From the IMG/VR virus record IMGVR_UViG_3300023181_000035, positions 1-54,693 of that record: a stretch of DNA of 54,693 bases; one strand, 5' to 3'. How positions within the stretch are numbered: the stretch's first letter is position 1; every line of letters begins with the position of its first letter. The translations under genes were made by a program, and so were the position numbers. This document shows, one piece after another, positions 1 through 54,693 of the stretch. The notes beneath the pieces are model-generated. The model was not told where the DNA came from, made no database searches, and saw only the letters and a list, made by a program, of their open reading frames with translations. Source of the stretch: a virus (lineage: Duplodnaviria; Caudoviricetes).

Positions 1-776
1 CTAAATCCAGAAGATATAAAAGTATGAGATATTTTTGGATAAATGATTTAGAACCAGATAAAGTACCTAAAGAAGCCTTTCTTTTAAATGAAGATTGGAC
101 TATGGGAAGTTGGATTGATAACTAAATTTCCGCAAAAAAGAACTAAAAACAGTTTAAACATAAAGTGATAGAGCATGACCATAACTAAAACAAAAACCAA
201 CAGTGTAACATACTACGAATGTCAACCAATAGACGGAATATGTTTATTTGCATTCACTAAAAGAAGATTACTTATAGACTTATGTAAAGTTTATAGTATC
301 AATTTATTTAATCCTTTAAATTTGAATTAAGATGAAGAAAGAAATTAATATTAATTTAGGATTTCCTTATATTATTTTTGCAGTTTGTACAGCAATGATA
401 GGATATACAATACATAACAGTGTTTTTTGGTCTGTTGTTGATTTTTTCTTCGCGCCAATTGCGTGGATAAAATGGGTAATATGTCATGAAGTTACATTGA
501 AAATAATAAAAGAGACGTTTAACTGGTTTTTCGCGGGATAAAAAACTTAAAAAAAGAAAGAAAATGGAAGGCATTGTATTCGAGATCGAAGATAGTCCTG
601 CAATCATAGCAACAAAAACAGTTATGTTATTTGCAGGAAGTAACGAACTTAAACCAAAATTAAACAGGCTTGGAATCAGTTATACTAAAGTATATAAAGG
701 ACTTCTAACATTTTACTGTTTGAAGGGAAGAGGTATAAATGGAACTTTAAAAATTAGACTTTAAAACCAGGAATTT

Positions 777-1397
777 ATGAAAAAGAAAGTATTAAATCTT
801 TGTGCAGGAATAGGAGGAAATAGAAAACATTGGCAAAATTGTGAAGTTACGGCGATAGAATCTGACACAAAAATAGCAAATGTATATCAAAAGTTATTCC
901 CAGAAGATACAGTAATAATAACAGACGCATATCAATACCTGAAAGATAATTTTGACAAGTTCGATTTTATTTGGATTTCACCGCCATGCCAAAAACACAG
1001 CAGAATGATGAAAGCAACCAGACATAAAGTTGCTGATTACCCAGATTTCAAATTATATGAAGTTATTGTTTTTTTAACTCATTTCTTTAAAGGTAAGTTT
1101 GTAGTTGAAAATGTAGTGCCTTATTATACGCCATTGATTGAGCCTTCTAAAAGAATAGGAAGGCATTTATTCTGGACTAATTTTGATATTATTGCTGAAG
1201 ATGTTAAACGCCCAAAAGGATTTATTACAAAAGCAAACTTACAAGGTAAAAAAGAAATGATGGAATGGTTAGGATTATACTTTGAAGAAGTTATTTATTA
1301 TAAAGGTAATCACTGTCCTGTACAAATATTAAGAAACTGTGTTCATCCTGATTTAGGCTTAGAAATATACAACTCTTATTTAAATAGTGAACTATGA
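777..1397 (+). CDS. DNA (cytosine-5)-methyltransferase-like protein
   Basis: Motif I LNLCAGIGG, catalytic motif IV SPPCQ, motif VI VVENV, later R-H-LFW; short phage-type C5 MTase. Confidence 0.8.
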   Translation: MKKKVLNLCAGIGGNRKHWQNCEVTAIESDTKIANVYQKLFPEDTVIITDAYQYLKDNFDKFDFIWISPPCQKHSRMMKATRHKVADYPDFKLYEVIVFLTHFFKGKFVVENVVPYYTPLIEPSKRIGRHLFWTNFDIIAEDVKRPKGFITKANLQGKKEMMEWLGLYFEEVIYYKGNHCPVQILRNCVHPDLGLEIYNSYLNSEL

Positions 1398-2370
1398 TAG
1401 TATTTACAGACTACGGGCAAAAAGAAATAAAACAGTTAAAAACATTTGAATATAAAAATCATAAGTTTGTAATAGCAGAACTACCTATAAAATCATTACA
1501 AGGAAAAACATTAAGAAAGTGTGTACATGTTTCAACAGGCAAGCAACTACCTTTTACCTTCTGTAAGGAATCAACTGTTCAAAGTTATATAGATACTTCA
1601 CTTTTAAAATTGGAAGGCTTAGAGAAGAGATTTGGTTTTAAACTTTTTTCCGCGGAATTAGAAAAATATAAAACAATTAATCATGATAAACTATAAAAAA
1701 TTAATAGATCAAAAACCATTTGTTTATGGTGAATTATTAAATTCGTTAGGTCAAACTATTCAATTTGTCGAATGTCCTAAATATGGAGATGAAGCAGAAG
1801 TTATATGTGTTTGCCACGAACTAGAACTCGCATCTTATTCTACTTTTATGGAATGTGATGATATGGAAGAAAATCACAGAGAGTATGAACCTTCTTTTAA
1901 AGAGGATAAATTTCAAATAGGAGGCTACGATGTTTAGTTTAGTAACAGAAGAGCATAAAGAATTAGAAGTAAGTTATAATAAAGTACTAAAGGAACTGTT
2001 TAGTAAATCAAGGGAAATTAATTTTGAAAAATGGCGAGAAGAAAAAGAGCAGAAAGAAATTTTAGAAAAATATTATTATGAAAACACAACCTAAACACAT
2101 AATTTGGTGGAATACACTAGGAGATCGAAAAAGAGATGAATTAGCAATGGATTATTATGGCTCTGACTTAATAATGGACGATGAAATAGAGAAAATCTTT
2201 ACAGAACAACACCGATATTTTATTGAATTTGATGGAAAAAGACGTTTTTTATGTTTATTTCCAGAGCCAGAAACAAATAAAAACAAGGACTTTAAAACAC
2301 TTGAAGAAGCTATGAATTACATGTTAGTGAATTGTTTAATAACCGAGGTTACAATTAAAAATTAGAAATT

Positions 2371-2778
2371 ATGCCAACTAAACAAGAAACAATAGACAGC
2401 TTAGTACCTACTTCAAATTATTTAGGTAGTTTTGTAAGAAAGATGATAACAGATATCACAGTTGAAAGTAAATTAACAGTTGAGTATTTGAAAAAAGGTG
2501 ACGTTTTGATACTAAAAAGTCAAGTCAAATATCGTCCTAGCGTGGTCATCAAAGTTAAAGAAACTTACGTAATTGTAATACCTTTAACCTCAAGTGAAAA
2601 TGAACATTGTCTTTGCGAATCTAAAAGTAGATTTCTAAAAGATGGATGCTTTGGAAATAACTTTGAAATTGTGCCTATGGAATTAGCTAAAGCCAGTTTC
2701 GTTTCAGTTTACGATAACCCAAAGCTTTTAAACAACGCGATAAAAGAACTAAGAGAATTTATTAAGAAAAATATATAA
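2371..2778 (+). CDS. PemK/MazF-like fold protein
   Basis: KKGDVLIL...KYRPSVVI...VIVIPLTS resembles the MazF/PemK GD...RP.vV...V.PlTS signature. Confidence 0.5.
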   Translation: MPTKQETIDSLVPTSNYLGSFVRKMITDITVESKLTVEYLKKGDVLILKSQVKYRPSVVIKVKETYVIVIPLTSSENEHCLCESKSRFLKDGCFGNNFEIVPMELAKASFVSVYDNPKLLNNAIKELREFIKKNI

Positions 2779-3174
2779 TTATGAATTTACAAGAAGCTAA
2801 AGAAAAAGCGCAAAAAGGTATTAAAGTAACTCATGAATATTTTACTGATAAAGAATACATGATAATGAGAGGAAATCAAATTGTATTTGAAGATGGAGTG
2901 AAAATATTTTTTGATGCGTGGACAAAAGGAAAAGATTATTTATTAGAAGGTTGGAACGAATTTAAAGAGTAAAGAGATGAAACCAGATGCAACGCTAGAA
3001 GATTATCAAAACAGAGAAAAATTTCTAATTGACTATATAAAAAGCCAGATTTTTAAAAAGCAAAAAACTGCTGAACAATTCAATAGTGGGGAGCATTATT
3101 CTGAATGCAGGGCATATAAAGACATTTTATATAAATTAGAGAAAGATTCATTAGGAAATTAAAAATAAACTATT

Positions 3175-3182
3175 TACATTTG
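3175..3182 (+). promoter_or_regulatory. Bacteroidota-type -7 promoter box (TACATTTG) upstream of the lipoprotein/outer-membrane protein pair
   Basis: TAnnTTTG in the intergenic gap; -33 box weak. Confidence 0.5.
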
Positions 3183-3229
3183 CAAAACAAAACCCTTGAG
3201 CGGGAAAATAAACTCAAAAACAAATTAAG

Positions 3230-4117
3230 ATGAAGAAAAGAATTATTATTTTAGGAATTGCTATTTTAGCATCAATGGTTTCATGTTCAACAGAGGAAAC
3301 ACAAGAATCAAATGTACAAACAAGAGATGTTGTATTCACAATTGATCAACCAAGTACCTCAACCACAGGCAAACAAATTAAGCGTTTAAATGTACCAGTT
3401 TGGGTTAACACAATTAAAATTAAAGCAGTTTCTAATGTATTTACTTACTCGACAGAGGATAATTACACATTTGACCAACAAAACGGCGCTTCTTACATTG
3501 GGCTTGATAATGTAGCAATCGGAGCCAATACATTTACAGCTTCTACAACAACGGATTCACCACAATTCTTTCAGTTAACTAATTACACGGTTAATTCTGG
3601 AAATAATGAAGCTAAATTTGCAACAGCTTTAGATAATATTGACAATGAAAATCCTTATGTACTTTATACAGGATCAACTACAGCAACAATTGCTTCAACA
3701 GGATCTTCAGTAGTTGCTTTACCAATGACAACTCAAAATGGCCGTATTTTAAGTGTTTTTCAAGTTACAGATCAATTAAAATCATTAGGTTTGCAAGCTA
3801 AAATTACAGCAAGTGTTACAGGAGAAGCAACACAAACAGCAATTACTAAATCAAATGAACTTTGTACCTTCAAATGGAGTAATGCAAATGCTGTGGCGGA
3901 TAAAGAAGTGACATATAAAGTTGAAGTATCTTCTATTAATGCACAATCAACAATCTTAAAAACGTATGAGGTTAAGCAGAAAGTAATTGCAAGTACATCA
4001 CTATCTTGTTTTTATACAATTGATTCTAGTGGAATTACTTTGACTAAAAACGATGTTAAGATTACGCTTAATTTCCAGGAATGGAAAGACCTTAACTGTG
4101 TAGATTGTAACCTATAA
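3230..4117 (+). CDS. Lipoprotein, beta-rich (fimbrillin/surface-protein-like)
   Basis: MKKRIIILGIAILASMVSC signal peptide II with lipobox Cys; Thr/Ser-rich, beta-strand-like pattern. Confidence 0.6.
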   Translation: MKKRIIILGIAILASMVSCSTEETQESNVQTRDVVFTIDQPSTSTTGKQIKRLNVPVWVNTIKIKAVSNVFTYSTEDNYTFDQQNGASYIGLDNVAIGANTFTASTTTDSPQFFQLTNYTVNSGNNEAKFATALDNIDNENPYVLYTGSTTATIASTGSSVVALPMTTQNGRILSVFQVTDQLKSLGLQAKITASVTGEATQTAITKSNELCTFKWSNANAVADKEVTYKVEVSSINAQSTILKTYEVKQKVIASTSLSCFYTIDSSGITLTKNDVKITLNFQEWKDLNCVDCNL

Positions 4118-4629
4118 TGAAGTATTTAATTATATTACTATTATCATTTCCTGTCTTCTCTCAAAATTATAGTTTGGAGACAGGGATGGTAATTCCCAAA
4201 GACAAAGATTATCAACTAGGGTATTACATTGAAGCAGATTTTCTTATTGAAACTAATATTAATAGAAAAATGATCTTTGGTGTATCTCACGGAGGATATA
4301 TGACGGACAATGCCAATATTTCGGCAAAAGAAATTGAAACAAAGGCTTGTAATTGCACACAAATAGATATAGGATTTGGAAATAACAACCAACCTAAAAG
4401 AATGGTGAGAACAGTTTCTTTAATATTTGGTTTAGAAACATTAAAAAGATTTTACTTAACAACTGGAATCACAAGTGCTAAGCATATTACTAAAGGCATA
4501 AGTGAGTATTATTCAACTCATATTGATTTTGGTGCTAAGTACTTTATTAAAATAAATAACGGATTTTTAACTATAAACACTAAATTTAATCCCGAGCAGT
4601 TATCTATGGGGTTGGGTTATAGTAGATAA
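4117..4629 (+). CDS. Putative small outer-membrane beta-barrel protein
   Basis: Signal peptide MKYLIILLLSFPVFSQ; alternating hydrophobic strands; C-terminal MGLGYSR. Confidence 0.5.
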   Translation: MKYLIILLLSFPVFSQNYSLETGMVIPKDKDYQLGYYIEADFLIETNINRKMIFGVSHGGYMTDNANISAKEIETKACNCTQIDIGFGNNNQPKRMVRTVSLIFGLETLKRFYLTTGITSAKHITKGISEYYSTHIDFGAKYFIKINNGFLTINTKFNPEQLSMGLGYSR

Positions 4630-4708
4630 TAACAAGGCAAAACATGGTGCTCCCGAAATAATAACGGAGGTGTGATCGTTTCTACTTTTGCCGCTAAAAA
4701 AGATAAAA

Positions 4709-5500
4709 ATGGAAAATAAAGAAAGAAGAAGTGGTAGAGAGAGTCCTTATTTTATAGATAGAGTAGGAGAAAGGTATTTAACTAATCAAGGATATTGGAT
4801 TGAGATTATTAAATGTTTTGGATCCTCAAACTGCTCAGTATCATTTGATTGTAATGGTGTAGTATTAAATAACTTGATATACTCTAATATCAAAAGAGGT
4901 CAAGTAGCTAATCCTTATCATCCCTCTATGTATGGTGTGGGTTATATGGGACAAGGGAAATATGTATCAAGTTTTAATTATATAGAGACAAAAGAATACC
5001 GTCTATGGAAAGACGTCTTAGAAAGATGCTATAATCCAAATTTTCATAAAAAAAGACCTAATTATGCTGATGTAAAAATGCACAGTGATTGGCACAATTT
5101 TCAGAATTTTGCGACTTGGGTTGAGAAAAATTTTAATCATTCTGTAATGGAAGGTTGGTCTATGGACAAAGATCTTAAAGTAAAAGGAAATAAAATCTAT
5201 TCTCCAGAAACATGCATATTTATCCCAATACCAATCAACAATATATTTGTAAAAATAAAAAGAAAATCTGGCTTACCTAGAGGGGTATGTAAGACAAAAA
5301 ATAATAGATATGTTTCAAAGATTAAAACAAACGGCAAAAGTAGAAATTTAGGAACATATGACACACCCGAAGAAGCCTTTCAAGCCTACAAAATAGCCAA
5401 GGAAATAGAGATTAAGAGAATGGCGGATGAATGGCGACCAATAATCGGAGAAATTGTGTACAAAGCCATGTACAACTGGGTTGTGGAAATAAATGATTAA
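4709..5500 (+). CDS. HNH-type homing endonuclease with C-terminal AP2-like DNA-binding domain
   Basis: W..FQNFA.W, DKD(L)KVKGNKIYSPETCIFIP, RNLGTYDTPEEAFQAY; ATG at 4709 preferred over the TTG at 4688. Confidence 0.7.
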   Translation: MENKERRSGRESPYFIDRVGERYLTNQGYWIEIIKCFGSSNCSVSFDCNGVVLNNLIYSNIKRGQVANPYHPSMYGVGYMGQGKYVSSFNYIETKEYRLWKDVLERCYNPNFHKKRPNYADVKMHSDWHNFQNFATWVEKNFNHSVMEGWSMDKDLKVKGNKIYSPETCIFIPIPINNIFVKIKRKSGLPRGVCKTKNNRYVSKIKTNGKSRNLGTYDTPEEAFQAYKIAKEIEIKRMADEWRPIIGEIVYKAMYNWVVEIND

Positions 5501-6412
5501 ATTTTTAGAAAATGGAAAAAAGAGAGTTTGAAATAGATGAATTTACACGTAAAATAGATTTACTAGAATTTATTGAGGTAGGAGTGGATTTAAGAAGTTG
5601 TGTAAAAGGGGATAGATTAATAACCAGAGATGGATTAGAATTAATTTATGTACAACCTTTAGTGGACTCTTATTATGATCATGAAGTTCAGTATACGGGG
5701 ATAAATAAAATTAAGGGTAGTAGGACGCATGCTGGTAAGATGTTACGTACTTCTGACAGCGATTCAGATATTGTAGAAATAATAAGAAAATAGTTATGGA
5801 ATTAATAGAAGTAGAGTATTTAGAGGAGTCTTCAAAAGCAGTATTCTTTAATGTAACTTACAATATAAAATCCAGTTATTTTAGGGCTGAAAAACAAGTT
5901 ATTCGACGAGCTGTTTTAGAAAAATGGAATATGCCTGGATTTAGTTACGCAAATAATTTTATATGGGCAGATAATAAAGAAAGTTATCAATACGATAACG
6001 CAATTCTACAAGAAATGATTTTAGAATATGAGAAGAATAAAAATGACATACAATAAAAAATTAGTTTTAGATTCTATTGAAGACTATAAATTAAAATCGG
6101 CGGAAAAAAAGATTAAAACAAAAGAATTTCTTGAAACTCACCTAAGAATACAAAAAGAAAACAGAGTAAAACAAGACAAATCAACACAGTTATTTCTAAG
6201 AACAATAAACATATACAAACTATGACAACTCTAAAAACGGCAAGAGAAAAATTTAAAAAAGGAGATAAATACTTCTCAGCAACAGGTAATCTACCAACTA
6301 CAGAACTAACAGTAGAAGGTAAGATAAGATATGGACTAAATCAATTAAAATCTATATTTTGTGATACAGGATGTCTTTACGATTATGATACGGATACTTA
6401 TGCTAAAAAGCT

Positions 6413-7033
6413 ATGAAGAAAATAATACTACATTTATGTGCTGACTTAGGAAGTGATTCGTTATTTTATCAATTAGATACAGATTATGAAGTTAGAATGA
6501 TTGGTGAGAAAATAGGAGTTGAAAATTACAAAGGTTCTGACGATATTTATGGTGTAATAGCTAACCCCGTCTGCACCCAATTATCAACCGCCAATGGATT
6601 TCACAAAGAAAATGATGTTGAAAAAGGTATGATATTAGTAAATCATTGTTTGAGAATAATTTCAGAATGTAAAAATTTAAAATTCTGGCAATTGGAAAAT
6701 CCCGCTAATGGGCGATTAAAAGAATTCTTAGGAAAACCTAAATTAATATATCAGCCTTGGGAATACGGAAGCCCTTGGACAAAGAAAACAGCACTGTGGG
6801 GAGAATTTAATATCCCTGATAAAACTTATAGTAAGTGGGAAAATGTGCCTAAAAATGATAGAATATATGTAAGACCAGGCAGACCAAAACCTGCACTAGC
6901 TTTCCTTCATAAATCAGCAGTTAATTTAATTCCTGAATTTGAGTGGGCTAAAGATAAAATTAAATGTGATGCCGACATACGAAGCATGTGCTCACAAGGA
7001 TTTGCAAAAGCATTTTATGAATTTAATAGATAG
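6413..7033 (+). CDS. Divergent cytosine methyltransferase-like protein
   Basis: LHLCADLGS (motif I-like), ANPVCT (motif IV-like), LENP (motif VI), KKTALWG. Confidence 0.6.
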   Translation: MKKIILHLCADLGSDSLFYQLDTDYEVRMIGEKIGVENYKGSDDIYGVIANPVCTQLSTANGFHKENDVEKGMILVNHCLRIISECKNLKFWQLENPANGRLKEFLGKPKLIYQPWEYGSPWTKKTALWGEFNIPDKTYSKWENVPKNDRIYVRPGRPKPALAFLHKSAVNLIPEFEWAKDKIKCDADIRSMCSQGFAKAFYEFNR

Positions 7034-7813
7034 ATTATGGAAATAGAATATTTATATACAGAAGGAAATCCAAACGCACCTATGCCAGTTAGACTAAATA
7101 AAAAAATAGTCGGAACAATTAAACCAGTTAAAGGTGGGTGGCAATATTTCCCGTTAAATCATAAAAAGGGAGGGGAAGTATTTGAAACTATTGGGCAAGT
7201 TCAACGTTCACTTGAATTTGTAGAGGAATAAAAACTAACTTAAATTAAAATTATGAAAAAACTAAGAGTAGCACACTATCCACAAATACCATGTAAACCA
7301 TTTATAGTGGAAGTAAAAGACGAAGAACAAGCTTATTTAGTAAGTGGAGCTTTGGCCAATCAACACCTATTTTTGTTTGAAAATAAATTTATTCCAGATT
7401 ATGCAAATATTATTTTAGTTCAGATGTTTGATGATGGTGAGTGGGTTGACTATTATAATGAAGAGTACGATATGGAGTTTGATGATTATACTGAGAATTT
7501 TTTAATTAAAAATGTATAAAATGAAAGAAAAAAATGTAATAATAGATTTTTTAACTAAAGCAGGTTTTGAAGAAAAAGGAAAAGACCAATACAAAAGGAA
7601 AGATACAGGAACTATTTTTATTAGAGAATGGAGTGCTTTAAAAGTGATGTGGCAAATTATGGAATTAGGTGAAAAACATCATGCTAAAAAAGTTAGAGAT
7701 GTGCTACATTTAACAGATGCTGTAGAACTGTATATATTTAATCCACAAGTTTAGTAAATTTCGCGCGAAAAAGAATAAAAACAAAGAAACAAGGGAAGAA
7801 ATTTACAATTTCG

Positions 7814-7844
7814 TTTGTTTATTAAAATAAAAACATTATATTTG
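7814..7844 (+). promoter_or_regulatory. Bacteroidota-type promoter upstream of the DGR-containing unit
   Basis: TTTG (7814-7817), 19-nt spacer, TATATTTG (7837-7844). Confidence 0.7.
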
Positions 7845-8104
7845 TAATATGAAAGAACTAATACAACAAGACTATAATAAAATAATTGATTTTAGAACAA
7901 ATTGGTTAGAAAAATTAGCATTAAAATATAATTTAACTGAGGCTCAAGTTTTAGAGTTAATTGATTTATGAAAGTAATATACATGGGAACAACTCTCGGA
8001 CTAATCCACGAAATACATCCTGAAACAGCTCAACAAATACTGGCAAAAGGAGAAGTAAAAGAAACAGAAAACAATTTAAAATATATTATAATAAACGAAG
8101 AGAT

Positions 8105-8668
8105 ATGAAAAATAATATAACCAGAGAAGAGTTAAAAAAGATACACGACATTGCTTGTGATACTTGGAAGCCAAAGTTAGCTAAATATGCACAAGAAGAC
8201 CCGTTCAGTGAAACAATAAAATTCACAGAGAAACAAATTAATGAAATGATTAAGGCTTGTACAGATGTTCAATTACCTGTAGTTAAAGAGATATTTGATG
8301 TCCGTGATAGCTGGGAAGATATTAAAACTGTAGAGGATGCAACTAACAAACTAGGTGAAAAAGATGAAGATGTGATCCAGCTTAGAAAATTAGAATCTGT
8401 AGATGGCTTAGCAGATTATATTTTAAATAATCAGATAGCTATTGTTGTAGCTAAAGCTTTAAATGATGGATGGGTAGCTAATTGGGATGATCACAATGAA
8501 TACAAATATTATCCTTGGTTTTATTTGGGTAAAAACTTCCGCTGCAATAGTTGCAACGGTTGGAATTCTAACTCGGATGCATCTTCCCGCCTCTCACTCA
8601 AGTCTAGCGAATTAGCAATATATGCTGGAAAACAATTCAAAGACGTATATGAAAAATTTATGAATTAA
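8105..8668 (+). CDS. DGR target protein 1 (187 aa)
   Basis: Contains VR1 encoding FRCNSCNGWNSNSDASSR; paralogous to 9792..10244 (ALNDGW.ANW...YKYYPWF vs AYNQGK.PDF...YKYTPYF). Confidence 0.85.
   Translation: MKNNITREELKKIHDIACDTWKPKLAKYAQEDPFSETIKFTEKQINEMIKACTDVQLPVVKEIFDVRDSWEDIKTVEDATNKLGEKDEDVIQLRKLESVDGLADYILNNQIAIVVAKALNDGWVANWDDHNEYKYYPWFYLGKNFRCNSCNGWNSNSDASSRLSLKSSELAIYAGKQFKDVYEKFMN
8536..8590 (+). repeat. DGR variable repeat VR1
   Basis: 55-nt ungapped match to TR 8703-8757 with 10 mismatches, all at TR adenines (9 A>G, 1 A>T). Confidence 0.92.
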
Positions 8669-8702
8669 AACAATAAAGGCCTAGTTTTCAGATGAATATT
8701 CC

Positions 8703-8757
8703 CTTCCACTACAATAATTACAACAATTGGAATTCTAACTCGAATACATCATCCCAC
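8703..8757 (+). repeat. DGR template repeat (TR)
   Basis: cttccactacaataattacaacaattggaattctaactcgaatacatcatcccac; intergenic, directly upstream of RT, 21 adenines, 7 AAY codons in the VR frame. Confidence 0.92.
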
Positions 8758-8872
8758 TTCTATTTACTAATATAGAAAACAAAAACCTTACCTCTTGGTA
8801 AAAAATAAAGAATTTAAAAGCTCATTAGTAAAGGAATTGAAAGTGAGCTTATATAAAGAGAGTTACAAGCCT

Positions 8873-9811
8873 ATGAAAAGAGTTGGTAATTTATATCAAA
8901 AAATAATATCAATAGATAATTTAAAAATAGCAGATAAAAAGGCCAGAAAAGGTAAAAGTAATCAGTATGGAGTAAAACAACATTTAAAAATAGAAATTGA
9001 GAATATAGAATCTTTATACGAACTACTGAATCATAATAAGTTTATCACCTCTAATTATCATAAATTTGAAATAAATGAAGGAAAGAAACGAACAATAGCT
9101 AGATTACCGTACTATCCAGATAGAATTGTACATCACGCACTAATTAACTATTTAGAGCCTTTGTTTGTATCAGTGTTTACTTCCGATACATATAGTTGTA
9201 TTAAGAAAAGAGGAGTTCATAAAGCATCTTACAATTTAAGAAAAGCTTTAAAAAATGTACCAGATACAAAATATTGTTTAAAACTAGATATTAAAAAATT
9301 TTATAATTCAATAGATCAAAAAATATTAAAGAGCTTACTCAGAAAGAAAATAAAAGATGTAATGTTATTGAATATGTTAGATGAAATAATAGAATCATAT
9401 GACGAAGGTCTTCCTCTAGGTTCTTTACTTTCACAATTTTTAGGTAATTACTATTTAACTTATTTTGATCATTGGATTAAAGAAGAATTAAAAATAAAAA
9501 ACTACTTTAGATACTGCGATGACTGTGTAATACTTGGTGATAATAAAGAAGATCTGCATGAAGTGTTTTTGAAAGTAGAAAAATATCTTAATAACTTAAA
9601 TCTAGAAGTAAAAGGTAATTGGCAAATTTCCCCTGTTAAAGACAGAAGTATTGACTTTGTAGGTTTTCGGCACTACCATACGCATACATTGTTAAGAAAA
9701 ACGATTAAAAAGAATTATATAAAAAGTAAAAACAAAGAACGTTGGAATGGGTGGTTAATCCACTGTAACTCATTAAATTTAAGAAAAAAGTATGAAAACA
9801 ATGAAAATTAA
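8873..9811 (+). CDS. DGR reverse transcriptase (~312 aa)
   Basis: MKRVGNLYQKI start, PDRIVHHA, LKLDIKKFY, GLPLGSLLSQ (DGR-type SQ), RYCDD catalytic motif, IDFVGF; ATG at 8873 preferred over TTG at 8795. Confidence 0.93.
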   Translation: MKRVGNLYQKIISIDNLKIADKKARKGKSNQYGVKQHLKIEIENIESLYELLNHNKFITSNYHKFEINEGKKRTIARLPYYPDRIVHHALINYLEPLFVSVFTSDTYSCIKKRGVHKASYNLRKALKNVPDTKYCLKLDIKKFYNSIDQKILKSLLRKKIKDVMLLNMLDEIIESYDEGLPLGSLLSQFLGNYYLTYFDHWIKEELKIKNYFRYCDDCVILGDNKEDLHEVFLKVEKYLNNLNLEVKGNWQISPVKDRSIDFVGFRHYHTHTLLRKTIKKNYIKSKNKERWNGWLIHCNSLNLRKKYENNEN

Positions 9812-10244
9812 TGTACCTTCGGGTTATGAAATTGATCAAGAAAAATCCACATTTGAAAATATTGTGTTTAAAGAGACGGTCAAAAATATCAGAGAACGTA
9901 TCCAGTCAATGAAGGATGTTTATGTATTAAATAATACTACTGAAGAAATATTTAAAAAAGCAGTAGAAAATTTAACTTCAGATGAGATAGGTTATAAAAA
10001 AGTAAAATTAATTGTGTCAGCTTATAATCAAGGAAAATTGCCAGATTTTAGTGATGGAACTTACAAGTATACTCCTTATTTCCAAATGAAGGAAAATGGC
10101 TTCCGCTACTATAATTGCAACGATTGGCCTTCTCGCTCGAATTCTTCATCCCGCCTCCTTTTTGTCGGCTCAGAGGCTAAAGAAAATATGTTAGACGCAG
10201 TTGAGAAATTTTTACCTGAATATAAACAATACCAATTAGGATAA
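9792..10244 (+). CDS. DGR target protein 2 (150 aa)
   Basis: Contains VR2 encoding FRYYNCNDWPSRSNSSSR; overlaps the RT 3' end; paralog of target 1 with a different N-terminus. Confidence 0.85.
   Translation: MKTMKINVPSGYEIDQEKSTFENIVFKETVKNIRERIQSMKDVYVLNNTTEEIFKKAVENLTSDEIGYKKVKLIVSAYNQGKLPDFSDGTYKYTPYFQMKENGFRYYNCNDWPSRSNSSSRLLFVGSEAKENMLDAVEKFLPEYKQYQLG
10100..10154 (+). repeat. DGR variable repeat VR2
   Basis: 55-nt ungapped match to TR with 11 mismatches, all at TR adenines (5 A>G, 3 A>C, 3 A>T). Confidence 0.92.
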
Positions 10245-10245
10245 C

Positions 10246-11184
10246 ATGAATCAAACATTTAAGAGAATCAACGAAGAAAGAGTATTATTCTTCGATTTAG
10301 AAGTTGCGAGAAAATCAAAGGAATTAGATGTAAACTCTAGAGAATTTGAGCTGTATCAAAAGAAAATCAGAAACAAAGAAACTGAGGAATTATTACCAGA
10401 TTTAGAAGTGGTAGAAGAATATAGAAAAAAGGCTGCCTTAAAAATGGGCTACACAAAAATAGTTTCTATAGGTGTTGGTTTTATAAAAGGCGAAGAACTA
10501 CATATTAAAGCACTTGAAGGGACAGAAGAAGAACTTATAGAACAATTTTGTAAAATAGCTAATAGTTTTGATTATGTTTGCGGTGTAAATATTTTAGGAT
10601 ATGACTTACCAATAACTGTAAACAATGGAATGAAATATTTTGATATGACGGAAATTCTTTCAGATCGTTTTATTACTTCTGGGAAAAAGCCCTGGAATTT
10701 GGATAGAGTATTGGATCTTATGGATATATTTAAAGGTACACACTACTCTAACAGCTCTTTAGATGAATTATGTTTTCATTTTGGTATAGAGTCTCCAAAG
10801 TCAGATTTAGATGGCTCTAAAGTATCAGAAGAGTATTGGACGAATGGTATTGTAAAAATAAATAAATATGTAAAACAAGATGTTTTCGCTAGTGTTAATT
10901 TATTTAAGAAAATGCGTTTTGAAAAAGTATTTGAAGATTTTATTGATAAGAATGGCAATGATAACTTCGAAATTAAGAAAAATGCAATATCTAAACTATA
11001 TGATAATAGTAATTTCCCTAAAGAATTAAAAGAAGAGTTTATTAAGTCTTTAGTTAACTTAACAGATGAAGATAGAGAAAATTCTAAAAAGATAATTTTG
11101 GCTCACTATCAGAAAAAAGGAGATAAAGTTGCAATAAAAAAGGAAAAAGAAAAAGAAGTTAATGATTTTATAAATTCAATTTAA
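10246..11184 (+). CDS. PolB-like DEDD 3'-5' exonuclease
   Basis: FFDLEV (ExoI), NILGYDLP (ExoII), YVKQDV (ExoIII). Confidence 0.8.
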   Translation: MNQTFKRINEERVLFFDLEVARKSKELDVNSREFELYQKKIRNKETEELLPDLEVVEEYRKKAALKMGYTKIVSIGVGFIKGEELHIKALEGTEEELIEQFCKIANSFDYVCGVNILGYDLPITVNNGMKYFDMTEILSDRFITSGKKPWNLDRVLDLMDIFKGTHYSNSSLDELCFHFGIESPKSDLDGSKVSEEYWTNGIVKINKYVKQDVFASVNLFKKMRFEKVFEDFIDKNGNDNFEIKKNAISKLYDNSNFPKELKEEFIKSLVNLTDEDRENSKKIILAHYQKKGDKVAIKKEKEKEVNDFINSI

Positions 11185-11972
11185 TGATAATTTTACCAGG
11201 CCAGTATACAGAAGGAATTTGGAAAAGAGGGGGTTCAGTCCCACAACATGAAAAATACATAGGAAAATATTATACCAGTTGGTCTAGTATAGAATCTTTT
11301 AATGATAAGTCAGGTTTTAATACAGGTTTATTAGGGGAATTTGAGTACATTTTAAACAAATTTTCTGGTATTAAGTTTCCCGATCTCGGATGGGGTCAGT
11401 ATGGTAGTGAAACAGAGGCTTATATTACATTAAGAGATCGGGAAGATTTATCAGATATTGACGAGAAAGTACAACAAGAATTTAAGGACGCCATAAATAA
11501 TTTCTCTGATAAAGAAAAAAAGCTATTAAATCAAATACAACCCTTAGGCGTTTTTCAAACCGAAATATGTTATTATATAGAAGAGATTGATATAATATTA
11601 CTTGGTTATGTAGATGATCACTCTCCTATTGTAGATGGAAAAATTAAAATGTTACGCGATTATAAGACTAAATCGGAATCTTCTAAAAAAGATTTACATG
11701 ACCCAAAAAAGCATCAAATTGAGGGCTATGTGTTGGGGTTTAATCAGGAAGGCTATGAAGTAGAGAATGCAGAATATTGCATAATTGAACGTAATGGTGG
11801 TAGAGAGTGTATGCAAGGAGGAGGAAGAGAATCTTTATCAGTGGGTGATAGAATTTGGTATGAGAAATATAATTGGGACGAGGCCAGATTAAAAGTTACA
11901 CACCAAATGATAATTGATACTGCTAAAAGAATTTCATCCTTATATTCTACATATAAAAAATACTTCGTTTAA
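11184..11972 (+). CDS. PD-(D/E)XK nuclease (Cas4/RecB-like phage exonuclease)
   Basis: SWSSI, E...GYVDD...RDYKT...HQIEGY motif order. Confidence 0.65.
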   Translation: MIILPGQYTEGIWKRGGSVPQHEKYIGKYYTSWSSIESFNDKSGFNTGLLGEFEYILNKFSGIKFPDLGWGQYGSETEAYITLRDREDLSDIDEKVQQEFKDAINNFSDKEKKLLNQIQPLGVFQTEICYYIEEIDIILLGYVDDHSPIVDGKIKMLRDYKTKSESSKKDLHDPKKHQIEGYVLGFNQEGYEVENAEYCIIERNGGRECMQGGGRESLSVGDRIWYEKYNWDEARLKVTHQMIIDTAKRISSLYSTYKKYFV

Positions 11973-11974
11973 TC

Positions 11975-12006
11975 TTTGGTTAATTAAAATAATAGTTGTA
12001 AGTTTG
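11975..12006 (+). promoter_or_regulatory. Bacteroidota-type promoter
   Basis: TTTG-N20-TAAGTTTG. Confidence 0.65.
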
Positions 12007-12136
12007 CAACTGTTTCTAAACCCTTTTTTCGCGGAAATAATGAATAGTAATGACAACTTTGAATTTAACACGTACGAAATAGTGATTTTTTTTATTTTGT
12101 TCGTTACAATAATACTAATTTTAAATTAAAATAATT

Positions 12137-12439
12137 ATGGCACAATGGTACGACGAAGATATGCCTGGTCAAGAGTGTCCTTATACAAGAGATAACAGGA
12201 TAGCGATGGAAAATTACTTTGAAGGTTTAAATTCTAAGGTTAATCAAGAAGAACCAAAAGTTACTCCAGAAATAGGCTCTAAATGGAGACATTACAATGG
12301 AATTCCATACACTGTTTTACATATAGCAAATGTAGGGGGTTCAGATAAATATCCAGAAACAGTTGTAATTCAAGGAGCTAATGGAAAAGTTTGGACAAGA
12401 GTTTTATCAGATTGGTATAGAAGTTTTAAATTAATATAA
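12137..12439 (+). CDS. DUF1653-like protein
   Basis: WRHYNG..YTVLHIAN......ETVV......KVWTR....W. Confidence 0.6.
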   Translation: MAQWYDEDMPGQECPYTRDNRIAMENYFEGLNSKVNQEEPKVTPEIGSKWRHYNGIPYTVLHIANVGGSDKYPETVVIQGANGKVWTRVLSDWYRSFKLI

Positions 12440-14041
12440 AATTATGCAGAAAGAAATTATAAGAATTACCACAATATCTCTAGATGAAGATACTCTTTTC
12501 AATGATATAAATGAAGTTATTAGTTATTTAAATAGGATAAAATCTCAGTATAAAAATGGAGAAACTATTTATTTAAATCAGGGGTGGTTTGGATATGAAG
12601 ACAATTATTTTGAAATTGTAGTTCAAAGACAAGAAACTGATGAAGAGTGTTTAGCAAGAGAAGAAGAAGCCAAACGTGAAAAAATCCGCGAAGAAAAAAG
12701 ATTAGAGGCTGAAGAATGTAAAAGAAAAAAGGCCGTTCAACAAAAGATAGATAATTTAAAGAAACAGTTATGAAAGGAATATTTGTAAGATTCAATTTAG
12801 AAAATGAAGATTGGACAGATGAGGAATACGAAAATCAAGAGGAAAGAGAGATATTCATCCCGATTTCAGTATTAAATGATCACATCAGAGACGCGCTTAA
12901 TCTGGATAGAAAAGAAAGTGTAGATAATATTTGGCAAATAAAAGAAGTACAATGACAACATACAAAATTATAGAAAGTCCTCCATACGATAAAGATGCTC
13001 CTAATACTTATTGGATTAAAAGAGAATTTAAACTGTTTGGTTTTACTTTTTCTTGCGGCGTAATAGGTGATTATAAAATGGATGACGACTACGGATATAT
13101 GGGGCAAATGCCTTTCTTTGATAGAGAATCGGCAACTGCTCGTTTTAGGTCTTTGACCGCGAAAAAAAGATTAGAAATATTAAAAGAATAAAATATGTAC
13201 ACGAGAGATGGCGGATTAATTTTAAAAGACGGAGTTGTATTATCTACAGTTGAAATAGTAGATTTATTAAATAAACTTCAAAAAGTAAATGACAAGTGGT
13301 ACGCTTTAGAAGAAAAAGTAGCCAAGTATTATGAACAACCAGATTATGGATATGAGGATGATTGGGAATATGATGAAGAGGAAGGTAATTTATGTGATAT
13401 TGGGCAAGACTGCGCAATTGCGTTTGGATATTTATAAACTTAAAAACAAATAAAATGAAAATAATTGAAACACATGAGTATAATAACTCAGATCATGATG
13501 ATGCTTCACGTGTAGAAATAGAATTGATAACGGATGAAGGAAAATATAATTTATCTCTAGGAGAATCTGAACCTGAAGATAACTATCTGTTTAGAGATTT
13601 AAATGATGTTTATTTTATATCTGATTTAATTCAGAAAGCTTATGAAGCGGGAAAAAGAGGAGAAATATTTGAATACGAGTTAATAGAAGATAAAGACAAT
13701 GAATAAAACATTTCAAAAACAAAGCACAATTAGTTTAGACTCTTCTCATCATTTAACGAGCGACGGAGATAATGGAATAATTTTAACCTTTCACGAAATA
13801 AGAGAGCGAGAAAAATTAGAAACAAAGAACGGTAAAAAAGTAAAGTCAGGTAAGACAGAGGAGTATTTATATGAAGGAAAACTCTATTTTACTAGAATTG
13901 TCAGCGCTTTAAAACACTTTGTAGACAAAACTCAAAATGAATCAAAAACATTAGAAGAGCTAATTTCAAAAGTAGATTATAATACTAAACTTTTAGAGCG
14001 TTTAGACAGAGAATTTAAGCAGTTTGATTAAAATTAAGTAG

Positions 14042-14073
14042 TTTGTATAAGTAGTATTATATTCTTATATTTG
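14042..14073 (+). promoter_or_regulatory. Bacteroidota-type promoter for nrdB-nrdA
   Basis: TTTG-N20-TATATTTG. Confidence 0.7.
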
Positions 14074-14078
14074 CATTC

Positions 14079-14110
14079 AAGACAGTGGATAGTTTTCTGC
14101 TGTCTTTTTT
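14079..14110 (+). terminator. Terminator-like hairpin in the nrdB leader
   Basis: aagacagtgga/tctgctgtctt stem (with G-U pairs) followed by a T-run. Confidence 0.55.
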
Positions 14111-14139
14111 ATTCGCCGAATTTTAAAAATTATAAATAA

Positions 14140-15111
14140 ATGAGTATTTTCGAAGAGAGAAGGAACTATAAACCTTTTGAATATGTAGGAGCCATAGAGT
14201 TAATGGAAAAAATTAACCATACCTATTGGCTACATTCTGAATTAACTTTCAATGCCGATAAGTCTGATTTTTTGCAATTACCTTTACATGAACGAGAAGC
14301 TGTAAGAAGAAGTTTATGTGCAATTTCAACTATAGAAGTAAAAGTAAAAAATTTCTGGACGCAATTAGGTGATCATTTTCCTAAACCTGAATTTGCAATG
14401 TTAGGAGTGACTGCGGGAGAGTCTGAAATCCGTCATTCTGAGAGTTACAGTAGATTGTTAACAGTTTTAGATTTAGAACAAGACTTCATAGATTCACTAA
14501 CGGTTTTACCTTTACAAGGAAGATTTGATTATTTAGAAAAATACTTAAAATTATCTCCTCATAATTCAGATAAAAGAAAATATATTGTTAAGTTAATTTT
14601 ATTTTCGGTATTAATAGAAAATGTGAGTTTATTTAGTCAATTTGCAACTATTATGTATTTCTATCGCCAAAAAGGGATAATGAAAGATATTCGAAATATT
14701 ATTAAATGGACTTCTATTGACGAACAATTACATTTTAATATTGGAGTTTATATAGTTGGAATATTAAGGCAGGAACATCCCGAATTATTTGATGAAGAAC
14801 TGGCAGATATTGTTAGAAAAGCGTGTATAAAATCTGTAAAATATGAAGAAAATATTTTAAATTGGATTTTTGAAGAAGGAGAATTAGAAAACCTATCTAA
14901 AAAAAATCTTCTTTATTATATGGAGAGTAGGGTAAATGATTCCATGACTTCTATGGGATTTAATAAGATTTTTGAAGAAGGGAGAGATTTAAGTAAAACT
15001 GATTTCTTTTTTGAAGAGGTATTTGCTGACAGTATGGATGATTTTTTCTGTAATAGGCCTGTAGATTACACATTAGGAGATAAGAGTATAACAAGTGATG
15101 ATTTGTTTTAA
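14140..15111 (+). CDS. nrdB: Ribonucleotide reductase class I beta subunit
   Basis: KPFEY, W...E, ESEIRHSESY, IENVSLFSQF, DEQLH di-metal ligands, DFF..RPVDY tail. Confidence 0.92.
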   Translation: MSIFEERRNYKPFEYVGAIELMEKINHTYWLHSELTFNADKSDFLQLPLHEREAVRRSLCAISTIEVKVKNFWTQLGDHFPKPEFAMLGVTAGESEIRHSESYSRLLTVLDLEQDFIDSLTVLPLQGRFDYLEKYLKLSPHNSDKRKYIVKLILFSVLIENVSLFSQFATIMYFYRQKGIMKDIRNIIKWTSIDEQLHFNIGVYIVGILRQEHPELFDEELADIVRKACIKSVKYEENILNWIFEEGELENLSKKNLLYYMESRVNDSMTSMGFNKIFEEGRDLSKTDFFFEEVFADSMDDFFCNRPVDYTLGDKSITSDDLF

Positions 15112-15127
15112 TATATAAAAATAGTAA

Positions 15128-16777
15128 ATGGAAGTTAGTAAGTATTGGTGGTTAAATGAAGAAAGTTCGGATATGCTCGAAAGAGGGTATTTATTAAAAG
15201 AACAAACAGTTGAAGAGAAGTTAAATTTAATTTGTACACATGCAAGTAATATTCTTAAACGGCCTGATTTAAAAGACAGGTTTGTAGAGGTTTTTGAAAA
15301 TGGATGGGCGAGTTTAAGTTCTCCTATATGGGCAAATTTTGGAGAACAAAGGGCTTTACCCATTTCCTGTTTTTCTAGTTTTATCCCTGACAGTTTAAGT
15401 GGAATATACTCTTCTTTAAAAGAAGTAGCCATAATGACACAACAAGGAGGAGGAACAGCAGGTTATTTTGATTTAAGACCTGTAGGTGCAAAAGTTAAAG
15501 GTGGTGCTACATCTTCAGGAGCAATGAGTTTCATAGGGTTATATGACTCAACAATTGAAGTTGTAAAACAAAATAATGTAAGAAGAGGTGCTTTTGCTGC
15601 TTATATGGAAATTGACCATCCAGAAATTAAAGATTTTCTAGAAATAAAAGACAAAGGGCATAAAATGCAAACCCTAAATACTGCTGTAAATGTTTCAGAT
15701 TTATGGATGGAAGAAATGATTGCAGGGAATAAAGAAAAAAGAGATGTTTGGGCTTTGGTTTTGAAATCCAGAAGAGAAAAAGGAATTCCTTATATTAACT
15801 TTACAGACAATATTAATAAAAGCAAACCGCAAGTTTATAAAGACAAAGAATTAAAAATATACCAATCTAATCTTTGTAATGAGATATTTCTTCCAACAAG
15901 TCCAGAAGAGTCACTAGTTTGTTGTCTTTTATCTATGAATGTTTATACTTATGATCAATGGAAAGACACAAATGCTGTGGAGTTAATGGTTTATTTTTTA
16001 GATGCTGTAATGCAAGATTTTATTAATAAAGCAGAAAATGTAGAAGGAATGGAACGTGCTGTAAGATTTGCAAAAAAACATAGAGCTTTAGGATTAGGAG
16101 TTTTGGGTTATTTTTCTTATTTGCAAAAAAATAGTATTGCTTTTGAATCTTTTGAGGCGCAACAATTTAATACAAAACTGTTTAAAGAACTGCAAGAAAA
16201 AGCAATAAATGCATCAAAAAAACTAGCTAATGAGTACGGAGAGCCTGAATTATTAAAAGGCTATGGTATGAGAAATACAACTTTAATAGCTTTAGCGCCA
16301 ACAACTAGTTCAAGTAGTATATTAGGTCAAGTGAGTCCAAGTATTGAACCACTAAAATCTAACTATTTTGTGGCAGGACTAGCTAAAGGAAGTTTTCCTA
16401 GAAAAAATAAAGAGCTGGAAAAAATACTAGAGTTAAAAGGAGAAAATACTCCAGAAGTGTGGAAATCTATTGCTACGAATAGAGGATCTGTACAGCATTT
16501 AACCTTTCTATCAGATCATGAAAAAACTGTTTTTAAAACGTTTGAAGAAATATCTCCGTTATCTGTTATTCAACAAGCAAGTGCAAGGCAACCATACATC
16601 TGTCAAGGTCAGAGTTTAAACTTATTAATACCTAATGAAGTAGAAATAAAACAAATAAATTCCTGGATTATAGAAGCTTGGCGATTAGGTATTAAAGGCC
16701 TGTATTATCAAAGAGGAACTTCCATTGCAAAAGATGCTGTTTTAAAGATGTTGGAGTGTAACATGTGTGAAGCTTAA
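15128..16777 (+). CDS. nrdA: Ribonucleotide reductase class I alpha subunit (no ATP-cone visible)
   Basis: PISCF, GGGTA, RRGAFAAY, SNLCNEI (thiyl-radical Cys), APTTSSS, GLYY, C-terminal CNMCEA. Confidence 0.95.
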   Translation: MEVSKYWWLNEESSDMLERGYLLKEQTVEEKLNLICTHASNILKRPDLKDRFVEVFENGWASLSSPIWANFGEQRALPISCFSSFIPDSLSGIYSSLKEVAIMTQQGGGTAGYFDLRPVGAKVKGGATSSGAMSFIGLYDSTIEVVKQNNVRRGAFAAYMEIDHPEIKDFLEIKDKGHKMQTLNTAVNVSDLWMEEMIAGNKEKRDVWALVLKSRREKGIPYINFTDNINKSKPQVYKDKELKIYQSNLCNEIFLPTSPEESLVCCLLSMNVYTYDQWKDTNAVELMVYFLDAVMQDFINKAENVEGMERAVRFAKKHRALGLGVLGYFSYLQKNSIAFESFEAQQFNTKLFKELQEKAINASKKLANEYGEPELLKGYGMRNTTLIALAPTTSSSSILGQVSPSIEPLKSNYFVAGLAKGSFPRKNKELEKILELKGENTPEVWKSIATNRGSVQHLTFLSDHEKTVFKTFEEISPLSVIQQASARQPYICQGQSLNLLIPNEVEIKQINSWIIEAWRLGIKGLYYQRGTSIAKDAVLKMLECNMCEA

Positions 16778-16784
16778 ACCAACC

Positions 16785-16818
16785 AAATCCTCCAATAAAA
16801 CGGGGGATTTTTTATTTT
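16785..16818 (+). terminator. Rho-independent terminator after nrdA
   Basis: aaatcctcc/gggggattt stem plus T-tract. Confidence 0.75.
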
Positions 16819-16840
16819 AGGTAAAGTTTTTACAAAAAAG

Positions 16841-16872
16841 CTTGTGAGATAAATAAATTAATTGTAAGTTTG
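16841..16872 (+). promoter_or_regulatory. Bacteroidota-type promoter
   Basis: CTTG-N20-TAAGTTTG. Confidence 0.65.
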
Positions 16873-17504
16873 CAAAGTACAAATTGAAAACACAAATAAA
16901 TATATGGAAAAATGTCCTGAATGCCAGTCAGAAGTGATTACAAATGAAGCTTTAGAAATGTGCGATGAGTGTTGGGAGAATGTTATGAATGCTTGCATAC
17001 CTAGAAATTATAAAAAATAAGAGATATGAAAAAATACACGATCATTTATCAAAATGGCCACATAGTCAGTTTACAATATTTGAAATGTGAACCTTCAGCT
17101 ATTTTAGAAGAGATAGGAAAATGGACAGATGTTACAAATGTATGGTTTTTATTAGACGGCCATTGTAAACAAACAAAAGATTAATATGACATCATTAGAA
17201 TTAATTAGACAAGACGAGAGTGGAGTTTATTGTGAACAAGATATAGCTTGGATGCTTATTAAATTTGCAAAATATCATGTGGAGAAGGCTTTGAAAGAGG
17301 CTAGTGAAAATGTTAGGGCAAGAACAAGAAAAGATGTTGATTATCTAGATATGAATGACGATTGGAGAGAGGTAGATAAAGACTCTATTTTAAATGCTTA
17401 TCCACTAGAAAATATTAAATAATGACAGACCAAGAACAACGGAAAGCAAACATTACTTTCGTTAAAACAGTTGTAGTAACATTAATCATATTAGGAATTA
17501 TAAT

Positions 17505-17699
17505 TTGGCGCATAAATACAGTAAAATAACGAAAGAATCTGTTTTAAAGCTTTTTTCGCGCGAAAAACAAGTAATAAACAGAAATTACATAGCAAAACAA
17601 TTAAACTGTTCTGTATATAGCGTAAGAATAGCCTTAGAGCAATTAAAAGACGATAATAAAATTAAATTAAGTAATCATGGATATATTAAAAACAATTAA
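17505..17699 (+). CDS. Small winged-HTH DNA-binding protein
   Basis: NRNYIAKQLNCSVYSVRIALEQLKDDNKI HTH pattern; TTG start. Confidence 0.55.
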   Translation: MAHKYSKITKESVLKLFSREKQVINRNYIAKQLNCSVYSVRIALEQLKDDNKIKLSNHGYIKNN

Positions 17700-18666
17700 A
17701 TATTACAACAATCGCCCTGTATTAGTTTTACAAAAACATGAAGTAGCTGATTTTTATCAAATACTCGTAGATATCGAAATACAAGATATTGATTTAGATC
17801 ATATCGCAGAATCTTTCAGAGGTTGTGATGCTTGTATGGTTGGTCATAAATCTACATGTTATTGCGACGAATCAGTTGCAAAAGCCTATGATGTTGTAGA
17901 GCGAATTATCGAGGATTATAAAATAAAAGATTCGCAATTATTTTATGTTCCAGCTAAAGATTTAAAAGATACTCCTTTCGAATGGAGAGAAAACAAAGGT
18001 CTTGTTGATAAAATTAAAGGAAATAAAGATGTTCTTAACGGACTGATTGATATTGTTGCCGAAAATAAGAGCTTGATTAAGCAACAAGAAAAACAATTGT
18101 CTGACAACAAATCAGAAATTTATAAGATGGATGCTATTGTTGAGAACAGAAAATCTTTAACTGAAATGGTAATTAAGGATTACGATAAATTAAAATCAGA
18201 CATCGAAGAATTAGAGTCTAAAAAGGAATTAATTGTTGTTGATTCCGAGGTTAAAATTGAATATTCAGAGTATGAAAAATTACTAAAACGGGATGAAATA
18301 CTCTCTGCTTTGGAAATTGGTGGAGTTGATAATTGGGAATGGTATGGTGAATCACTTAAAGGTATAAATGATGAAGAATAATACAAGAGAATTAAGTGAA
18401 TTAGGCCAAGAAATAAGTAGAGATAAAACAGTACTTCTTCAAATAGCTATTGAATTAGGGTTATTAGAAGATAAATCACTATATCAATATGATTTTACAG
18501 ATTATGGTATATGGGGAAGTAATGATTCTTATGCAATTATTTCACCAACACAAAATACTATAATCAGAATACCTAAAGATGTAAATGAGTTTGAAAATTT
18601 ATCTTTTAAAATAGTAAAGAAATTAAAAGAACATGGATTTGATATTGGTAATTTAACACTATAAAA

Positions 18667-19017
18667 ATGAAATACAACGAATTAGAACCATTAGTTATTC
18701 AATGGGTAAAAGATAAAGGAATTTTAGAGAAAGCTACTCCATTAGCTCAAGCACATAAGACTTTTGAAGAAGTACAAGAATTATTAGAAGCGGTAGATGC
18801 ACAAGAAAATGATTATTATAAATTTACTAATAGTAAAGGTAAAGTTGTAAACACAAATGAAGAAATTTTGGATGCGCTAGGCGATATTCTTGTTACTATA
18901 ATTATTCAGGCCGAAATGCAAGGACTTAAATTAGAAGATTGTTTAGAGTCTGCTTATAATATAATTTCTAAACGTACAGGAAGTATGCAGAATGGTCAAT
19001 TTGTAAAAGACGAGTAG
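18667..19017 (+). CDS. MazG-like nucleotide pyrophosphohydrolase
   Basis: KTFEEVQEL...DALGDILVT...CLESAYNIISKRTG....GQFVKD. Confidence 0.8.
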   Translation: MKYNELEPLVIQWVKDKGILEKATPLAQAHKTFEEVQELLEAVDAQENDYYKFTNSKGKVVNTNEEILDALGDILVTIIIQAEMQGLKLEDCLESAYNIISKRTGSMQNGQFVKDE

Positions 19018-20253
19018 TATGAAAAAAGAAGTAACAGCTAAATTCACTTTGCTAGGCGATGAAATAAACGAAGCATTTTATGAAGTGTTTGTAAGAAAAA
19101 TGAAGGGTGCTAATATTAATGCAGCATTCTCACCAAAAGATATAAAAATAGACTTTAATGATTTTTTAGAAGTGTCACTAACAATAATAGAAGAAAAAGA
19201 AATAAACTGATATGTACTACAAAATAACGAACAAAGACTCAAAAGTGTATCAAGAACTCCACGCTTTGAGAACTAAAGAATTAAAAATAGAGGAAGATAA
19301 CATTAAGGCTATTGAAGAAAAGACTGGAATGACTTGGGATAATAGTTTTGGAAATCATGGCCAACAAACTTTTAGACGAGTTTCTTCTTATCAAGGATTT
19401 GAATTTAAAGAGACTGAAAAGATTGATCCTAAGATTTGGAAACAACATAAAGAGCATGCAGAACTATATGTTCCAAATACAAAAACTAAGCTTGGCCGAG
19501 AAATGCAAGAATTTCTAAATAACGGATTGCAAGGAAGTAGATATGATACAGTTATTAAGATTTTAGATTTACAAAAATTAAGAAGATTCACTTTTCCTTT
19601 TGTAGAAATTGTTGATGATTTAATTATTGTTTTTCTTGGTGATGATCATGAACCTAAAGATGAAAACGTAATAGAAATAACTAAGAAAGAGTTTCAAAGT
19701 TTAAGAGAAGAACTTGTTATTGTATAAATATGAAAGAAATAACCACATCAGAATTAAATATAACAGCTTACCAAAGAAATGCCATTGCTGTTGAAAGAAA
19801 AGATAATATTTGTATTGCTATTTTAAATACAGGCATAGAGGTAAATATTGTTTGTGAGACATCTAAAGATGCAAGTGATGTAGCTAACACAATACTATAT
19901 TATCCGACAGAAAAGGATAACTCAGCACATGAGTTTAGATTTAAATTCACCATAAAAATATTCCCTTAAATGAAAGCCTTTAAAATAAAAAACCAATACG
20001 ATCTATTTAGTACAGGAGGTAATAACCCCAGATGGACTAAAAGAGGTAAAACTTGGGGCAGTTTTCAAGCTTTAAAATTACATTTAAGACAGTTTTGCAG
20101 TAATAGAAAGTATGATGTTATTGATGGTAATTTTAGAGGTTATGATTTGTGGGAAAATAATATTGATTCTACGTGGGTTGTAATTGAATTATCAGAGGAA
20201 GGCCTTAAAGAATATTCGGCAAAAGAATTATATAAACCAACAGAAGAGGAACC

Positions 20254-20844
20254 ATGAGTTATATAAACTTAAACATATTATTATCCAGAAATATCAATCT
20301 AGAACAGTTGTGTGTAATACAATTAGCAAAACAAGCCAGAATAGAGGATGTTTCTGCCGTTCTAAGTGATCATAGTCTTTTAGTAGAGTACTTGGTTGAA
20401 AAAAAATATTTAGAGGTTATAAAGGGCAAAAAAGAGCAAAGTTATTTTCAGAAGATTCGAGCCACAAAAGAAGCAACAGAATTTCTTGACTTAGTAAGTA
20501 CTCCTATGGTGACTGATGGAGACGTTCAGCTATATCAGTACCTATGCGAAATGTATTTGAATGAAGATGCTACCAGAGCTTTAGGAAATAGGAAGGCAGG
20601 TTTGAGGTATTCTTCAGAATTTAGACAAATCATGGGTTTCAGTTTACATGAGGCCTACTACCTCTACGAAATGTTTATAAATAATGTAAATTTTACCAAG
20701 GTACTCGAGTATATATTCTTTTCGAAAAAAGATAATCCTTATGGTAAATTCAAAGACAATTTAGAAAGCTCTAAGATATATCAGTTTTGGATGGATAATG
20801 AACATGAAATCAGAGACTATTGGTCACAAAAAATAAAAGAGTAA
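20254..20844 (+). CDS. Hypothetical protein abutting the helicase gene (possible replication/loader protein)
   Basis: 196-aa ORF whose stop directly abuts the helicase ATG; function inferred from context only. Confidence 0.35.
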   Translation: MSYINLNILLSRNINLEQLCVIQLAKQARIEDVSAVLSDHSLLVEYLVEKKYLEVIKGKKEQSYFQKIRATKEATEFLDLVSTPMVTDGDVQLYQYLCEMYLNEDATRALGNRKAGLRYSSEFRQIMGFSLHEAYYLYEMFINNVNFTKVLEYIFFSKKDNPYGKFKDNLESSKIYQFWMDNEHEIRDYWSQKIKE

Positions 20845-21996
20845 ATGAGTGAATTGCAGTTAGACCCCCGAATAAAAAGAGCAGGACAATTAGCAACAGA
20901 GGCCTTTAGCTATTTAAATAAACTCCAACAAGGCGACAAACAGTTGTTAAGAACTGGTGATGAGTCTATTGATTGTCATATTACAGGGCTACTACCTTCT
21001 GATTGTATTTTATACGCGGCCAATAGTGGGGTAGGTAAAACAAAAAAACTGTTTGACACTCTTGATCAGATTCTGGATGAAAAAGTAAATCCTGGCGCTA
21101 AAAATATTAAAACATTAGAATTTCAATTAGAGATGAAGTTCTTAAACAGAATTTTGAGGGATACTAATAAGCTAACATCTAAGAATAAAAGTAAAATTCT
21201 AACAGAAGAATTCACAGAAGAGGAAAAAGAGATAGTAAAGAGATATTATGAAAATCTTCAAGATGATAGGAGATATATATGTGAGGAATCTATTACTACT
21301 AAGGAATTTTATGAAATGACTAAAACTTTTTGTAAAATAAATGTAGATTCAGATGCTCTTGTAATTTGCTTAGACCACGTTTTACTTTTAAAGAAAGAAG
21401 ATAAATTTGAAGATCCGTTAGAAGCTTTAACAAGTTATATAAATGAATTAAGGAAGGAATTTAAAAATGTTTATTTTATACTTTTGTCACAGATGAATAG
21501 AGGGTCTTTAGTTAACATTAAAGATAAAGATAACTCGATGATTCCTACAACAGCTATGATTTATGGTTCATCTCATTTTGAATTTTTATGTTCCTATATT
21601 GTAGTTTTAGTCGATCCGTTCAGATTAGGTGTGAGTAGTTATTTAAAAGTTACTCCAGATAGGTATGATTGGTTAAGTGAATTTATGCAGGATGGAGATA
21701 AAAACGGTAAAGTAAGTTTTGATACGCTAAGTAATATTTTTGAATTTGTACTTAAAACAAGGGAATCAGATACTCCTTATAAGAATCTATTCATTCGTAA
21801 AATGGATTTAACTAAAGATCAATTAGATAAAATGAAGCAATCTGTCGCGGAAACAAAACCTACAATAAGCTTTTCTACAAATACATTACCATCATTCAAT
21901 ACTGTTGATTTCACTGTAGAGAAGCCGTTGCCACAAATCTCACTTAATGACGCTTTTGATGTTCCTGATACTAAGAAATCTGAGGATCCGTTCTAA
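20845..21996 (+). CDS. DnaB-like (SF4) replicative helicase
   Basis: Walker A AANSGVGKT, FQLEM, Walker B ICLDH, LSQMNR. Confidence 0.82.
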   Translation: MSELQLDPRIKRAGQLATEAFSYLNKLQQGDKQLLRTGDESIDCHITGLLPSDCILYAANSGVGKTKKLFDTLDQILDEKVNPGAKNIKTLEFQLEMKFLNRILRDTNKLTSKNKSKILTEEFTEEEKEIVKRYYENLQDDRRYICEESITTKEFYEMTKTFCKINVDSDALVICLDHVLLLKKEDKFEDPLEALTSYINELRKEFKNVYFILLSQMNRGSLVNIKDKDNSMIPTTAMIYGSSHFEFLCSYIVVLVDPFRLGVSSYLKVTPDRYDWLSEFMQDGDKNGKVSFDTLSNIFEFVLKTRESDTPYKNLFIRKMDLTKDQLDKMKQSVAETKPTISFSTNTLPSFNTVDFTVEKPLPQISLNDAFDVPDTKKSEDPF

Positions 21997-22011
21997 AAAT
22001 CTTCTGTTTTA

Positions 22012-22043
22012 TTTGTTTTTGCCGAAAATATATTGTAAATTTG
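22012..22043 (+). promoter_or_regulatory. Bacteroidota-type promoter
   Basis: TTTG-N20-TAAATTTG; the spacer contains a TTTTGCCGAAAA motif. Confidence 0.65.
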
Positions 22044-22243
22044 TTGAAATAAAATTATAATTATGAGAAAAACAGTATTAAGACTTTTAATTTTTGCATT
22101 ACTAGTTATTATATTATTGGTAATTAATTTGCAAGTATTTAGAAGTGAGATTCCAAGTTTTACGATCATTACACTCTTGGGAAGTGTAATTGGATTACTT
22201 TATTTTCCCTACAAAACATTTTTTAAAACCAAACAAAATTAAA

Positions 22244-23020
22244 ATGAAGAAATTATTTATTATTGGAATTGCTATTTTAGGATTAACTTCTTGTAACCGT
22301 CCAGAGCCAAACTATGAAGGAGTTTTGATGACAGATTATGGAAGAAATGGATTAGAATCTTTTAAAACTGTAACTGGTGCTCAGGGGCCGCTAATGCCAG
22401 GATCTGAATTATACCAAGTTCCTATGTTTGAACAGAAAGCAGATTGTGATGCAGTGAGAGTTTCAGCTAAAGACGCTGGTATTTTTACAGTTGATCCTAG
22501 CTACACTTACAATGCTACTAGAGGGCAAGCACCATCAATTGTTTTAAATTACAAACACTTAGGTAAAGGCGAGGATTTCTTAAAAAATGTGGAGAGTAAT
22601 ACTTTAGACAAGTTAGTGACAGACAGTTTTAGAGAAGAAGCGAGAAGCTATACAACTGATAGTTTAATGAATAACTTAGGCTCTTTTGAAAAAGCTGTTG
22701 AAACTTTATTGGCCGAAAAGTTTAAGAAAAAAGGGTTTACTTTAAACACTCTTACTTCAGGTCTTACTCCACCTAAATCTATGGCAGACGCTATTGAATC
22801 AAGAAATAATGCTATTCAAAAAGCCAATCAAGTGAGAAATGAACTTGAAACATCTAGAATGTATCTTGAAAAAGCTAAAATTGATGCGGAAACTAATAGA
22901 ATGAAATCTAGCGGTTTAACTAGAGAAGTTTTACAACAGCAATGGATTGAAGCTATTAGAAACTCTAGAAATAAAGTAATTATTACTGATGGCCGTACAC
23001 CTATTATTTTAGGACAATAA
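22244..23020 (+). CDS. SPFH/Band-7 (prohibitin-like) lipoprotein
   Basis: MKKLFIIGIAILGLTSC lipobox; PNYEGVLM, L.PP....AIE.R, coiled coil, QQWIE. Confidence 0.8.
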   Translation: MKKLFIIGIAILGLTSCNRPEPNYEGVLMTDYGRNGLESFKTVTGAQGPLMPGSELYQVPMFEQKADCDAVRVSAKDAGIFTVDPSYTYNATRGQAPSIVLNYKHLGKGEDFLKNVESNTLDKLVTDSFREEARSYTTDSLMNNLGSFEKAVETLLAEKFKKKGFTLNTLTSGLTPPKSMADAIESRNNAIQKANQVRNELETSRMYLEKAKIDAETNRMKSSGLTREVLQQQWIEAIRNSRNKVIITDGRTPIILGQ

Positions 23021-23143
23021 AGTAGTATTCCACTTTTTAGGAATTAAATTCATTATTACACTTTTTTGATTAAGACAGAATGAGGAGAAATCTTTGTTCT
23101 GTTTTTTATTTTCTGTTGTTTTATTCTTTTTTCGCCGAAATTC

Positions 23144-23174
23144 TTTGGTATTATAAAATAAAATTGTAGATTTG
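23144..23174 (+). promoter_or_regulatory. Bacteroidota-type promoter
   Basis: TTTG-N19-TAGATTTG. Confidence 0.65.
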
Positions 23175-23633
23175 TAACAAAATATAAAATTATGGAAAAT
23201 ATAGGACAAGCTAGATATGGAATTATAGACTCTGGAATATTTGGATTTAGAGTAATAAGCGGTATAATAACAGGTGTACAGTTTACGGAAGAAGAGCCAA
23301 TATATGAAATTTCATTCGGTAAAAATAAATGGAATACAAGTAAGATTTTTGATAATAAGGACACTCTATTATCTGCTTTAAATATCACATCCCTAGAGAG
23401 AATCAAGGAAACACATGGATTAAAAATTAAATACAATCAGTAATATGGCTTTATTAGAGATATTGAAAAGACAAAACGATAAATTAAAACAAAAAATAAA
23501 AGAGCAGAATAAGATGGTAAAATATTATCAAGAGAGAAATAATAAAAGTTTAAGAAAGATCTTAGAATTACAAGAACAGTTAAGGTTATTAGGTAAGAAG
23601 TTTTAAATTAAGGCTTACTCTAAAATTAAGTTG

Positions 23634-23665
23634 TTTGGTGAATGGGTATTATTTTTGTATATTTA
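23634..23665 (+). promoter_or_regulatory. Promoter for the structured leader and GIY-YIG gene
   Basis: TTTG-N20-TATATTTA (one mismatch to consensus). Confidence 0.55.
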
Positions 23666-23689
23666 CAGCTTTAAAATACGAAGTAAAAT

Positions 23690-23812
23690 AGATTTTCATT
23701 TCTACCACAACGAAATCTCCAACATAAAAGATTAAACCTCTTTGTAAGTGTAATTTGGAATTGAACGTGTGGTAGCGTTTAGTTCCATTTTTATTTTACG
23801 GGAGGTTTTTCA
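23690..23812 (+). ncRNA. Putative kissing-loop structured leader RNA A
   Basis: Hairpin 1 loop ctaccaca (23702-23709) is the exact reverse complement of hairpin 2 loop tgtggtag (23768-23775); hairpin 2 ends in a U-tract. Confidence 0.65.
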
Positions 23813-23826
23813 TTTTAATTCTTTTT

Positions 23827-24546
23827 ATGGCAAAAACATTCAAAAATATTATAGTTGGTATTTATAAAATAACTTCTCCTTCAGGTAAAATATACGTAGG
23901 TCAATCTAAACACATTGAAAAAAGATTCTACGATTATCAAATAGCTAGGTGTGAACAACAAAGGAGACTTTTCAATTCCTTATTTAAGCATGGCTGGAAA
24001 AACCACATATTTGAAATAATAGAAGAATGTGACAAAGAAGAATTGGATTGCCGTGAACGCTATTGGCAGGATTTTTATGATGTTAAAAGCAGAGAAAAAG
24101 GTTTAAATTGTAAACTTACTGCATGTGGAGATCTAGTAGAAGAAAAAACAATAATTAAAATAAGAAATTTAAACCCTGATCATGTAGGTAAGGGAGTACT
24201 GAAAGGGGAGAAACACCCTAATTGGGGTAGAAAATATAGCGAATTTGAAAGATTTAAACTCTCAGTCTCTAAAGATAAAATAAGTGATGTTGATAAACTA
24301 GTATTATTAGATTCGTTTGTAGAAGGAGATTTGGAAAAACGTTATTCAGCGAGGAATAAAAAGCAAATTCAACTTAAACAGGAAAAGGAAATTCACCATA
24401 AATCAAAGATAATACTAGATACTAATACAGGAGTATTTTACTATAGTTTAAGAGAATTATGTACCCTCTATGGATTTAATTATCACACTTTAAAAAACAG
24501 ATTGAGAGGGGCTTTAAAAAATAAAACTCCTTACATTTACGTTTAA
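23827..24546 (+). CDS. GIY-YIG homing endonuclease with NUMOD3-like motif
   Basis: GIYKITSPSGKIYVGQS, R...Y, ERYW, GLN; GEKHPNWGRKYSE; C-terminal NUMOD1-like HTH. Confidence 0.85.
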   Translation: MAKTFKNIIVGIYKITSPSGKIYVGQSKHIEKRFYDYQIARCEQQRRLFNSLFKHGWKNHIFEIIEECDKEELDCRERYWQDFYDVKSREKGLNCKLTACGDLVEEKTIIKIRNLNPDHVGKGVLKGEKHPNWGRKYSEFERFKLSVSKDKISDVDKLVLLDSFVEGDLEKRYSARNKKQIQLKQEKEIHHKSKIILDTNTGVFYYSLRELCTLYGFNYHTLKNRLRGALKNKTPYIYV

Positions 24547-24559
24547 ATCTTTCATTTTT

Positions 24560-25384
24560 ATGCACTCAAACATCAATTCTGTCCTTTATAGTCATCTGTA
24601 CAACCAGGCTTCTTCATTTAATTTGGATGGGGATCGTTTGATAGCAGTTTATTGCATGTTAAAGTCGGCAAGAAAAGGTAAAGAGTCAATAAAAGCCACT
24701 AAGAAATTAAAAGGAATAGGATTAGTTAGTAAAGTTACAGGTATATCAAAAACAACTGTTTCTAAATATCTGTCTGTTCTTTTCTCTCTTGATCTAGTTT
24801 CTTTTAGCCGAAATGGGAGCTTATTATTCGCGGGAAATAAAAAATTAGAAACAAAATACAGAACTAAATCACGAAATTATAGAGTAAAATACCTAAGAGT
24901 AGTAATAGGAAAAAACATTGCAGAAACTGCTTTAAATTCCTATAGTATCCGACTACACGGATATATTGATTCAATAAACAGAAGAATAGACAAAAGCGAA
25001 ACATCTACTAAACTTACATGCAAAACATATGATAAAGTTACGTTGAGTGTTAAAGGCTTCGGGTTGTTGAAATCGGCGCAGAAAAACAAGTTAAGCAAAG
25101 GAAATTATTGGAAACAAAAGCTTATTAAAGCTAAGTGTATTTACGCATCCAGACAATACCAATTCATAGACAACTGTTCTAAAGAAGAATTTAATTATAT
25201 TAGATATTCTGACAATGACAGATCTTTGAGATGGGAAGCGGGTAAGATGTATAAAGAACTTTCTAGTTTAATTTCTAAAACTTTTATTAAAGGAGAAGTC
25301 CGCGCCAAAGAAATAACAAAAACAGATTATAAAAAGAAAGACTATCTTCAATTCGATATGATAGACTTCTGGAAAAATACATAG
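24560..25384 (+). CDS. Basic HTH-containing DNA-binding protein
   Basis: VSKVTGISKTTVSKYLSVLFSLDLV winged-HTH pattern; Lys-rich. Confidence 0.5.
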   Translation: MHSNINSVLYSHLYNQASSFNLDGDRLIAVYCMLKSARKGKESIKATKKLKGIGLVSKVTGISKTTVSKYLSVLFSLDLVSFSRNGSLLFAGNKKLETKYRTKSRNYRVKYLRVVIGKNIAETALNSYSIRLHGYIDSINRRIDKSETSTKLTCKTYDKVTLSVKGFGLLKSAQKNKLSKGNYWKQKLIKAKCIYASRQYQFIDNCSKEEFNYIRYSDNDRSLRWEAGKMYKELSSLISKTFIKGEVRAKEITKTDYKKKDYLQFDMIDFWKNT

Positions 25385-25521
25385 CTTGCATAAAGTTATT
25401 ATTAAATATTTACAACTTCAAAAATGGGGTTGTTTTGTCGTATAATAAAGTGAAAACTATTGCACTATTTAAGCAAAAAATACTTTATTGCATCATATAA
25501 ACAAAAATAATCAACAAAAAG

Positions 25522-25553
25522 CTTGTAGGAATCAAAAGTAATACTTAGATTTG
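25522..25553 (+). promoter_or_regulatory. Bacteroidota-type promoter
   Basis: CTTG-N20-TAGATTTG. Confidence 0.65.
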
Positions 25554-25988
25554 TCAAAAATAAGATATTATGAAAGTAGCTTCATTAATAACAACATATA
25601 ATAAATGCCGAAAAAGTGACAAAGCAACTAAATTTGAAAAAGACTTTATAAGTAGTTTAGTGAAGAATGCTCCTAAATACTGCTCTCCAAGACTTATACC
25701 TAATGATATTTTTCACTTAGCAAATAGAAATAATAAACTGAAATTTTCTGAAAAACAAATGGACGTTTACAATCAAATAAAAGAGAAGTACAATCCAGAC
25801 AGTACTGGTGAAGACTTATATCATAAATACTCAAAAATATTTAGAGATAAAAGTATAGAGTTAGATAGTTTTGATACACGACACTTGGAAACATTCAAAG
25901 GTATCATGAAAGAGTCTGAGAACTTTTTAAAGTGGGTTGAGGGTATAGTGGTCTAATTTCCGCGAAAAACAAATAAAAACAGTTTTTT

Positions 25989-26020
25989 CTTGCACAGTAA
26001 ATAAATACATTGTAGATTTG
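25989..26020 (+). promoter_or_regulatory. Bacteroidota-type promoter
   Basis: CTTG-N20-TAGATTTG. Confidence 0.65.
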
Positions 26021-27362
26021 TAGAAACAAAATTAACATTATGAAACCAGAAAAAATATTGAAGAAAGTTTTCGAAAAGTATAAATTTGCAGATTACCCAT
26101 TTAACAGTACTTTAGATGCAACATTAGAAGCTATGGAAGAGTATGTAAATTACAAGATAGATAAAATATTTAATGAATCTATTAATGTTAAGCACTTTCA
26201 AGATCAGCATAGGTTCATAAGCCTTAGTGAATATAAAGAGGAGATTTTACAGCAGATTAAAAATAAATAGATATGAAGACAGTAGTCAAACAAATACTAG
26301 ATAACAGAGATAAGAATTTCGACGCAAATAAATTTATAAAATGGCTTGATGAAAATAGACACAATCTATTACATTTAGAAGAGATACAGTTCAATAATGC
26401 TTACAATTCAGGAGTACAGGATAGGATTATGGATGTAGTTAAAATTAATAATGAATATTATAGCGAAAATTATCAACAATGACACCACAACAATTTTTAG
26501 AAAGTAAAGGAGTACAAGACTTATCCGAACCATTTTCAGCTTCAACTATAGAAGTGTTTTTAGAAGAGTATGGTGATTTAGTCCTTTCTGTAGCGGCGCA
26601 AAAAGCTGAGGTAAATGTAAAAGATTATAATGACTATGAAGTTGACAAGAAAAGTATATTAAACTGTTTAAAAGATAAATAACTATGACACCAATAGAGA
26701 AATGGATTAACACTTACAAACATCTTGAATTAGATAATGAAGCAATGAGTATTTATGAAGATGAGTATGTAAAAAATTATAGTGGGTCATTAGATAAATT
26801 CAGAGCAATGTATTTCCAGACATTTGTTGATATAAATACACAACCACTTAAATCTGGCGACGAAATTTATTATGTTTTTGGAAAAAGTTTAAGCAGAGGG
26901 ATTATTGAAAAAATAGACGCTTTTCAGATAGGTAAATATCTACCTAGAATCAAGATAAAAGGGAAGAAGAACTTAGTTTGGTCTAATCAAATAGTTAAAA
27001 TATGAAAAAGATTGTGAGTAAATTAGTAGAATGTGGTTATTCATTTGAATATGAGAACCGTAATAGTAATGGAGAGAAAGTTACAGTGTATGATAATGGA
27101 CTAATTATAGATAATTATCAAGGCCATGTTACTTTTGACTATGAAGGAGAAATGGAAGGTTCTGATGAAAGTGATTCTGTTTACGATTATTATTGCGCGA
27201 AAATAGAAAAAATAAAGAAATTATAATGAAAGATTGGTGGCAAACAGTAAATAAAGAAGACCCATATTTATGCAAGCTTTACAGTGGTATGTTTGGCACT
27301 CACGAAAAAAGGATCGCACAATTGTATATGATTAGGAAAGGATTTAATTTCGCGCAAAAAAG

Positions 27363-27668
27363 ATGAAAGATAGAGAATACATATTATGTGCAGCAGTTTG
27401 GTATAAAGAAGTAGAACCAAGAGCAACTAGTAGACCTATAAATACTCCAGGGGGAGTTGTACTATGTGGATTTAGACATGGAGATGTTATTTCACAGATT
27501 TCAATATTAACAGGAAAACGTCAATTTGAATTGGGTGATCACATTCAAGGCTTTCTGACAAATAAAAATAGATTTGTTGACAGAGAAGAAGGAGCTAGGA
27601 TTTTTATAGATAATGGTGGAGAAGTAAAATATTCAAAGACTAAATTATTTTCAGAAGATTTGTATTAA
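27363..27668 (+). CDS. Phage hypothetical protein
   Basis: ILCAAVWY...VLCGFRH...QGFLTNKNRFVDREE...LFSEDLY pattern that I recall from phage ORFs; function unknown. Confidence 0.5.
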   Translation: MKDREYILCAAVWYKEVEPRATSRPINTPGGVVLCGFRHGDVISQISILTGKRQFELGDHIQGFLTNKNRFVDREEGARIFIDNGGEVKYSKTKLFSEDLY

Positions 27669-27907
27669 ACATAAAATTATGAGAACACCAGAAGAAGTTA
27701 ATAAAGACATTGAAAAACTTAAGAAAGAGTTAGAAGAATCTAAAAATTACCATCAATGGACAAAACTAACAGATGATAGTACTAGAGAGAAAATGATCGG
27801 TTTCTTTAATATAGGAAATACAGAACTTATTTTATTCCATTTAAATAACGGTAAACTTTTACAATACCGTCACGTTTGGTATGGAACATGGTTAATAAAT
27901 AAAAATT

Positions 27908-30127
27908 ATGATGGTAGAAAATAAAGGAGTAGAGGTATATGATATTGAGACGTTAAAAAACTGTTTCACTTACACTGGAATTAACAGAGATACTAAAGCA
28001 GTAATTAAATTTGTTATTTGGGGAGAAGTAAATGATTTAGAAAAACTATTACTACATTTATCTTTACTTAAAGGTCAAATCGGTTTCAACAATATTAATT
28101 TCGATTACCCTGTTCTCCATTATATAATCAAAGAAAAGAAAAAACTGTTAAAATTAACAGGAGATGAAATTGCTAAATTAATTTATGCAAAAGCTCAATC
28201 TGTTATCAGTCAAGAATATTCTGCTGTAAAAGAAGCTGAAGTAATTATTCCACAATTAGATTTATTTCGTATCTGGCACTATGACAACAAGGCCAGGATG
28301 ACAGGATTAAAGAAGCTCGAGATAGCAATGTATTATCCTAATGTACAGGATATGCCTTACTCACATGATCAGGAAATTACAAGTTGGTCGCAAGTAGAAG
28401 AGATATTAGATTATAATGAAAATGATGTTTCGGCCACGCAAGCATTCTATGAATTAACTAAAGATAAGTTAGATTTAAGAAAAGGATTAAAAGAAAAATA
28501 TGGCTTAGAATGTTTAAATTATCCAGATAGTAAAATCGGAGAACAGTTGATGTTAAAACTGTATTGTCATTATACTAATCAGGATGAACAAGTAATCAAG
28601 AGAAAGAGAACTTTTAGAAATCTATTTAAATTTTCAGAATGTATTCCTGACTATATTAAATTTACTACTCCAGAATTCAATCAATTATTAGATTACATTA
28701 AAAGTATTGAAGTAACAGAACTTAAAGAATCTTTTAAATATGGATTCGAATATAATGGTTTTACTTTTGACCTAGGAACAGGCGGAATACACGGATGTAT
28801 TAAGGCAGGAGTTTACGAAAGTACTGATAATGAGATAGTTGTGGATGCAGATGTTGCTTCACTTTATCCAAGCCTCGGTATTACTTTAGGTTTATATCCA
28901 GAACATTTGGGAGATGTTTTTTCTAAAATATATGAAGATGGAATTGTTAAACCAAGATTAGAAGCCAAAAAGAATAAAGATATGGTGATGGCTGATGGTT
29001 TCAAACTTTCGGCCAACTCAGTTTATGGAAAATCTAACAGTCAATACAGTTTTCTTTGTGATCCGCTTTATACTTTGAAAACTACTCTTGCTGGTCAATT
29101 AGCTTTATGTATGTTATCTGAAATGTTAATAACAAGAGTTCCTGATTTAATTATGCTCCAAATCAATACGGACGGTTTGACAGTTAAAATTCCTATAGAA
29201 CATAAAAGACTTTATTGGGAAATTTGTCAAGAATGGGAGAAACAGACTAATTTAGTATTAGAATATGTTGCTTATTCACAAATGATCATCAGAGATGTAA
29301 ATTCGTATATCGCCGTAACGCAGAAAACTAATAAGGTTAAGTATAAAGGTGCTTTTAAGCCAAATTCAGAGATGATAAAGGATGGGGAATACCATAAGTC
29401 GTTTAGCCAAGGAATCGTTGCTCTAGCCGTCTCTAAATACTTTTTGGAAAATATACCTGTTGAAGATACAATTAAAGCACATGATAATATTTATGATTTC
29501 TGTAAAACTTTTAATGCTTCTCATGGATGGTCATGCGATATTTCAGATGTCGAATATAAAGATATTTCTTATTTAGAAGCTGTTCAGAAATTAACTGAAG
29601 CTGGATGGTATGAAGCACACACAGAAGGATTTTTTATACCTCCTAATGGTGGAAATATGGCGGGAATGCAATTATTAGAAGAAGGGAATAAAACCAAATT
29701 ATATAAAAATGTCACAAAGCAACAGAAAACAAACAGATATTATATATCGACTAATGGTAAAACCTTCCGTAAAACAAAAGATGGGAAGATTATCGAAATT
29801 GAAGCTGGTGGAAATTTAGTAACTATTTTTAATAAATACCATGAGAAATCTATTAATGAATATTATATAGATTATGATTATTATATAAAAGAATGTTTTA
29901 AGATAATTCATATCATTGATGGCACAAATGAAAGATTAGAAATAGAGAGAAAAGAATTAGCTTTACAAAAGAAGAAAGATAAAGAAGAAGAAAATTATAT
30001 TAAATTTTGCGTTGATAAAATACCCACAACACTTCAGTATCAATCTTACAATAGGGAATGGTTACAGGAGAAATACGGAATTCCTGGGGAAATAAAACCT
30101 TCTAAAACAAAAATCATATTACAGTAA
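27908..30127 (+). CDS. polB: Family B DNA polymerase
   Basis: YDIET, GFNNINFDYP and YNENDV exonuclease motifs; DVASLYPS, KLSANSVYGK and NTDG polymerase motifs. Confidence 0.92.
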   Translation: MMVENKGVEVYDIETLKNCFTYTGINRDTKAVIKFVIWGEVNDLEKLLLHLSLLKGQIGFNNINFDYPVLHYIIKEKKKLLKLTGDEIAKLIYAKAQSVISQEYSAVKEAEVIIPQLDLFRIWHYDNKARMTGLKKLEIAMYYPNVQDMPYSHDQEITSWSQVEEILDYNENDVSATQAFYELTKDKLDLRKGLKEKYGLECLNYPDSKIGEQLMLKLYCHYTNQDEQVIKRKRTFRNLFKFSECIPDYIKFTTPEFNQLLDYIKSIEVTELKESFKYGFEYNGFTFDLGTGGIHGCIKAGVYESTDNEIVVDADVASLYPSLGITLGLYPEHLGDVFSKIYEDGIVKPRLEAKKNKDMVMADGFKLSANSVYGKSNSQYSFLCDPLYTLKTTLAGQLALCMLSEMLITRVPDLIMLQINTDGLTVKIPIEHKRLYWEICQEWEKQTNLVLEYVAYSQMIIRDVNSYIAVTQKTNKVKYKGAFKPNSEMIKDGEYHKSFSQGIVALAVSKYFLENIPVEDTIKAHDNIYDFCKTFNASHGWSCDISDVEYKDISYLEAVQKLTEAGWYEAHTEGFFIPPNGGNMAGMQLLEEGNKTKLYKNVTKQQKTNRYYISTNGKTFRKTKDGKIIEIEAGGNLVTIFNKYHEKSINEYYIDYDYYIKECFKIIHIIDGTNERLEIERKELALQKKKDKEEENYIKFCVDKIPTTLQYQSYNREWLQEKYGIPGEIKPSKTKIILQ

Positions 30128-30137
30128 AAATAATTAA

Positions 30138-30169
30138 TTTGGAAAATTAAAATAAAAACATTATATTTG
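30138..30169 (+). promoter_or_regulatory. Promoter for structured leader B and its endonuclease gene
   Basis: TTTG-N20-TATATTTG. Confidence 0.7.
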
Positions 30170-30170
30170 C

Positions 30171-30283
30171 AGAGTTAAATTACAGTTCCGAGATGTAGTT
30201 TAATTTTAAGAAACAAAAATATCCCCTGTTATTGTATTAGAGTCCTCGGAAAACTCTTTTACAGTGATGGGGATTTTTATTTT
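30171..30283 (+). ncRNA. Putative kissing-loop structured leader RNA B
   Basis: 14-bp hairpin 1 (30171-30207) with loop ttccgag (30186-30192); hairpin 2 (30221-30274) with loop ctcggaa (30245-30251); U-tract follows. Confidence 0.7.
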
Positions 30284-30288
30284 AAATT

Positions 30289-31392
30289 ATGAATAAGCCA
30301 ATAAAGACCCATCAACAGTTTATAACAGACCTTAACAGAGTACACCCTAATAGAGACTGGCAAGTAATAGGAGAATATGAACATAATAAAAAACCCTTAT
30401 TATTAAGAGATAAATATGGAGATTGTTTAATACCTCCAAATTGTTTACTACAAAGATCTAAGCCTTCTGTAAAAACAGCTATAGATAAAACAGAATACAC
30501 AATTAATAAATTTAAAGAACTTTGGGGAGATAGGTACGACTATTCTAAGTTTGTATATTTAGGTGCTCGAAAAAAGTCGATAATAATTTGTAAACTTCAC
30601 GGTGAGTTTCCACAAGATGCTAACATGCATTTATCAGGAAAATGTGGGTGCCATAAATGTGCAAATGATGCAGTATCTTTAAGAGTTAGAAGTAATACCG
30701 AAGAGTTTATTGAGAAGGCAGTTAATAAATACGGAAAAGATAAGTTTTCTTTTAATAGTGCAATATATAAATCAGCTACCGAAGATGTGGTGATAACTTG
30801 TAAAGTACATGGAGATTTTGAACAAACACCTAATAGATTTTTAAATGGTCAAATTTGTACAAAATGTAGTTATAAAGAAAGCACAGCTAATTTTCACACA
30901 TTAAAAAAGAAGAGAAACAATTGTATTCTATATGTTATAGAATGTTATAACGATGAGGAAAGATTTATTAAAATAGGGGTTACTACTAGGAATATAACCG
31001 CCCGATTTAAAGATAACTATGACATGCCTTATAAGTATACGGTACTTAGAGAATTCAGATATGCTAATATAAATGCGCCAGATGCAATTGAGACCCATCT
31101 TTTAAAATTTACAAGAGGCGCAAGTTATATTCCTAAAATAAAATTCAGCGGACAAACAGAAGCTAGGAACATGTGCATAAAAAGTACCTTATTAGACTTA
31201 TTTGATGTTTATTGTGATGAACTATACTATATTGCTTTTATTAATTTCACTAAAGCATATTCGGGAGTTTTTGATGTAAGCCTACTAAACTCTGACAGTT
31301 ATTCTAAATTAGAGATTGAAACAGTAATGAAAGGATATGAAATTCATAAAAATTTTGAAAATAAACAGCTTACTACTTGCACAGTAAATTAA
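30289..31392 (+). CDS. Putative homing endonuclease: DUF723-like zinc-ribbon repeats plus GIY-YIG-like (T5orf172-type) domain
   Basis: Repeated YDYSK..Y.......IICK.HG.F.Q....HL.G..C..C; LYVIECY....FIKIGVT....RF. Confidence 0.7.
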   Translation: MNKPIKTHQQFITDLNRVHPNRDWQVIGEYEHNKKPLLLRDKYGDCLIPPNCLLQRSKPSVKTAIDKTEYTINKFKELWGDRYDYSKFVYLGARKKSIIICKLHGEFPQDANMHLSGKCGCHKCANDAVSLRVRSNTEEFIEKAVNKYGKDKFSFNSAIYKSATEDVVITCKVHGDFEQTPNRFLNGQICTKCSYKESTANFHTLKKKRNNCILYVIECYNDEERFIKIGVTTRNITARFKDNYDMPYKYTVLREFRYANINAPDAIETHLLKFTRGASYIPKIKFSGQTEARNMCIKSTLLDLFDVYCDELYYIAFINFTKAYSGVFDVSLLNSDSYSKLEIETVMKGYEIHKNFENKQLTTCTVN

Positions 31393-31407
31393 TATCATTT
31401 ATATTTG
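31376..31407 (+). promoter_or_regulatory. Bacteroidota-type promoter
   Basis: CTTG-N20-TATATTTG. Confidence 0.65.
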
Positions 31408-33692
31408 CATTAAAATTAACTGTTTTTCACTCTTTTTGCGCGAAATTTAAACAAAAATATATGAAAATAGAATTAAATCAAGAAGTATTTTTAGTAGGTA
31501 TTGGAAATATTGCACGGTATAATACACCCACTTACAACGCAACAGTTTCTAAAATAGGTAGGAAATGGTTTTATCTTGAAGTTCCCGAAGCATTCTATAT
31601 TGGCCGAGATCATAAGTTTTCATTAGAAGATGGATTATGTGACGGGAAAGGTTACATGCCTGAATGGCAAGTTTATGAATCAGAACAGAATTATAAAGAG
31701 GAAAAAGAAATGCCAATCATAAGGAAAGAAATAATAGACAACCTGAATTTGTCCTATAATGATTTAGTTAAAGTATTAATTTTTATAAAAGAATTATAGT
31801 TATGAAAGAAAAAATAGAACAAAGATTAGCTGTCTACAAAGAAGAAAAAGAAGCTTGGGTAACTAAACAAAAACAGTATCGTTGGACAGCTAAAGAAAAA
31901 GAAGAGGGTTCTACTACTTATGGGTATTATCAGGAACAGGAAGTTATGTATACTAATAAGATATTGGAGTTGGAGTGGGTTTTAGAACTGTTTTCTAATT
32001 CTTTTTCCGCGAAATCCGAACAACCTCGATTTAATGCGCCAAATAAGGACGGAGTATATAAAAGAAATGATTCATTTGATATGTAAATTATGAACAAATA
32101 CGAAAAAATAAGATTAACCTGCATATACTTAGTCCACCACTTGATATTTAACGAGGCAAAAGATTTAAGACATAGTGATGATAAAAGAGCAGAAGATTTA
32201 AAAAAGTGGGTGTTCCAGTATCAAGGAGACATGAACTCTAAAGTAATTGATTTATATTTAAAAAGGTATAAAAAGTTAGGTGTAATTCAATTAAATGATT
32301 TATTCAAAGAAGAGCGTACTAAAATTAGAGAAGCTGTTGGTGAATACTCCTGGTATCCAACTAATGTAACTTGTTGTGCTTCTTGTCACACTGGAACTAG
32401 CTCAACACCAATTGAAGAGATTATTGTTCAGCGAGAGAAATATGGAACTTTTATTTGTCATAATTGTGAAGATACTATTGATAATATTGACAATTACACT
32501 TTTACATTACTTAGCGAAAATGGTTTTTATAGAAATGAAGGATTAACAAGTCCAGATCGAAAATTACTTGGTTTTGGCGGTTCAAGATTTGTTATCAAGC
32601 ACAAGAACGGTTCTGTAACTTTAACTAATGACTTAATCGGTACAAGATCTTTTCATAAATGTTTTTTGCCGAAATTAAAAGATAAAATCAATTGTGAGAT
32701 AATTGGTATCAAAGATTTTAGGCCAAGCACTTTAAGTAAGATACTGACAGAAGAACAGTTGATAAATATCCAACCTCAAATTGAAAGAGCAGGGGAATTA
32801 GGACATACAATTGAGGAAGATAAAGAAGTTACTCGCCGACCTGAATTAATAAAATCTGTTGAAGTAGTTTTGAGTAAACTTACAAATGCAGAATTGGATG
32901 AAATACTAATTAAAACAACTAGTAGGTAATATGAAACTAACAGGACAATGCTTCGAAGCATTCAAACAGTATTGGAAAGATAAGAATATTGCTTTTTCTA
33001 TCTTGGACTCTAAAATAGAAATTATACAACCTCCTTTTCAAAACGCATTATTTATAGACTTTTTTGATTCTCAGGATATTAGAATATGGGTGAGTTACAA
33101 TGACTTCACTAAAAGAATGTTTGACGTTTATATAGATGATGAAAGGTTATTGGGTGCGTACTTAACAAGAGAAGAAGCTTTAGACGCAGGTATAGAAAAA
33201 GCTAATTATCTTTATAATAATTTATCGGAGAATGATAATAAAACTTTAAATAGCTTATGAGTGGGAATAATTTTAATCCAATAATGTTTTTCATAATACC
33301 TTTCTTTGTATGTTGTACAATCTTACTTTGGTTTAAGTATTTAAGTGCGGTATTCGTAGTTTACACAGAAACAAATAATAAAAAAGTTTTAAAGTATATG
33401 ATTTTAACATTAATATCAGGTGCGATAACAGTTAAACTACTTATAAGATGAAAGCAATTGACATATATTTTCTAATATACGGATTTAACCAAGAAGATTA
33501 CGTAATTTCTAATTATGATAACACTTGTATTCGCAATAAAGACTTATTCAAAGCTGGATACGAAGCTAAAAATGAATTGATTCAGAAACGTATTGATCAG
33601 ATAACAACAGAAATAAAAGGTCTGGCCGATGGTTCTATGAAGACAAGTTTTAAACTTAATTCTCTACGCGCCGTTAAAAAAGAACTAAAAAG

Positions 33693-33724
33693 TTTGTTAG
33701 TCTCAGAATAAATATGTAAGTTTA
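33693..33724 (+). promoter_or_regulatory. Bacteroidota-type promoter
   Basis: TTTG-N20-TAAGTTTA. Confidence 0.5.
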
Positions 33725-36090
33725 CAAAAAATAAATAATTATGAAACTATATTTTAGAAATGAAGATTCAACCAATGTAGAAACTATAGAAGATATTCTG
33801 CATGATGCAAAACTTGATGAATTAACGGAAGTAACTGTTTTAGAAGCACATTTGGATAATGATACATCAGAATATATTTGGTGTCAATTATATAATTGTG
33901 TAGAAAGATCCAATTGCAAAAAATCTTTATGTTCTTCTTATGAATCAACATCTGGTAGAGGGAAATGCAAAAACAAAGGCAATTTATATTTTCATGGAAA
34001 TGAAGTAACATTTAAAGTAGAATAATTATGAAAACAGGGAATTGGGTTATTTTTAAAAATGAAAATTGGAATGTGTATAATTTATTGAAAAATGGTAATA
34101 TTGTATTACATCCTGAATCAGATCAAGGAGTGAGTAGTGGATCGCTAATAGAAGTTAGTAGTAGTGAACTTAAAGAATTAACTGTATGCCATTAGGACAA
34201 TCATTCTCACCAATACTAGAAGAAATAGCAGATGCTCTTTTAGAAAATTACGAAACAAAACCTGAATTCACTTTAGAAGGATTCAAGGCTGCACTCTATA
34301 TCTTTCAATCTGCTTTGATGGATAAAATGTATACTCTTCAAACAAATGAAGACATTCCAAATGAAATTAAAATGGATATGGCTTTGAAGTTAGGAGAAGA
34401 TTTAAGAGATTTAGTTAAGACATATTGTAATATTGATACTCATGAACTATACAGTTAATTGGCTATTATTTGGTTTGTTTTTAAACGCTTGCGCTTTCTG
34501 TCTTTTCGCGGAAAATCGATTAAGACCCAGGTTATTCAAAACTATATATGGTGATTGGATACTTTGGTTTACTTGGAGAGGTAAAAGAAAATTTTATATA
34601 ATTTTTAAAGCTTAACGTTTATGGAAAAAATAGAACTTGGAATTGACTACCTTGAACCTTTACAGTTCATTGATCAAACACATGAGGTAACTTTAGATAA
34701 CGGTTATGATGTTATTTTTAATATTACGGCTGAAGTTATTGTATCTGAAAATATTGGCGCAACTTTCTATGATGAAACTCAGAAGTCAATTGAAATCCTA
34801 AATTTGGAAATTGAGATTTTAGAGGTATATTTTGGGGAGGATTTAGTTACTCCTACTGACTCACAAGAAAAAGAAATAAAACAGCAAATTTTAGAAAACA
34901 TAGAATAATGAAAGGAACTTGTTATAGAGCAGTGGAGAACCAAGACGGTACAATACAATTACATGATTTATATATTGATGATGGAACTCACCATAATAAA
35001 CCTTGCTTAGTTTTCACCAAATCTGAATTCGAAGGTACTTGGGATAATGAAGACTACTTGATTAAGTTTTTTCGCGGAATAAAAAAGAATAAGAAAAAAT
35101 ATATTAAGGAACTAAAACAGTTTTGTAAGAGCGAAGACTTTAATTATGGAATTACTTTAAGAGAGTTGCTAGATATTTATTCAGATAGTAAGAAACTAAA
35201 TTTTTGGACTAAAAAAGAAAAGACAATTATAGATCATCAAAAACCTAATTTCCATCAATACTTAATATCTATTGGAAGAAGTTTAAACAACTACAGTTAT
35301 GATCCAATAAAAGTCTTGAATAATGTTCACTATTTTGCCAATTGTTACAATAAGGATATTAAAGTAAGTGATGCACTTGATAATTTTAGTAAGGTATGAG
35401 AAAACAACTTAAAGCAGAAGAGGTATTTTACAATAATTTAATTTCTCTTATAAAGAATACTTTAATCAACGATCCTAATTTTAAAGGGAGTTGGAATGAA
35501 CTAAGTTTCTATGACAGAGAGGGTAAAATTCATTATGGATTATTTGTGGAAAAAGCTAATATTATTTTAGAGGAAATTGAAAAAACTAAACATTTAATCG
35601 AATTTGAAGATAGTTTAGAAGTTCCAGACATTAGAAATAAACTTTCTCCTATAACTAATCTAGTAGCTTTAATTGAAGCAGGTGAGTTTGACTATATAAA
35701 AGAAATAGGTTTAGATGAAGTTAAAAAGAGTGTAAATTATTTAGCACAAAGAGAAGTCTATGAGAATATTAAATAGAGAAGAATTTTTTAAACTTCCAGA
35801 AGGAACAGTTTATTCAGAATATGACCCATTAACTTTCCACAGTATATTCATAAAAGGAGAGCAATTAACTGTTGATTATATAGAATTAGATTTAGTAGGA
35901 AATATTGAGTATAATAATTCAGATGAGTATTGTGAAATACTAGAAGAAGCCAAAGAAGCTGGAAAATCATTTAAATTAGACTTTGAAAATTACGGTAGAA
36001 ATGGAATGTATGCGGATGATCAACTTTATGCCATATATGAAAAAGAAGATATTGAAGGACTTATAAATACTTTAAAAGCTTGTTTATAGT

Positions 36091-37008
36091 ATGAGTTACC
36101 TTGATACAAAAATACAGTTTTATCCCGCGTCTGTATATGAATCTGCGCCAATTGGTGTGTGTACTCTCGCAGATATGCTGGCCAGTATAAAAAATCCAAA
36201 GCCTAAGATACTAGAAACATTTAAATTAATAGAAAAAGCCAGCCTAGAAAAAAATAAAAAAGAAAAAGATCGTTTAAAAGCTACATTATATTACTTCACC
36301 CCTTGCATATGGAGTAACGGTAATTCTAGAAAATATTCAGATATAGTTTCCTGGTCAGGACTAGCAATTTTAGATTTTGATAATTTGGAAGTTGATCAGG
36401 CAATTAAGTTAAAACAGTTTATCTTTGATGAGTATTCTTTTGTAATAGCTTCTTTTTTATCAAGCTCAAAACAAGGAGTTAAAGCAATTGTAAGGATACC
36501 TGTTGTAAAATCAGTGGATGAGTTTAAGAGTTACTTTTACGGTCTTATGGTTACCTTTCAATGGGTACTGGGAGCAGATGCGAGCGCCCAAAATTCATCA
36601 TTGCCAAATTACCTTACATATGACTATGACATATTAATAAGAAATGATGCAACTGTATTCAATAAAACAGGGTATAAAGAAGATGAATTTAAAGTTTATG
36701 AAGGGGAAATAACAATAGTTGATGATGTTTCAGAAGATGACAGAGAAACCATTAAATATATTTTAAGGAAGTCTTTTGAAAAAATAACAGATTCTGGTCA
36801 TTATATTTGTAGAAGTGCTTGTTTAGCTGGATTTGGTTATTGTGGTGCTGGATATTTTGATACAGAAGAAATGAGAGAATACCTCTATGAGTTGATAGAA
36901 GATACTCCTTATTTACAAAGTAAAGTAAAAGCCTATAAACAAACTTGTGACGATATGATAGTACGTGGATTGGGATCACCTTTATATTTAGAAAAACATG
37001 CACAATAA
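36091..37008 (+). CDS. Primase-polymerase (VirE N-terminal/BT4734-like)
   Basis: LKATLYYFTP, SGLAILDFDNL, FLSSSKQGVKAIVRI, D........L.YD. Confidence 0.75.
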   Translation: MSYLDTKIQFYPASVYESAPIGVCTLADMLASIKNPKPKILETFKLIEKASLEKNKKEKDRLKATLYYFTPCIWSNGNSRKYSDIVSWSGLAILDFDNLEVDQAIKLKQFIFDEYSFVIASFLSSSKQGVKAIVRIPVVKSVDEFKSYFYGLMVTFQWVLGADASAQNSSLPNYLTYDYDILIRNDATVFNKTGYKEDEFKVYEGEITIVDDVSEDDRETIKYILRKSFEKITDSGHYICRSACLAGFGYCGAGYFDTEEMREYLYELIEDTPYLQSKVKAYKQTCDDMIVRGLGSPLYLEKHAQ

Positions 37009-38075
37009 ATTTGATTTTATAAGATCTGATTGGAAAACGTACAAATCAAAGTACAAATTAAACTGTAATTTTTGTACAGAACCTCTAATAAGAAAAATTG
37101 AAGAGCAAATTCCGCGGGAAAAGAAAATTGAAATAAAAGATTATGATAAAACTACTAAATAATAAAACGATTAAATTTTATTTGTCAGTAATGCTAAGTG
37201 TATTAAAACTATTATGCTTAAATATGTTACTGTTTTTATTTCTAAGTCTTTTTGGCGCATTTTCCACTAAACCTTATATAGAATTTGTAAAACAGTATTG
37301 GATAAATGATATTCAATTCCTATATTTCTGGATGAGTTTTGCGTTTAGTTTATTAGTGAATTATGTTTATTTAAAATCAGAGTTAAAATGAAAAATAAAT
37401 TATTAGATTGTATAGTAGATGTGGCTTTAGTCTTAGGTATATGCTTCCTGTCTTATTTTGACTTATATGGCTCAGGTTGGTTAATATTCATATTTATTTT
37501 AAAAAATTGCTAATATGGAAGACGAAAAATTAATAGAGCTATACATGAATGGCTTTACAGATGAATTAGAAGGTAAAGAAGATATTAAATTTTATTTAGG
37601 TGATCATCCACTAAAATCTCCAGCTTATAAATTAGGCCGTTTAGATGCCTATTGGGGAGATGATAATCCAAATTTAGATTATCGGTCAAAAGAAGAAATA
37701 ATTAAAATGATACGTAATGAGTAATTTAGTAATTGACGACTATATGTTGTCTAACCAAGAGATAATAGAACACTTAGAAGAAAATGATTATTTAGTAATA
37801 GGCGATTCTGTGAATTCTTTAGACTATGAAGGGAGAGTAATGTTAGAAGAGATAGCTAAGAAGTTTCTTGTTGCTGATTGTTTTTCGCGCGAAAAGATTT
37901 ATAAACAAATAATAAAAGAACAACCTAAAAGTTTAGATGAATATAATTACATGGATTTATTTTATCATTTAGATGACCGAGGATTTGATTTCTTAGATAA
38001 TATTGACAGTCAAGAAATTATTAGCCATATTGAATCTGTAGGATACTATGTAACTGAAGCAAGTAAATATTAAAT

Positions 38076-39662
38076 ATGAAAAAAAGAAAATACACAAAAG
38101 AACAGTTTAATTTTGTCAAGGAGTTAGTTGAAAAAGGTTATGATGTTTCACCTGCCACAAGACTAATGTGTGAAGAATTCAATTTAGAATGCACAGAATC
38201 TACAACTAGAATTTTCCGTAAAAAAATGCAAGACAAAGGGATTACAAATAATGTACAAACTGTTGAAGATACAGATGTATTTAAAGAAGCGCAGAAAAAA
38301 GAGCATGATAAAACTAAGCAAAGATTTTTGATAACCTGGGCTCAAAGCGATACACCTGTACATAAAGGCTTTCTTAAAAATATGGAGGCTTATTCCGATA
38401 AAATTAATGCGCAAATATTAGTAATTGCTGGACGCTACAAATCACCTACATCACTGTCTTCAAGTAAATCGTTAGAAGCAAAAGAGAAAAATTTAAAAAA
38501 TACATGGGATAATTCTATTCTCCCCTATTTAGATGCCGCAAGACATAATCTTCATAAGCATTTAGTAGTTTTATCGGATGTTAAAATACAGCCTACTAGT
38601 TCAATGCCACTTACAGGTTTGAATGGAATTACAGGCTTGGAATCTTGCATTGTTGGCCATCCCAGAGTGCAGTTGAAATCATTACCTGTTGTAGAAGGGT
38701 ATCCAAATAAATTACTTGTAACCACAGGAGCTATAACAGTTGAAAATTATACAGATTCTGCAATTGGTAAAAAGTCAGAGTTCCACCATCAATTAGGATG
38801 TATTGTAGCAGAGTTAGATGGTGATATATTTCATATTAGACATATTACAGCCGATAAGAATGGGGATTTCTATGACTTAATGTATTATGCTCATAAAGGA
38901 GAGATTTTTCAGTCTACCATTTCAGCCGAAGCAATAGTATTTGGAGATTTACATATCACAGAACACAGTCCAGAAGCTGTTGATGGGTCATTCAAATTAG
39001 CCAACCTACTAAACTGTAAAAAAATAATCATCCATGACGCTATAAATTCTCATTCGATTTCCCACCATGAAAGAAAAGACCCATTTCAAATTTTAAGGAG
39101 GGAAGAAGACGGCTCCTGGTCTTTACAGAAAGAGATAGATACTGTTATTAATTGGTTTAAATCTTACCCTGATTATAAATTTATAACCGTAAGATCCAAC
39201 CATTGTGAGTTTTTAGATAGGTGGCTATGTAATGAGGATTGGCGTAAGAACTCTAATAAATTACTTTATTTAAAATTCGCAAATGTTCTAGCTGAAGGAA
39301 AAGCGCCAAAAGGAATAGTGCCTTACATATTTGAAACAGAGCTAGATAATGTATATCCTTTAGCTTTAGACGAGTCTTATAATATTTTAGGATTTGAATT
39401 AAGTATTCATGGTCATGTGGGGGTTCATGGAAGTAGATCTTCACCGACTCAATTAAAAGGACTACCTGTTAGAAATATCACTGGGCATTCACATGTTCCA
39501 AACAGAGTAGATGGCGCTTTATGCGTAGGAACTTTAACTCATTTAAGAGTTGGATATAATAAAGGAGCCTCTGGATGGCTTAATTCTAATGTGGTAATAT
39601 ACAAAAATGGTAAAGCAACGCATGTTAATATCATTAAAGGTAAATTTACTACTCTTATTTAA
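38076..39662 (+). CDS. Calcineurin-like metallophosphoesterase
   Basis: FGDLH, IHD, SNH, IHGH and GHSH motifs in order in the C-terminal half. Confidence 0.75.
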   Translation: MKKRKYTKEQFNFVKELVEKGYDVSPATRLMCEEFNLECTESTTRIFRKKMQDKGITNNVQTVEDTDVFKEAQKKEHDKTKQRFLITWAQSDTPVHKGFLKNMEAYSDKINAQILVIAGRYKSPTSLSSSKSLEAKEKNLKNTWDNSILPYLDAARHNLHKHLVVLSDVKIQPTSSMPLTGLNGITGLESCIVGHPRVQLKSLPVVEGYPNKLLVTTGAITVENYTDSAIGKKSEFHHQLGCIVAELDGDIFHIRHITADKNGDFYDLMYYAHKGEIFQSTISAEAIVFGDLHITEHSPEAVDGSFKLANLLNCKKIIIHDAINSHSISHHERKDPFQILRREEDGSWSLQKEIDTVINWFKSYPDYKFITVRSNHCEFLDRWLCNEDWRKNSNKLLYLKFANVLAEGKAPKGIVPYIFETELDNVYPLALDESYNILGFELSIHGHVGVHGSRSSPTQLKGLPVRNITGHSHVPNRVDGALCVGTLTHLRVGYNKGASGWLNSNVVIYKNGKATHVNIIKGKFTTLI

Positions 39663-39671
39663 CTTACTCTC

Positions 39672-39703
39672 AGTGCTCTTTAATTAGGGCACTTTTTGTT
39701 TTT
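39672..39703 (+). terminator. Rho-independent terminator
   Basis: agtgctct/agggcact stem plus T-tract. Confidence 0.7.
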
Positions 39704-39732
39704 ACTGTTTTTAAATCTTTTTTGCCGAAATA

Positions 39733-39764
39733 TTTGGTAGTATAAAAAACAATCCTTAGATTTG
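39733..39764 (+). promoter_or_regulatory. Bacteroidota-type promoter
   Basis: TTTG-N20-TAGATTTG. Confidence 0.65.
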
Positions 39765-39787
39765 TAAAAATAAAAAAAACAAGATAT

Positions 39788-40252
39788 ATGGACAGAATAA
39801 TCAGTTTAAAATTAAAAGTTTTTCAAGAATTTCAGTTAAATAACCCCACAGCACATTTAGGAGGAAGTTTAGGTTTATTTGTAAGAGGTATAGATTTACT
39901 CCGTGATTTAAGTAAGTCAGACTTAGATGTAACTATTGATGAGTATGATGTAAAGAACTTAGAAAAAGATGCGCTGCATTTAAGTAGCGATTTTAATGAT
40001 TTTGATTTCTGTACTACTAAAACAATTGCAGATAACGGAAATTATGTGAAGATGGATATCAGAGTGAATCCAGAACCATCATTTGAAAGTATTGAATTTG
40101 AAGGCTTTGCGTATAATGTATCTAAATTAAGGGATATTTTATTCTGGAAAAAGAAATATGCTCAAAAAGGAGTTACAAAACATAAGAATGATTTGATAGC
40201 TATAGAGACGGGAGTTAGACCAGAAGACATTGATAATTGGTTAGGATTTTAA
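39788..40252 (+). CDS. Nucleotidyltransferase-like protein (Pol-beta superfamily)
   Basis: LGGSLGL...G......SDLDV...KMDI; C-terminal KH..D. Confidence 0.6.
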   Translation: MDRIISLKLKVFQEFQLNNPTAHLGGSLGLFVRGIDLLRDLSKSDLDVTIDEYDVKNLEKDALHLSSDFNDFDFCTTKTIADNGNYVKMDIRVNPEPSFESIEFEGFAYNVSKLRDILFWKKKYAQKGVTKHKNDLIAIETGVRPEDIDNWLGF

Positions 40253-40848
40253 AATATATAATTATGACAACAGAAGAAATAATGGAAAAATACAATATTA
40301 AATTTTATTAGAATGTATAAAAAAGGAGATAAAGTGTTATACTTAGGAATAGATAAAGGAATAGTGAAAGCTGATCAAGAATACAAAGATTCTGTTTTTG
40401 TAGTTTATTCTTGCTGTGAGGATTGGAGTGATTATGATAATTATACTGCTCAAAACACACCTGCTAATAAACTAACAAAAGGTTGGTCTAAATCAGGTAC
40501 TTCTGAATGGTGTGATGAAAACGGCGGATGTAAGGAATTTCAACCTAGCAATTCTAAATGGTCTGTCGAAGGAACTGTTTATTGTATAGATTGCGGAAGA
40601 AATAATTAAGGAATATATAAAAGTATGAAAGACAGAAAAGAAGCTAAATATTGCGGAGAAACGATAAGAAAAATGCAAGAATATATTTTCAATACAGCTG
40701 AATTTAAAACAGAGCTACCTAATTATAATATTTCTGAGGATTACTTAAAACAAACAATCACATTTTTAAATGAATTATTAAACGAAAACAAATAAATTAT
40801 GTACGCAATAGATGACAGATTATCAACATATTGAAACAATACATAAGG

Positions 40849-41379
40849 ATGAATTATAAAAATACTATATTAGGAACAATAACAGTCATTCTAGGAGTGG
40901 CTGTTTTTTCACTTTATTTCGCGCCGAAAAAGAATTTAAAAAGAACTGTATATTTAGACAAAACAGTTAAAATATTAAACTACACTAACTACAGTGGATT
41001 AGATACAATAATAAACATAACAGCTCAGATACTTAAAATAAAGAATGTAAAGATTGTTAGTGTTCCTTTATATGTAGAAGATGAAGAAATTTATTTTGCT
41101 TACATCCAGGAGAAAGAGGGTTATTACTTAATTAGAGTTAATAGTAAGCTAAGTGAGGATTTATTGATTGAATCGATTTGTCATGAATTAACGCATTTGG
41201 CGCAAGAACAATCAGGCCAGCTAAAAAGACTGTATTATGGATTTTGGTATAATGGAGTTGTCTATCCCTTTTATTGGCCATACTTTGATAGAGAATTTGA
41301 GCTACGTGCTTTCGAAATGGAGTTCTATTTAAAATACGCTGTTAAAGATTTATTATATACAACGAGTCCCCTTCCTTAA
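40849..41379 (+). CDS. Membrane-anchored zincin-like metallopeptidase
   Basis: N-terminal hydrophobic helix; CHELTHLAQ (HExxH) and downstream E..A. Confidence 0.65.
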   Translation: MNYKNTILGTITVILGVAVFSLYFAPKKNLKRTVYLDKTVKILNYTNYSGLDTIINITAQILKIKNVKIVSVPLYVEDEEIYFAYIQEKEGYYLIRVNSKLSEDLLIESICHELTHLAQEQSGQLKRLYYGFWYNGVVYPFYWPYFDREFELRAFEMEFYLKYAVKDLLYTTSPLP

Positions 41380-41395
41380 CTGGTTGGGGATTTTT
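41365..41395. terminator. Terminator at the convergence of the two transcription blocks
   Basis: agtcccc/ggggatt stem plus T-tract between convergent genes. Confidence 0.65.
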
Positions 41396-41401
41396 CGACG
41401 T

Positions 41402-42064
41402 TTAATCTGTTATTTCTACTACCCAACTATGCATGGCTTGATAAACCTTTTCTCCAATCAAGGGTCGCCAATAATTTGCTTTTTCTTTAATATAAGCTTC
41501 TTTAGCGGTTTTATATGCTTGGAAGGCTTCTTCAGATGTGTCAAAAGTTCCTAAATATTTAGTCTTACCGTCTATTTTCATTGAGGTCTTATATCTGTTT
41601 TGGTTTTTTAAATAGTGGACTCCAATAGGGTATTTTCCTCGTATTTTATTGTTTTTAACAAAAAGGGAATTAAGTTCTTGCGGGACAAAACAACAAGTTT
41701 CAGGAGAATAGATTTTGTTACCTTTCACTAAGATATCTTTGTCAAGATGCCAATCAGACATATAAGTCTTAAAATTATCATTATACCAGGAAATAAACGA
41801 TTGAGCATTCTTCCACTCTTCACACAATTCTACTTGTATATAAGTTTTATCCTTAATAAGTCCTTTATTACTGTAACATCTGTACTTAATACCTTTCAAA
41901 ATATGTTTTGCCCTTTTATCCCCATAACTTCTCTTATTATGTATAGTTTTTTCTAAATTAATATATTTTTTAATTATTAAAAGTATTTGGTCTTCATAGT
42001 TTTCTACTACTTTATTAATTCCCAGCTCTTTAATTTTTGTTTCTATTAATAACTTTTTATTCAT
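41402..42064 (-). CDS. HNH-type homing endonuclease with AP2-like domain (paralog of 4709..5500)
   Basis: DKDILVKGNKIYSPETCCFVP, YLGTFDTSEEAFQAY; ATG at 42064. Confidence 0.7.
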   Translation of the reverse strand: MNKKLLIETKIKELGINKVVENYEDQILLIIKKYINLEKTIHNKRSYGDKRAKHILKGIKYRCYSNKGLIKDKTYIQVELCEEWKNAQSFISWYNDNFKTYMSDWHLDKDILVKGNKIYSPETCCFVPQELNSLFVKNNKIRGKYPIGVHYLKNQNRYKTSMKIDGKTKYLGTFDTSEEAFQAYKTAKEAYIKEKANYWRPLIGEKVYQAMHSWVVEITD

Positions 42065-42993
42065 TGAATTTCTTGTTTTATAATTCTTCAAATCTGTTTT
42101 GTTTAACTTCTTTTAACGCGGAGCATACATCATTACACTCACTTAACAACACTTTTAAGGCATCATCTTGTGTTTGACTATAATGAACCTGTATTTTACT
42201 TTTTATTGTCTCTAAATGCTCTATTTGCTTTAATAAGTCGTTGGCTATATTTAAGTTCTCTTTTGTCAAAATTAATTAGTTTTGGTTTGTAATCTTTTTA
42301 AGTCAGCTTTAAATCTCTCGTATTCCGTCCATTCGCAAGCTGAAGAAGTTTCAATATATCTGTGAATTAATTCGTCCACGATTTCATAGTAATCTAGATG
42401 GCGGGTAGAAAATCCTAACTCCTCAAATACTTTCATTTGTTCTTTTTGTTTCTCATTCATAATTACTCTATTTTATATTCTGGTATATCTATCCATCTAC
42501 TTACTACTTCCTGTGAGTTTCTTCCATCAACACAATACCAATTATCACCCTCGTAATGACATATTTTATACATGTTGTAGTTAGGGTTAATTTCGTTCTC
42601 TATATACACTAATTTTGATTTATCATCTTCTGGCAATTCCTCGCCTACTAAATTCCATTTACTCATTTTTATAAGGTTTTATTTCTTCGCATTTTAATTC
42701 ATATGTTTTACTACACCAATGACTAGCTGGTTTTTGATAGGTGTATGTGTATTCAAATTGACCTGTCCAGCCCGTTTCATAAGAATAAAGTCCGTTGTGG
42801 TCTTCTCCATATTCTTTTCCTAAGTGGTACAAAACCAAATCTCCTGTTTTATTTTCACCGTCATCTTTTGTTAGTCGGCCAACTTTATATCTGAAATTTT
42901 TAAGTCTCTCTAATTCATGATCTTGGAATCCGTTTTTAAGTTCTGTGAAGGCTTGAGGATATTTTCTTTTTAACCATTTGTTGAATTCCATAG

Positions 42994-43347
42994 TTATATT
43001 TTAATTATTCTTATTGGTATTTGTTTTTCGTATGCTAAATTAATTGTGTAAGCTGTTCCATTTGAACCCATAGTAAATGCTACTAACATATCTGCATAAT
43101 CAACAATCTGGTGATTTCTTTTTAATGGTGCGACTTTTGGCGGAAACTTGTCATATTCTGGAAGAAATTCTGTTATTTTGTAGTTGTTCTCTTCACAGTA
43201 TCTTTTTATTAAGCTATCACACCCTTTAGCACCACCACTTACAAATTCAATATCTTCTTTAATGTTTTGAATTAAGTGTTCTAATTTTTCGCAGAAATAA
43301 ACATAAGAGTCAAATGTCCTACTTCCTATAACGGCTATCTTTGGCAT
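42994..43347 (-). CDS. SLOG-family (YspA/DprA-like) protein
   Basis: IAVIGSRTF, VSGGAKGCD, PLKRNHQIVDYADMLVAF..GSNGT. Confidence 0.75.
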   Translation of the reverse strand: MPKIAVIGSRTFDSYVYFCEKLEHLIQNIKEDIEFVSGGAKGCDSLIKRYCEENNYKITEFLPEYDKFPPKVAPLKRNHQIVDYADMLVAFTMGSNGTAYTINLAYEKQIPIRIIKI

Positions 43348-46300
43348 TGTCTGTATAGTTCATTAATCTCTTTTTCTGTATAACTTATTTCTACTTTTTT
43401 ACCACCGACTAAAAAATAATTAGTAAGATAATAATAAAAAGAATCTTTACATTTCTCTAATTCTTGTTTCCAGTAATTTTCATTTTCTTCCTTCATAACT
43501 TATTACTTGTTTACCGTTAATTGTTTCTATTTTACCTACAGCAATATAACTGTTTCTTTCTTTTACTTTGTATTTTAGGCCAAGCTTCTTTTTTATTTTA
43601 TTCCAGAAATTTAAAGGCTCTTCTGGTAAATAATCATCAAATCCAAAAGTATATTGAGGCCGCTTATAGTCCTTACTCATTTGCCAGATAATTGGTTTAT
43701 TTTGTATCATATATCTTCATTATTTTAAATATCCCCACATTTACTTTCTCCGCATATTCTAATAACTCTGTTTTTGAGTCAAACCATTCCGCCCAAATAA
43801 ATCCTTTGAATCGTTTATGTTCGTCTGACCAATAACCATGACCATCAATATCATGAATTACATAACCTGTTTTCATATTGTTCTTTATATGTTAATTGTA
43901 TTTCTTCTAATATATCCACTGAACTTAGTTCTACACAGTCTTGACAAATTAGTGTATTGTTATAGAAGTCTGAAGGTTTGAAACCGTGATAATTTATTAG
44001 TTTTCTTTTCGCAGCCTCTGGCTTTAAACGTAGTGCGCCGATTGGTGTTATTTTAGACTTTTTCATGACTTACCTTATAAGTTAATAATCTATCCATTTG
44101 TTTCTGTAACTTTTCAACTTCATTATCAATATTAGCATTAAATTCAGCTACATTCAAAAGCCTGACTGTTTCTTGTCGGCCATAATCTGACCCTCTTACA
44201 ATTTCATAAGCCTCAAGAGTTGTGTATTTACCACTGAAGATAATATCATCTGAGTATCCTGATCTATTCGCTCCCCAATACCCTCTATAACATCCCGCCC
44301 ACACAACAGCTAAATCATTTGGATTAGAGACAGTTAAATCTAAAGCTTTTTGATCACGTTCTTTGCACCAAATATGTTTTTCTATTTGATGACGTTTCAT
44401 TTCTTTATCTTCAAATAAAATAGTGTCGTATTCTTTTGCTCTGTGTGCTATGATGTCTGTGTAAACTATTTCTGTATCATCATATCTTGATTCTTTTAAT
44501 TTTTCTGCGTCAAGATTGCGCATTTCTGCTAGGCCTTTACTTCTTGCTTCTCCTCTTGTTTCGCAGTTTACATATACGTCTTCAAAATACCAAGGCTCAC
44601 TTAGATCTTTTACAGATATTTTCCAAGCTTTTTTAATTATTTGTTCCATGATTCCTGATATTTTAAATTAAATTTCTTATAGTGTTTAATCCACAATTTC
44701 TTCTTAGCTTTTGAGAAATCTTCATCTCTTTTTTGTCTGTCCTGCATACTTTTAGAAAGTTCTTCCCAATCTACAGGTGTGTTGTAACTAATTACTTCTT
44801 GGCTCATACGTTTCGACCAAGCATAAATACCTTCTCCTGGTTGGATATCCATCTTTGTTTGCGGGAAAAAAGATTTATAAAGAAGTTCTTTCTCATTCTC
44901 ATAAGCTCTATGAACAGACTCATCAATAGAATTATACTTAGTTTCCCAAGGAAAATACTCTGGATATTTTTTAACTGTTTCTTCAATTCTTTTGTACATT
45001 TCTGACCCACATGATGTTTTAGTCCATAAATAACATTGTGCTTCTATTACTTCGAATGGTAAGTTTTTCATTTCTTCAATTTAAATATAAAACCTGTTGA
45101 TACTTTATCTTTAAACATTTCCTCGGCCTCTGCTTGTACTCCTTCTGACTCAATCATTCTTAGATATAAATCAGGAGATTTTAAACCTACTACTGCACAT
45201 GTTTTATCTAATTGTAGTTGAACTGCTATTGCTTTTATTGCGGAAATTGTAAGCCCTACTCTTCTTGATTGTTCTTTTATCATGTTAATTTTAAATCAAT
45301 TGCTAAATTTATTGTCATCACTTTTCTACGGGGATCTTTTATATGCTCTGTATAGTAATTTGGGTGATACTTTTCTATCCAAATATGTAATTCTGAATCT
45401 GCTTCAAGTTTAGATAGTATTTCTAACTTTGTTTTGTTGTCAAATTTATCTGTAAATAGGTTTTCGAAAAAGTCGTCTAAATCTGTCATATTATTTTATT
45501 TGTTATTTCGGCGAAAAAAGTTAAACAAACAGTCTTTGAGGACAGTTATCACTATGTTCACCCGTAGTCATATAGCAACACATACATTCATTTGAAGGTT
45601 GACTGCTCTCCCACAAATCAATTATTTCTTGCTCTGCTTCAGCTAATGTAATAGTGCCGTCATTTAAATTGTCAAATACTTCTCTTATTTCTTTTATCAT
45701 AATGTATTAATATCTATTGCAAGTCCATTTTTAATTAAATCATATCTCCAGTCAAAGTGCCATTCATCTAGTTTTTCTATTATATCTGAAATCTCATCAA
45801 AACCTAATGAATAAGAAAAAATATCATAAAATGAAAAATGTAAAGTATTTTTATTTTTACCATCGTCATAGTCCATAAATCTATCATCAGAAAAACAGAT
45901 TTTTTCATCTATTCTTCTAAGTTCTTCAATAGGTACAAACGTTTCTCCATTAATTTCTATTTCTTTTGTAAGGTCGGATAGTGGCCGTAGGATTGGGAAA
46001 ATATCTTCTAAATCGTACTGTTCATTTACAGTTCTACCTATTTCGTGAAGATCTACATCTGTAAAATCTGTAATTCCTTGAATTTGAAAAATCTTCTTAC
46101 CTTCTCCTTGTGCCATACAATTAATTTTATAAGGTAAATAACCAACAATATGTTTTAATTCTAATTTCATATATTTCTATTTAAATACAATTTATATCTG
46201 GCCAATCTATACAGTAGCTCATTATTATAATTTTGTCTCGCTTCCCACATTACATATTTCCACCAAATTCTTTTAATTGCTTTCATATTTTCCGCAAAAA

Positions 46301-47011
46301 AGAATTAAAAACAGTTATTTTATGAAAATCACAAACATAATACAACTGCTCTTGAAAAGAAGGATACTGATAATGTTCATAATTAAATACTTTCGAATTA
46401 TGAAGCTCTTGAAGAAAAATAAACTGTTCTCTAATTGTCTCCATAAAATTCTCATCATTTAATCCATAATCACAATAGTCATACATATTCAAATGAGAAG
46501 CAATATCTCTACAATACAAATGACTTTTAAAAGTATAAACATCATCTATCTTATTACATTGTCTTTCGTATTGACTCCCTTTTTCAATTTTTTCTAAACA
46601 TAAATCACATCTATGTTCTTTTCTGGATTTTAATATTTTTGAGCTGATTACTTGCATAATTGTCCATCTTTTACTAAATCCAAACCTGTAAAAGAATTCA
46701 TGTCAGAATCCTCTACATTAATAAACTCATAAGGATTTCTTTCTAAATAAATATACCAATGAGCTCCAGTAGTTTCTGTATAAAATTCCATTATATTTTC
46801 TTGACCTACTATCTCTCTTTGCCATTCAAAAACCCTATCTACATCTTCTTGCTCTTCTTTAGTTCCTTTGTCATATAAACTCGGTGAAGATACTTTACAT
46901 TCTATAAATGGAGTGCCGTGTTTTGTTTTTCCCAAAGTTACTTTTGCTCTTTTCGGTAATGCTTCTCTAATTCTGTTTAAGTCTATGGTTTTCATGTTAT
47001 TTAATTTTTTG

Positions 47012-47043
47012 TAAATTTAGTTTATTTATTTTTATTGTGCAAG
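47012..47043 (-). promoter_or_regulatory. Bacteroidota-type promoter (minus strand)
   Basis: Minus strand CTTG-N20-TAAATTTA upstream of the ORF starting at 46995. Confidence 0.5.
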
Positions 47044-47054
47044 ATAAATTTAAT

Positions 47055-48152
47055 TTATTTGCTAAAATATGTCGAACTGGTTATATTTAATTCTAAGTTT
47101 GTTAATAAAGGCATTATATTTCTTTTTATATCCCTATTTATTTTTGAGCAAAGCGGTTGAAAATTACTCCAATGATTCAGTAGGTATAATTCTTCTTCAT
47201 TTCTTGCTTTTGTGATAGGTATAATATGGTCTAAATCCCATGAGCAATTATAATTTAGTTCGGAACAAATGTTACCATGATTTTCCCAAGTCATCCAGTT
47301 TAAAAACTGAGATTCAATATGCTTTTTGAATTCTTGTATTGTACATTGTAATATTTCTTCTGTTCTTTTTGATTTAATTACTTTTCCTTTTGATGTAGAT
47401 TTTATACTTTTTCTTATTAGCCCTTTAATGTTGTTTACTAACATATACTCCTTATCATGCTTCCAAGTGTTGTTGTACTCTTCTCTCTTTTTCTCCCTCA
47501 AATAATCTTTGTTTTCCTCCCTCCATTTTTTATTTGACAACGCTATTATTTCTTTATTATTTTCTCTGTAGGTTGAATCACAAATTTTACAATAACAATT
47601 ATGGCCTGTTTTGGTGCCTTTATTTTTATTAAAATTCTCTAATGTTTTAGTCTCTTTGCATTTAGGGCATTCTTTTAAATTATCATATGGGATTATTTTA
47701 TCTTTGCTTTCAATTAAAGTAATAACATATACCTTATTGCAGTCTTTACATTGAGAGTCAAATCCATCTTTTTGTATACTAGCTTTGAAAAATTCTGAAG
47801 TGGGTTTTGCAATATTGCATTTTCTGCATACTTTATGACTTACTAATTGTTTTTCTTTATTTTTTATTAATTGAGCATCTTGCTTGGTACAAACTTTACA
47901 TCTCGAATTATAACCAGTGGTTTTGTGTTTAGTTTTTGAAAAATCTTTTAATTCCTTTGTAAAACCACAACCAGAGCAAGTCTTAATTCCTCCAATAGGT
48001 ATTATTTTTTCTTTAGCGTTTCTTTCTTCATCTTTTATCTTAGTACATGATTTACATACAGAAGTCACGCCATATTTACCTCTTTTTTGGCTATAATATT
48101 CTTCAATTGTTTTTTCTGTATTACAATAAGTGCAGATTTTTACTAAGCTCAT
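47055..48152 (-). CDS. HNH endonuclease with four CxxC...CxxC zinc-ribbon repeats
   Basis: Four K.C..C...K....F.........C..C repeats; FKKHIESQF...MTWENHG...WDLDHIIP...LNHWSNFQPL...N. Confidence 0.82.
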   Translation of the reverse strand: MSLVKICTYCNTEKTIEEYYSQKRGKYGVTSVCKSCTKIKDEERNAKEKIIPIGGIKTCSGCGFTKELKDFSKTKHKTTGYNSRCKVCTKQDAQLIKNKEKQLVSHKVCRKCNIAKPTSEFFKASIQKDGFDSQCKDCNKVYVITLIESKDKIIPYDNLKECPKCKETKTLENFNKNKGTKTGHNCYCKICDSTYRENNKEIIALSNKKWREENKDYLREKKREEYNNTWKHDKEYMLVNNIKGLIRKSIKSTSKGKVIKSKRTEEILQCTIQEFKKHIESQFLNWMTWENHGNICSELNYNCSWDLDHIIPITKARNEEELYLLNHWSNFQPLCSKINRDIKRNIMPLLTNLELNITSSTYFSK

Positions 48153-48159
48153 ATCTTAT

Positions 48160-48254
48160 AAAATAAAACCCACCCAATAGGACGGTTCGAGCGCCTAAAA
48201 GGTGGGGTAACAATAATTTCTTTTAAATTAATTAAACCTCGAACGAATAATCAA
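48160..48254 (-). ncRNA. Putative kissing-loop structured leader RNA C
   Basis: Minus strand: hairpin 1 loop gttcgag (48238-48244) complementary to hairpin 2 loop ctcgaac (48185-48191); stem cccacc/ggtggg then U-tract. Confidence 0.65.
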
Positions 48255-48259
48255 CGAGG

Positions 48260-48291
48260 CAAATATACAACTTATTTTTCAATCTGCCAAA
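48260..48291 (-). promoter_or_regulatory. Promoter for leader C and the HNH gene
   Basis: Minus strand TTTG-N20-TATATTTG. Confidence 0.7.
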
Positions 48292-51200
48292 TTAATTACT
48301 ATCTTTATTCATAAATTGCCACATTGGTATACTCCAGAAATCATTTGATTGCACTTCTTGATAGAAAACCTTGCTATGAAACGCCTTTCCTGGGTCTGCA
48401 AGTTGATTCAGTGAATTTGAAAATGGTGCTATTTTACCAACACTACTTAAAACTTTACCTTCTTTAAAAGAATTTTCCTCTAACAATTTGTTTAAAGATA
48501 AAATTTGATCAAAAGCTTGCAAGGGCTGTTTTACTGTTTGCCAATAATTGTTTGCTATACCTGTATTTGCAGCATGTAATTCTCCAACAAGTCTATAAGT
48601 AAGCAAATTAGCCATTTGTAAACTCCAATTTTTACGCTCGGGATCGTCATCGGCTAGGCCTCTAAGTAACATAGAAATCAACATAACTGTGTTAATGAAT
48701 AGCAAATCGACACCTAAACGCTTGATCGAAGACTTACGAAATTCTGATTTTTCAATACCGCTTACAACTTCTTCTTTTAAGTCTTGCAATTCTTGATTTT
48801 CTTCAGGAGTTCTATTATTTATAGCTTCTAATTCTGTTATCCTTTGATCTTGTTCTGTGAAGTTGCCATTATATTGGTTCTTAAATGCCTCTATAAAGTT
48901 ATTGCCATTTTGCTTCCATTCCTTTACAACATCTCCAAATAAGCGGTATATTCCTGAGTAAGATCCTCCTTCATATTGTCTAGATTGGGTGTTAAATCCT
49001 TCAGCCTTAAATCTCTCCGTGAAAGTCACAATCATATAACCTTTAAACATCATTAAGAAATTTAATAGAAAGTGGCGATGAGCGGCTGTTTTATCTTCCG
49101 AACTGATCTGCTGGTCAATTCTAACATTAATATTTTTTATCTGAATTCTTAAATCACCTGTAAAACGATTTATTTCTCTGTCTAATTCTTCATCCGAATA
49201 CTCATTACCATTTGTATCTCTTAATAATGCTTTTAATTTTTCTCTATTAAAACTCACTATACCATCATCTGTAACATCTTGGAAATTATAAATTACATCA
49301 TTTTCATTTGACCATTTTTCTTTTATTTCTGCGTTTGTTATTTTTAAATTCTCAATTCTTTGATTACGCTGAAAATCTGTAAATTTAACAACTTTTCCAT
49401 TAACAATTCTAAAATCATTTAAAACTGTAAGCATTCCTTTACCATACAGAGGGTAATTGGTAGCTTGGTAAAGCATCATAGAGCTTTTTGAAAGAAATCT
49501 AGGCAGTGCACCAAATTTTGCACCATACAAACTATTTTCTAATTCAAATGCTCCATAATATTGTCCTAGGGAATTTAATTTAGATTTTGTTCTTACATGA
49601 TTTATCTCCATCATAGCCTTACCAACTTGGTCATGGTAGATAGCACTTCCTCTTTTAAATGAATCATTGTTAATATATTGACCAACTATTCTTTCAACAG
49701 TTTGTTTTGATTTAGCTGTTAAATAAGCTGTGGCTGGCACTATTACACTTCCCCCAAGGCCTTTGAACCTTAAAAAACTACCTAATCCATTGATTACCTT
49801 ACCACCATCTATTTTGCCGACAAAAGGAACGTCAATTGTAGCCGTACTAGCTTGTTTAATACCGAAAAAATCATTATCCATCGAACTATCAAGAGCTTTA
49901 AACCTATTAGTAGTAGTTCCTATCTTCCCATCAGCATTTGTTCTTGTAGAAGCTTTATCTATAATAGCCATAGCATCTCCAAAATATTTTACTCTGGAAG
50001 CATAGATATTCGCAGCTTTATTTGTCATAGCAAGTCCATGGAAAATATCTTCTGTAATATCTGTTTGATTTTCTAATCTCGCATAAAAAGGTTTTGGAAT
50101 ACTTTTGTTTGCAGTTCCTAATCTATTATCCCCCTGTATCTGGTCATCCTCAGTATATGTGGTTATGTTCTCAAAAGCATCTTTTATAGACTGCCCTGAC
50201 AAACTTTTTAATCCTCCTAAATAGCGTTCAATTCCTTGCTTTCTGATTTGCGGAGTTAAATAGATATTATAACTCGAATCTCCGTCCATGAGTGCAATTT
50301 GATCTTTTCTCAGCTTTATTGTAGCTTTGTAGACTTCGAATAGTTTTTCATTTTTTGTGGCCGAAACATAATTACCTTCATTATCTCTTGTAACTATGCC
50401 AAATAAAGTTTTAAATTCTGAATTTTCATATTTAGTAGCATTAGGCTGTTGGCTTCCCATCCCAGAATTAACAATATAATCAGAGTTTATTTGAGAAGTA
50501 TCTTCATCTTGAAAACTGTAATTAGGTTTTACTTCTACATATTGGTATTGTCCCTGCTCTAAATTATTTAGAATTTCGCTTACAGGTTTATCACTATTCA
50601 AATCACTTTGAAATTCTACATATCCTTGCGGTGTATATCTTCTATAATAAGGCAATAATCTGCTTTCTGCAAAACTTCTTACAAACTGATTTTTAGTTGT
50701 TGGTTCAAGTAAATCTTCTTTAGACAGATTTTGTTCTTCTAATTTTCTCATTACAGATTTAGGAAGAGTTTCTCTAAAACCGTTTATGTAACTCTCTATG
50801 CTATCTTGCATTTGTTGAGTTGTTTTTCGGTTTTTGGCCGTCATATTCGCTTTAGCTTCTTCCACGATCTTATTGGTTAAAATCTCAAGCTCAACTCCTG
50901 CTGTATCTGTTGTATCAAGTCCTAAATCTAAAAGTCTTTTATTCCAGGACTCATTTACTCCCGAAACTCCCTCTACAAGATTTTCAATATCTTCAGAAGT
51001 AATATCTGCTGTTAATTCTCTTGCTTCGGCGTAAAGTTCTTCTAAATTCTCTTGGATATCCCTCACTGTTTGTCTGGCCAATTCAGGCATATTCTCAACA
51101 TCAGTTTCTGATGGATTTGAAGATTTAGTATAAACTTTAATAATGTTTTTAAGTCTGAAACTATTTGCTTTAATATCTTCTATTAAGTCTTCATTTCCTC

Positions 51201-54200
51201 CTATGTCTTCAAGCTTATCTACTAACCCCTTATTATTACCAAAACTATCCCAGAAATCGCTTGAAAAGCCTATTTGAGAGTTTAATTCTAGTGCTTGTAT
51301 TTGAGTTTGTCTGTTGTCTTTACTTAGAATTAAATCTATGAAAGATTGTGGTAATTGAGAACTTCCTTCAGGTGTTGTATTATCATAAGAGTTGTCTAAT
51401 TTATTTAAATCTAACGCTTGTCTTGAAGGCGCAGGTAATTGATCAATGTCGCCAATAGCTTCAATGATTGTTTTTCCTTCTTCGTTTTGGCTGTATTTTA
51501 AACCTTCTTTTAGATTTCCAAGTTCATCAACAAAGCTCTTAAGTTGTTTCCTTTCTAAATTTAAGGTGTTTAACTGTTGTATGTCTTGTCCGCTAAGTAA
51601 AGTTAAATCTATTTTACCATTAGCATCTCTCGCTCTTTCTGTTATTCTTCTTTTATCGGCATTAAGTCCTCGAAGAATGTTTTGAGTGTTTTTAGAAATA
51701 TTTAGATTGACGAATTTTTGTTCTAATTCAGCATAATATTCGTCTTTCATTCGGCGCTCAGACTCATTTTCATTTAGCTTTCTTGTAGCTTCATAAATAC
51801 TGTCCTTTTGCTCATCTGACCATTCTAATGTACCTTTACTTCTTTTATTTAGAATTTCTTCATCTTTAAGTTTAGTGTCGGTAAATACTTTTTTGTACTC
51901 TTGCAAGAAGTTTTCATCTAACTGTTTTTGATAACCTGCAATATCTCTTTCTGACAAGAAATATCCGTCTTTGACAAATGTAGAAATAACTTTTTCGTCA
52001 AACCCATTATCGTAAATAACTTTTTGCCAGTTTTTAATTTGATTGTGATCTGCGCGAGATCCTTCAGAAATCATTCCTGTTTTAACAGTTGCAAAAAGAG
52101 ACATTAAAGCATCTGGACTTGATTCTAATGTCCCAAAAGTGGAGCCTATCCAGCTAATATCGTTCTCCGCACTCACTGTCCAACGCATCATAGCCTCTTT
52201 TTCTCTAGCACTTAAGCCCCTGTCAATCGTAACGGCATTAATTTGCTTCTCAATACTTTGTTGTTGAGTTACGTCTCTTTGTGCTTTTAAATTAGATATA
52301 TTTTGAATTGAATCTCCAATGCTTTTGGATAGTGTTTGCCAAACAGTTAGTTTATTTAAAGTGGTGTCGTCTTCTATCAGCTTTTTAATTACACCTAAAG
52401 TGTCTGTTGTTTCCCCTATAAGGTTTTTAAAGATCATAACTTCTTCTTGTGATAAGTCGTAATTTTTTCCTTTATCTTGTGAATCTTTTATCGCGGCGAA
52501 AAGTCTATTAACATTATTATCTGCAATTCTGGCCACTGTGGCCACAGCATGAACTTCTAATTTATCGTCAAGTTCTTTTTGTACAGCTAAAAGTCTGTTT
52601 TTATTAAATTGAGATCCTTGTTGATTTCTGGATAAATCGTCATTTTCCCTACTTAAAATATCAATTTGTTTTTTAGTTTCTTCCGCGATTCTTTTAGCAT
52701 TTGTAGAGGTATCTAAAGAATAAAATCTTTTTCGATTGTTATCTAAGTTATCTAATTGTAATCCACTGATATCACCTGTATTTAAAATATCTTGAATATC
52801 TGTAATAATTCCATTTAAATCAGAAATGTATTGAGGTTTGAAATAAGAAGCAATATCTTGAAAAAACTGTTGGATAAATTGAATTGCGCTATTAAAGAAA
52901 TTTTGAGTTGTTTCAGAAACAGGCGCTGATTGTTGAACAGCATTTAAAGCTATCTTTCCTAAAACTTCTTTACGAACAGCCATTTCAGTTTCTTCTGCAT
53001 TATATTCTCTACTGTAAACTTCTCTGTAAGTTTGCGCAAATTCTTTATATTCTTCCGACTTATCTATGTTTCTAAGTACGTTTTCAAGTCTTTCTTGTGG
53101 AAGTGCTTCTACTATAAAGTGAATTGTTTCTTCGGTTAAGTTTTCTAGTGTTTCTGCGCCTGTTTGAAAAGCAATAACTCTTTGTGCAATATCTGCTAAA
53201 GCCTCAGCCTGGATAGGTACAGAATTTCTAATTTGAAATTTCTCAGTATAATTTGTAATTGAAGTTACAGTTACACCCATGTTTTTAAGAAGTTTATATA
53301 AAGATAGTTTAACTTCATCTTCTGTTTTTACAGTTTCTGGTTGTTCTTCCTCTGAAGTTTCTCTGTATAAAGGTACGTTTCTTTTATATTCTCTTTCCGC
53401 GAAAATCTCTTCATAATTCTCATAACGAGCTTTAAGTTCATCAATTGATAGTTCGTCTAATTCTTGCGCATCAATTATTTGTCTTTCTCCACTTTTAGTA
53501 TAAACTGCTGTTTTACCTAAATTCTCATTAAGTCTTACAGTTGTTCCAGAAACCTCAATTCCTAAAGAACCTAAATTTGTCATTGCCGAATTTGCCAATA
53601 AATCTAAAGAAACATTTTTCTTCATTTCTGAACTTCCTTCACTCTGAAGCAAATATTCATTACCTATTTTCACTCTGGTTTCAGCCATTGTTCCCTCTAA
53701 AATAGATGCTTGTGTAAAACCATTAACAGAAGACTTATCTACGTTTTTGGTTACAGACATTACAGAGGTGAATTCATTATTTGAAGTGAACCCTAATTCT
53801 ATTTTTTGGCCGTCTACAGCTTCTTTTAATGCGGATTTTAAAGAGCTGAATTGGTTTCCATTTACTTCATGAACGAATTGAATACCGCTTTCATTTATTG
53901 AAGGATTACTTACAAAATATTGAAACTGTTGTATGTCTTTCGCCGAACCTAAAACATGAATTTGATCACTATTAGGAACAACAATTTCATCCATATTGTT
54001 ATTGGTAGTGTAAGATACAATTACGCCATCATACCCTTCATTTTCTAATTCTTCGCTGGTTTTAGGAGCTATAATAGTTTTAGAATTTCTATATAAAGGA
54101 TTGGTTATATTTAGAATTACATTTTTTACCGCGCCTTTTTTACCTGTATCCATATTAATTGAATACCCTTCAGCTTTAAAAAAGTTATCTGTAAAATAAA

Positions 54201-54600
54201 ATCCTTGGCCAAAATCCCCTATAGTTTTATTTCTGTCACTTTCTGTACCTATTTGAGTGGCATCAAAGTCTTCAAAATCTCTTTTTGTGCCATGATAAAC
54301 CACGTCTTTTAATTGACTTTGAGGAAATATCTGAGATAAATATTCTTGATATTGTTCAGCCGTACCTATATTAGATAAATCTTGGTTTTGATTATAAATA
54401 GAAGAAACTCTGGGTGTAATTTCTTTTACTGTTTTATCTATTTTCGGCGAATAAATGTTTTTGTATATTTCTAACGCTTTTTCAGTAGTCTCAACAAATG
54501 GATTTGAAGCAACACTTATAAAAAGTCTACTTTCATTTCCATTTTGATCTAATACTTTTGTTATTATTCCCTCCGAATTTCTATCAACTTTACAAGCCAT
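48292..54600 (-). CDS. Very large (2102 aa) putative internal virion/ejection protein with N-terminal ADP-ribosyltransferase-like domain
   Basis: VYHGT...FEDFD, GQGFYFT, GYDGVIV, DEIVV (H-Y-E ART-like); degenerate zincin-like EETIH; long helical body and hydrophobic C-terminal segments. Confidence 0.65.
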   Translation of the reverse strand: MACKVDRNSEGIITKVLDQNGNESRLFISVASNPFVETTEKALEIYKNIYSPKIDKTVKEITPRVSSIYNQNQDLSNIGTAEQYQEYLSQIFPQSQLKDVVYHGTKRDFEDFDATQIGTESDRNKTIGDFGQGFYFTDNFFKAEGYSINMDTGKKGAVKNVILNITNPLYRNSKTIIAPKTSEELENEGYDGVIVSYTTNNNMDEIVVPNSDQIHVLGSAKDIQQFQYFVSNPSINESGIQFVHEVNGNQFSSLKSALKEAVDGQKIELGFTSNNEFTSVMSVTKNVDKSSVNGFTQASILEGTMAETRVKIGNEYLLQSEGSSEMKKNVSLDLLANSAMTNLGSLGIEVSGTTVRLNENLGKTAVYTKSGERQIIDAQELDELSIDELKARYENYEEIFAEREYKRNVPLYRETSEEEQPETVKTEDEVKLSLYKLLKNMGVTVTSITNYTEKFQIRNSVPIQAEALADIAQRVIAFQTGAETLENLTEETIHFIVEALPQERLENVLRNIDKSEEYKEFAQTYREVYSREYNAEETEMAVRKEVLGKIALNAVQQSAPVSETTQNFFNSAIQFIQQFFQDIASYFKPQYISDLNGIITDIQDILNTGDISGLQLDNLDNNRKRFYSLDTSTNAKRIAEETKKQIDILSRENDDLSRNQQGSQFNKNRLLAVQKELDDKLEVHAVATVARIADNNVNRLFAAIKDSQDKGKNYDLSQEEVMIFKNLIGETTDTLGVIKKLIEDDTTLNKLTVWQTLSKSIGDSIQNISNLKAQRDVTQQQSIEKQINAVTIDRGLSAREKEAMMRWTVSAENDISWIGSTFGTLESSPDALMSLFATVKTGMISEGSRADHNQIKNWQKVIYDNGFDEKVISTFVKDGYFLSERDIAGYQKQLDENFLQEYKKVFTDTKLKDEEILNKRSKGTLEWSDEQKDSIYEATRKLNENESERRMKDEYYAELEQKFVNLNISKNTQNILRGLNADKRRITERARDANGKIDLTLLSGQDIQQLNTLNLERKQLKSFVDELGNLKEGLKYSQNEEGKTIIEAIGDIDQLPAPSRQALDLNKLDNSYDNTTPEGSSQLPQSFIDLILSKDNRQTQIQALELNSQIGFSSDFWDSFGNNKGLVDKLEDIGGNEDLIEDIKANSFRLKNIIKVYTKSSNPSETDVENMPELARQTVRDIQENLEELYAEARELTADITSEDIENLVEGVSGVNESWNKRLLDLGLDTTDTAGVELEILTNKIVEEAKANMTAKNRKTTQQMQDSIESYINGFRETLPKSVMRKLEEQNLSKEDLLEPTTKNQFVRSFAESRLLPYYRRYTPQGYVEFQSDLNSDKPVSEILNNLEQGQYQYVEVKPNYSFQDEDTSQINSDYIVNSGMGSQQPNATKYENSEFKTLFGIVTRDNEGNYVSATKNEKLFEVYKATIKLRKDQIALMDGDSSYNIYLTPQIRKQGIERYLGGLKSLSGQSIKDAFENITTYTEDDQIQGDNRLGTANKSIPKPFYARLENQTDITEDIFHGLAMTNKAANIYASRVKYFGDAMAIIDKASTRTNADGKIGTTTNRFKALDSSMDNDFFGIKQASTATIDVPFVGKIDGGKVINGLGSFLRFKGLGGSVIVPATAYLTAKSKQTVERIVGQYINNDSFKRGSAIYHDQVGKAMMEINHVRTKSKLNSLGQYYGAFELENSLYGAKFGALPRFLSKSSMMLYQATNYPLYGKGMLTVLNDFRIVNGKVVKFTDFQRNQRIENLKITNAEIKEKWSNENDVIYNFQDVTDDGIVSFNREKLKALLRDTNGNEYSDEELDREINRFTGDLRIQIKNINVRIDQQISSEDKTAAHRHFLLNFLMMFKGYMIVTFTERFKAEGFNTQSRQYEGGSYSGIYRLFGDVVKEWKQNGNNFIEAFKNQYNGNFTEQDQRITELEAINNRTPEENQELQDLKEEVVSGIEKSEFRKSSIKRLGVDLLFINTVMLISMLLRGLADDDPERKNWSLQMANLLTYRLVGELHAANTGIANNYWQTVKQPLQAFDQILSLNKLLEENSFKEGKVLSSVGKIAPFSNSLNQLADPGKAFHSKVFYQEVQSNDFWSIPMWQFMNKDSN

Positions 54601-54626
54601 AATTTATTTTTAGTTTTTTATTTGTG

Positions 54627-54634
54627 CAAATATA
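54627..54634 (-). promoter_or_regulatory. -7 promoter box upstream of the large gene
   Basis: Minus strand TATATTTG 26 nt upstream of the ATG; -33 box unclear. Confidence 0.45.
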
Positions 54635-54693
54635 CACTTTTTATTTAGAACAATCTTCATTTTCATCAAAATTATTTTGCTCTGCTTTAGTTA

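Follow-up and report, generated by a model that had tools for sequence, protein, structure and literature searches.

To our knowledge, functional work on phage DGRs has dealt almost entirely with tail fibres. The BPP-1 element has a template repeat (TR) of 134 nt and a single target, Mtd, the trimeric C-type lectin of the tail-fibre tip, with its variable repeat (VR) at the C-terminus, and the protein Avd is essential to it. Published DGR surveys already contain a different sort of element, with small paired targets and a non-structural target class. The protein family at issue here, PC_00007 or phrog_11581, is widespread in phages, almost always linked to a DGR and usually paired. As far as the supplement rows of Roux et al. 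(2021, PMC8144416) go, the string PC_00007 occurs at least 1,694 times in the list of targets, and one member of the family, gene 2649767960, is entered as 'Phage_other' and not as 'Phage_struct'; in the relevant rows of Wu et al. (2018, PMC5758913) the family is filed as 'CLec3', which fits it poorly.

We analysed a stretch of phage DNA of 54,693 bases (the window), which is the whole of its record; the completeness of the record is rated at 38%. The phage, of about 140 kb, comes from soil, either leaf litter or rhizosphere. On the plus strand of the window lie a first target gene, T1 (8105-8668, 187 aa), a TR (8703-8757), a reverse transcriptase (RT) gene (8873-9811) and a second target gene, T2 (9792-10244, 150 aa), whose first 20 bases overlap the end of the RT gene. 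We are confident that this cassette is an intact and recently active DGR of the phage-borne DGR clade 1 type. An earlier note on this DNA had already read it as a DGR, and that reading agrees with the A-only differences between the TR and its VRs, the adjacent RT with its GxxxSQ motif and a solved-structure match to 8ub7_A (E 5.8e-43), the AAY codons of the TR, and changes between strains that are confined to the VRs.

The TR is a non-coding repeat of 55 nt in the intergenic gap between T1 and the RT gene, directly upstream of the latter, and is made up of 21 A, 16 C, 15 T and 3 G. It aligns without gaps to VR1 (8536-8590, plus strand), which encodes residues 145-162 of T1 (FRCNSCNGWNSNSDASSR), and to VR2 (10100-10154, plus strand), which encodes residues 104-121 of T2 (FRYYNCNDWPSRSNSSSR); when the alignment is extended, repeat similarity ends at both borders of the 55 bases. 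VR1 differs from the TR at 10 positions (9 A>G, 1 A>T) and VR2 at 11 (5 A>G, 3 A>T, 3 A>C), with all 21 mismatches at TR adenines and none of the 34 other positions changed in either VR, and recomputation thus reproduced the counts of the earlier note. A scan of the window with the TR as a pattern, in which A stands for any base and up to three mismatches are allowed, matched the TR, VR1 and VR2 only, and the same pattern had no match in 100 dinucleotide-preserving shuffles. As the window is the whole record, there is no further VR in the available record.

The two VRs share a reading frame with the TR, which in that frame reads F H Y N N Y N N W N S N S N T S S H and has seven in-frame AAY codons. 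An adenine occupies codon position 1 or 2 in 12 codons of the TR, giving 12 variable codons, and a stop codon cannot be reached from any of them by A-to-N change; the protein forms open to each target could thus number about 1e10 to 1e11. At 55 nt the TR compares with a median of 76 (range 37-86) in 150 TR/VR pairs of relatives. G is the commonest replacement base across those pairs (1117 of 1943), and this skew may reflect selection or a bias of the RT. The skew to G in VR1, at nine of its ten changes, is stronger than in VR2.

The RT gene most likely starts at the ATG at 8873, rather than at an upstream TTG at 8795, giving a protein of 312 aa that begins MKRVGNLYQKI. Its open reading frame is full length, and the translation contains both of the motifs that had been claimed for it, GLPLGSLLSQ (GxxxSQ) and YCDD. 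The protein matches Pfam RVT_1 (1.5e-19) and phrog_1423 (7e-103). Its best match among solved structures, by sequence search, is PDB 8ub7_A (328 aa), an entry whose title reads 'Reverse transcriptase' and which we take to be the BPP-1 bRT; retron and group II RTs in the same search scored 3e-14 or weaker. The RT is also 58% identical to that of a related viral locus, L012, which the supplement rows of Roux et al. (2021, PMC8144416) assign to DGR_clade_1.

[quoted passage not shown] The match to the Rfam model RT-17 (RF03020; 38.7 bits, E 2.7e-6) is under the gathering score of 40.4. Of 20 related loci that were scanned, one, L087, scores 46.3 bits at the homologous position, over the gathering score, and the remaining 19 have no match to RT-17 at gathering level. 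A motif, RT-10, lies between the TR and RT of BPP-1 according to the pertinent part of Weinberg et al. (2017). The spacer RNA of the window may serve in priming. Searching the window for Avd (PF05635) gave no match at E<=10, and the small ORFs flanking the cassette have no Pfam or NCBIfam match. For the zeta crAss-like phages, the section of PMC12386605 that deals with them reports Avd in two only. Of 63 distinct related loci, 36 have a conserved gene of 98 aa 3' of the RT (in L012 at 3143-3439), which is absent from the window; with the record 38% complete, an accessory factor could sit outside the sequenced part.

Both VRs carry CCCGCCTC at their 3' ends, a candidate IMH (8586-8593 for VR1 and 10150-10157 for VR2, plus strand), in place of which the TR has CCCACTTC (8753-8760, plus strand); CCCGC/CTC is common to the two VR ends, against CCCAC/TTC in the TR. 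At the position of the TR adenine 8756, the VRs of the window and of L009, its nearest relative, four in all, have G; this adenine thus probably belongs to a fixed VR-end element outside the mutagenised stretch. The same pattern, G in the VR and A in the TR at the 3' end of the repeat, is seen in most of 11 related loci (the L012 ends are out of register). By analogy with the BPP-1 model, the VR 3' end presumably acts as the IMH. An RNA spanning the 55-nt TR and the RT-17-like spacer would be copied by the adjacent RT, which would misread the adenines of the template, and the mutagenised cDNA would then replace VR1 and VR2, the direction of homing probably being set by the GC-richer end of the VRs.

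We considered how usual such a cassette is among its relatives. TR/VR pairs with A-only differences were detected on the gene strand of 73 of 80 related viral loci, a figure in which 'A-only' is a filter, since the detector tolerates mismatches at A only, its one check being the opposite-strand control, where 5 of the 80 loci gave weak pairs only. Two or more TR/VR pairs are present in 68 of the 80, and the targets are usually two in tandem, with the order T-T-TR-RT in 41 loci, T-T-T-TR-RT in 13 and a target behind the RT in six. The order in the window is T-TR-RT-T, and this 'sandwich' is a minority layout of the family (6 of 80). The earlier note had described a two-target cassette with the RT sandwiched between the targets; the layout is there, and the novelty that the description implied is not supported, as two-target cassettes are common in this family.

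T1 and T2 are paralogous, as had been claimed: they share 31% identity (BLASTP, E 4e-7), and one family profile matches both, T2 with an E-value of 5.5e-38. The match to phrog_11581 is 3.6e-19 for T1 and 5.4e-4 for T2. Homologues of T1 number 71 at E<=1e-3 among 130 candidates, and in the family alignment hypervariability coincides exactly with the VR. Records from Bacteroidota are among those that contain members of the family. From their sequences, both are predicted to be small soluble proteins, with no hydrophobic N-terminal stretch and GRAVY values of -0.65 and -0.75. The AF2 model of T1 has a pLDDT of 93.8 and that of T2 a pLDDT of 83.8, with the VR part below 50. Against the PDB, Foldseek gave no match at E<=1e-3 for T1 (VIA-wide best Z 4.7) and none for T2 (VIA-wide best Z 4.1), and no lectin, Ig or tail structure was matched by either model, an absence that does not prove another fold.

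Other searches with the targets were similarly sparse. The family profile reached a best E-value of 0.063 against PDB sequences, and hhalign of the family with the C-terminal part of a CLec tail protein from a crAss-like phage aligned only 26 columns at the VR end, with a probability of 0.5%. A search of BFVD returned uncharacterised phage proteins only (five at E<=1e-3), and the matches in the ESM Atlas were to unnamed viral clusters only. NCBIfam gave nothing useful for the targets, and Pfam gave single sub-threshold matches only on 38 family members, among them one to DUF7338, whose 17.9 bits fall short of the cut-off of 27. With tblastn, T1 had no match in 50,697 phage records, and the L012 homologue had two weak matches in phage records, to LoVEphage and BT-TP2. 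The LoVEphage match adjoins a methyltransferase.

The neighbours of the cassette on the same strand of the window encode methyltransferases, a 3'-5' exonuclease, RNR, DnaB and DNA polymerase; no tRNA genes were found in the window. Among the flanking genes of relatives, no tail PHROG was matched in the 124 clusters scanned of 145, and many clusters match primase, helicase, exonuclease, RecT, SSB or ParB. We infer that T1 and T2 are diversified binding proteins other than tail fibres, and that they take part in an interaction of phage and host that is not classical receptor binding.

It is possible, if somewhat doubtful, that T1 and T2 are instead parts of the virion, either small receptor-binding adaptors or decoration proteins, whose genes chance to lie apart from those of the tail, and that the DGR is a means of switching host range, as it is in BPP-1. 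According to the relevant parts of PMC10743442 and PMC8144416, the phage DGR targets that have been studied experimentally are all receptor-binding, and row t122 of Wu et al. (2018) has one TR serving a tail-type target together with a remote small target in some Bacteroidales phages. Rows in Roux et al. pair PC_00002 with PC_00007, and this family and the CLec3 VRs of tail fibres have (V)GSRL(C)F in common as a motif at the 3' end of the VR. A place in the virion is harder to reconcile with the lack of any tail match in the scanned flanking clusters, with the replication and modification genes that surround the cassette on its own strand, and with the classing of the cluster as 'Phage_other' rather than 'Phage_struct' in the rows of Roux et al.; the AF2 models, with no tail, lectin or Ig match, point the same way as weak evidence.

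The reading of T1 and T2 as binding proteins outside the tail can be taken further, at the cost of becoming speculative. PC_00007 might be a third DGR scaffold, neither lectin nor Ig, in which a beta-hairpin and loop carry the variable residues of a small, soluble, helical protein that is expressed with the early and replication genes and acts inside the infected cell; we think this unlikely as it stands. In an equally conjectural extension, the long and short paralogues might pair as an adaptable binder of variable host factors, defence proteins for example, or for superinfection exclusion. If PC_00007 did act intracellularly, phage DGRs would gain an 'antibody-like' use within the cell.

Evidence that the element has been active recently comes from comparison with L009. 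The TR is identical in the two (0 of 55 bases differ), and VR1 has changed at 10 of 54 bases and VR2 at 16 of 54, in every case at TR-adenine sites, against a background divergence of 0.7-1.1% in the T2 flanks and 1.5% in the RT. Identity of the TR together with change of both VRs at its adenine sites indicates a recently active element, and the contrast between VR2 and its flanks indicates that homing took place after the two lineages separated. Three further runs, X2, X3 and X5, differ from the window in VR1 at no fewer than 10, 4 and 4 positions respectively, all at TR adenines among those listed; like the rest of the strain comparison these counts rest on assembled contigs, and since X2 and L009 may be one and the same phage, the X2 contig does not count as independent of L009.

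A fossil cassette, in which the repeats record past DGR activity and the element is now dead in this phage, would accord with the fact that the 54.7-kb fragment yielded neither Avd nor another accessory gene. We regard it as very improbable, as the RT is full length with its motifs intact, no non-A mismatch has built up in either VR, and the TR is the same as that of L009 when VR2 differs so much more than the T2 flanks do. A-biased divergence with no retroelement at all, whether by the ordinary divergence of three paralogous repeats or by a deaminase-type process, could draw on the nine A>G changes among ten in VR1, as adenine deamination would produce, but is scarcely credible given the A>T and A>C changes in VR2, an unchanged copy that is the non-coding one beside the RT, a restriction of mismatches to A (21 of 21, with 0 of 34 elsewhere) that is unexpected under neutral divergence, and the recurrence of the architecture in 73 of 80 related loci.

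As a DGR, then, the intact and recently active cassette of the window adds little, its type, its paired small targets and their non-structural class being catalogued already. What makes it valuable is that it offers a clean, compact and evidently active case of a large and unstudied class of targets. Finding the ligand of a target pair from a replication module would test whether programmed hypermutation in phages extends beyond host recognition.

Set beside BPP-1, the cassette has the same TR, VR and adjacent RT, the same A-specific mutagenesis and AAY-rich TR, a VR-end element unlike the TR, and, in the spacer from TR to RT, a structured RNA; it differs in having two small targets, apparently not tail proteins, where BPP-1 has Mtd, and in that no Avd was found. 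The named RT genes closest in DNA come from cr53_1 and other crAss-like phages of the gut, which match a 5-kb query at 65-71% over 8-15% of its length. [quoted passage not shown] The Hankyphage paper does not mention a second DGR target.

Quimbyvirus, from the pertinent passages of Benler et al. (2021, PMC8008677), also has a two-target phage DGR, and its second target, called non-structural, lies among methyltransferases and a nuclease, much as the window cassette adjoins methyltransferases; its authors propose a role for that target in phage-host conflict. Unlike the window, Quimbyvirus also diversifies a structural target and has an RT split over three frames, and C-type lectin domains are reported in both of its targets. 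In the rows of Wu et al. (2018, PMC5758913), t120 (NZ_AMSG01000002.1, whose two targets, 157 and 124 aa long, lie in tandem) and t121 (Pedobacter arcticus A12) are both given as 'CLec3, category f4'. Their small targets resemble this family, and their VR motif, ...GSGVGFSY...VGSRLVFPTSEIA, fits the family consensus; the rows give the layout TG-TR-RT, list no Avd, and have Bacteroidetes hosts. They differ from the window in being bacterial genome records, probably prophages, and in being filed under CLec3, where the AF2 models of the window targets have no lectin match.

Another close system, with targets of the same family, is L012 (Roux et al., PMC8144416; RT 2649767958, targets 2649767959 and 2649767960), which like the window has two small paralogous targets to one TR, a 100% A bias and a viral origin. 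Its 155-aa protein, gene 2649767960 in the sequence file of Roux et al., is 46% identical to residues 67-187 of T1 (E 3e-34), and in both systems the VR lies at about 0.63-0.77 of the protein length and not at the extreme C-terminus. The two differ in that T1 has an additional N-terminal helical part of about 60 residues, that the 98-aa gene stands behind the RT in L012 and not in the window, and that the gene order is T-T-TR-RT in L012 where the window has one target on each side of its TR and RT.

Realignment confirmed that the 55-base template repeat (TR, 8703-8757) pairs without gaps with the two variable repeats read in the earlier note, VR1 (8536-8590) and VR2 (10100-10154), with mismatches at 10 of the 21 TR adenines in VR1 and 11 of the 21 in VR2, and at 0 of the 34 other positions in either. 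In an extended alignment the likeness stops at both repeat borders. The scan for further VRs suggested by that note, using a TR pattern in which A may be any base and up to 3 mismatches are allowed, returned TR, VR1 and VR2 as the sole three matches in the window, and none in 100 dinucleotide-preserving shuffles. Because the window is the entire record (a linear viral contig with a completeness rating of 38%), there is no third VR in the available sequence.

The first target gene, T1 (8105-8668, +, an ORF of 187 aa), ends 34 bases ahead of the TR, which lies on the same (+) strand within a non-coding gap. The RT (+, 312 aa, MKRVGNLYQKI...) most plausibly starts at the ATG at 8873, and the GLPLGSLLSQ and YCDD motifs were found, as claimed, in this ORF between the repeats. 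The second target gene, T2 (9792-10244, +, an ORF of 150 aa), has its first base 20 bases before the RT stop and is indeed a paralogue of T1 (31% identity, E 4e-7). Between TR and RT, at 8784-8868 (+), is a structured RNA element resembling Rfam RT-17 (cmscan 38.7 bits, E 2.7e-6), a score below the gathering threshold of 40.4 bits. The equivalent position in one related viral locus, L087, scores 46.3 bits, above the RT-17 threshold, which was reached in 0 of the 19 other related loci scanned (20 including L087). Weinberg et al. (2017, PMC5737381) describe motifs RT-1 to RT-19 near RT genes; they locate RT-10 between the BPP-1 TR and RT, and propose a priming role.

The RT matches Pfam RVT_1 (1.5e-19) and phrog_1423 (7e-103). 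Its top match among PDB sequences is 8ub7_A ('Reverse transcriptase', 328 aa; E 5.8e-43), which we take to be the BPP-1 enzyme, and retron-type and group II intron RTs appear in that search at 3e-14 or weaker. The window RT is 58% identical to that of L012, a related locus whose RT Roux et al. (2021, PMC8144416) file under DGR_clade_1, with an adenine bias of 100%. The nearest named relatives at the DNA level are crAss-like gut phage RT genes (65-71% identity), and in one of these a large tail protein, described as 'similar to sulfatase, major tropism determinant', is the target adjoining the RT. In a crAss-like tail-protein CDS adjoining the DGR RT of NC_055889.1, an in-frame stop (table 11; L008:3218-3220) falls about 100 codons ahead of the annotated CDS end, which may mean that this phage recodes the stop codon or reads through it.

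In the reading frame that both VRs use, the TR translates as F H Y N N Y N N W N S N S N T S S H, with seven AAY codons and twelve codons alterable by A-to-N change, none of which can reach a stop codon in this way. The coding capacity is 1.75e11 possible proteins per target, or one quarter of that with the last adenine fixed. At this last adenine (8756), the four VRs of the window and of L009, the contig most closely related to it, all have G, and the base after it is C in the VRs and T in the TR; the VR ends read CCCGCCTC and the TR end CCCACTTC. The G-for-A difference at the repeat 3' end recurs in most related loci whose repeat ends were compared. By analogy with the BPP-1 model, we infer that the difference between VR end and TR end may represent the IMH/IMH* distinction, which would give homing its direction.

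Comparison of the window with L009, in which T1 is 87% identical, bears on activity. The TR shows 0 of 55 differences, while VR1 differs at 10 of 54 positions and VR2 at 16 of 54, every one at a TR-adenine position; T2 outside the VR is 0.7-1.1% diverged and the RT 1.5%. Leaf-litter and rhizosphere metagenomes contain window DNA as assembled contigs, in 13 runs belonging to 11 studies (one run possibly being the window's own source). Contigs from three other runs, one of which may be the same phage as L009, have at least 10, at least 4 and at least 4 differences in VR1, and all those listed face TR adenines. One further contig change affects position 8536, so the true repeat must begin just after this base. 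Homing took place after these lineages separated. The A-only TR/VR pattern, the DGR-type RT and the between-strain VR changes at TR-A sites uphold the DGR interpretation, and the element is a real, intact and recently active DGR.

At a contig joint opposite window 8099-8196, L009 has 853 extra bases matching an HNH endonuclease gene (phrog_953; L009:2734-3492) directly upstream of its T1, and the N-terminal part of T1 is 9.7% diverged between the two contigs, against about 1% for RT and T2. The pattern resembles that of a polymorphic homing-endonuclease insertion accompanied by gene conversion close by. A contig from metagenome run X3 (2,510 bases, depth 7.8) joins window 8325 to 10246, skipping 1,920 bases and fusing T1 at about codon 74 to the exonuclease gene start; it may come from a co-occurring strain without the TR-RT-T2 block, or with a different one. 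Five homing-type endonuclease genes (HNH, GIY-YIG and endonuclease VII-like) are found in the 54.7-kb window, at 4709-5500, 23827-24546, 30289-31392, 41402-42064 (-) and 47055-48152 (-), the last with repeated zinc-ribbon-like matches to several PHROGs.

Of 130 candidates, 71 are homologous to T1 at E<=1e-3: many are exactly 187 aa and on contigs of 135-143 kb, others, of about 150 aa, resemble T2, and one homologue comes from Emticicia sp. Conserved in the family alignment are a core, KALNxGW..W..NEYKYYPWF, and a tail, SRLCFKSSELAIYAGKQF, and the block of zero conservation coincides exactly with the VR. In a scan of viral contigs, 316 candidate stretches yielded 198 relatives. The locus counts rest on the best 80 of these, or 63 once loci with first targets 90% identical are merged. 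With a detector demanding a length of at least 36 bases, no fewer than 24 matches at non-A positions and 4 or more mismatches, each of them at A (so that 'A-only' is a built-in filter), TR/VR pairs were detected in 73 of these best 80 loci, and two or more pairs in 68; the opposite-strand control gave weak pairs alone, in 5 of the 80. The layout is T-T-TR-RT in 41 of the 80 and T-T-T-TR-RT in 13, and 6 loci (L009, L010, L011, L018, L026 and L036) share with the window a target placed behind the RT. In Bacteroides phage LoVEphage, L089:3417-4001 shows weak homology to the small target family (28% identity, E 9e-4); it adjoins DNA methyltransferase and PAPS reductase genes and lies apart from the pair of RT and tail-collar fibre known from this phage (PMC8525569).

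The AlphaFold2 model of T1, a confident one (pLDDT 93.8), predicts a helical N-part, a long helix, a hairpin (134-140, 146-153) and two C-terminal helices, with VR residues 145-162 carried on the second hairpin strand and the loop after it; that of T2 has a pLDDT of 83.8, with the VR part below 50. Foldseek of both models against the PDB gave 0 matches at E<=1e-3, a VIA-wide fold search against the PDB gave no match (best Z 4.7 for T1, 4.1 for T2), and BFVD matches were uncharacterised phage proteins alone. The family profile found nothing among PDB sequences (best E 0.063), and aligned with the C-terminus of a crAss-like lectin tail protein over just 26 columns around (V)GSRL, at a probability of 0.5%. 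The (V)GSRL motif common to the two is encoded by the VR-end element, and it may therefore reflect a DNA-level requirement of the RT lineage, not a common fold.

The cassette and its neighbours in the window (methyltransferases, a 'superinfection exclusion' PHROG, 3'-5' exonuclease, RNR, DnaB, DNA polymerase and primase) are all on one strand. The switch to an opposite-strand module comes at a 2,102-aa ORF (48292-54600, -) matching phrog_37651, 'virion structural protein' (E 6e-234). The window polymerase (27908-30127) shares only about 33% identity with its counterparts in Cellulophaga phage phi14:2 and others, so no named phage is a near relative; a 234-aa ORF (17677-18381) matches phrog_6234, 'host RecBCD nuclease inhibitor', over its last ~45 residues (E 4.5e-17). 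Around the relatives, 225 flanking ORFs formed 145 clusters, and representatives of 124, with 21 short or opposite-strand ORFs excluded, were scanned against PHROG. No tail or connector PHROG was found among these 124; one each matched small terminase, endolysin and integrase, many matched primase, helicase, exonuclease, RecT, SSB, ParB, methyltransferase or HNH, and 63 in one batch of 108 had no PHROG match at E<=1e-8. T1 and T2 are hydrophilic, with no N-terminal hydrophobic stretch. On sequence grounds, this context and hydrophilicity appear to fit the published target type 'Phage_other' and argue against a tail-fibre role.

No Avd, a DGR accessory protein, was found in the window (54,693 bases, 38% complete). 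A conserved protein of 98-105 aa, phrog_19665 (annotated 'unknown function'), without a Pfam match, is encoded by the gene directly following the RT in 36 of the 63 distinct related loci, for example at L012:3143-3439 (+), L014:2687-2983 (computed pI 9.5), L019:5424-5720 and L044:6212-6508. No homologue of it occurs in the window. By its linkage to the RT, this protein is a possible DGR accessory factor of the lineage.

The two-target element described in the earlier note was borne out but its novelty was not, as the family and its paired targets are already in published DGR lists. For the source contig of L012, Roux et al. (2021, PMC8144416) list RT gene 2649767958 together with two targets, 2649767959 and 2649767960, which are assigned to 'PC_00007' (type 'Phage_other') and have relative VR positions of 0.63 and 0.75; L012 ORF 1106-1573 is identical to a 155-aa target sequence printed there, and PC_00007 occurs at least 1,694 times in the target list, often as primary/secondary pairs. 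The annotated VR regions in that study are all C-type lectin, and its authors suppose the uncharacterised VR domains to be new lectin variants. Interest lies in an unstudied target family, for which the compact window cassette would make a convenient model. Among the systems of Wu et al. (2018, PMC5758913), t120 has two tandem targets (157 and 124 aa), t121, a Pedobacter arcticus DGR, has a VR peptide matching the T1/T2 family, and t122 has one TR for a tail-type target and a small target 36 kb away. The second target of Quimbyvirus, as described by Benler et al. (2021, PMC8008677), is non-structural and lies among methyltransferases and a nuclease, and a conflict role is proposed for it. The window DGR is a new member of an already catalogued kind; its gene order is a minority one and its TR is short.

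Follow-up and report, generated by a model that had tools for sequence, protein, structure and literature searches.

What does a phage diversity-generating retroelement (DGR) do when the proteins it diversifies are small, do not resemble tail proteins and are encoded among early genes? DGRs are, to our knowledge, the sole natural form of targeted protein hypermutation outside vertebrate immunity, and the role of those in phages has been put down almost entirely to switching of tail-fibre tropism. Indeed, according to Roux 2021, the phage DGRs characterised so far all act on receptor-binding proteins. The locus described here lies in a 54.7-kb stretch of DNA (hereafter the window, i.e., the whole stretch that was analysed, from a record that is 38% complete), the source of which is a ~140-kb phage of Bacteroidota. 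An original prediction, made from the DNA letters, had proposed that the DGR of this phage diversifies small non-tail proteins and that these may be hypervariable binders inside the host cell.

Anatomy of the DGR

The region from position 8105 to position 10244 of the window constitutes a complete DGR, arranged in the order target 1, template repeat (TR), reverse transcriptase (RT) and target 2 (Table 1), with one variable repeat (VR) in each target, and the positions and lengths initially given for the two target ORFs (187 and 150 residues) proved correct. Across the 54-nt core, VR1 differs from TR at 10 positions and VR2 at 11, all of which (10/10 and 11/11, respectively) coincide with TR adenines, while a search of both strands of the window returned no third TR/VR copy. 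VR1 occupies the interval 0.78-0.87 of the length of its target and VR2 the interval 0.69-0.81; ~25 codons follow VR1 and ~29 follow VR2, so both VRs are internal, in agreement with the 25 to 30 trailing codons that had been predicted.

DGR-type RTs are defined by the motifs [I/L/V]GxxxSQ and YxDD, and the translation of the RT contains LGSLLSQ and YCDD. The true start of this protein is probably ATG 8873, because most relatives align only from residue 25-27. Both VRs carry the same T-to-C change one base past the core (TR position 8758) and both have G in place of A at TR position 8756, shared changes that are consistent with an IMH/IMH* boundary. An inverted-repeat search downstream of VR1 and VR2 did not find a GC-rich hairpin, returning 6-nt AT-rich palindromes only. 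Furthermore, no Pfam match to accessory avd/HRDC was obtained among the 28 window ORFs scanned, and avd is absent from Lineage 3 DGRs (Wu 2018); the window DGR is Avd-less and belongs to Lineage 3 of Wu 2018 and clade 1 of Roux 2021. Apart from the small proteins, the window yielded no DGR target, no structural-type target with a VR being present in its 54.7 kb (38% of the phage by the completeness of the record).

Table 1. Features of the DGR and of the unit in which it lies (positions in the window).
Feature	Position	Strand	Description
Promoter-like motif TTTG-N-TAnnTTTG, Bacteroidota-type	7814..7844	+	In the 7755-7848 intergenic gap, before the unit
First ORF of the unit, 40 aa	7849..7971	+	phrog_34020 2.8e-7
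46-aa ORF	7968..8108	+	Overlaps target 1 start; without family match
DGR target 1, 187 aa	8105..8668	+	phrog_11581 3.6e-19; 71 homologues; AlphaFold model pLDDT 89.1
VR1 core	8537..8590	+	Codons 145-162 of target 1 (187 codons)
TR core	8704..8757	+	Intergenic, non-coding; 7 AAY codons when read in the VR frame
DGR reverse transcriptase (RT)	8795..9811	+	PF00078 1.5e-19; phrog_1423 3.4e-104
DGR target 2, 150 aa	9792..10244	+	phrog_11581 5.4e-4; paralogue of target 1; kept after RT in L003-L006
VR2 core	10101..10154	+	Codons 104-121 of target 2 (150 codons)
3'-5' exonuclease, PolB-exo-like	10246..11184	+	PF10108 1.4e-12; phrog_25228 1.6e-54
Final ORF of the unit, 262 aa	11184..11972	+	No match in Pfam, PHROGs, NCBIfam or PDB sequences
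Next promoter-like motif	11975..12006	+	Marks the unit end; TTTG-N-TAnnTTTG scan

Variation among close relatives

Between the window and a near-identical phage (L003, with an RT 98.5% identical to that of the window), 0-3 sites per 50 nt differ outside the VR bins over positions 8200-10400, as compared to 5 and 9 differences per 50 nt in the VR1 bins and 16 in the VR2 bin. Within the cores, all 10 differences in VR1 and all 16 in VR2 fall at TR adenines (26/26 for both VRs), while the TR core itself shows 0 differences. At the contig level, the letters of VR1 and VR2 also vary in contigs from four other samples (runs X2-X5), with no TR-core differences listed among them. Moreover, seven of the eight most variable columns in an alignment of 22 full-length homologues (alignment A1) are AAY codons. 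To judge from the variation of VR and the constancy of TR among these close relatives, the DGR is active.

Transcriptional context

The Bacteroidota promoter consensus is TTTG-N-TAnnTTTG, and this motif, scanned as TTTG-N17-21-TAnnTTTG, occurs 12 times in the window against an expectation of 4.05, a number reached in 0/100 shuffles, while an E. coli-type sigma-70 scan of the window gave no enrichment (25 matches versus 30.5 expected). One copy precedes the DGR-containing unit, in keeping with the host-type promoter of the original prediction, and the unit appears to be transcribed from this promoter as an early operon. A lone terminator-like match on the opposite strand, inside VR1, was read as chance. 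The 40-aa ORF that opens the unit is replaced by 19 nt in the contigs of runs X2, X4 and X5 and is, by this comparison, dispensable in relatives. The further claim that the unit runs into exonuclease genes stands for the PolB-exo-like gene that follows target 2, though not for the final gene, which is without any match. The neighbourhood in the window also includes genes of counter-defence type, i.e., methyltransferases, a gp17-like protein and a T7 gp5.9-like RecBCD inhibitor domain.

The two target proteins

Target 1 is composed of a ~66-residue helical N-domain followed by the family core domain with its internal VR. The core noted earlier as common to both targets reflects paralogy, with 39% identity over target 1 residues 98-185 (E 4.6e-9). 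The start of target 2 overlaps the RT stop, with an alternative start at 9801; L004, one of the relatives in which this gene is kept, is apparently frameshifted near VR2.

The AlphaFold model of target 1 is mostly helical, with helices at 168-186, downstream of VR1, in keeping with the conserved C-terminal helix that follows the VR in this family, and points to a small helical platform from which a VR loop of ~25 residues may protrude between the conserved YKYYPWF and (G/S)SRLxFKS, a picture that is tentative because the loop is modelled with low confidence (pLDDT 54-62). The check for a minimal C-type-lectin fold was unproductive: neither Foldseek nor VIA-align reported a C-type-lectin match to the target 1 model, and no structural match to a virion protein was found. 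Likewise, neither the two targets nor any of 44 aligned family members has a Pfam match to a lectin, FGE-sulfatase, DUF1566 or Mtd domain, the targets had no PHROG tail match, and a PDB profile search with them yielded no match below E 0.03. For the targets, PADLOC, NCBIfam and the PDB sequence profile were uninformative, two ESM Atlas searches gave unnamed viral clusters only or a sub-threshold score (0.78), and no similarity to a known anti-defence protein emerged from these searches. As predicted, no signal peptide was found in either target; nor was a membrane segment, and 0/68 family members have a 19-residue window of mean hydropathy of at least 1.6 or a hydrophobic N-terminal run, according to a crude script as opposed to a dedicated predictor.

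The phrog_11581/PC_00007 family

Both targets match phrog_11581, homologues of which carry the label PC_00007 'Phage_other' in the accessible portion of the Roux 2021 supplement, a portion that does not include the window protein itself. According to that study, PC_00007 is one of 24 main DGR target clusters and was placed by the classifier in 'other' and not in 'structural'; the members in the accessible portion have their VR at a relative position of 0.63-0.80. In addition, Wu 2018 lists tandem targets in Lineage 3 that match those of the window in small size and in layout, as category f4, with VR class CLec3 and the remark 'aligns poorly'. The same study lists small targets that lie remote from the RT, at a distance of 36-38 kb; a peptide-motif search in its supplement gave no match. 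The suggestion that the window reveals a new role for a phage DGR is not supported, and on sequence grounds the window targets are members of an already catalogued family and not new in kind.

The family is large, comprising 5200 clusters at 50% identity, and it retains both an open frame and a scaffold in which N120 and Y135 are invariant and K117, L119, Y133, K134 and others are kept in at least 90% of sequences. An RT is located directly downstream of the family member in 74/80 related loci, and these RTs are 46-98% identical to that of the window; an A-specific TR/VR pair was recovered by a crude script in 57 of the 74 RT-linked loci. Most loci have one to three family copies adjoining the RT and no other targets. 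Proteins of 117-190 aa dominate, and the nine longer forms are mostly tandem fusions, with one DUF285 fusion, one probable chimera with a membrane segment and no enzyme or effector fusion among them. A tblastn search of a phage collection gave no match to target 1 at 1e-3, and eight records for a more central family member. Taken at the level of sequence, phrog_11581/PC_00007 is a bona fide DGR target class.

The window DGR has in common with PC_00007 and Wu 2018 f4 the internal VR, the TG-TR-RT layout, the absence of avd, a viral and Bacteroidota (FCB) origin and membership of clade 1. It differs in having a single target on either side of the RT, which is also the layout of 4/4 phages of ~140 kb, whereas two or three tandem copies upstream are usual for PC_00007; in the distinct 66-residue helical N-domain of target 1; and in its habitat labels, leaf litter and rhizosphere. 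A ~98-aa phrog_19665 ORF, which follows the RT in 8/9 of the smaller cassettes, is absent from the window. The target of the crAss-like cr60_1 was rejected as a comparator; its translation has a stop, and its TR/VR is unrelated in sequence to that of the window.

Genomic context of related loci

The central claim of the original prediction, namely that small non-tail targets lie among early genes, is well founded: the targets have no tail resemblance, and a tail fibre, tube or baseplate gene lies within ~6 kb in 0/20 related loci. This placement is also supported as being not peculiar to the window phage, because the neighbours in these 20 loci are genes of replication, recombination, lysogeny, transposition and methylation, including SbcC, RecT, SSB, exonucleases, replication initiators, DnaB/DnaC, primase and DNA polymerase, as well as CI-like repressors, integrase, MuA/MuB, methyltransferases and RNA ligase with PNK. 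Head, packaging or connector genes are present in the flanks of five of the 20 loci, and in L076 the cassette is located between terminase and portal. Based on this gene context, the judgement that the targets are soluble, non-virion proteins, made with the early genes and binding a variable ligand inside the infected cell, is evenly poised between right and wrong. The non-virion part of this reading follows from the lack of tail genes in all 20 loci, the early-type neighbours, the lack of hydrophobic segments and the class 'other' in Roux 2021.

Two cultured phages bear on the matter. In LoVEphage, family member CAJ1878432.1 has a resolvase, methyltransferases and RtcB as neighbours and is 14 kb away from the RT, and a single TR serves both this gene and the VR at the C-terminus of a second, large target. 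A protein equivalent to this large target is of the structural class in Roux 2021, and its counterpart in an Alistipes element is CLec3 (Wu 2018). In BT-TP2, the family member comes after a gene whose sole annotation is HTH-domain protein, beside integrase and a cro/C1-type regulator; hhalign aligns the VR with the C-terminus of gp44 (2262 aa, adjoining the RT) over 33 columns at a probability of 12%, and no homology of the family to gp44 exists beyond those ~33 VR columns.

The targets might instead be virion-associated accessory adhesins, i.e., additional receptor or mucus binders whose variable N-termini dock on tail or capsid and which are encoded away from the structural module, beside the RT. 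This is unlikely in our judgement. The VR segment that the family member of LoVEphage has in common with a second target of the same TR, the structural assignment of an equivalent of that target and the receptor-binding targets of all characterised phage DGRs (both as given in Roux 2021), the low-probability hhalign placement on gp44 and the L076 cassette all argue for it; yet no tail genes lie near any of the 20 loci, the target genes belong to the same strand and operon as genes of early, replication or lysogeny type, the family is placed in Phage_other by Roux 2021, the homology to gp44 ends with the VR columns, and virion proteins give no structural match. An extracellular ligand type shared by small and large targets is conceivable, since one LoVEphage TR diversifies a family member and a structural-class protein alike.

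Comparison with other variable proteins

The window system resembles C-type-lectin DGR proteins (Mtd of Bordetella phage BPP-1, TvpA and TaqVP) in its AAY-rich TR, adenine-specific variation and fixed VR scaffold residues. Furthermore, the conserved (G/S)-S-R-L-x-F-K after the window VRs resembles the conserved end of CLec3-class VRs, and the window VR has the W-x-S-x-S...S-R-L pattern, and no more, in common with lectin-class VRs. Unlike those of Mtd, TvpA and TaqVP, however, the window VRs are not C-terminal, and the proteins have no lectin-type Pfam domain, a helical model and a non-tail context. Tentaclins, described in Baykov 2023 (PMC10743442) as N-terminal C-lectin and Ig-domain proteins and proposed there as receptor binders, provide a parallel, together with other two-target phage DGRs, in that one DGR serves two target genes; the window targets, by contrast, are without a C-lectin or Ig domain and are paralogues of each other.

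Second VRs distal from the RT have been linked to counter-defence neighbourhoods in gut temperate phages of the LoVEphage/Hankyvirus type (Nature 2025, PMC12629997). CAJ1878432.1, which lies among methyltransferase and repair genes, belongs to the same family as the window targets. In LoVEphage, the small gene represents a remote secondary target and the large RT-adjoining protein the other target, whereas the window has small targets only.

For a variable binder that acts inside the cell, the closest precedent comes from outside phages. DGR-diversified STAND NTPases of multicellular bacteria are reportedly cytoplasmic 'antigen sensors' that belong to conflict systems (Dore 2024). These sensors are cellular, large and multi-domain, with lectin-fold VRs and effectors, whereas the window targets are 150-187 aa in length, phage-encoded and effector-less.

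Proposed function

From established DGR biology, the RT would copy TR RNA with adenine-specific errors and the resulting cDNA would replace the 54-nt VR in both paralogues. Approximately 14 codons (7 AAY, 2 TAC, CAC, ACA and others) would thereby be re-drawn around fixed Trp and Ser positions, for a potential repertoire of about 4e10 or more proteins per target. Within the reading of the targets as intracellular binders, the sub-case favoured by gene context is that they bind or inhibit variable host defence proteins or other host proteins, which is possible though on the unlikely side; in that case the paralogues, whether in tandem or on either flank, would form a binder array with differing N-termini. 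A more specific version is somewhat more doubtful again: that PC_00007 represents an antibody-like repertoire of cytoplasmic binders, in which a ~25-residue loop on a helical non-lectin scaffold, constantly rewritten by the DGR, neutralises polymorphic host immune or rival-phage proteins. Phage populations would on this view never lack variants suited to the proteins that they encounter, and the VR module would derive from the large targets, probably structural, of the same element type. Neither the window nor the literature consulted yielded direct evidence for an anti-defence or host-takeover function of this family, and according to a 2026 preprint no known anti-defence protein is the target of a DGR.

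Rather than host proteins, the variable loop might recognise proteins of competitor phages, acting as a superinfection-exclusion factor or sensor with prophage or early expression, by analogy with the DGR-diversified antigen sensors of multicellular bacteria. This is an improbable alternative, albeit one with several points to commend it: many carriers are temperate, having integrase, a CI-like repressor or a Mu-type transposase in their flanks; the BT-TP2 gene directly follows integrase and regulator genes; both the window, at 600 nt upstream, and L006 have a gp17-like gene of the superinfection-exclusion family; and cytoplasmic DGR targets are said to occur in bacterial conflict systems. It has to contend, however, with the absence of an effector domain from a family dominated by small proteins and tandem fusions, with the orientation of the genes alongside lytic early genes and not the repressor, and with the lack of an integrase in the 54.7-kb window (of the 38% complete record).

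It is very improbable that the targets are soluble lectin-like decoys, which upon lysis would attach to receptors of nearby cells or of debris by means of a variable surface like that of the large second target and so spare progeny from abortive adsorption. Such release would need no export signal, and LoVEphage does have the VR module in common with its large target, but independently mutagenised VRs cannot stay matched to a fibre, the targets are placed in an early operon and the 54.7 kb of the window, at 38% completeness, hold no structural-type VR target. Least credible of all is that a portable VR segment was copied into an unrelated small gene and is mutagenised without benefit to the phage, since, despite the restriction of homology with other targets of the same element to the VR segment and the apparent frameshift in L004, 5200 clusters keep an open frame and scaffold residues, one to three copies adjoin the RT as sole targets in most loci, and the TR is built of AAY codons, avoiding stop codons.

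Significance

The window forms part of a very large second class of phage DGR targets, which are small, soluble-looking and encoded with early, replication and counter-defence genes. If the interpretation as a cytoplasmic binder repertoire is true, it would amount to the first counter-defence system driven by a DGR and to a second natural scaffold for massive DGR variation, and the scaffold, at ~120 residues, would represent a compact natural loop-display module. Cultured carriers are available, i.e., LoVEphage, BT-TP2 and relatives such as BI-TP1 and PV4-TP1, on Bacteroides or Phocaeicola hosts, and the question is therefore testable now. Should the targets act intracellularly, DGRs would also feed the phage-host arms race inside the cell.

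Architecture and activity of the DGR

A repeat search of the window returned a single family with three copies, i.e., a template repeat (TR) and one variable repeat (VR) in each of two small target genes, which flank the reverse transcriptase (RT) gene. VR1 and VR2 differ from the TR at 10 and 11 positions, respectively, all of which are TR adenines, with 0 mismatches at other bases, and no fourth copy was detected in the window when both strands were scanned with up to five non-A mismatches allowed. The anatomy described in the original prediction, that of two small targets with internal VRs, was correct. A T-to-C change common to both VRs, one base past the core, has the appearance that would be expected of an IMH/IMH* boundary, and represents a candidate for it. 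Translated in the VR frame, the TR gives F-H-Y-N-N-Y-N-N-W-N-S-N-S-N-T-S-S-H, in which seven of the codons are AAY, and codons 2-15 would permit ~4.4e10 stop-free proteins, counting adenine changes alone.

The motifs LGSLLSQ and YCDD, which are typical of DGR RTs, are both readable in the RT translation, whose true start is probably the ATG at 8873, since the alignments to most relatives do not begin until residue 25-27. Avd was not matched among 28 window ORFs scanned against Pfam, which fits the statement in the text of Wu 2018 that Lineage 3 lacks avd.

Comparison with the IMG/VR contig L003, which has 98.5% RT identity to the window, revealed 0-3 differing sites per 50 nt across 8200-10400 outside the VR-holding bins, as against 5 and 9 (VR1) and 16 (VR2) within them, while the TR core exhibited 0 differences. 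Within the cores, 10/10 (VR1) and 16/16 (VR2) of the differences lie opposite TR adenines; five differences just beyond the cores (8524, 8527, 8536, 8597 and 10091) are ordinary substitutions. At the VR positions, contigs from four further samples (sequencing runs X2-X5, which come from four studies with leaf litter or rhizosphere as the habitat label) show a different letter combination in each case, with no TR core change among the differences listed, a contig-level comparison counted as support only. Furthermore, seven of the eight highest-entropy columns among 22 full-length homologues in an alignment of the family are AAY codon positions. We conclude that this is a genuine and active DGR with two unusual targets.

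In X2, X4 and X5, 19 nt stand in place of the 40-aa ORF (window 7848-7966), while X3 and L003 diverge strongly from the window upstream of ~8200 (region 8100-8200), and on this basis the target 1 N-terminal domain and the preceding genes are seen to be mosaic, with core, TR and RT conserved. One 2510-nt X2 contig joins 8325 to 10246, which would delete everything from the last part of target 1 through target 2, TR and RT included, although this join is weak, with 30 letters on its shorter side.

A Bacteroidota-type promoter motif (TTTG-N17-21-TAnnTTTG) is three-fold enriched in the window (12 sites), with copies bracketing the unit and several located in intergenic gaps directly before gene blocks. 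This enrichment, together with the best match of the window DNA polymerase, i.e., Cellulophaga phage phi14:2 (33% identity), supports a Bacteroidota host.

Coordinates of features in the window and in related genomes
Feature	Position	Strand	Remarks
Gene unit	7849-11972	+	every gene on this strand
Tiny ORF	7849-7971	+	first of unit; 40 aa
Tiny ORF	7968-8108	+	second of unit
Target 1	8105-8668	+	187 aa
VR1	8537-8590		54-nt core
Gap			126 nt, between target 1 and RT
TR	8704-8757		54-nt core
RT	8795-9811	+	PF00078 1.5e-19; phrog_1423 3.4e-104
Target 2	9792-10244	+	150 aa; overlaps RT stop
VR2	10101-10154		54-nt core
3'-5' exonuclease	10246-11184	+	
262-aa ORF	11184-11972	+	last of unit
C5 cytosine methylase	777-1397		counter-defence-type
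Methyltransferase-like	6413-7033		counter-defence-type
gp17-like superinfection-exclusion-family	7253-7519		counter-defence-type
T7 gp5.9-like	17677-18381		counter-defence-type; RecBCD-inhibitor domain at protein's end (PF25708, 1.1e-14)
Lar-like / endonuclease VII	47055-48152		counter-defence-type
2102-aa virion protein	from 48292	-	
Homing-endonuclease-type genes (at least 4)	4688-5500, 23827-24546, 30289-31392, 41402-42091		HNH/AP2, GIY-YIG
Promoter motif, examples	14042-14073, 22012-22043, 30138-30169, 39733-39764		
phrog_19665 ORF	L011:7895-8188; L016:7924-8217; L019:8126-8419; L029:7970-8263		among others
RNA ligase and kinase	L004:1775-5016		
Target 2 copy	L004:7661-8032		apparent frameshift
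LoVEphage family gene	OY731433.1 54812-55396		
LoVEphage 5S rRNA	L084:9757-9862 (OY731433.1 57700-57805)		barrnap annotation, phage early region

The target family and its predicted fold

Targets 1 and 2 are paralogues (39% identity, E 4.6e-9) that both match phrog_11581, a function-unknown family, and no credible Pfam domain was found in either or in any of 44 aligned members. A word-indexed search returned 71 homologues, many on ~140-kb contigs, while a full profile search returned 5200 clusters at 50% identity (E<=1e-3; 3548 at E<=1e-10), most of the 150 best-scoring matches being 125-165 aa in length and some being tandem fusions of 250-350 aa. Conserved in order are IKTxEDA, AKALNEGW, NEYKYYPWF, the variable stretch, in which W and S are fixed, and (G/S)SRLCFKSxELAxYAGKQF. 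Among 9 longer forms found, the sole informative domain fusion (P0077 / P0078, 387 aa) couples the family core to C-terminal DUF285 repeats (PF03382, 1.4e-62).

At least 320 IMG/VR stretches code for a family relative, and in 74 of the 80 best loci a homologous RT lies directly downstream, generally preceded by a tandem series of two or three members of the family. An A-specific TR/family-VR pair was detected by script in 57 of these 74 (5 or more A-mismatches to the family VR, with no more than 2 non-A mismatches), which is a lower bound as the script is crude and excludes by design the copy nearest the TR. The target-RT-target order of the window is repeated in 4/4 ~140-kb relatives (L003-L006), in one of which the target 2 copy has an apparent frameshift at or near the VR, with the conserved post-VR segment continuing in a different frame, which could reflect either misassembly or a disrupted target. 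A conserved ~98-aa ORF without Pfam match, phrog_19665, begins at or overlaps the RT stop in eight of nine small-phage cassettes scanned, is missing from the window and L003-L006, and is a candidate accessory factor for these Avd-less DGRs.

The AlphaFold2 model of target 1 (44-sequence alignment; pLDDT 89.1, pTM 0.73) contains nine helices (at least 4 residues each) within residues 1-119 and a further two beyond residue 168, with coil between and single bridge residues at 135 and 165, while residues 141-160, i.e., the VR, are of low confidence (62 and 54). In our reading of this model, the VR is a long, unreliably modelled loop that is held between YKYYPWF and SRLxLK on a platform of helices. 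Foldseek returned nothing from the PDB at E<=0.001 and solely uncharacterised phage proteins from BFVD, an outcome with which a minimal lectin fold may be compatible. Sections 8-9 of Roux 2021 describe annotated VR regions as always lectin folds, and uncharacterised VR domains as probably new lectin variants.

Link to large DGR targets

A central family member matched eight records of a phage collection, representing seven Bacteroides and Phocaeicola phages, obtained by isolation or induction, together with the crAss-like cr56_1, which was assembled from a metagenome. In LoVEphage, the family gene is located 14 kb from the RT, among genes for a resolvase, methyltransferases, a PAPS reductase, a radical-SAM protein and RtcB; the annotated 5S rRNA lies 2.3 kb downstream. 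The TR beside the LoVEphage RT matches the VR of this small gene, all mismatches within the repeat being at TR adenines and non-adenine differences occurring only in the first and last aligned columns. A second protein, encoded by a gene that runs off the end of the record, has a C-terminal VR to which this TR corresponds as well, and on these alignments the VR segment is thus a module common to the family and the large-target class. The table of Roux 2021 likewise pairs PC_00002 (Phage_struct) and PC_00007 (Phage_other) under one RT. No homology was found between family and large target beyond the VR segment, and when the family profile was compared by hhalign with the C-terminal 226 residues of BT-TP2 gp44, 33 VR columns were aligned (probability 12%). 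In phage BT-TP2, a gene whose sole annotation is HTH-domain protein precedes the family gene, with an integrase and a cro/C1-type regulator adjoining, while the cr56_1 family gene is part of a block of small hypothetical genes and is separated from the RT by ~54 kb.

Genomic context and possible role

Flanking ORFs of 20 loci were scanned against PHROGs, nine with cassette ORFs included and eleven restricted to flanking ORFs of 100 aa or more (L061 without its last six ORFs). The predicted early-gene placement was found to generalise over very different phage backbones, no tail fibre, tube or baseplate gene being present within ~6 kb of the cassette (0/20 loci). The sole 'tail'-category match is a T4 Rnl1-type RNA ligase beside a polynucleotide kinase in L004, a tRNA-repair pair that precedes target 1 by at most ~1 kb, a single unknown ORF lying in the interval. 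Neighbours include an SbcC-like nuclease, RecT, SSB, RecE- or lambda-type exonucleases, replication initiators, DnaB/DnaC, primases, a DNA polymerase, CI-like repressors, an anti-repressor, integrases, a Mu-type transposase with MuB, ParB and DNA methyltransferases (L006, L056, L067, L073). The window itself is a + strand replication block (RNR, DnaB, DNA polymerase), interspersed with many homing endonucleases, and also possesses methyltransferases, a gp17-like gene and a T7 gp5.9-like RecBCD inhibitor domain; its counter-defence-type genes are spread across the early region.

That the targets are non-virion, intracellular binders is a candidate reading to which we give an even chance, with counter-defence or host takeover as a more tentative sub-case within it. 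Head, packaging or connector genes in the flanks of five of the 20 loci count against a non-structural role; these are on the strand opposite the cassette in L031, L039 and L044, while L052 has a protease 1.7 kb downstream and the L076 cassette lies between large terminase and portal. An accessory adhesin of the virion is considered unlikely, and other explanations share what probability remains.

The novelty suggested in the original prediction, that of a new role for a phage DGR, was not supported, and the targets do not represent a new kind, as two large surveys, of 2018 and 2021, already contain the family. The Roux 2021 supplement labels the targets of L007, a related contig, as PC_00007, 'Phage_other' (viral, FCB, DGR clade 1; RT cluster REF_DGR_[t122]FP929032.1; VR relative positions 0.63 and 0.75), a label also carried by NEYKYYPWF-bearing sequences in its target FASTA, while its main text never mentions PC_00007. 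Entries 120 and 121 of the Wu 2018 supplement have small targets (157+124 aa; 132 aa) upstream of TR-RT and are here equated with this family on size and layout rather than sequence; in entries 122 and 123, the small target is remote, with 36-38 kb between it and the RT. The family's association with counter-defence neighbourhoods was already noted in 2025 (Nature 2025, PMC12629997), and a 2026 preprint reports no DGR targeting a known anti-defence protein, most targets being without annotation. Our literature search found no experimental characterisation of the family.

Beyond these catalogues, the analysis adds a target-RT-target order without the phrog_19665 ORF in this phage group, targets in which no lectin fold was detected, a VR module shared with large targets and, as its main contribution, an early-gene placement seen across very different phage backbones.

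Follow-up and report, generated by a model that had tools for sequence, protein, structure and literature searches.

Kissing loops underlie several systems of antisense control, among them ColE1 RNAI/RNAII, the countertranscript attenuation of pT181/pIP501 and the P1/P7 c4 RNA with its a/b sites. In the T4 family, the expression of homing endonuclease genes (HEGs) is restrained by terminators and RNA structures, with I-TevI/II/III, segB, mobE and seg43(25) among the examples in the relevant passages of one review; in seg43(25), a hairpin of high stability lies immediately before the ribosome-binding site (RBS), which is itself not sequestered (PMC2988022). Candidate structured RNAs upstream of HNH, GIY-YIG, NUMOD and Endonuclease_7 genes were recovered from IMG/VR by Fremin et al. 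in 2023, and Table S3 of that work holds unnamed candidates at most 25 bp upstream, e.g. DNAVirus_1007, 1290, 2711 and 7989 (PMC10690425).

Here, three selfish nuclease genes in one viral sequence (the window, that is, the whole stretch of 54,693 nucleotides analysed), together with dozens of similar genes in other phages, carry a folded leader RNA.

Leaders of three nuclease genes

In all three leaders of the window, a promoter of the Bacteroidota type is followed by a 5′ hairpin (H1), a linker rich in A and a long, terminator-like second hairpin (H2) that has a G+C-rich base and a U-tract, with the ATG 14-19 nt on. An earlier note on this DNA had proposed this order, and each element is present at its place in 3/3 leaders. 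The loops of H1 and H2 contain words, K1 and K2, that are exact 7-8 nt complements in all three. The features are as follows.

23634..23665, plus strand: leader 1 promoter, TTTG ... TATATTTA, Bacteroidota -33/-7 type
23690..23718, plus strand: leader 1 H1, with loop word K1 CTACCACA at 23702-23709
23719..23734, plus strand: leader 1 A-rich linker, CCAACATAAAAGATT
23735..23807, plus strand: leader 1 H2, outer stem closing at 23807
23756-23787, plus strand: inner terminator-like hairpin of leader 1 H2, followed by TTTTTATTTT
23768-23775, plus strand: leader 1 K2 TGTGGTAG, apical word of H2
23827..24546, plus strand: GIY-YIG homing endonuclease gene, 239 aa (Pfam PF01541; phrog_314)
30138..30169, plus strand: leader 2 promoter, TTTG-N-TATATTTG, directly 3′ of the DNA polymerase stop codon (30125-30127)
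30172..30207, plus strand: leader 2 H1, 13-bp stem, K1 TTCCGAG at 30186-30192
30208..30220, plus strand: leader 2 A-rich linker
30221-30274, plus strand: leader 2 H2, about 20 bp with an internal loop, K2 CTCGGAA at 30245-30251
30274-30283, plus strand: leader 2 U-tract TTTTTATTTT, ATG at 30289
30289..31392, plus strand: T5orf172-type endonuclease gene, 367 aa (PF10544; phrog_681/559)
47055..48152, minus strand: Zn-ribbon endonuclease VII/HNH-like gene, 365 aa (phrog_1035, 2340, 2255)
48158-48168, minus strand: leader 3 U-tract, ATG at 48152
48169-48206, minus strand: leader 3 H2, K2 CTCGAAC at 48185-48191
48228..48254, minus strand: leader 3 H1, 7 bp including one G-U, K1 GTTCGAG at 48238-48244
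48237-48259, minus strand: leader 3 competing hairpin CCTCG/CGAGG
48260..48291 (48291-48260), minus strand: leader 3 promoter

The third gene had been called a zinc-ribbon HNH gene; its endonuclease VII/HNH-like character is retained by the three PHROG matches, but an HNH domain is absent at the Pfam threshold, where only weak Stc1/DUF6510 matches were obtained. Matches to the promoter pattern TTTG-N17-23-TAnnTTTG are more numerous in the window than expected (15 versus 5.08; 15 was reached by 0/100 shuffles). At the other promoters of the window the ATG directly follows a leader of about 20 nt, and the T5orf172-type gene is succeeded by a new promoter and short leader for the next gene (about 31377-31460).

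Folding and chance expectation

Folding z-scores of leaders 1, 2 and 3 were -3.95, -5.18 and -2.68, and 0, 0 and 2 of 200 shuffles, respectively, folded at least as well. The minimum-energy fold of leader 3 favours the competing CCUCG/CGAGG hairpin (48259-48237), in which K1 is buried; the H1 drawn in the earlier note is 2.9 kcal/mol costlier than this competing fold, and pairing of the loops over 7 bp contributes about -8.3 kcal/mol. The K2 of leader 1 shares sequence with two pairs of the apical stem, and a fold that allows the kiss comes at a cost of 2.5 kcal/mol if folding begins at the probable transcription start. None of the predicted folds paired the start codon or the 13-22 nt before it.

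Under loose criteria, with any 7-nt match between the loops of two 5-bp hairpins accepted, the window showed no enrichment (39 matches versus a mean of 43.2 in 20 shuffles), and chance matches between AT-rich loops are therefore common. A stricter definition demanded a terminator-like H2 with K2 close to its apex, a K1 located in the loop of a hairpin, G+C in the word and, immediately downstream, an ORF of 100 aa or more; only the three nuclease leaders qualified in the window (13 rows, 4 of them corresponding to the three loci). A constraint-folding scan recovered leaders 2 and 3 in one run and leaders 1 and 2 in another, while 0/940 shuffled leaders gave the motif; the architecture is non-random.

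Loop-loop covariation and leader dimensions across phages

The differing loop words of the window had been taken for covariation within one genome. This does not hold among the three window leaders, which cannot be aligned with each other, so that their differing loops are not strict covariation; among homologous leaders elsewhere, on the other hand, true compensatory changes occur. In one homologous family (L016-type, 27 distinct sequences), 10 K allele pairs were found, 5/7 pairs of the kissing helix are changed on both sides, and complementarity is kept, with 98.9% of cells paired. Sliding the partner reduced this figure to 39.8-56.6%, and the observed score was reached by 0/500 shuffles. 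Two families besides this one also have compensatory K changes: GGTCTGAA/TTCAGACC in L003 corresponds to GGTCTCAA/TTGAGACC in L094, and GTAGGAG/CTCCTAC, ATTGGAG/CTCCAAT and GTCGGAG/CTCCGAC are found in L018, L290 and L300. The H1 and H2 stems have no mutual complementarity, and pairing is thus possible for the loops only. The K centre is among the most variable columns, with 0.9-1.7 bits versus 0.38 for the linker.

Across 23 distinct leaders, H2 length is constrained (46-58 nt in 19/23) and the linkers are 54% A versus a background of 39%. At least five T occur in the 8 nt after H2 in 18/23; the U-tract is poor (fewer than five) in the other five, e.g. L089 with GGCGTTAT, and L089, L090 and L096 keep H1, H2 and the kiss with a good U-tract missing. 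Between the base of H2 and the ATG lie 13-22 nt in most leaders, a narrow range that roughly matches the usual ~20-nt leader length of this phage's other genes, and the tail TTTATAAGCCAAAATG is conserved in relatives. No Rfam family matches the leaders.

Association with homing endonucleases

The idea of a shared ~100-125-nt structured RNA with loop-loop pairing, coupled to selfish nucleases, is supported and extended: the architecture lies upstream of HEGs from at least five families, among the relatives of this phage as well as in T4-like phages, and its link with HEGs is near-exclusive. HEG domains were found in 24/24 tested ORFs behind pattern-retrieved L016-type leaders (24 of the 27 ORFs were submitted), and leader-linked ORFs downstream of DNA polymerase matched endonuclease PHROGs in 8/8 cases. 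Among 399 distinct leaders with a length of 80 nt or more, 25 scored, 24 of those upstream of HEG-like proteins; one motif match precedes a 310-aa protein without Pfam or PHROG match. In a complete close relative (G001), the motif occurs at 3/5 HEG-annotated long-leader genes versus 1/58 others, and in a T4-like phage (G002) at 1/51 long leaders, the gene behind it being a GIY-YIG HEG. Three T4-like records have the leader at 1/4, 5/8 and 3/3 of their GIY-YIG genes, three of the nine leader-bearing cases being scored by eye. The leader is not obligatory, being missing at two HNH-AP2 genes of the window (4688-5500 and 41402-42091) and at two HEGs of G001.

Modular reassortment

Judged by sequence comparison, leaders, HEGs and phage backbones reassort independently. 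The window and L093 have leaders that are 76% identical, with the same K and a near-identical H2 in leader 2, whereas their HEGs are only 33% identical; L089 and L093 share 56% identity between HEGs behind different leaders; and the polymerases of the window and L089 are 97% identical, with leader and HEG different. Homology between the window and G001 ends at the promoter or the H1 5′ arm and restarts at the HEG stop: the leader 2 promoter is conserved as far as the H1 5′ arm, and at the leader 3 locus the 98%-identical sequence ends at 48259 and resumes at about 47060. For leader 1, the sequence shared with a relative's contig ends at 23682, just past the promoter, and in relatives' contigs the leader 2 cassette is replaced, 30113/30114 being joined to 31374/31376. 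HEG promoters are alike (24 nt identical between 7821-7844 and 30146-30169).

K alleles differ among copies within one genome (three in the window, five in G001), and one T4-like record carries the K words CTGGTCC, ATGCAAC and CTGCAAC; the L005 contig has two leaders sharing the K GTCGTAG. G001 also contains an intact orphan leader (116325-116233, K GTAACGG/CCGTTAC), followed by about 600 nt without an ORF of at least 50 aa, a stretch that looks like a decayed Zn-ribbon HEG.

Proposed mechanism and alternatives

We tentatively favour a portable, cis-acting 5′ leader of free-standing HEGs that would limit or insulate nuclease expression through attenuation at an H2 that the kiss locks to H1. 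Transcription would start a few bases 5′ of H1, whose folding would display a 6-10-nt K1 in its loop; after an A-rich linker of about 8-22 nt, H2, about 50 nt long, would show the complementary K2 at its apex and end with a G+C-rich base and U-tract, the start codon lying about 13-22 nt beyond. K1 and K2 could then form an intramolecular kissing helix that joins H1 to the apex of H2 in a compact pseudoknot-like fold. H2 would be a leaky intrinsic terminator that limits how much transcription reaches the nuclease gene, whether it comes from the adjacent promoter or out of upstream genes, e.g. the DNA polymerase gene, and the kiss would keep the fold robust in any genomic context where the mobile cassette lands. 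The outcome would be a low, context-independent nuclease level, while a promoter located 3′ of the HEG would drive the next operon. Such an attenuating leader is supported by the non-random architecture with its loop-loop covariation, the terminator features of H2, the association with HEGs, the modular reassortment, the short leaders at the other promoters of the window, the separate promoter behind the HEG and the restraint of HEG expression in T4.

An attenuator limiting toxic expression was the best of the three functions suggested in the earlier note; we infer termination at H2, the negative sign of the effect and the contribution of the kiss. Several observations count against attenuation. 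A promoter immediately 5′ of a terminator is an odd means merely to reduce expression, and the kiss lies outside the terminator stem in most leaders, so that no obvious switch is apparent. The poor U-tracts in 5/23 leaders, the non-obligatory nature of the leader and the 310-aa protein weigh in the same direction, and both the short, conserved spacing before the ATG and the tail TTTATAAGCCAAAATG hint at a translational role instead.

It is possible, though rather unlikely, that the leader acts post-transcriptionally: a very stable kissing-locked fold directly 5′ of a short, unstructured AU-rich initiation region could gate or dampen translation, by keeping ribosomes from loading at the 5′ side or from reinitiating after the upstream gene, and/or set mRNA half-life by shielding the 5′ end from RNases, H2 being a structural element rather than a working terminator. 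The narrow spacing and the tail would fit this, as would the retention of H1, H2 and the kiss in three leaders without a good U-tract, and the A-rich linker and fixed H2 length are suited to a compact tertiary fold. The review passages on T4 HEGs describe translational control by RNA structure and the seg43(25) hairpin near the RBS (PMC2988022). Nevertheless, the start region is unpaired in the predicted folds, which argues against direct occlusion, and a purely structural element would not need the canonical U-tracts of 18/23 leaders.

Promoter, 5′ hairpin, single-stranded A-rich stretch and terminator hairpin are also the layout of many bacterial sRNAs. The unit might accordingly yield an RNA of ~100 nt acting in trans through its K loops, for example by pairing with other transcripts or, in a co-infection, with the cognate leader of the second phage, the K alleles being specificity or incompatibility determinants. 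The many alleles (10 in 27 sequences), their differences between copies in one genome (the window, G001 and the T4-like record), the variable K centre and the orphan leader of G001 are consistent with such a gene, which we nonetheless consider improbable: trans pairing should lose to intramolecular pairing, a single-stranded seed conserved across families is absent, and an orphan leader may outlive its HEG because it is short. The same K occurs twice in L005, and alleles within a genome therefore need not be orthogonal.

Still less probable is a purely DNA-level cassette, a PeSL-like regulatory or recombination unit of promoter and terminator that swaps HEG modules and whose loop complementarity has no RNA function. 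The homology breakpoints at promoter and H1, the replaced cassettes and the similar HEG promoters agree with it, and PeSLs (promoter-early stem-loops) are described as composite promoter/stem-loop motifs at exchange points (PMC4122927; PMC2839356). As described, however, PeSLs have one stem-loop and flank ORFs of all sorts, not specifically nucleases (PMC4122927). A recombination role would also leave the compensatory K1:K2 changes unexplained.

Hardly credible is the earlier suggestion that the leader RNA works together with the nuclease, as its type III antitoxin or as a guide or cofactor: the order promoter, structured RNA, terminator and nuclease does recall ToxIN loci and the omega-RNA position, but the leaders lack tandem repeats, one leader type serves unrelated nuclease families, the encoded DNA endonucleases (GIY-YIG, HNH, endonuclease VII-like or T5orf172) are not RNases of the ToxN type and bring their own DNA-binding modules (NUMOD1/3/4, AP2, Zn ribbons), and the variable K words are complementary to each other, so that none is free to guide.

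Comparison with known systems

The attenuating leader favoured here is a conserved control element of HEGs that apparently has not been described before, no description of the kissing-loop motif having been found in the literature searched. Antisense kissing systems resemble it in their fully complementary 6-8-nt loops on short stems, in pairing tied to a terminator or to the expression of a potentially harmful gene, and in specificity alleles that arise by paired changes in both partners. In those systems, however, two different RNAs pair, or a processed RNA pairs with the site it targets, whereas the present loops both belong to a single nascent leader, in which the terminator stem faces no competition from the kiss.

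The candidates of Fremin et al. come from the same sequence collection and lie upstream of such nuclease genes; Table S3 gives identifiers and downstream domains only (PMC10690425), and some of its candidates may be these very leaders. Nucleases are not discussed in the main text of that paper ('endonuclease' occurs once, in a reference), where kissing loops have 0 occurrences (PMC10690425).

The T4-family HEGs of the review passages share structured RNA and/or terminators directly upstream or at the start of free-standing or intron-borne genes, a dedicated promoter, and the presumed purpose of keeping the nuclease low or late (PMC2988022). There, a single hairpin sequesters the RBS and contains the late promoter, so that late transcripts escape, and these passages do not mention a kissing interaction (PMC2988022); the present leader has its promoter 5′ of both hairpins, leaves the start region unpaired and pairs its two loops with one another. 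PeSL cassettes of T4-type phages are likewise short promoter and stem-loop units repeated in a genome (PMC4122927; PMC2839356) and sit at junctions of swapped gene modules, comparable to the present breakpoints (PMC4122927). Whereas the PeSL description covers one stem-loop without tertiary pairing, next to variable ORFs of many kinds (PMC4122927), the element found here combines two hairpins whose loops covary and occurs almost only at nuclease genes.

Structured leaders of the endonuclease genes

The three endonuclease genes listed below carry what is a real, conserved structured leader of free-standing homing endonuclease genes (HEGs), apparently undescribed so far. The architecture that the earlier note had read at these genes was borne out, with a promoter followed by a 5' hairpin (H1), an A-rich linker, a long terminator-like hairpin (H2), a U-tract and the ATG. 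The predicted promoter consensus lies 5-25 nt 5' of H1, the base of H2 is G+C-rich and runs into the U-tract in all three leaders, and the ATG follows 14-19 nt 3' of H2. The claimed complementarity between the loop word of H1 (K1) and that of H2 (K2) was confirmed too, being exact in three of three leaders.

Leader 1, before the GIY-YIG homing endonuclease gene (23827): K1/K2 CTACCACA/TGTGGTAG
Leader 2, before the T5orf172/phrog_681 endonuclease gene (30289): K1/K2 TTCCGAG/CTCGGAA
Leader 3, before the gene of an endonuclease VII/HNH-like Zn-ribbon protein (48152, minus strand): K1/K2 GTTCGAG/CTCGAAC

In leader 3, a competing hairpin that buries K1 is preferred at minimum energy, the kissing-competent fold lying 2.9 kcal/mol higher. 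In leader 1, K2 extends into two base pairs at the apex, which costs 2.5 kcal/mol. The loop-loop helices, estimated at -8 to -11 kcal/mol, outweigh both costs. Behind each nuclease gene, the next gene has a fresh promoter and a short leader of its own.

Across families, 19 of the 23 distinct leaders have an H2 of 46-58 nt, and at least five T residues occur within the first 8 nt 3' of H2 in 18 of the 23. The linkers contain 54% A and 5% G, versus 39% and 16% in all upstream regions, and the start codon together with the preceding 13-22 nt is unpaired in every predicted fold. The fixed length of H2 and the A-rich linker point to a specific tertiary structure, in which the linker may run along H2.

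Covariation of the kissing loops

Homologues of the GIY-YIG and Zn-ribbon genes in viral contigs are preceded by the same leader architecture with other loop words, as in the following loci:

L003: GGTCTGAA/TTCAGACC
L018: GTAGGAG/CTCCTAC
L047 and L049: GTCGAACA/TGTTCGAC
L052: GTATCTCAC/GTGAGATAC

One homologous family of T4-like phages, the L016-type leaders, was retrieved with a DNA pattern alone in 33 loci, and in every copy the loop of H1 and the apical loop of H2, 7 nt each, are complementary. In an alignment of 30 copies (27 distinct), five of the seven kissing pairs were changed on both sides, and the kissing helix has 10 allele pairs. Its cells were paired in 98.9% of cases, versus 40-57% when the partner was slid, and its score was reached by none of 500 shuffles. 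The basal H2 stem is uninformative either way, since it was fixed by the search pattern. The stem of H1 has no complementarity to the apical stem of H2, which leaves the loops as the only site of interaction. Compensatory loop changes also occur in a second T4-like family (L018, L290 and L300). We conclude that the K1:K2 pairing itself is under selection, with the words free to vary.

All 24 tested ORFs downstream of L016-type leaders encode GIY-YIG, NUMOD1/3 or I-HmuI-type domains; these are 24 of the 27 ORFs of at least 60 aa, one truncated at the locus end and two near-duplicates having been omitted. Four of the 33 loci are without an ORF of this length (one with a lost start codon, one at the locus edge and two with a 19-aa ORF). 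The phages with these leaders are T4-like: Gp23 capsid genes were present in two of five records tested, including a complete genome of 162 kb.

Distinction of the motif from chance

A loose loop-loop descriptor was not enriched in the window (39 matches versus 43.2 in shuffles), so AT-rich loop matches in this genome mean little alone. A strict descriptor called for a terminator-like H2 with K2 at the apex, for a K1 located in the loop of a hairpin and for G or C in the word; with a following ORF of at least 100 aa as a further demand, only the three nuclease leaders of the window passed it. None of 940 dinucleotide-shuffled leaders matched in the constraint-folding scan. As a negative control, the 15-mer TTATAAGCCAAAATG of the conserved tail gave chance matches only, and the motif was present in none of the 80 fetched loci. 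Leader 3 was missed by the minimum-energy scan, and one leader was missed per run of the constraint scan; since the scans miss known leaders, the automated counts are lower bounds. The T4-like loci L290, L299 and L300 and the polymerase-site loci L091, L093 and L096 were judged by eye.

Association with nuclease genes

In a pooled survey of the window, 110 loci from viral contigs and G001, a complete 143-kb genome with terminal repeats, 25 leaders scored among the 399 distinct upstream regions that measured 80 nt or more. Nuclease homologues or nuclease-family matches follow 24 of these 25 leaders, in a sample that is biased because the pooled loci were gathered around nuclease or polymerase genes. 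The complete genomes G001 and G002 (T4-like) are free of that collection bias. Among the long-leader genes of G001, the motif precedes three of five annotated as nucleases versus one of 58 others, and in G002 it occurs in one of 51 long leaders, 5' of a GIY-YIG gene. The window has three copies of the leader and G001 five.

The leader is not obligatory: two nucleases of G001 are without it, and so are both HNH-AP2 HEGs (phrog_953, Pfam AP2) of the window:

4688-5500, plus strand: HNH-AP2 HEG
41402-42091, minus strand: HNH-AP2 HEG

The same family has the leader in locus L095 and in G001 at ~136.7 kb, and in three T4-like records the leader precedes 1/4, 5/8 and 3/3 of the GIY-YIG genes. At least five unrelated nuclease families are served (GIY-YIG, T5orf172/phrog_681, endonuclease VII-like, HNH-AP2 and NUMOD4-HNH_3/HNH-NUMOD3), in two unrelated phage lineages, the ~143-kb Bacteroidota-type group and the T4-like phages. 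The leader is generic and portable, working with any nuclease family.

Two leaders of G001 stand apart. The one at 23667-23553 (minus strand) has the longest loop-loop match, 10 nt (ACTAGGAATC), and the ORF behind it (23535-22603, 310 aa) has no Pfam or PHROG match; its product is either a new nuclease or DNA-binding family or a non-nuclease user of the leader. The other, at 116325-116233 (minus strand), is an intact promoter and kissing-loop leader (GTAACGG/CCGTTAC) at the site equivalent to that of leader 1. In the ~600 nt behind it, no ORF of at least 50 aa was found and Cys-rich frame fragments occur; it is probably an orphan leader left by a decayed Zn-ribbon nuclease gene.

Reassortment at the DNA polymerase site

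The window is a 54.7-kb IMG/VR virus record with an estimated completeness of ~38%. It is gene-dense, encoding a DNA polymerase, a ribonucleotide reductase, a DnaB-like helicase, a reverse transcriptase and many small ORFs. The Bacteroidota-type promoter pattern TTTG-N17-23-TAnnTTTG has 15 matches in it versus 5.08 expected, and most such promoters lie ~20 nt from the ATG. G001 is a close relative, its polymerase being 97% identical to that of the window. Window 27908-31400 had no blastn match among deposited phages, and the pattern method found no relatives of the T5orf172-type protein in viral_contigs.

27908-30127: DNA polymerase gene

In eight of the ten relatives inspected, a leader and a nuclease gene lie directly 3' of the polymerase stop codon. 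L092 has neither after its polymerase, and in L097 a leaderless GIY-YIG ORF lies within the DNA polymerase gene and divides it into two ORFs, in what looks like an intron-like or split-gene arrangement. Among the eight polymerase-site leaders there are no fewer than five K pairs (ATACGAG(C), TTCCGAG, ATGCAGA, TGGCGG and GGTCTCAA), and all eight ORFs fall in endonuclease PHROGs, namely phrog_681/559, phrog_314 (GIY-YIG) or phrog_953 (HNH-AP2). Between the window and L093, the leaders are 76% identical with an identical K, whereas the nucleases are only 33% identical; L089 and L093 have nucleases of 56% identity and different leaders; and the window and L089 share polymerases of 97% identity and differ in both leader and nuclease. 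By these sequence comparisons, leader, nuclease and polymerase reassort.

The homology of the window with G001 covers the promoter, and in the case of the polymerase site it reaches the 5' arm of H1; it is then lost and returns at the nuclease stop codon. Joints of the cassette in the contigs of relatives map at 30113/30114 to 31374/31376 and at 23682 to 25503. Besides, 24 nt of promoter are identical between window 7821-7844 and 30146-30169, and an extended promoter consensus is common to the nuclease genes of the window and G001; these two features suggest that promoter copies serve as recombination points.

Other features of the window

A ~26-nt element, CTGTTTTT-N5-8-(C)TTTTT(C)GCGGAAA, with a small palindrome (TTTTCGCGGAAA), is repeated in the window, has seven copies in G001 and is present in the relatives L089-L095. 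It is often found upstream of non-nuclease genes, within the short leader that follows the promoter; the gene after endonuclease 30289-31392 is one of these. The element could be an operator or a small hairpin. Near-threshold Rfam matches to RT-17 (RF03020; 38.7 bits versus a gathering score of 40.4, E 6e-4) and to RT-14 RNA immediately precede and overlap the 5' end of a reverse transcriptase-domain ORF (PF00078); region 8739-9811 may represent a phage-borne reverse transcriptase with an associated structured RNA.

12010-12037, 17539-17565, 31420-31445 and 31988-32014, plus strand; 25982-25957, minus strand: ~26-nt repeated element
8739-8868, plus strand: near-threshold RT-17 and RT-14 matches
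8795-9811: reverse transcriptase-domain ORF
7253-7519, plus strand: gp17-like superinfection-exclusion protein
17677-18381, plus strand: protein with a T7 gp5.9-like RecBCD-inhibitor domain at its end
~31461-31799, plus strand: ProQ C-terminal-like protein, directly after endonuclease 30289-31392
48292-54600, minus strand: 2102-aa ORF with an ART-PolyVal ADP-ribosyltransferase domain near the N-terminus

Possible function of the leader

Homing endonucleases of the free-standing kind rank with the most frequent mobile genes of large phages and influence how these phages recombine; to our knowledge, what keeps HEGs from harming their carrier has been worked out for only a few T4 genes. The simplest reading of the leader is that it limits expression and insulates the gene. 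H2 as a predicted terminator would end most transcripts arriving from the adjacent promoter and from the upstream gene, and its kiss to H1 would hold the fold together in any sequence context. A G+C-rich stem and a U-tract, the marks of an intrinsic terminator, stand between the predicted promoter and the start codon, although the kiss would not compete with the terminator stem. This reading also fits the T4 nucleases, which are held down at the RNA level.

A serious rival is that the leader may act post-transcriptionally, which would be in line with the constant short distance to the ATG and with the existence of relatives with poor U-tracts. Always immediately 5' of the ORF, the leader is expected to act in cis. 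A trans-acting small RNA with the K loops as specificity words is less likely. Further still along this line, the covarying words might be programmable addresses by which an abundant, terminated leader RNA recognises its cognate leader on other molecules, such as those of a co-infecting phage with the same cassette, via K1/K2. The cassettes would then form RNA-defined incompatibility or immunity groups, in the way that plasmid antisense RNAs or the c4 RNAs of P1/P7 define specificity. We regard such an address function as improbable; if true, it would add an RNA layer to the competition of selfish nucleases for a homing site.

If the kiss gates termination or translation, the leader would be a new type of leader control. 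Its single, easily recognised RNA architecture is a testable, portable control module for toxic genes and a sequence signature by which HEG cassettes and their boundaries can be found in metagenomes. As a natural intramolecular kissing loop joined to a terminator-like hairpin, with many allele pairs, it could also interest RNA engineering.

Comparison with known systems

The earlier note could name no Rfam family for the leaders, and indeed no Rfam 15 family matched at the gathering threshold on the window and 16 related loci; even at E<=1, nothing was found at the three window leaders. Known self-cleaving ribozymes and other Rfam motifs were not found, and ARAGORN detected no tRNA-like element. 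A riboswitch is rejected as there is no shared conserved core: the leader families have a common architecture and no common sequence, and the conserved unpaired part of the L016-type leaders is the A-rich linker only. Antitermination by strand competition is rejected as well, the H1 and H2 stems not being complementary and K2 being an apical loop.

The proposed likeness to type III toxin-antitoxin (ToxIN-like) loci did not hold on either side. TRF found no tandem array in the leaders, its nearest row being a weak, AT-rich, 28-nt match of 2.2 copies over the promoter (30118-30179), and the downstream proteins are GIY-YIG, T5orf172, HNH/endonuclease VII and NUMOD proteins rather than ToxN/AbiE-type endoribonucleases. 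A guide RNA, also proposed there and comparable to the omega-RNA of IscB/TnpB, is disfavoured, as no RuvC/TnpB- or IscB-type domains were found and the variable words are complementary to each other.

In the literature searched, which covered sources other than subscription journals and some of them in part, no description of a kissing-loop leader of HEGs was found. In a large catalogue of viral candidate RNAs (PMC10690425, Table S3), some entries without names stand before HNH, GIY-YIG and Endonuclease_7 genes; judging from identifiers and downstream domains, some of these entries may be the present leaders. Neither nucleases nor kissing loops are a subject of the paper's main text.

As far as the accessible text of PMC2988022 describes, the T4 nucleases are kept in check through terminators, RNA hairpins, processing and autorepression. 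In the T4-type HEG hairpins (I-TevI, segB, mobE), as portrayed in the accessible sources, the ribosome-binding site or start codon is paired and the promoter lies inside the structure, whereas here the ATG and the 13-22 nt before it are unpaired in the predicted folds and the promoter motif is upstream of both hairpins. The promoter-early stem-loop cassettes of T4-type phages (PeSL; PMC4122927, accessible portion) are alike in being promoter and stem-loop composites that are repeated in the genome and sit at junctions of exchanged modules, as the breakpoints here sit at the promoter and H1. They differ in having a single stem-loop and variable ORFs of any function, whereas here two hairpins with covarying loops are found, 24 of 25 scored ones at nucleases. 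Among these systems, the leader is best filed as what would be a new form of RNA-level restraint of HEGs.
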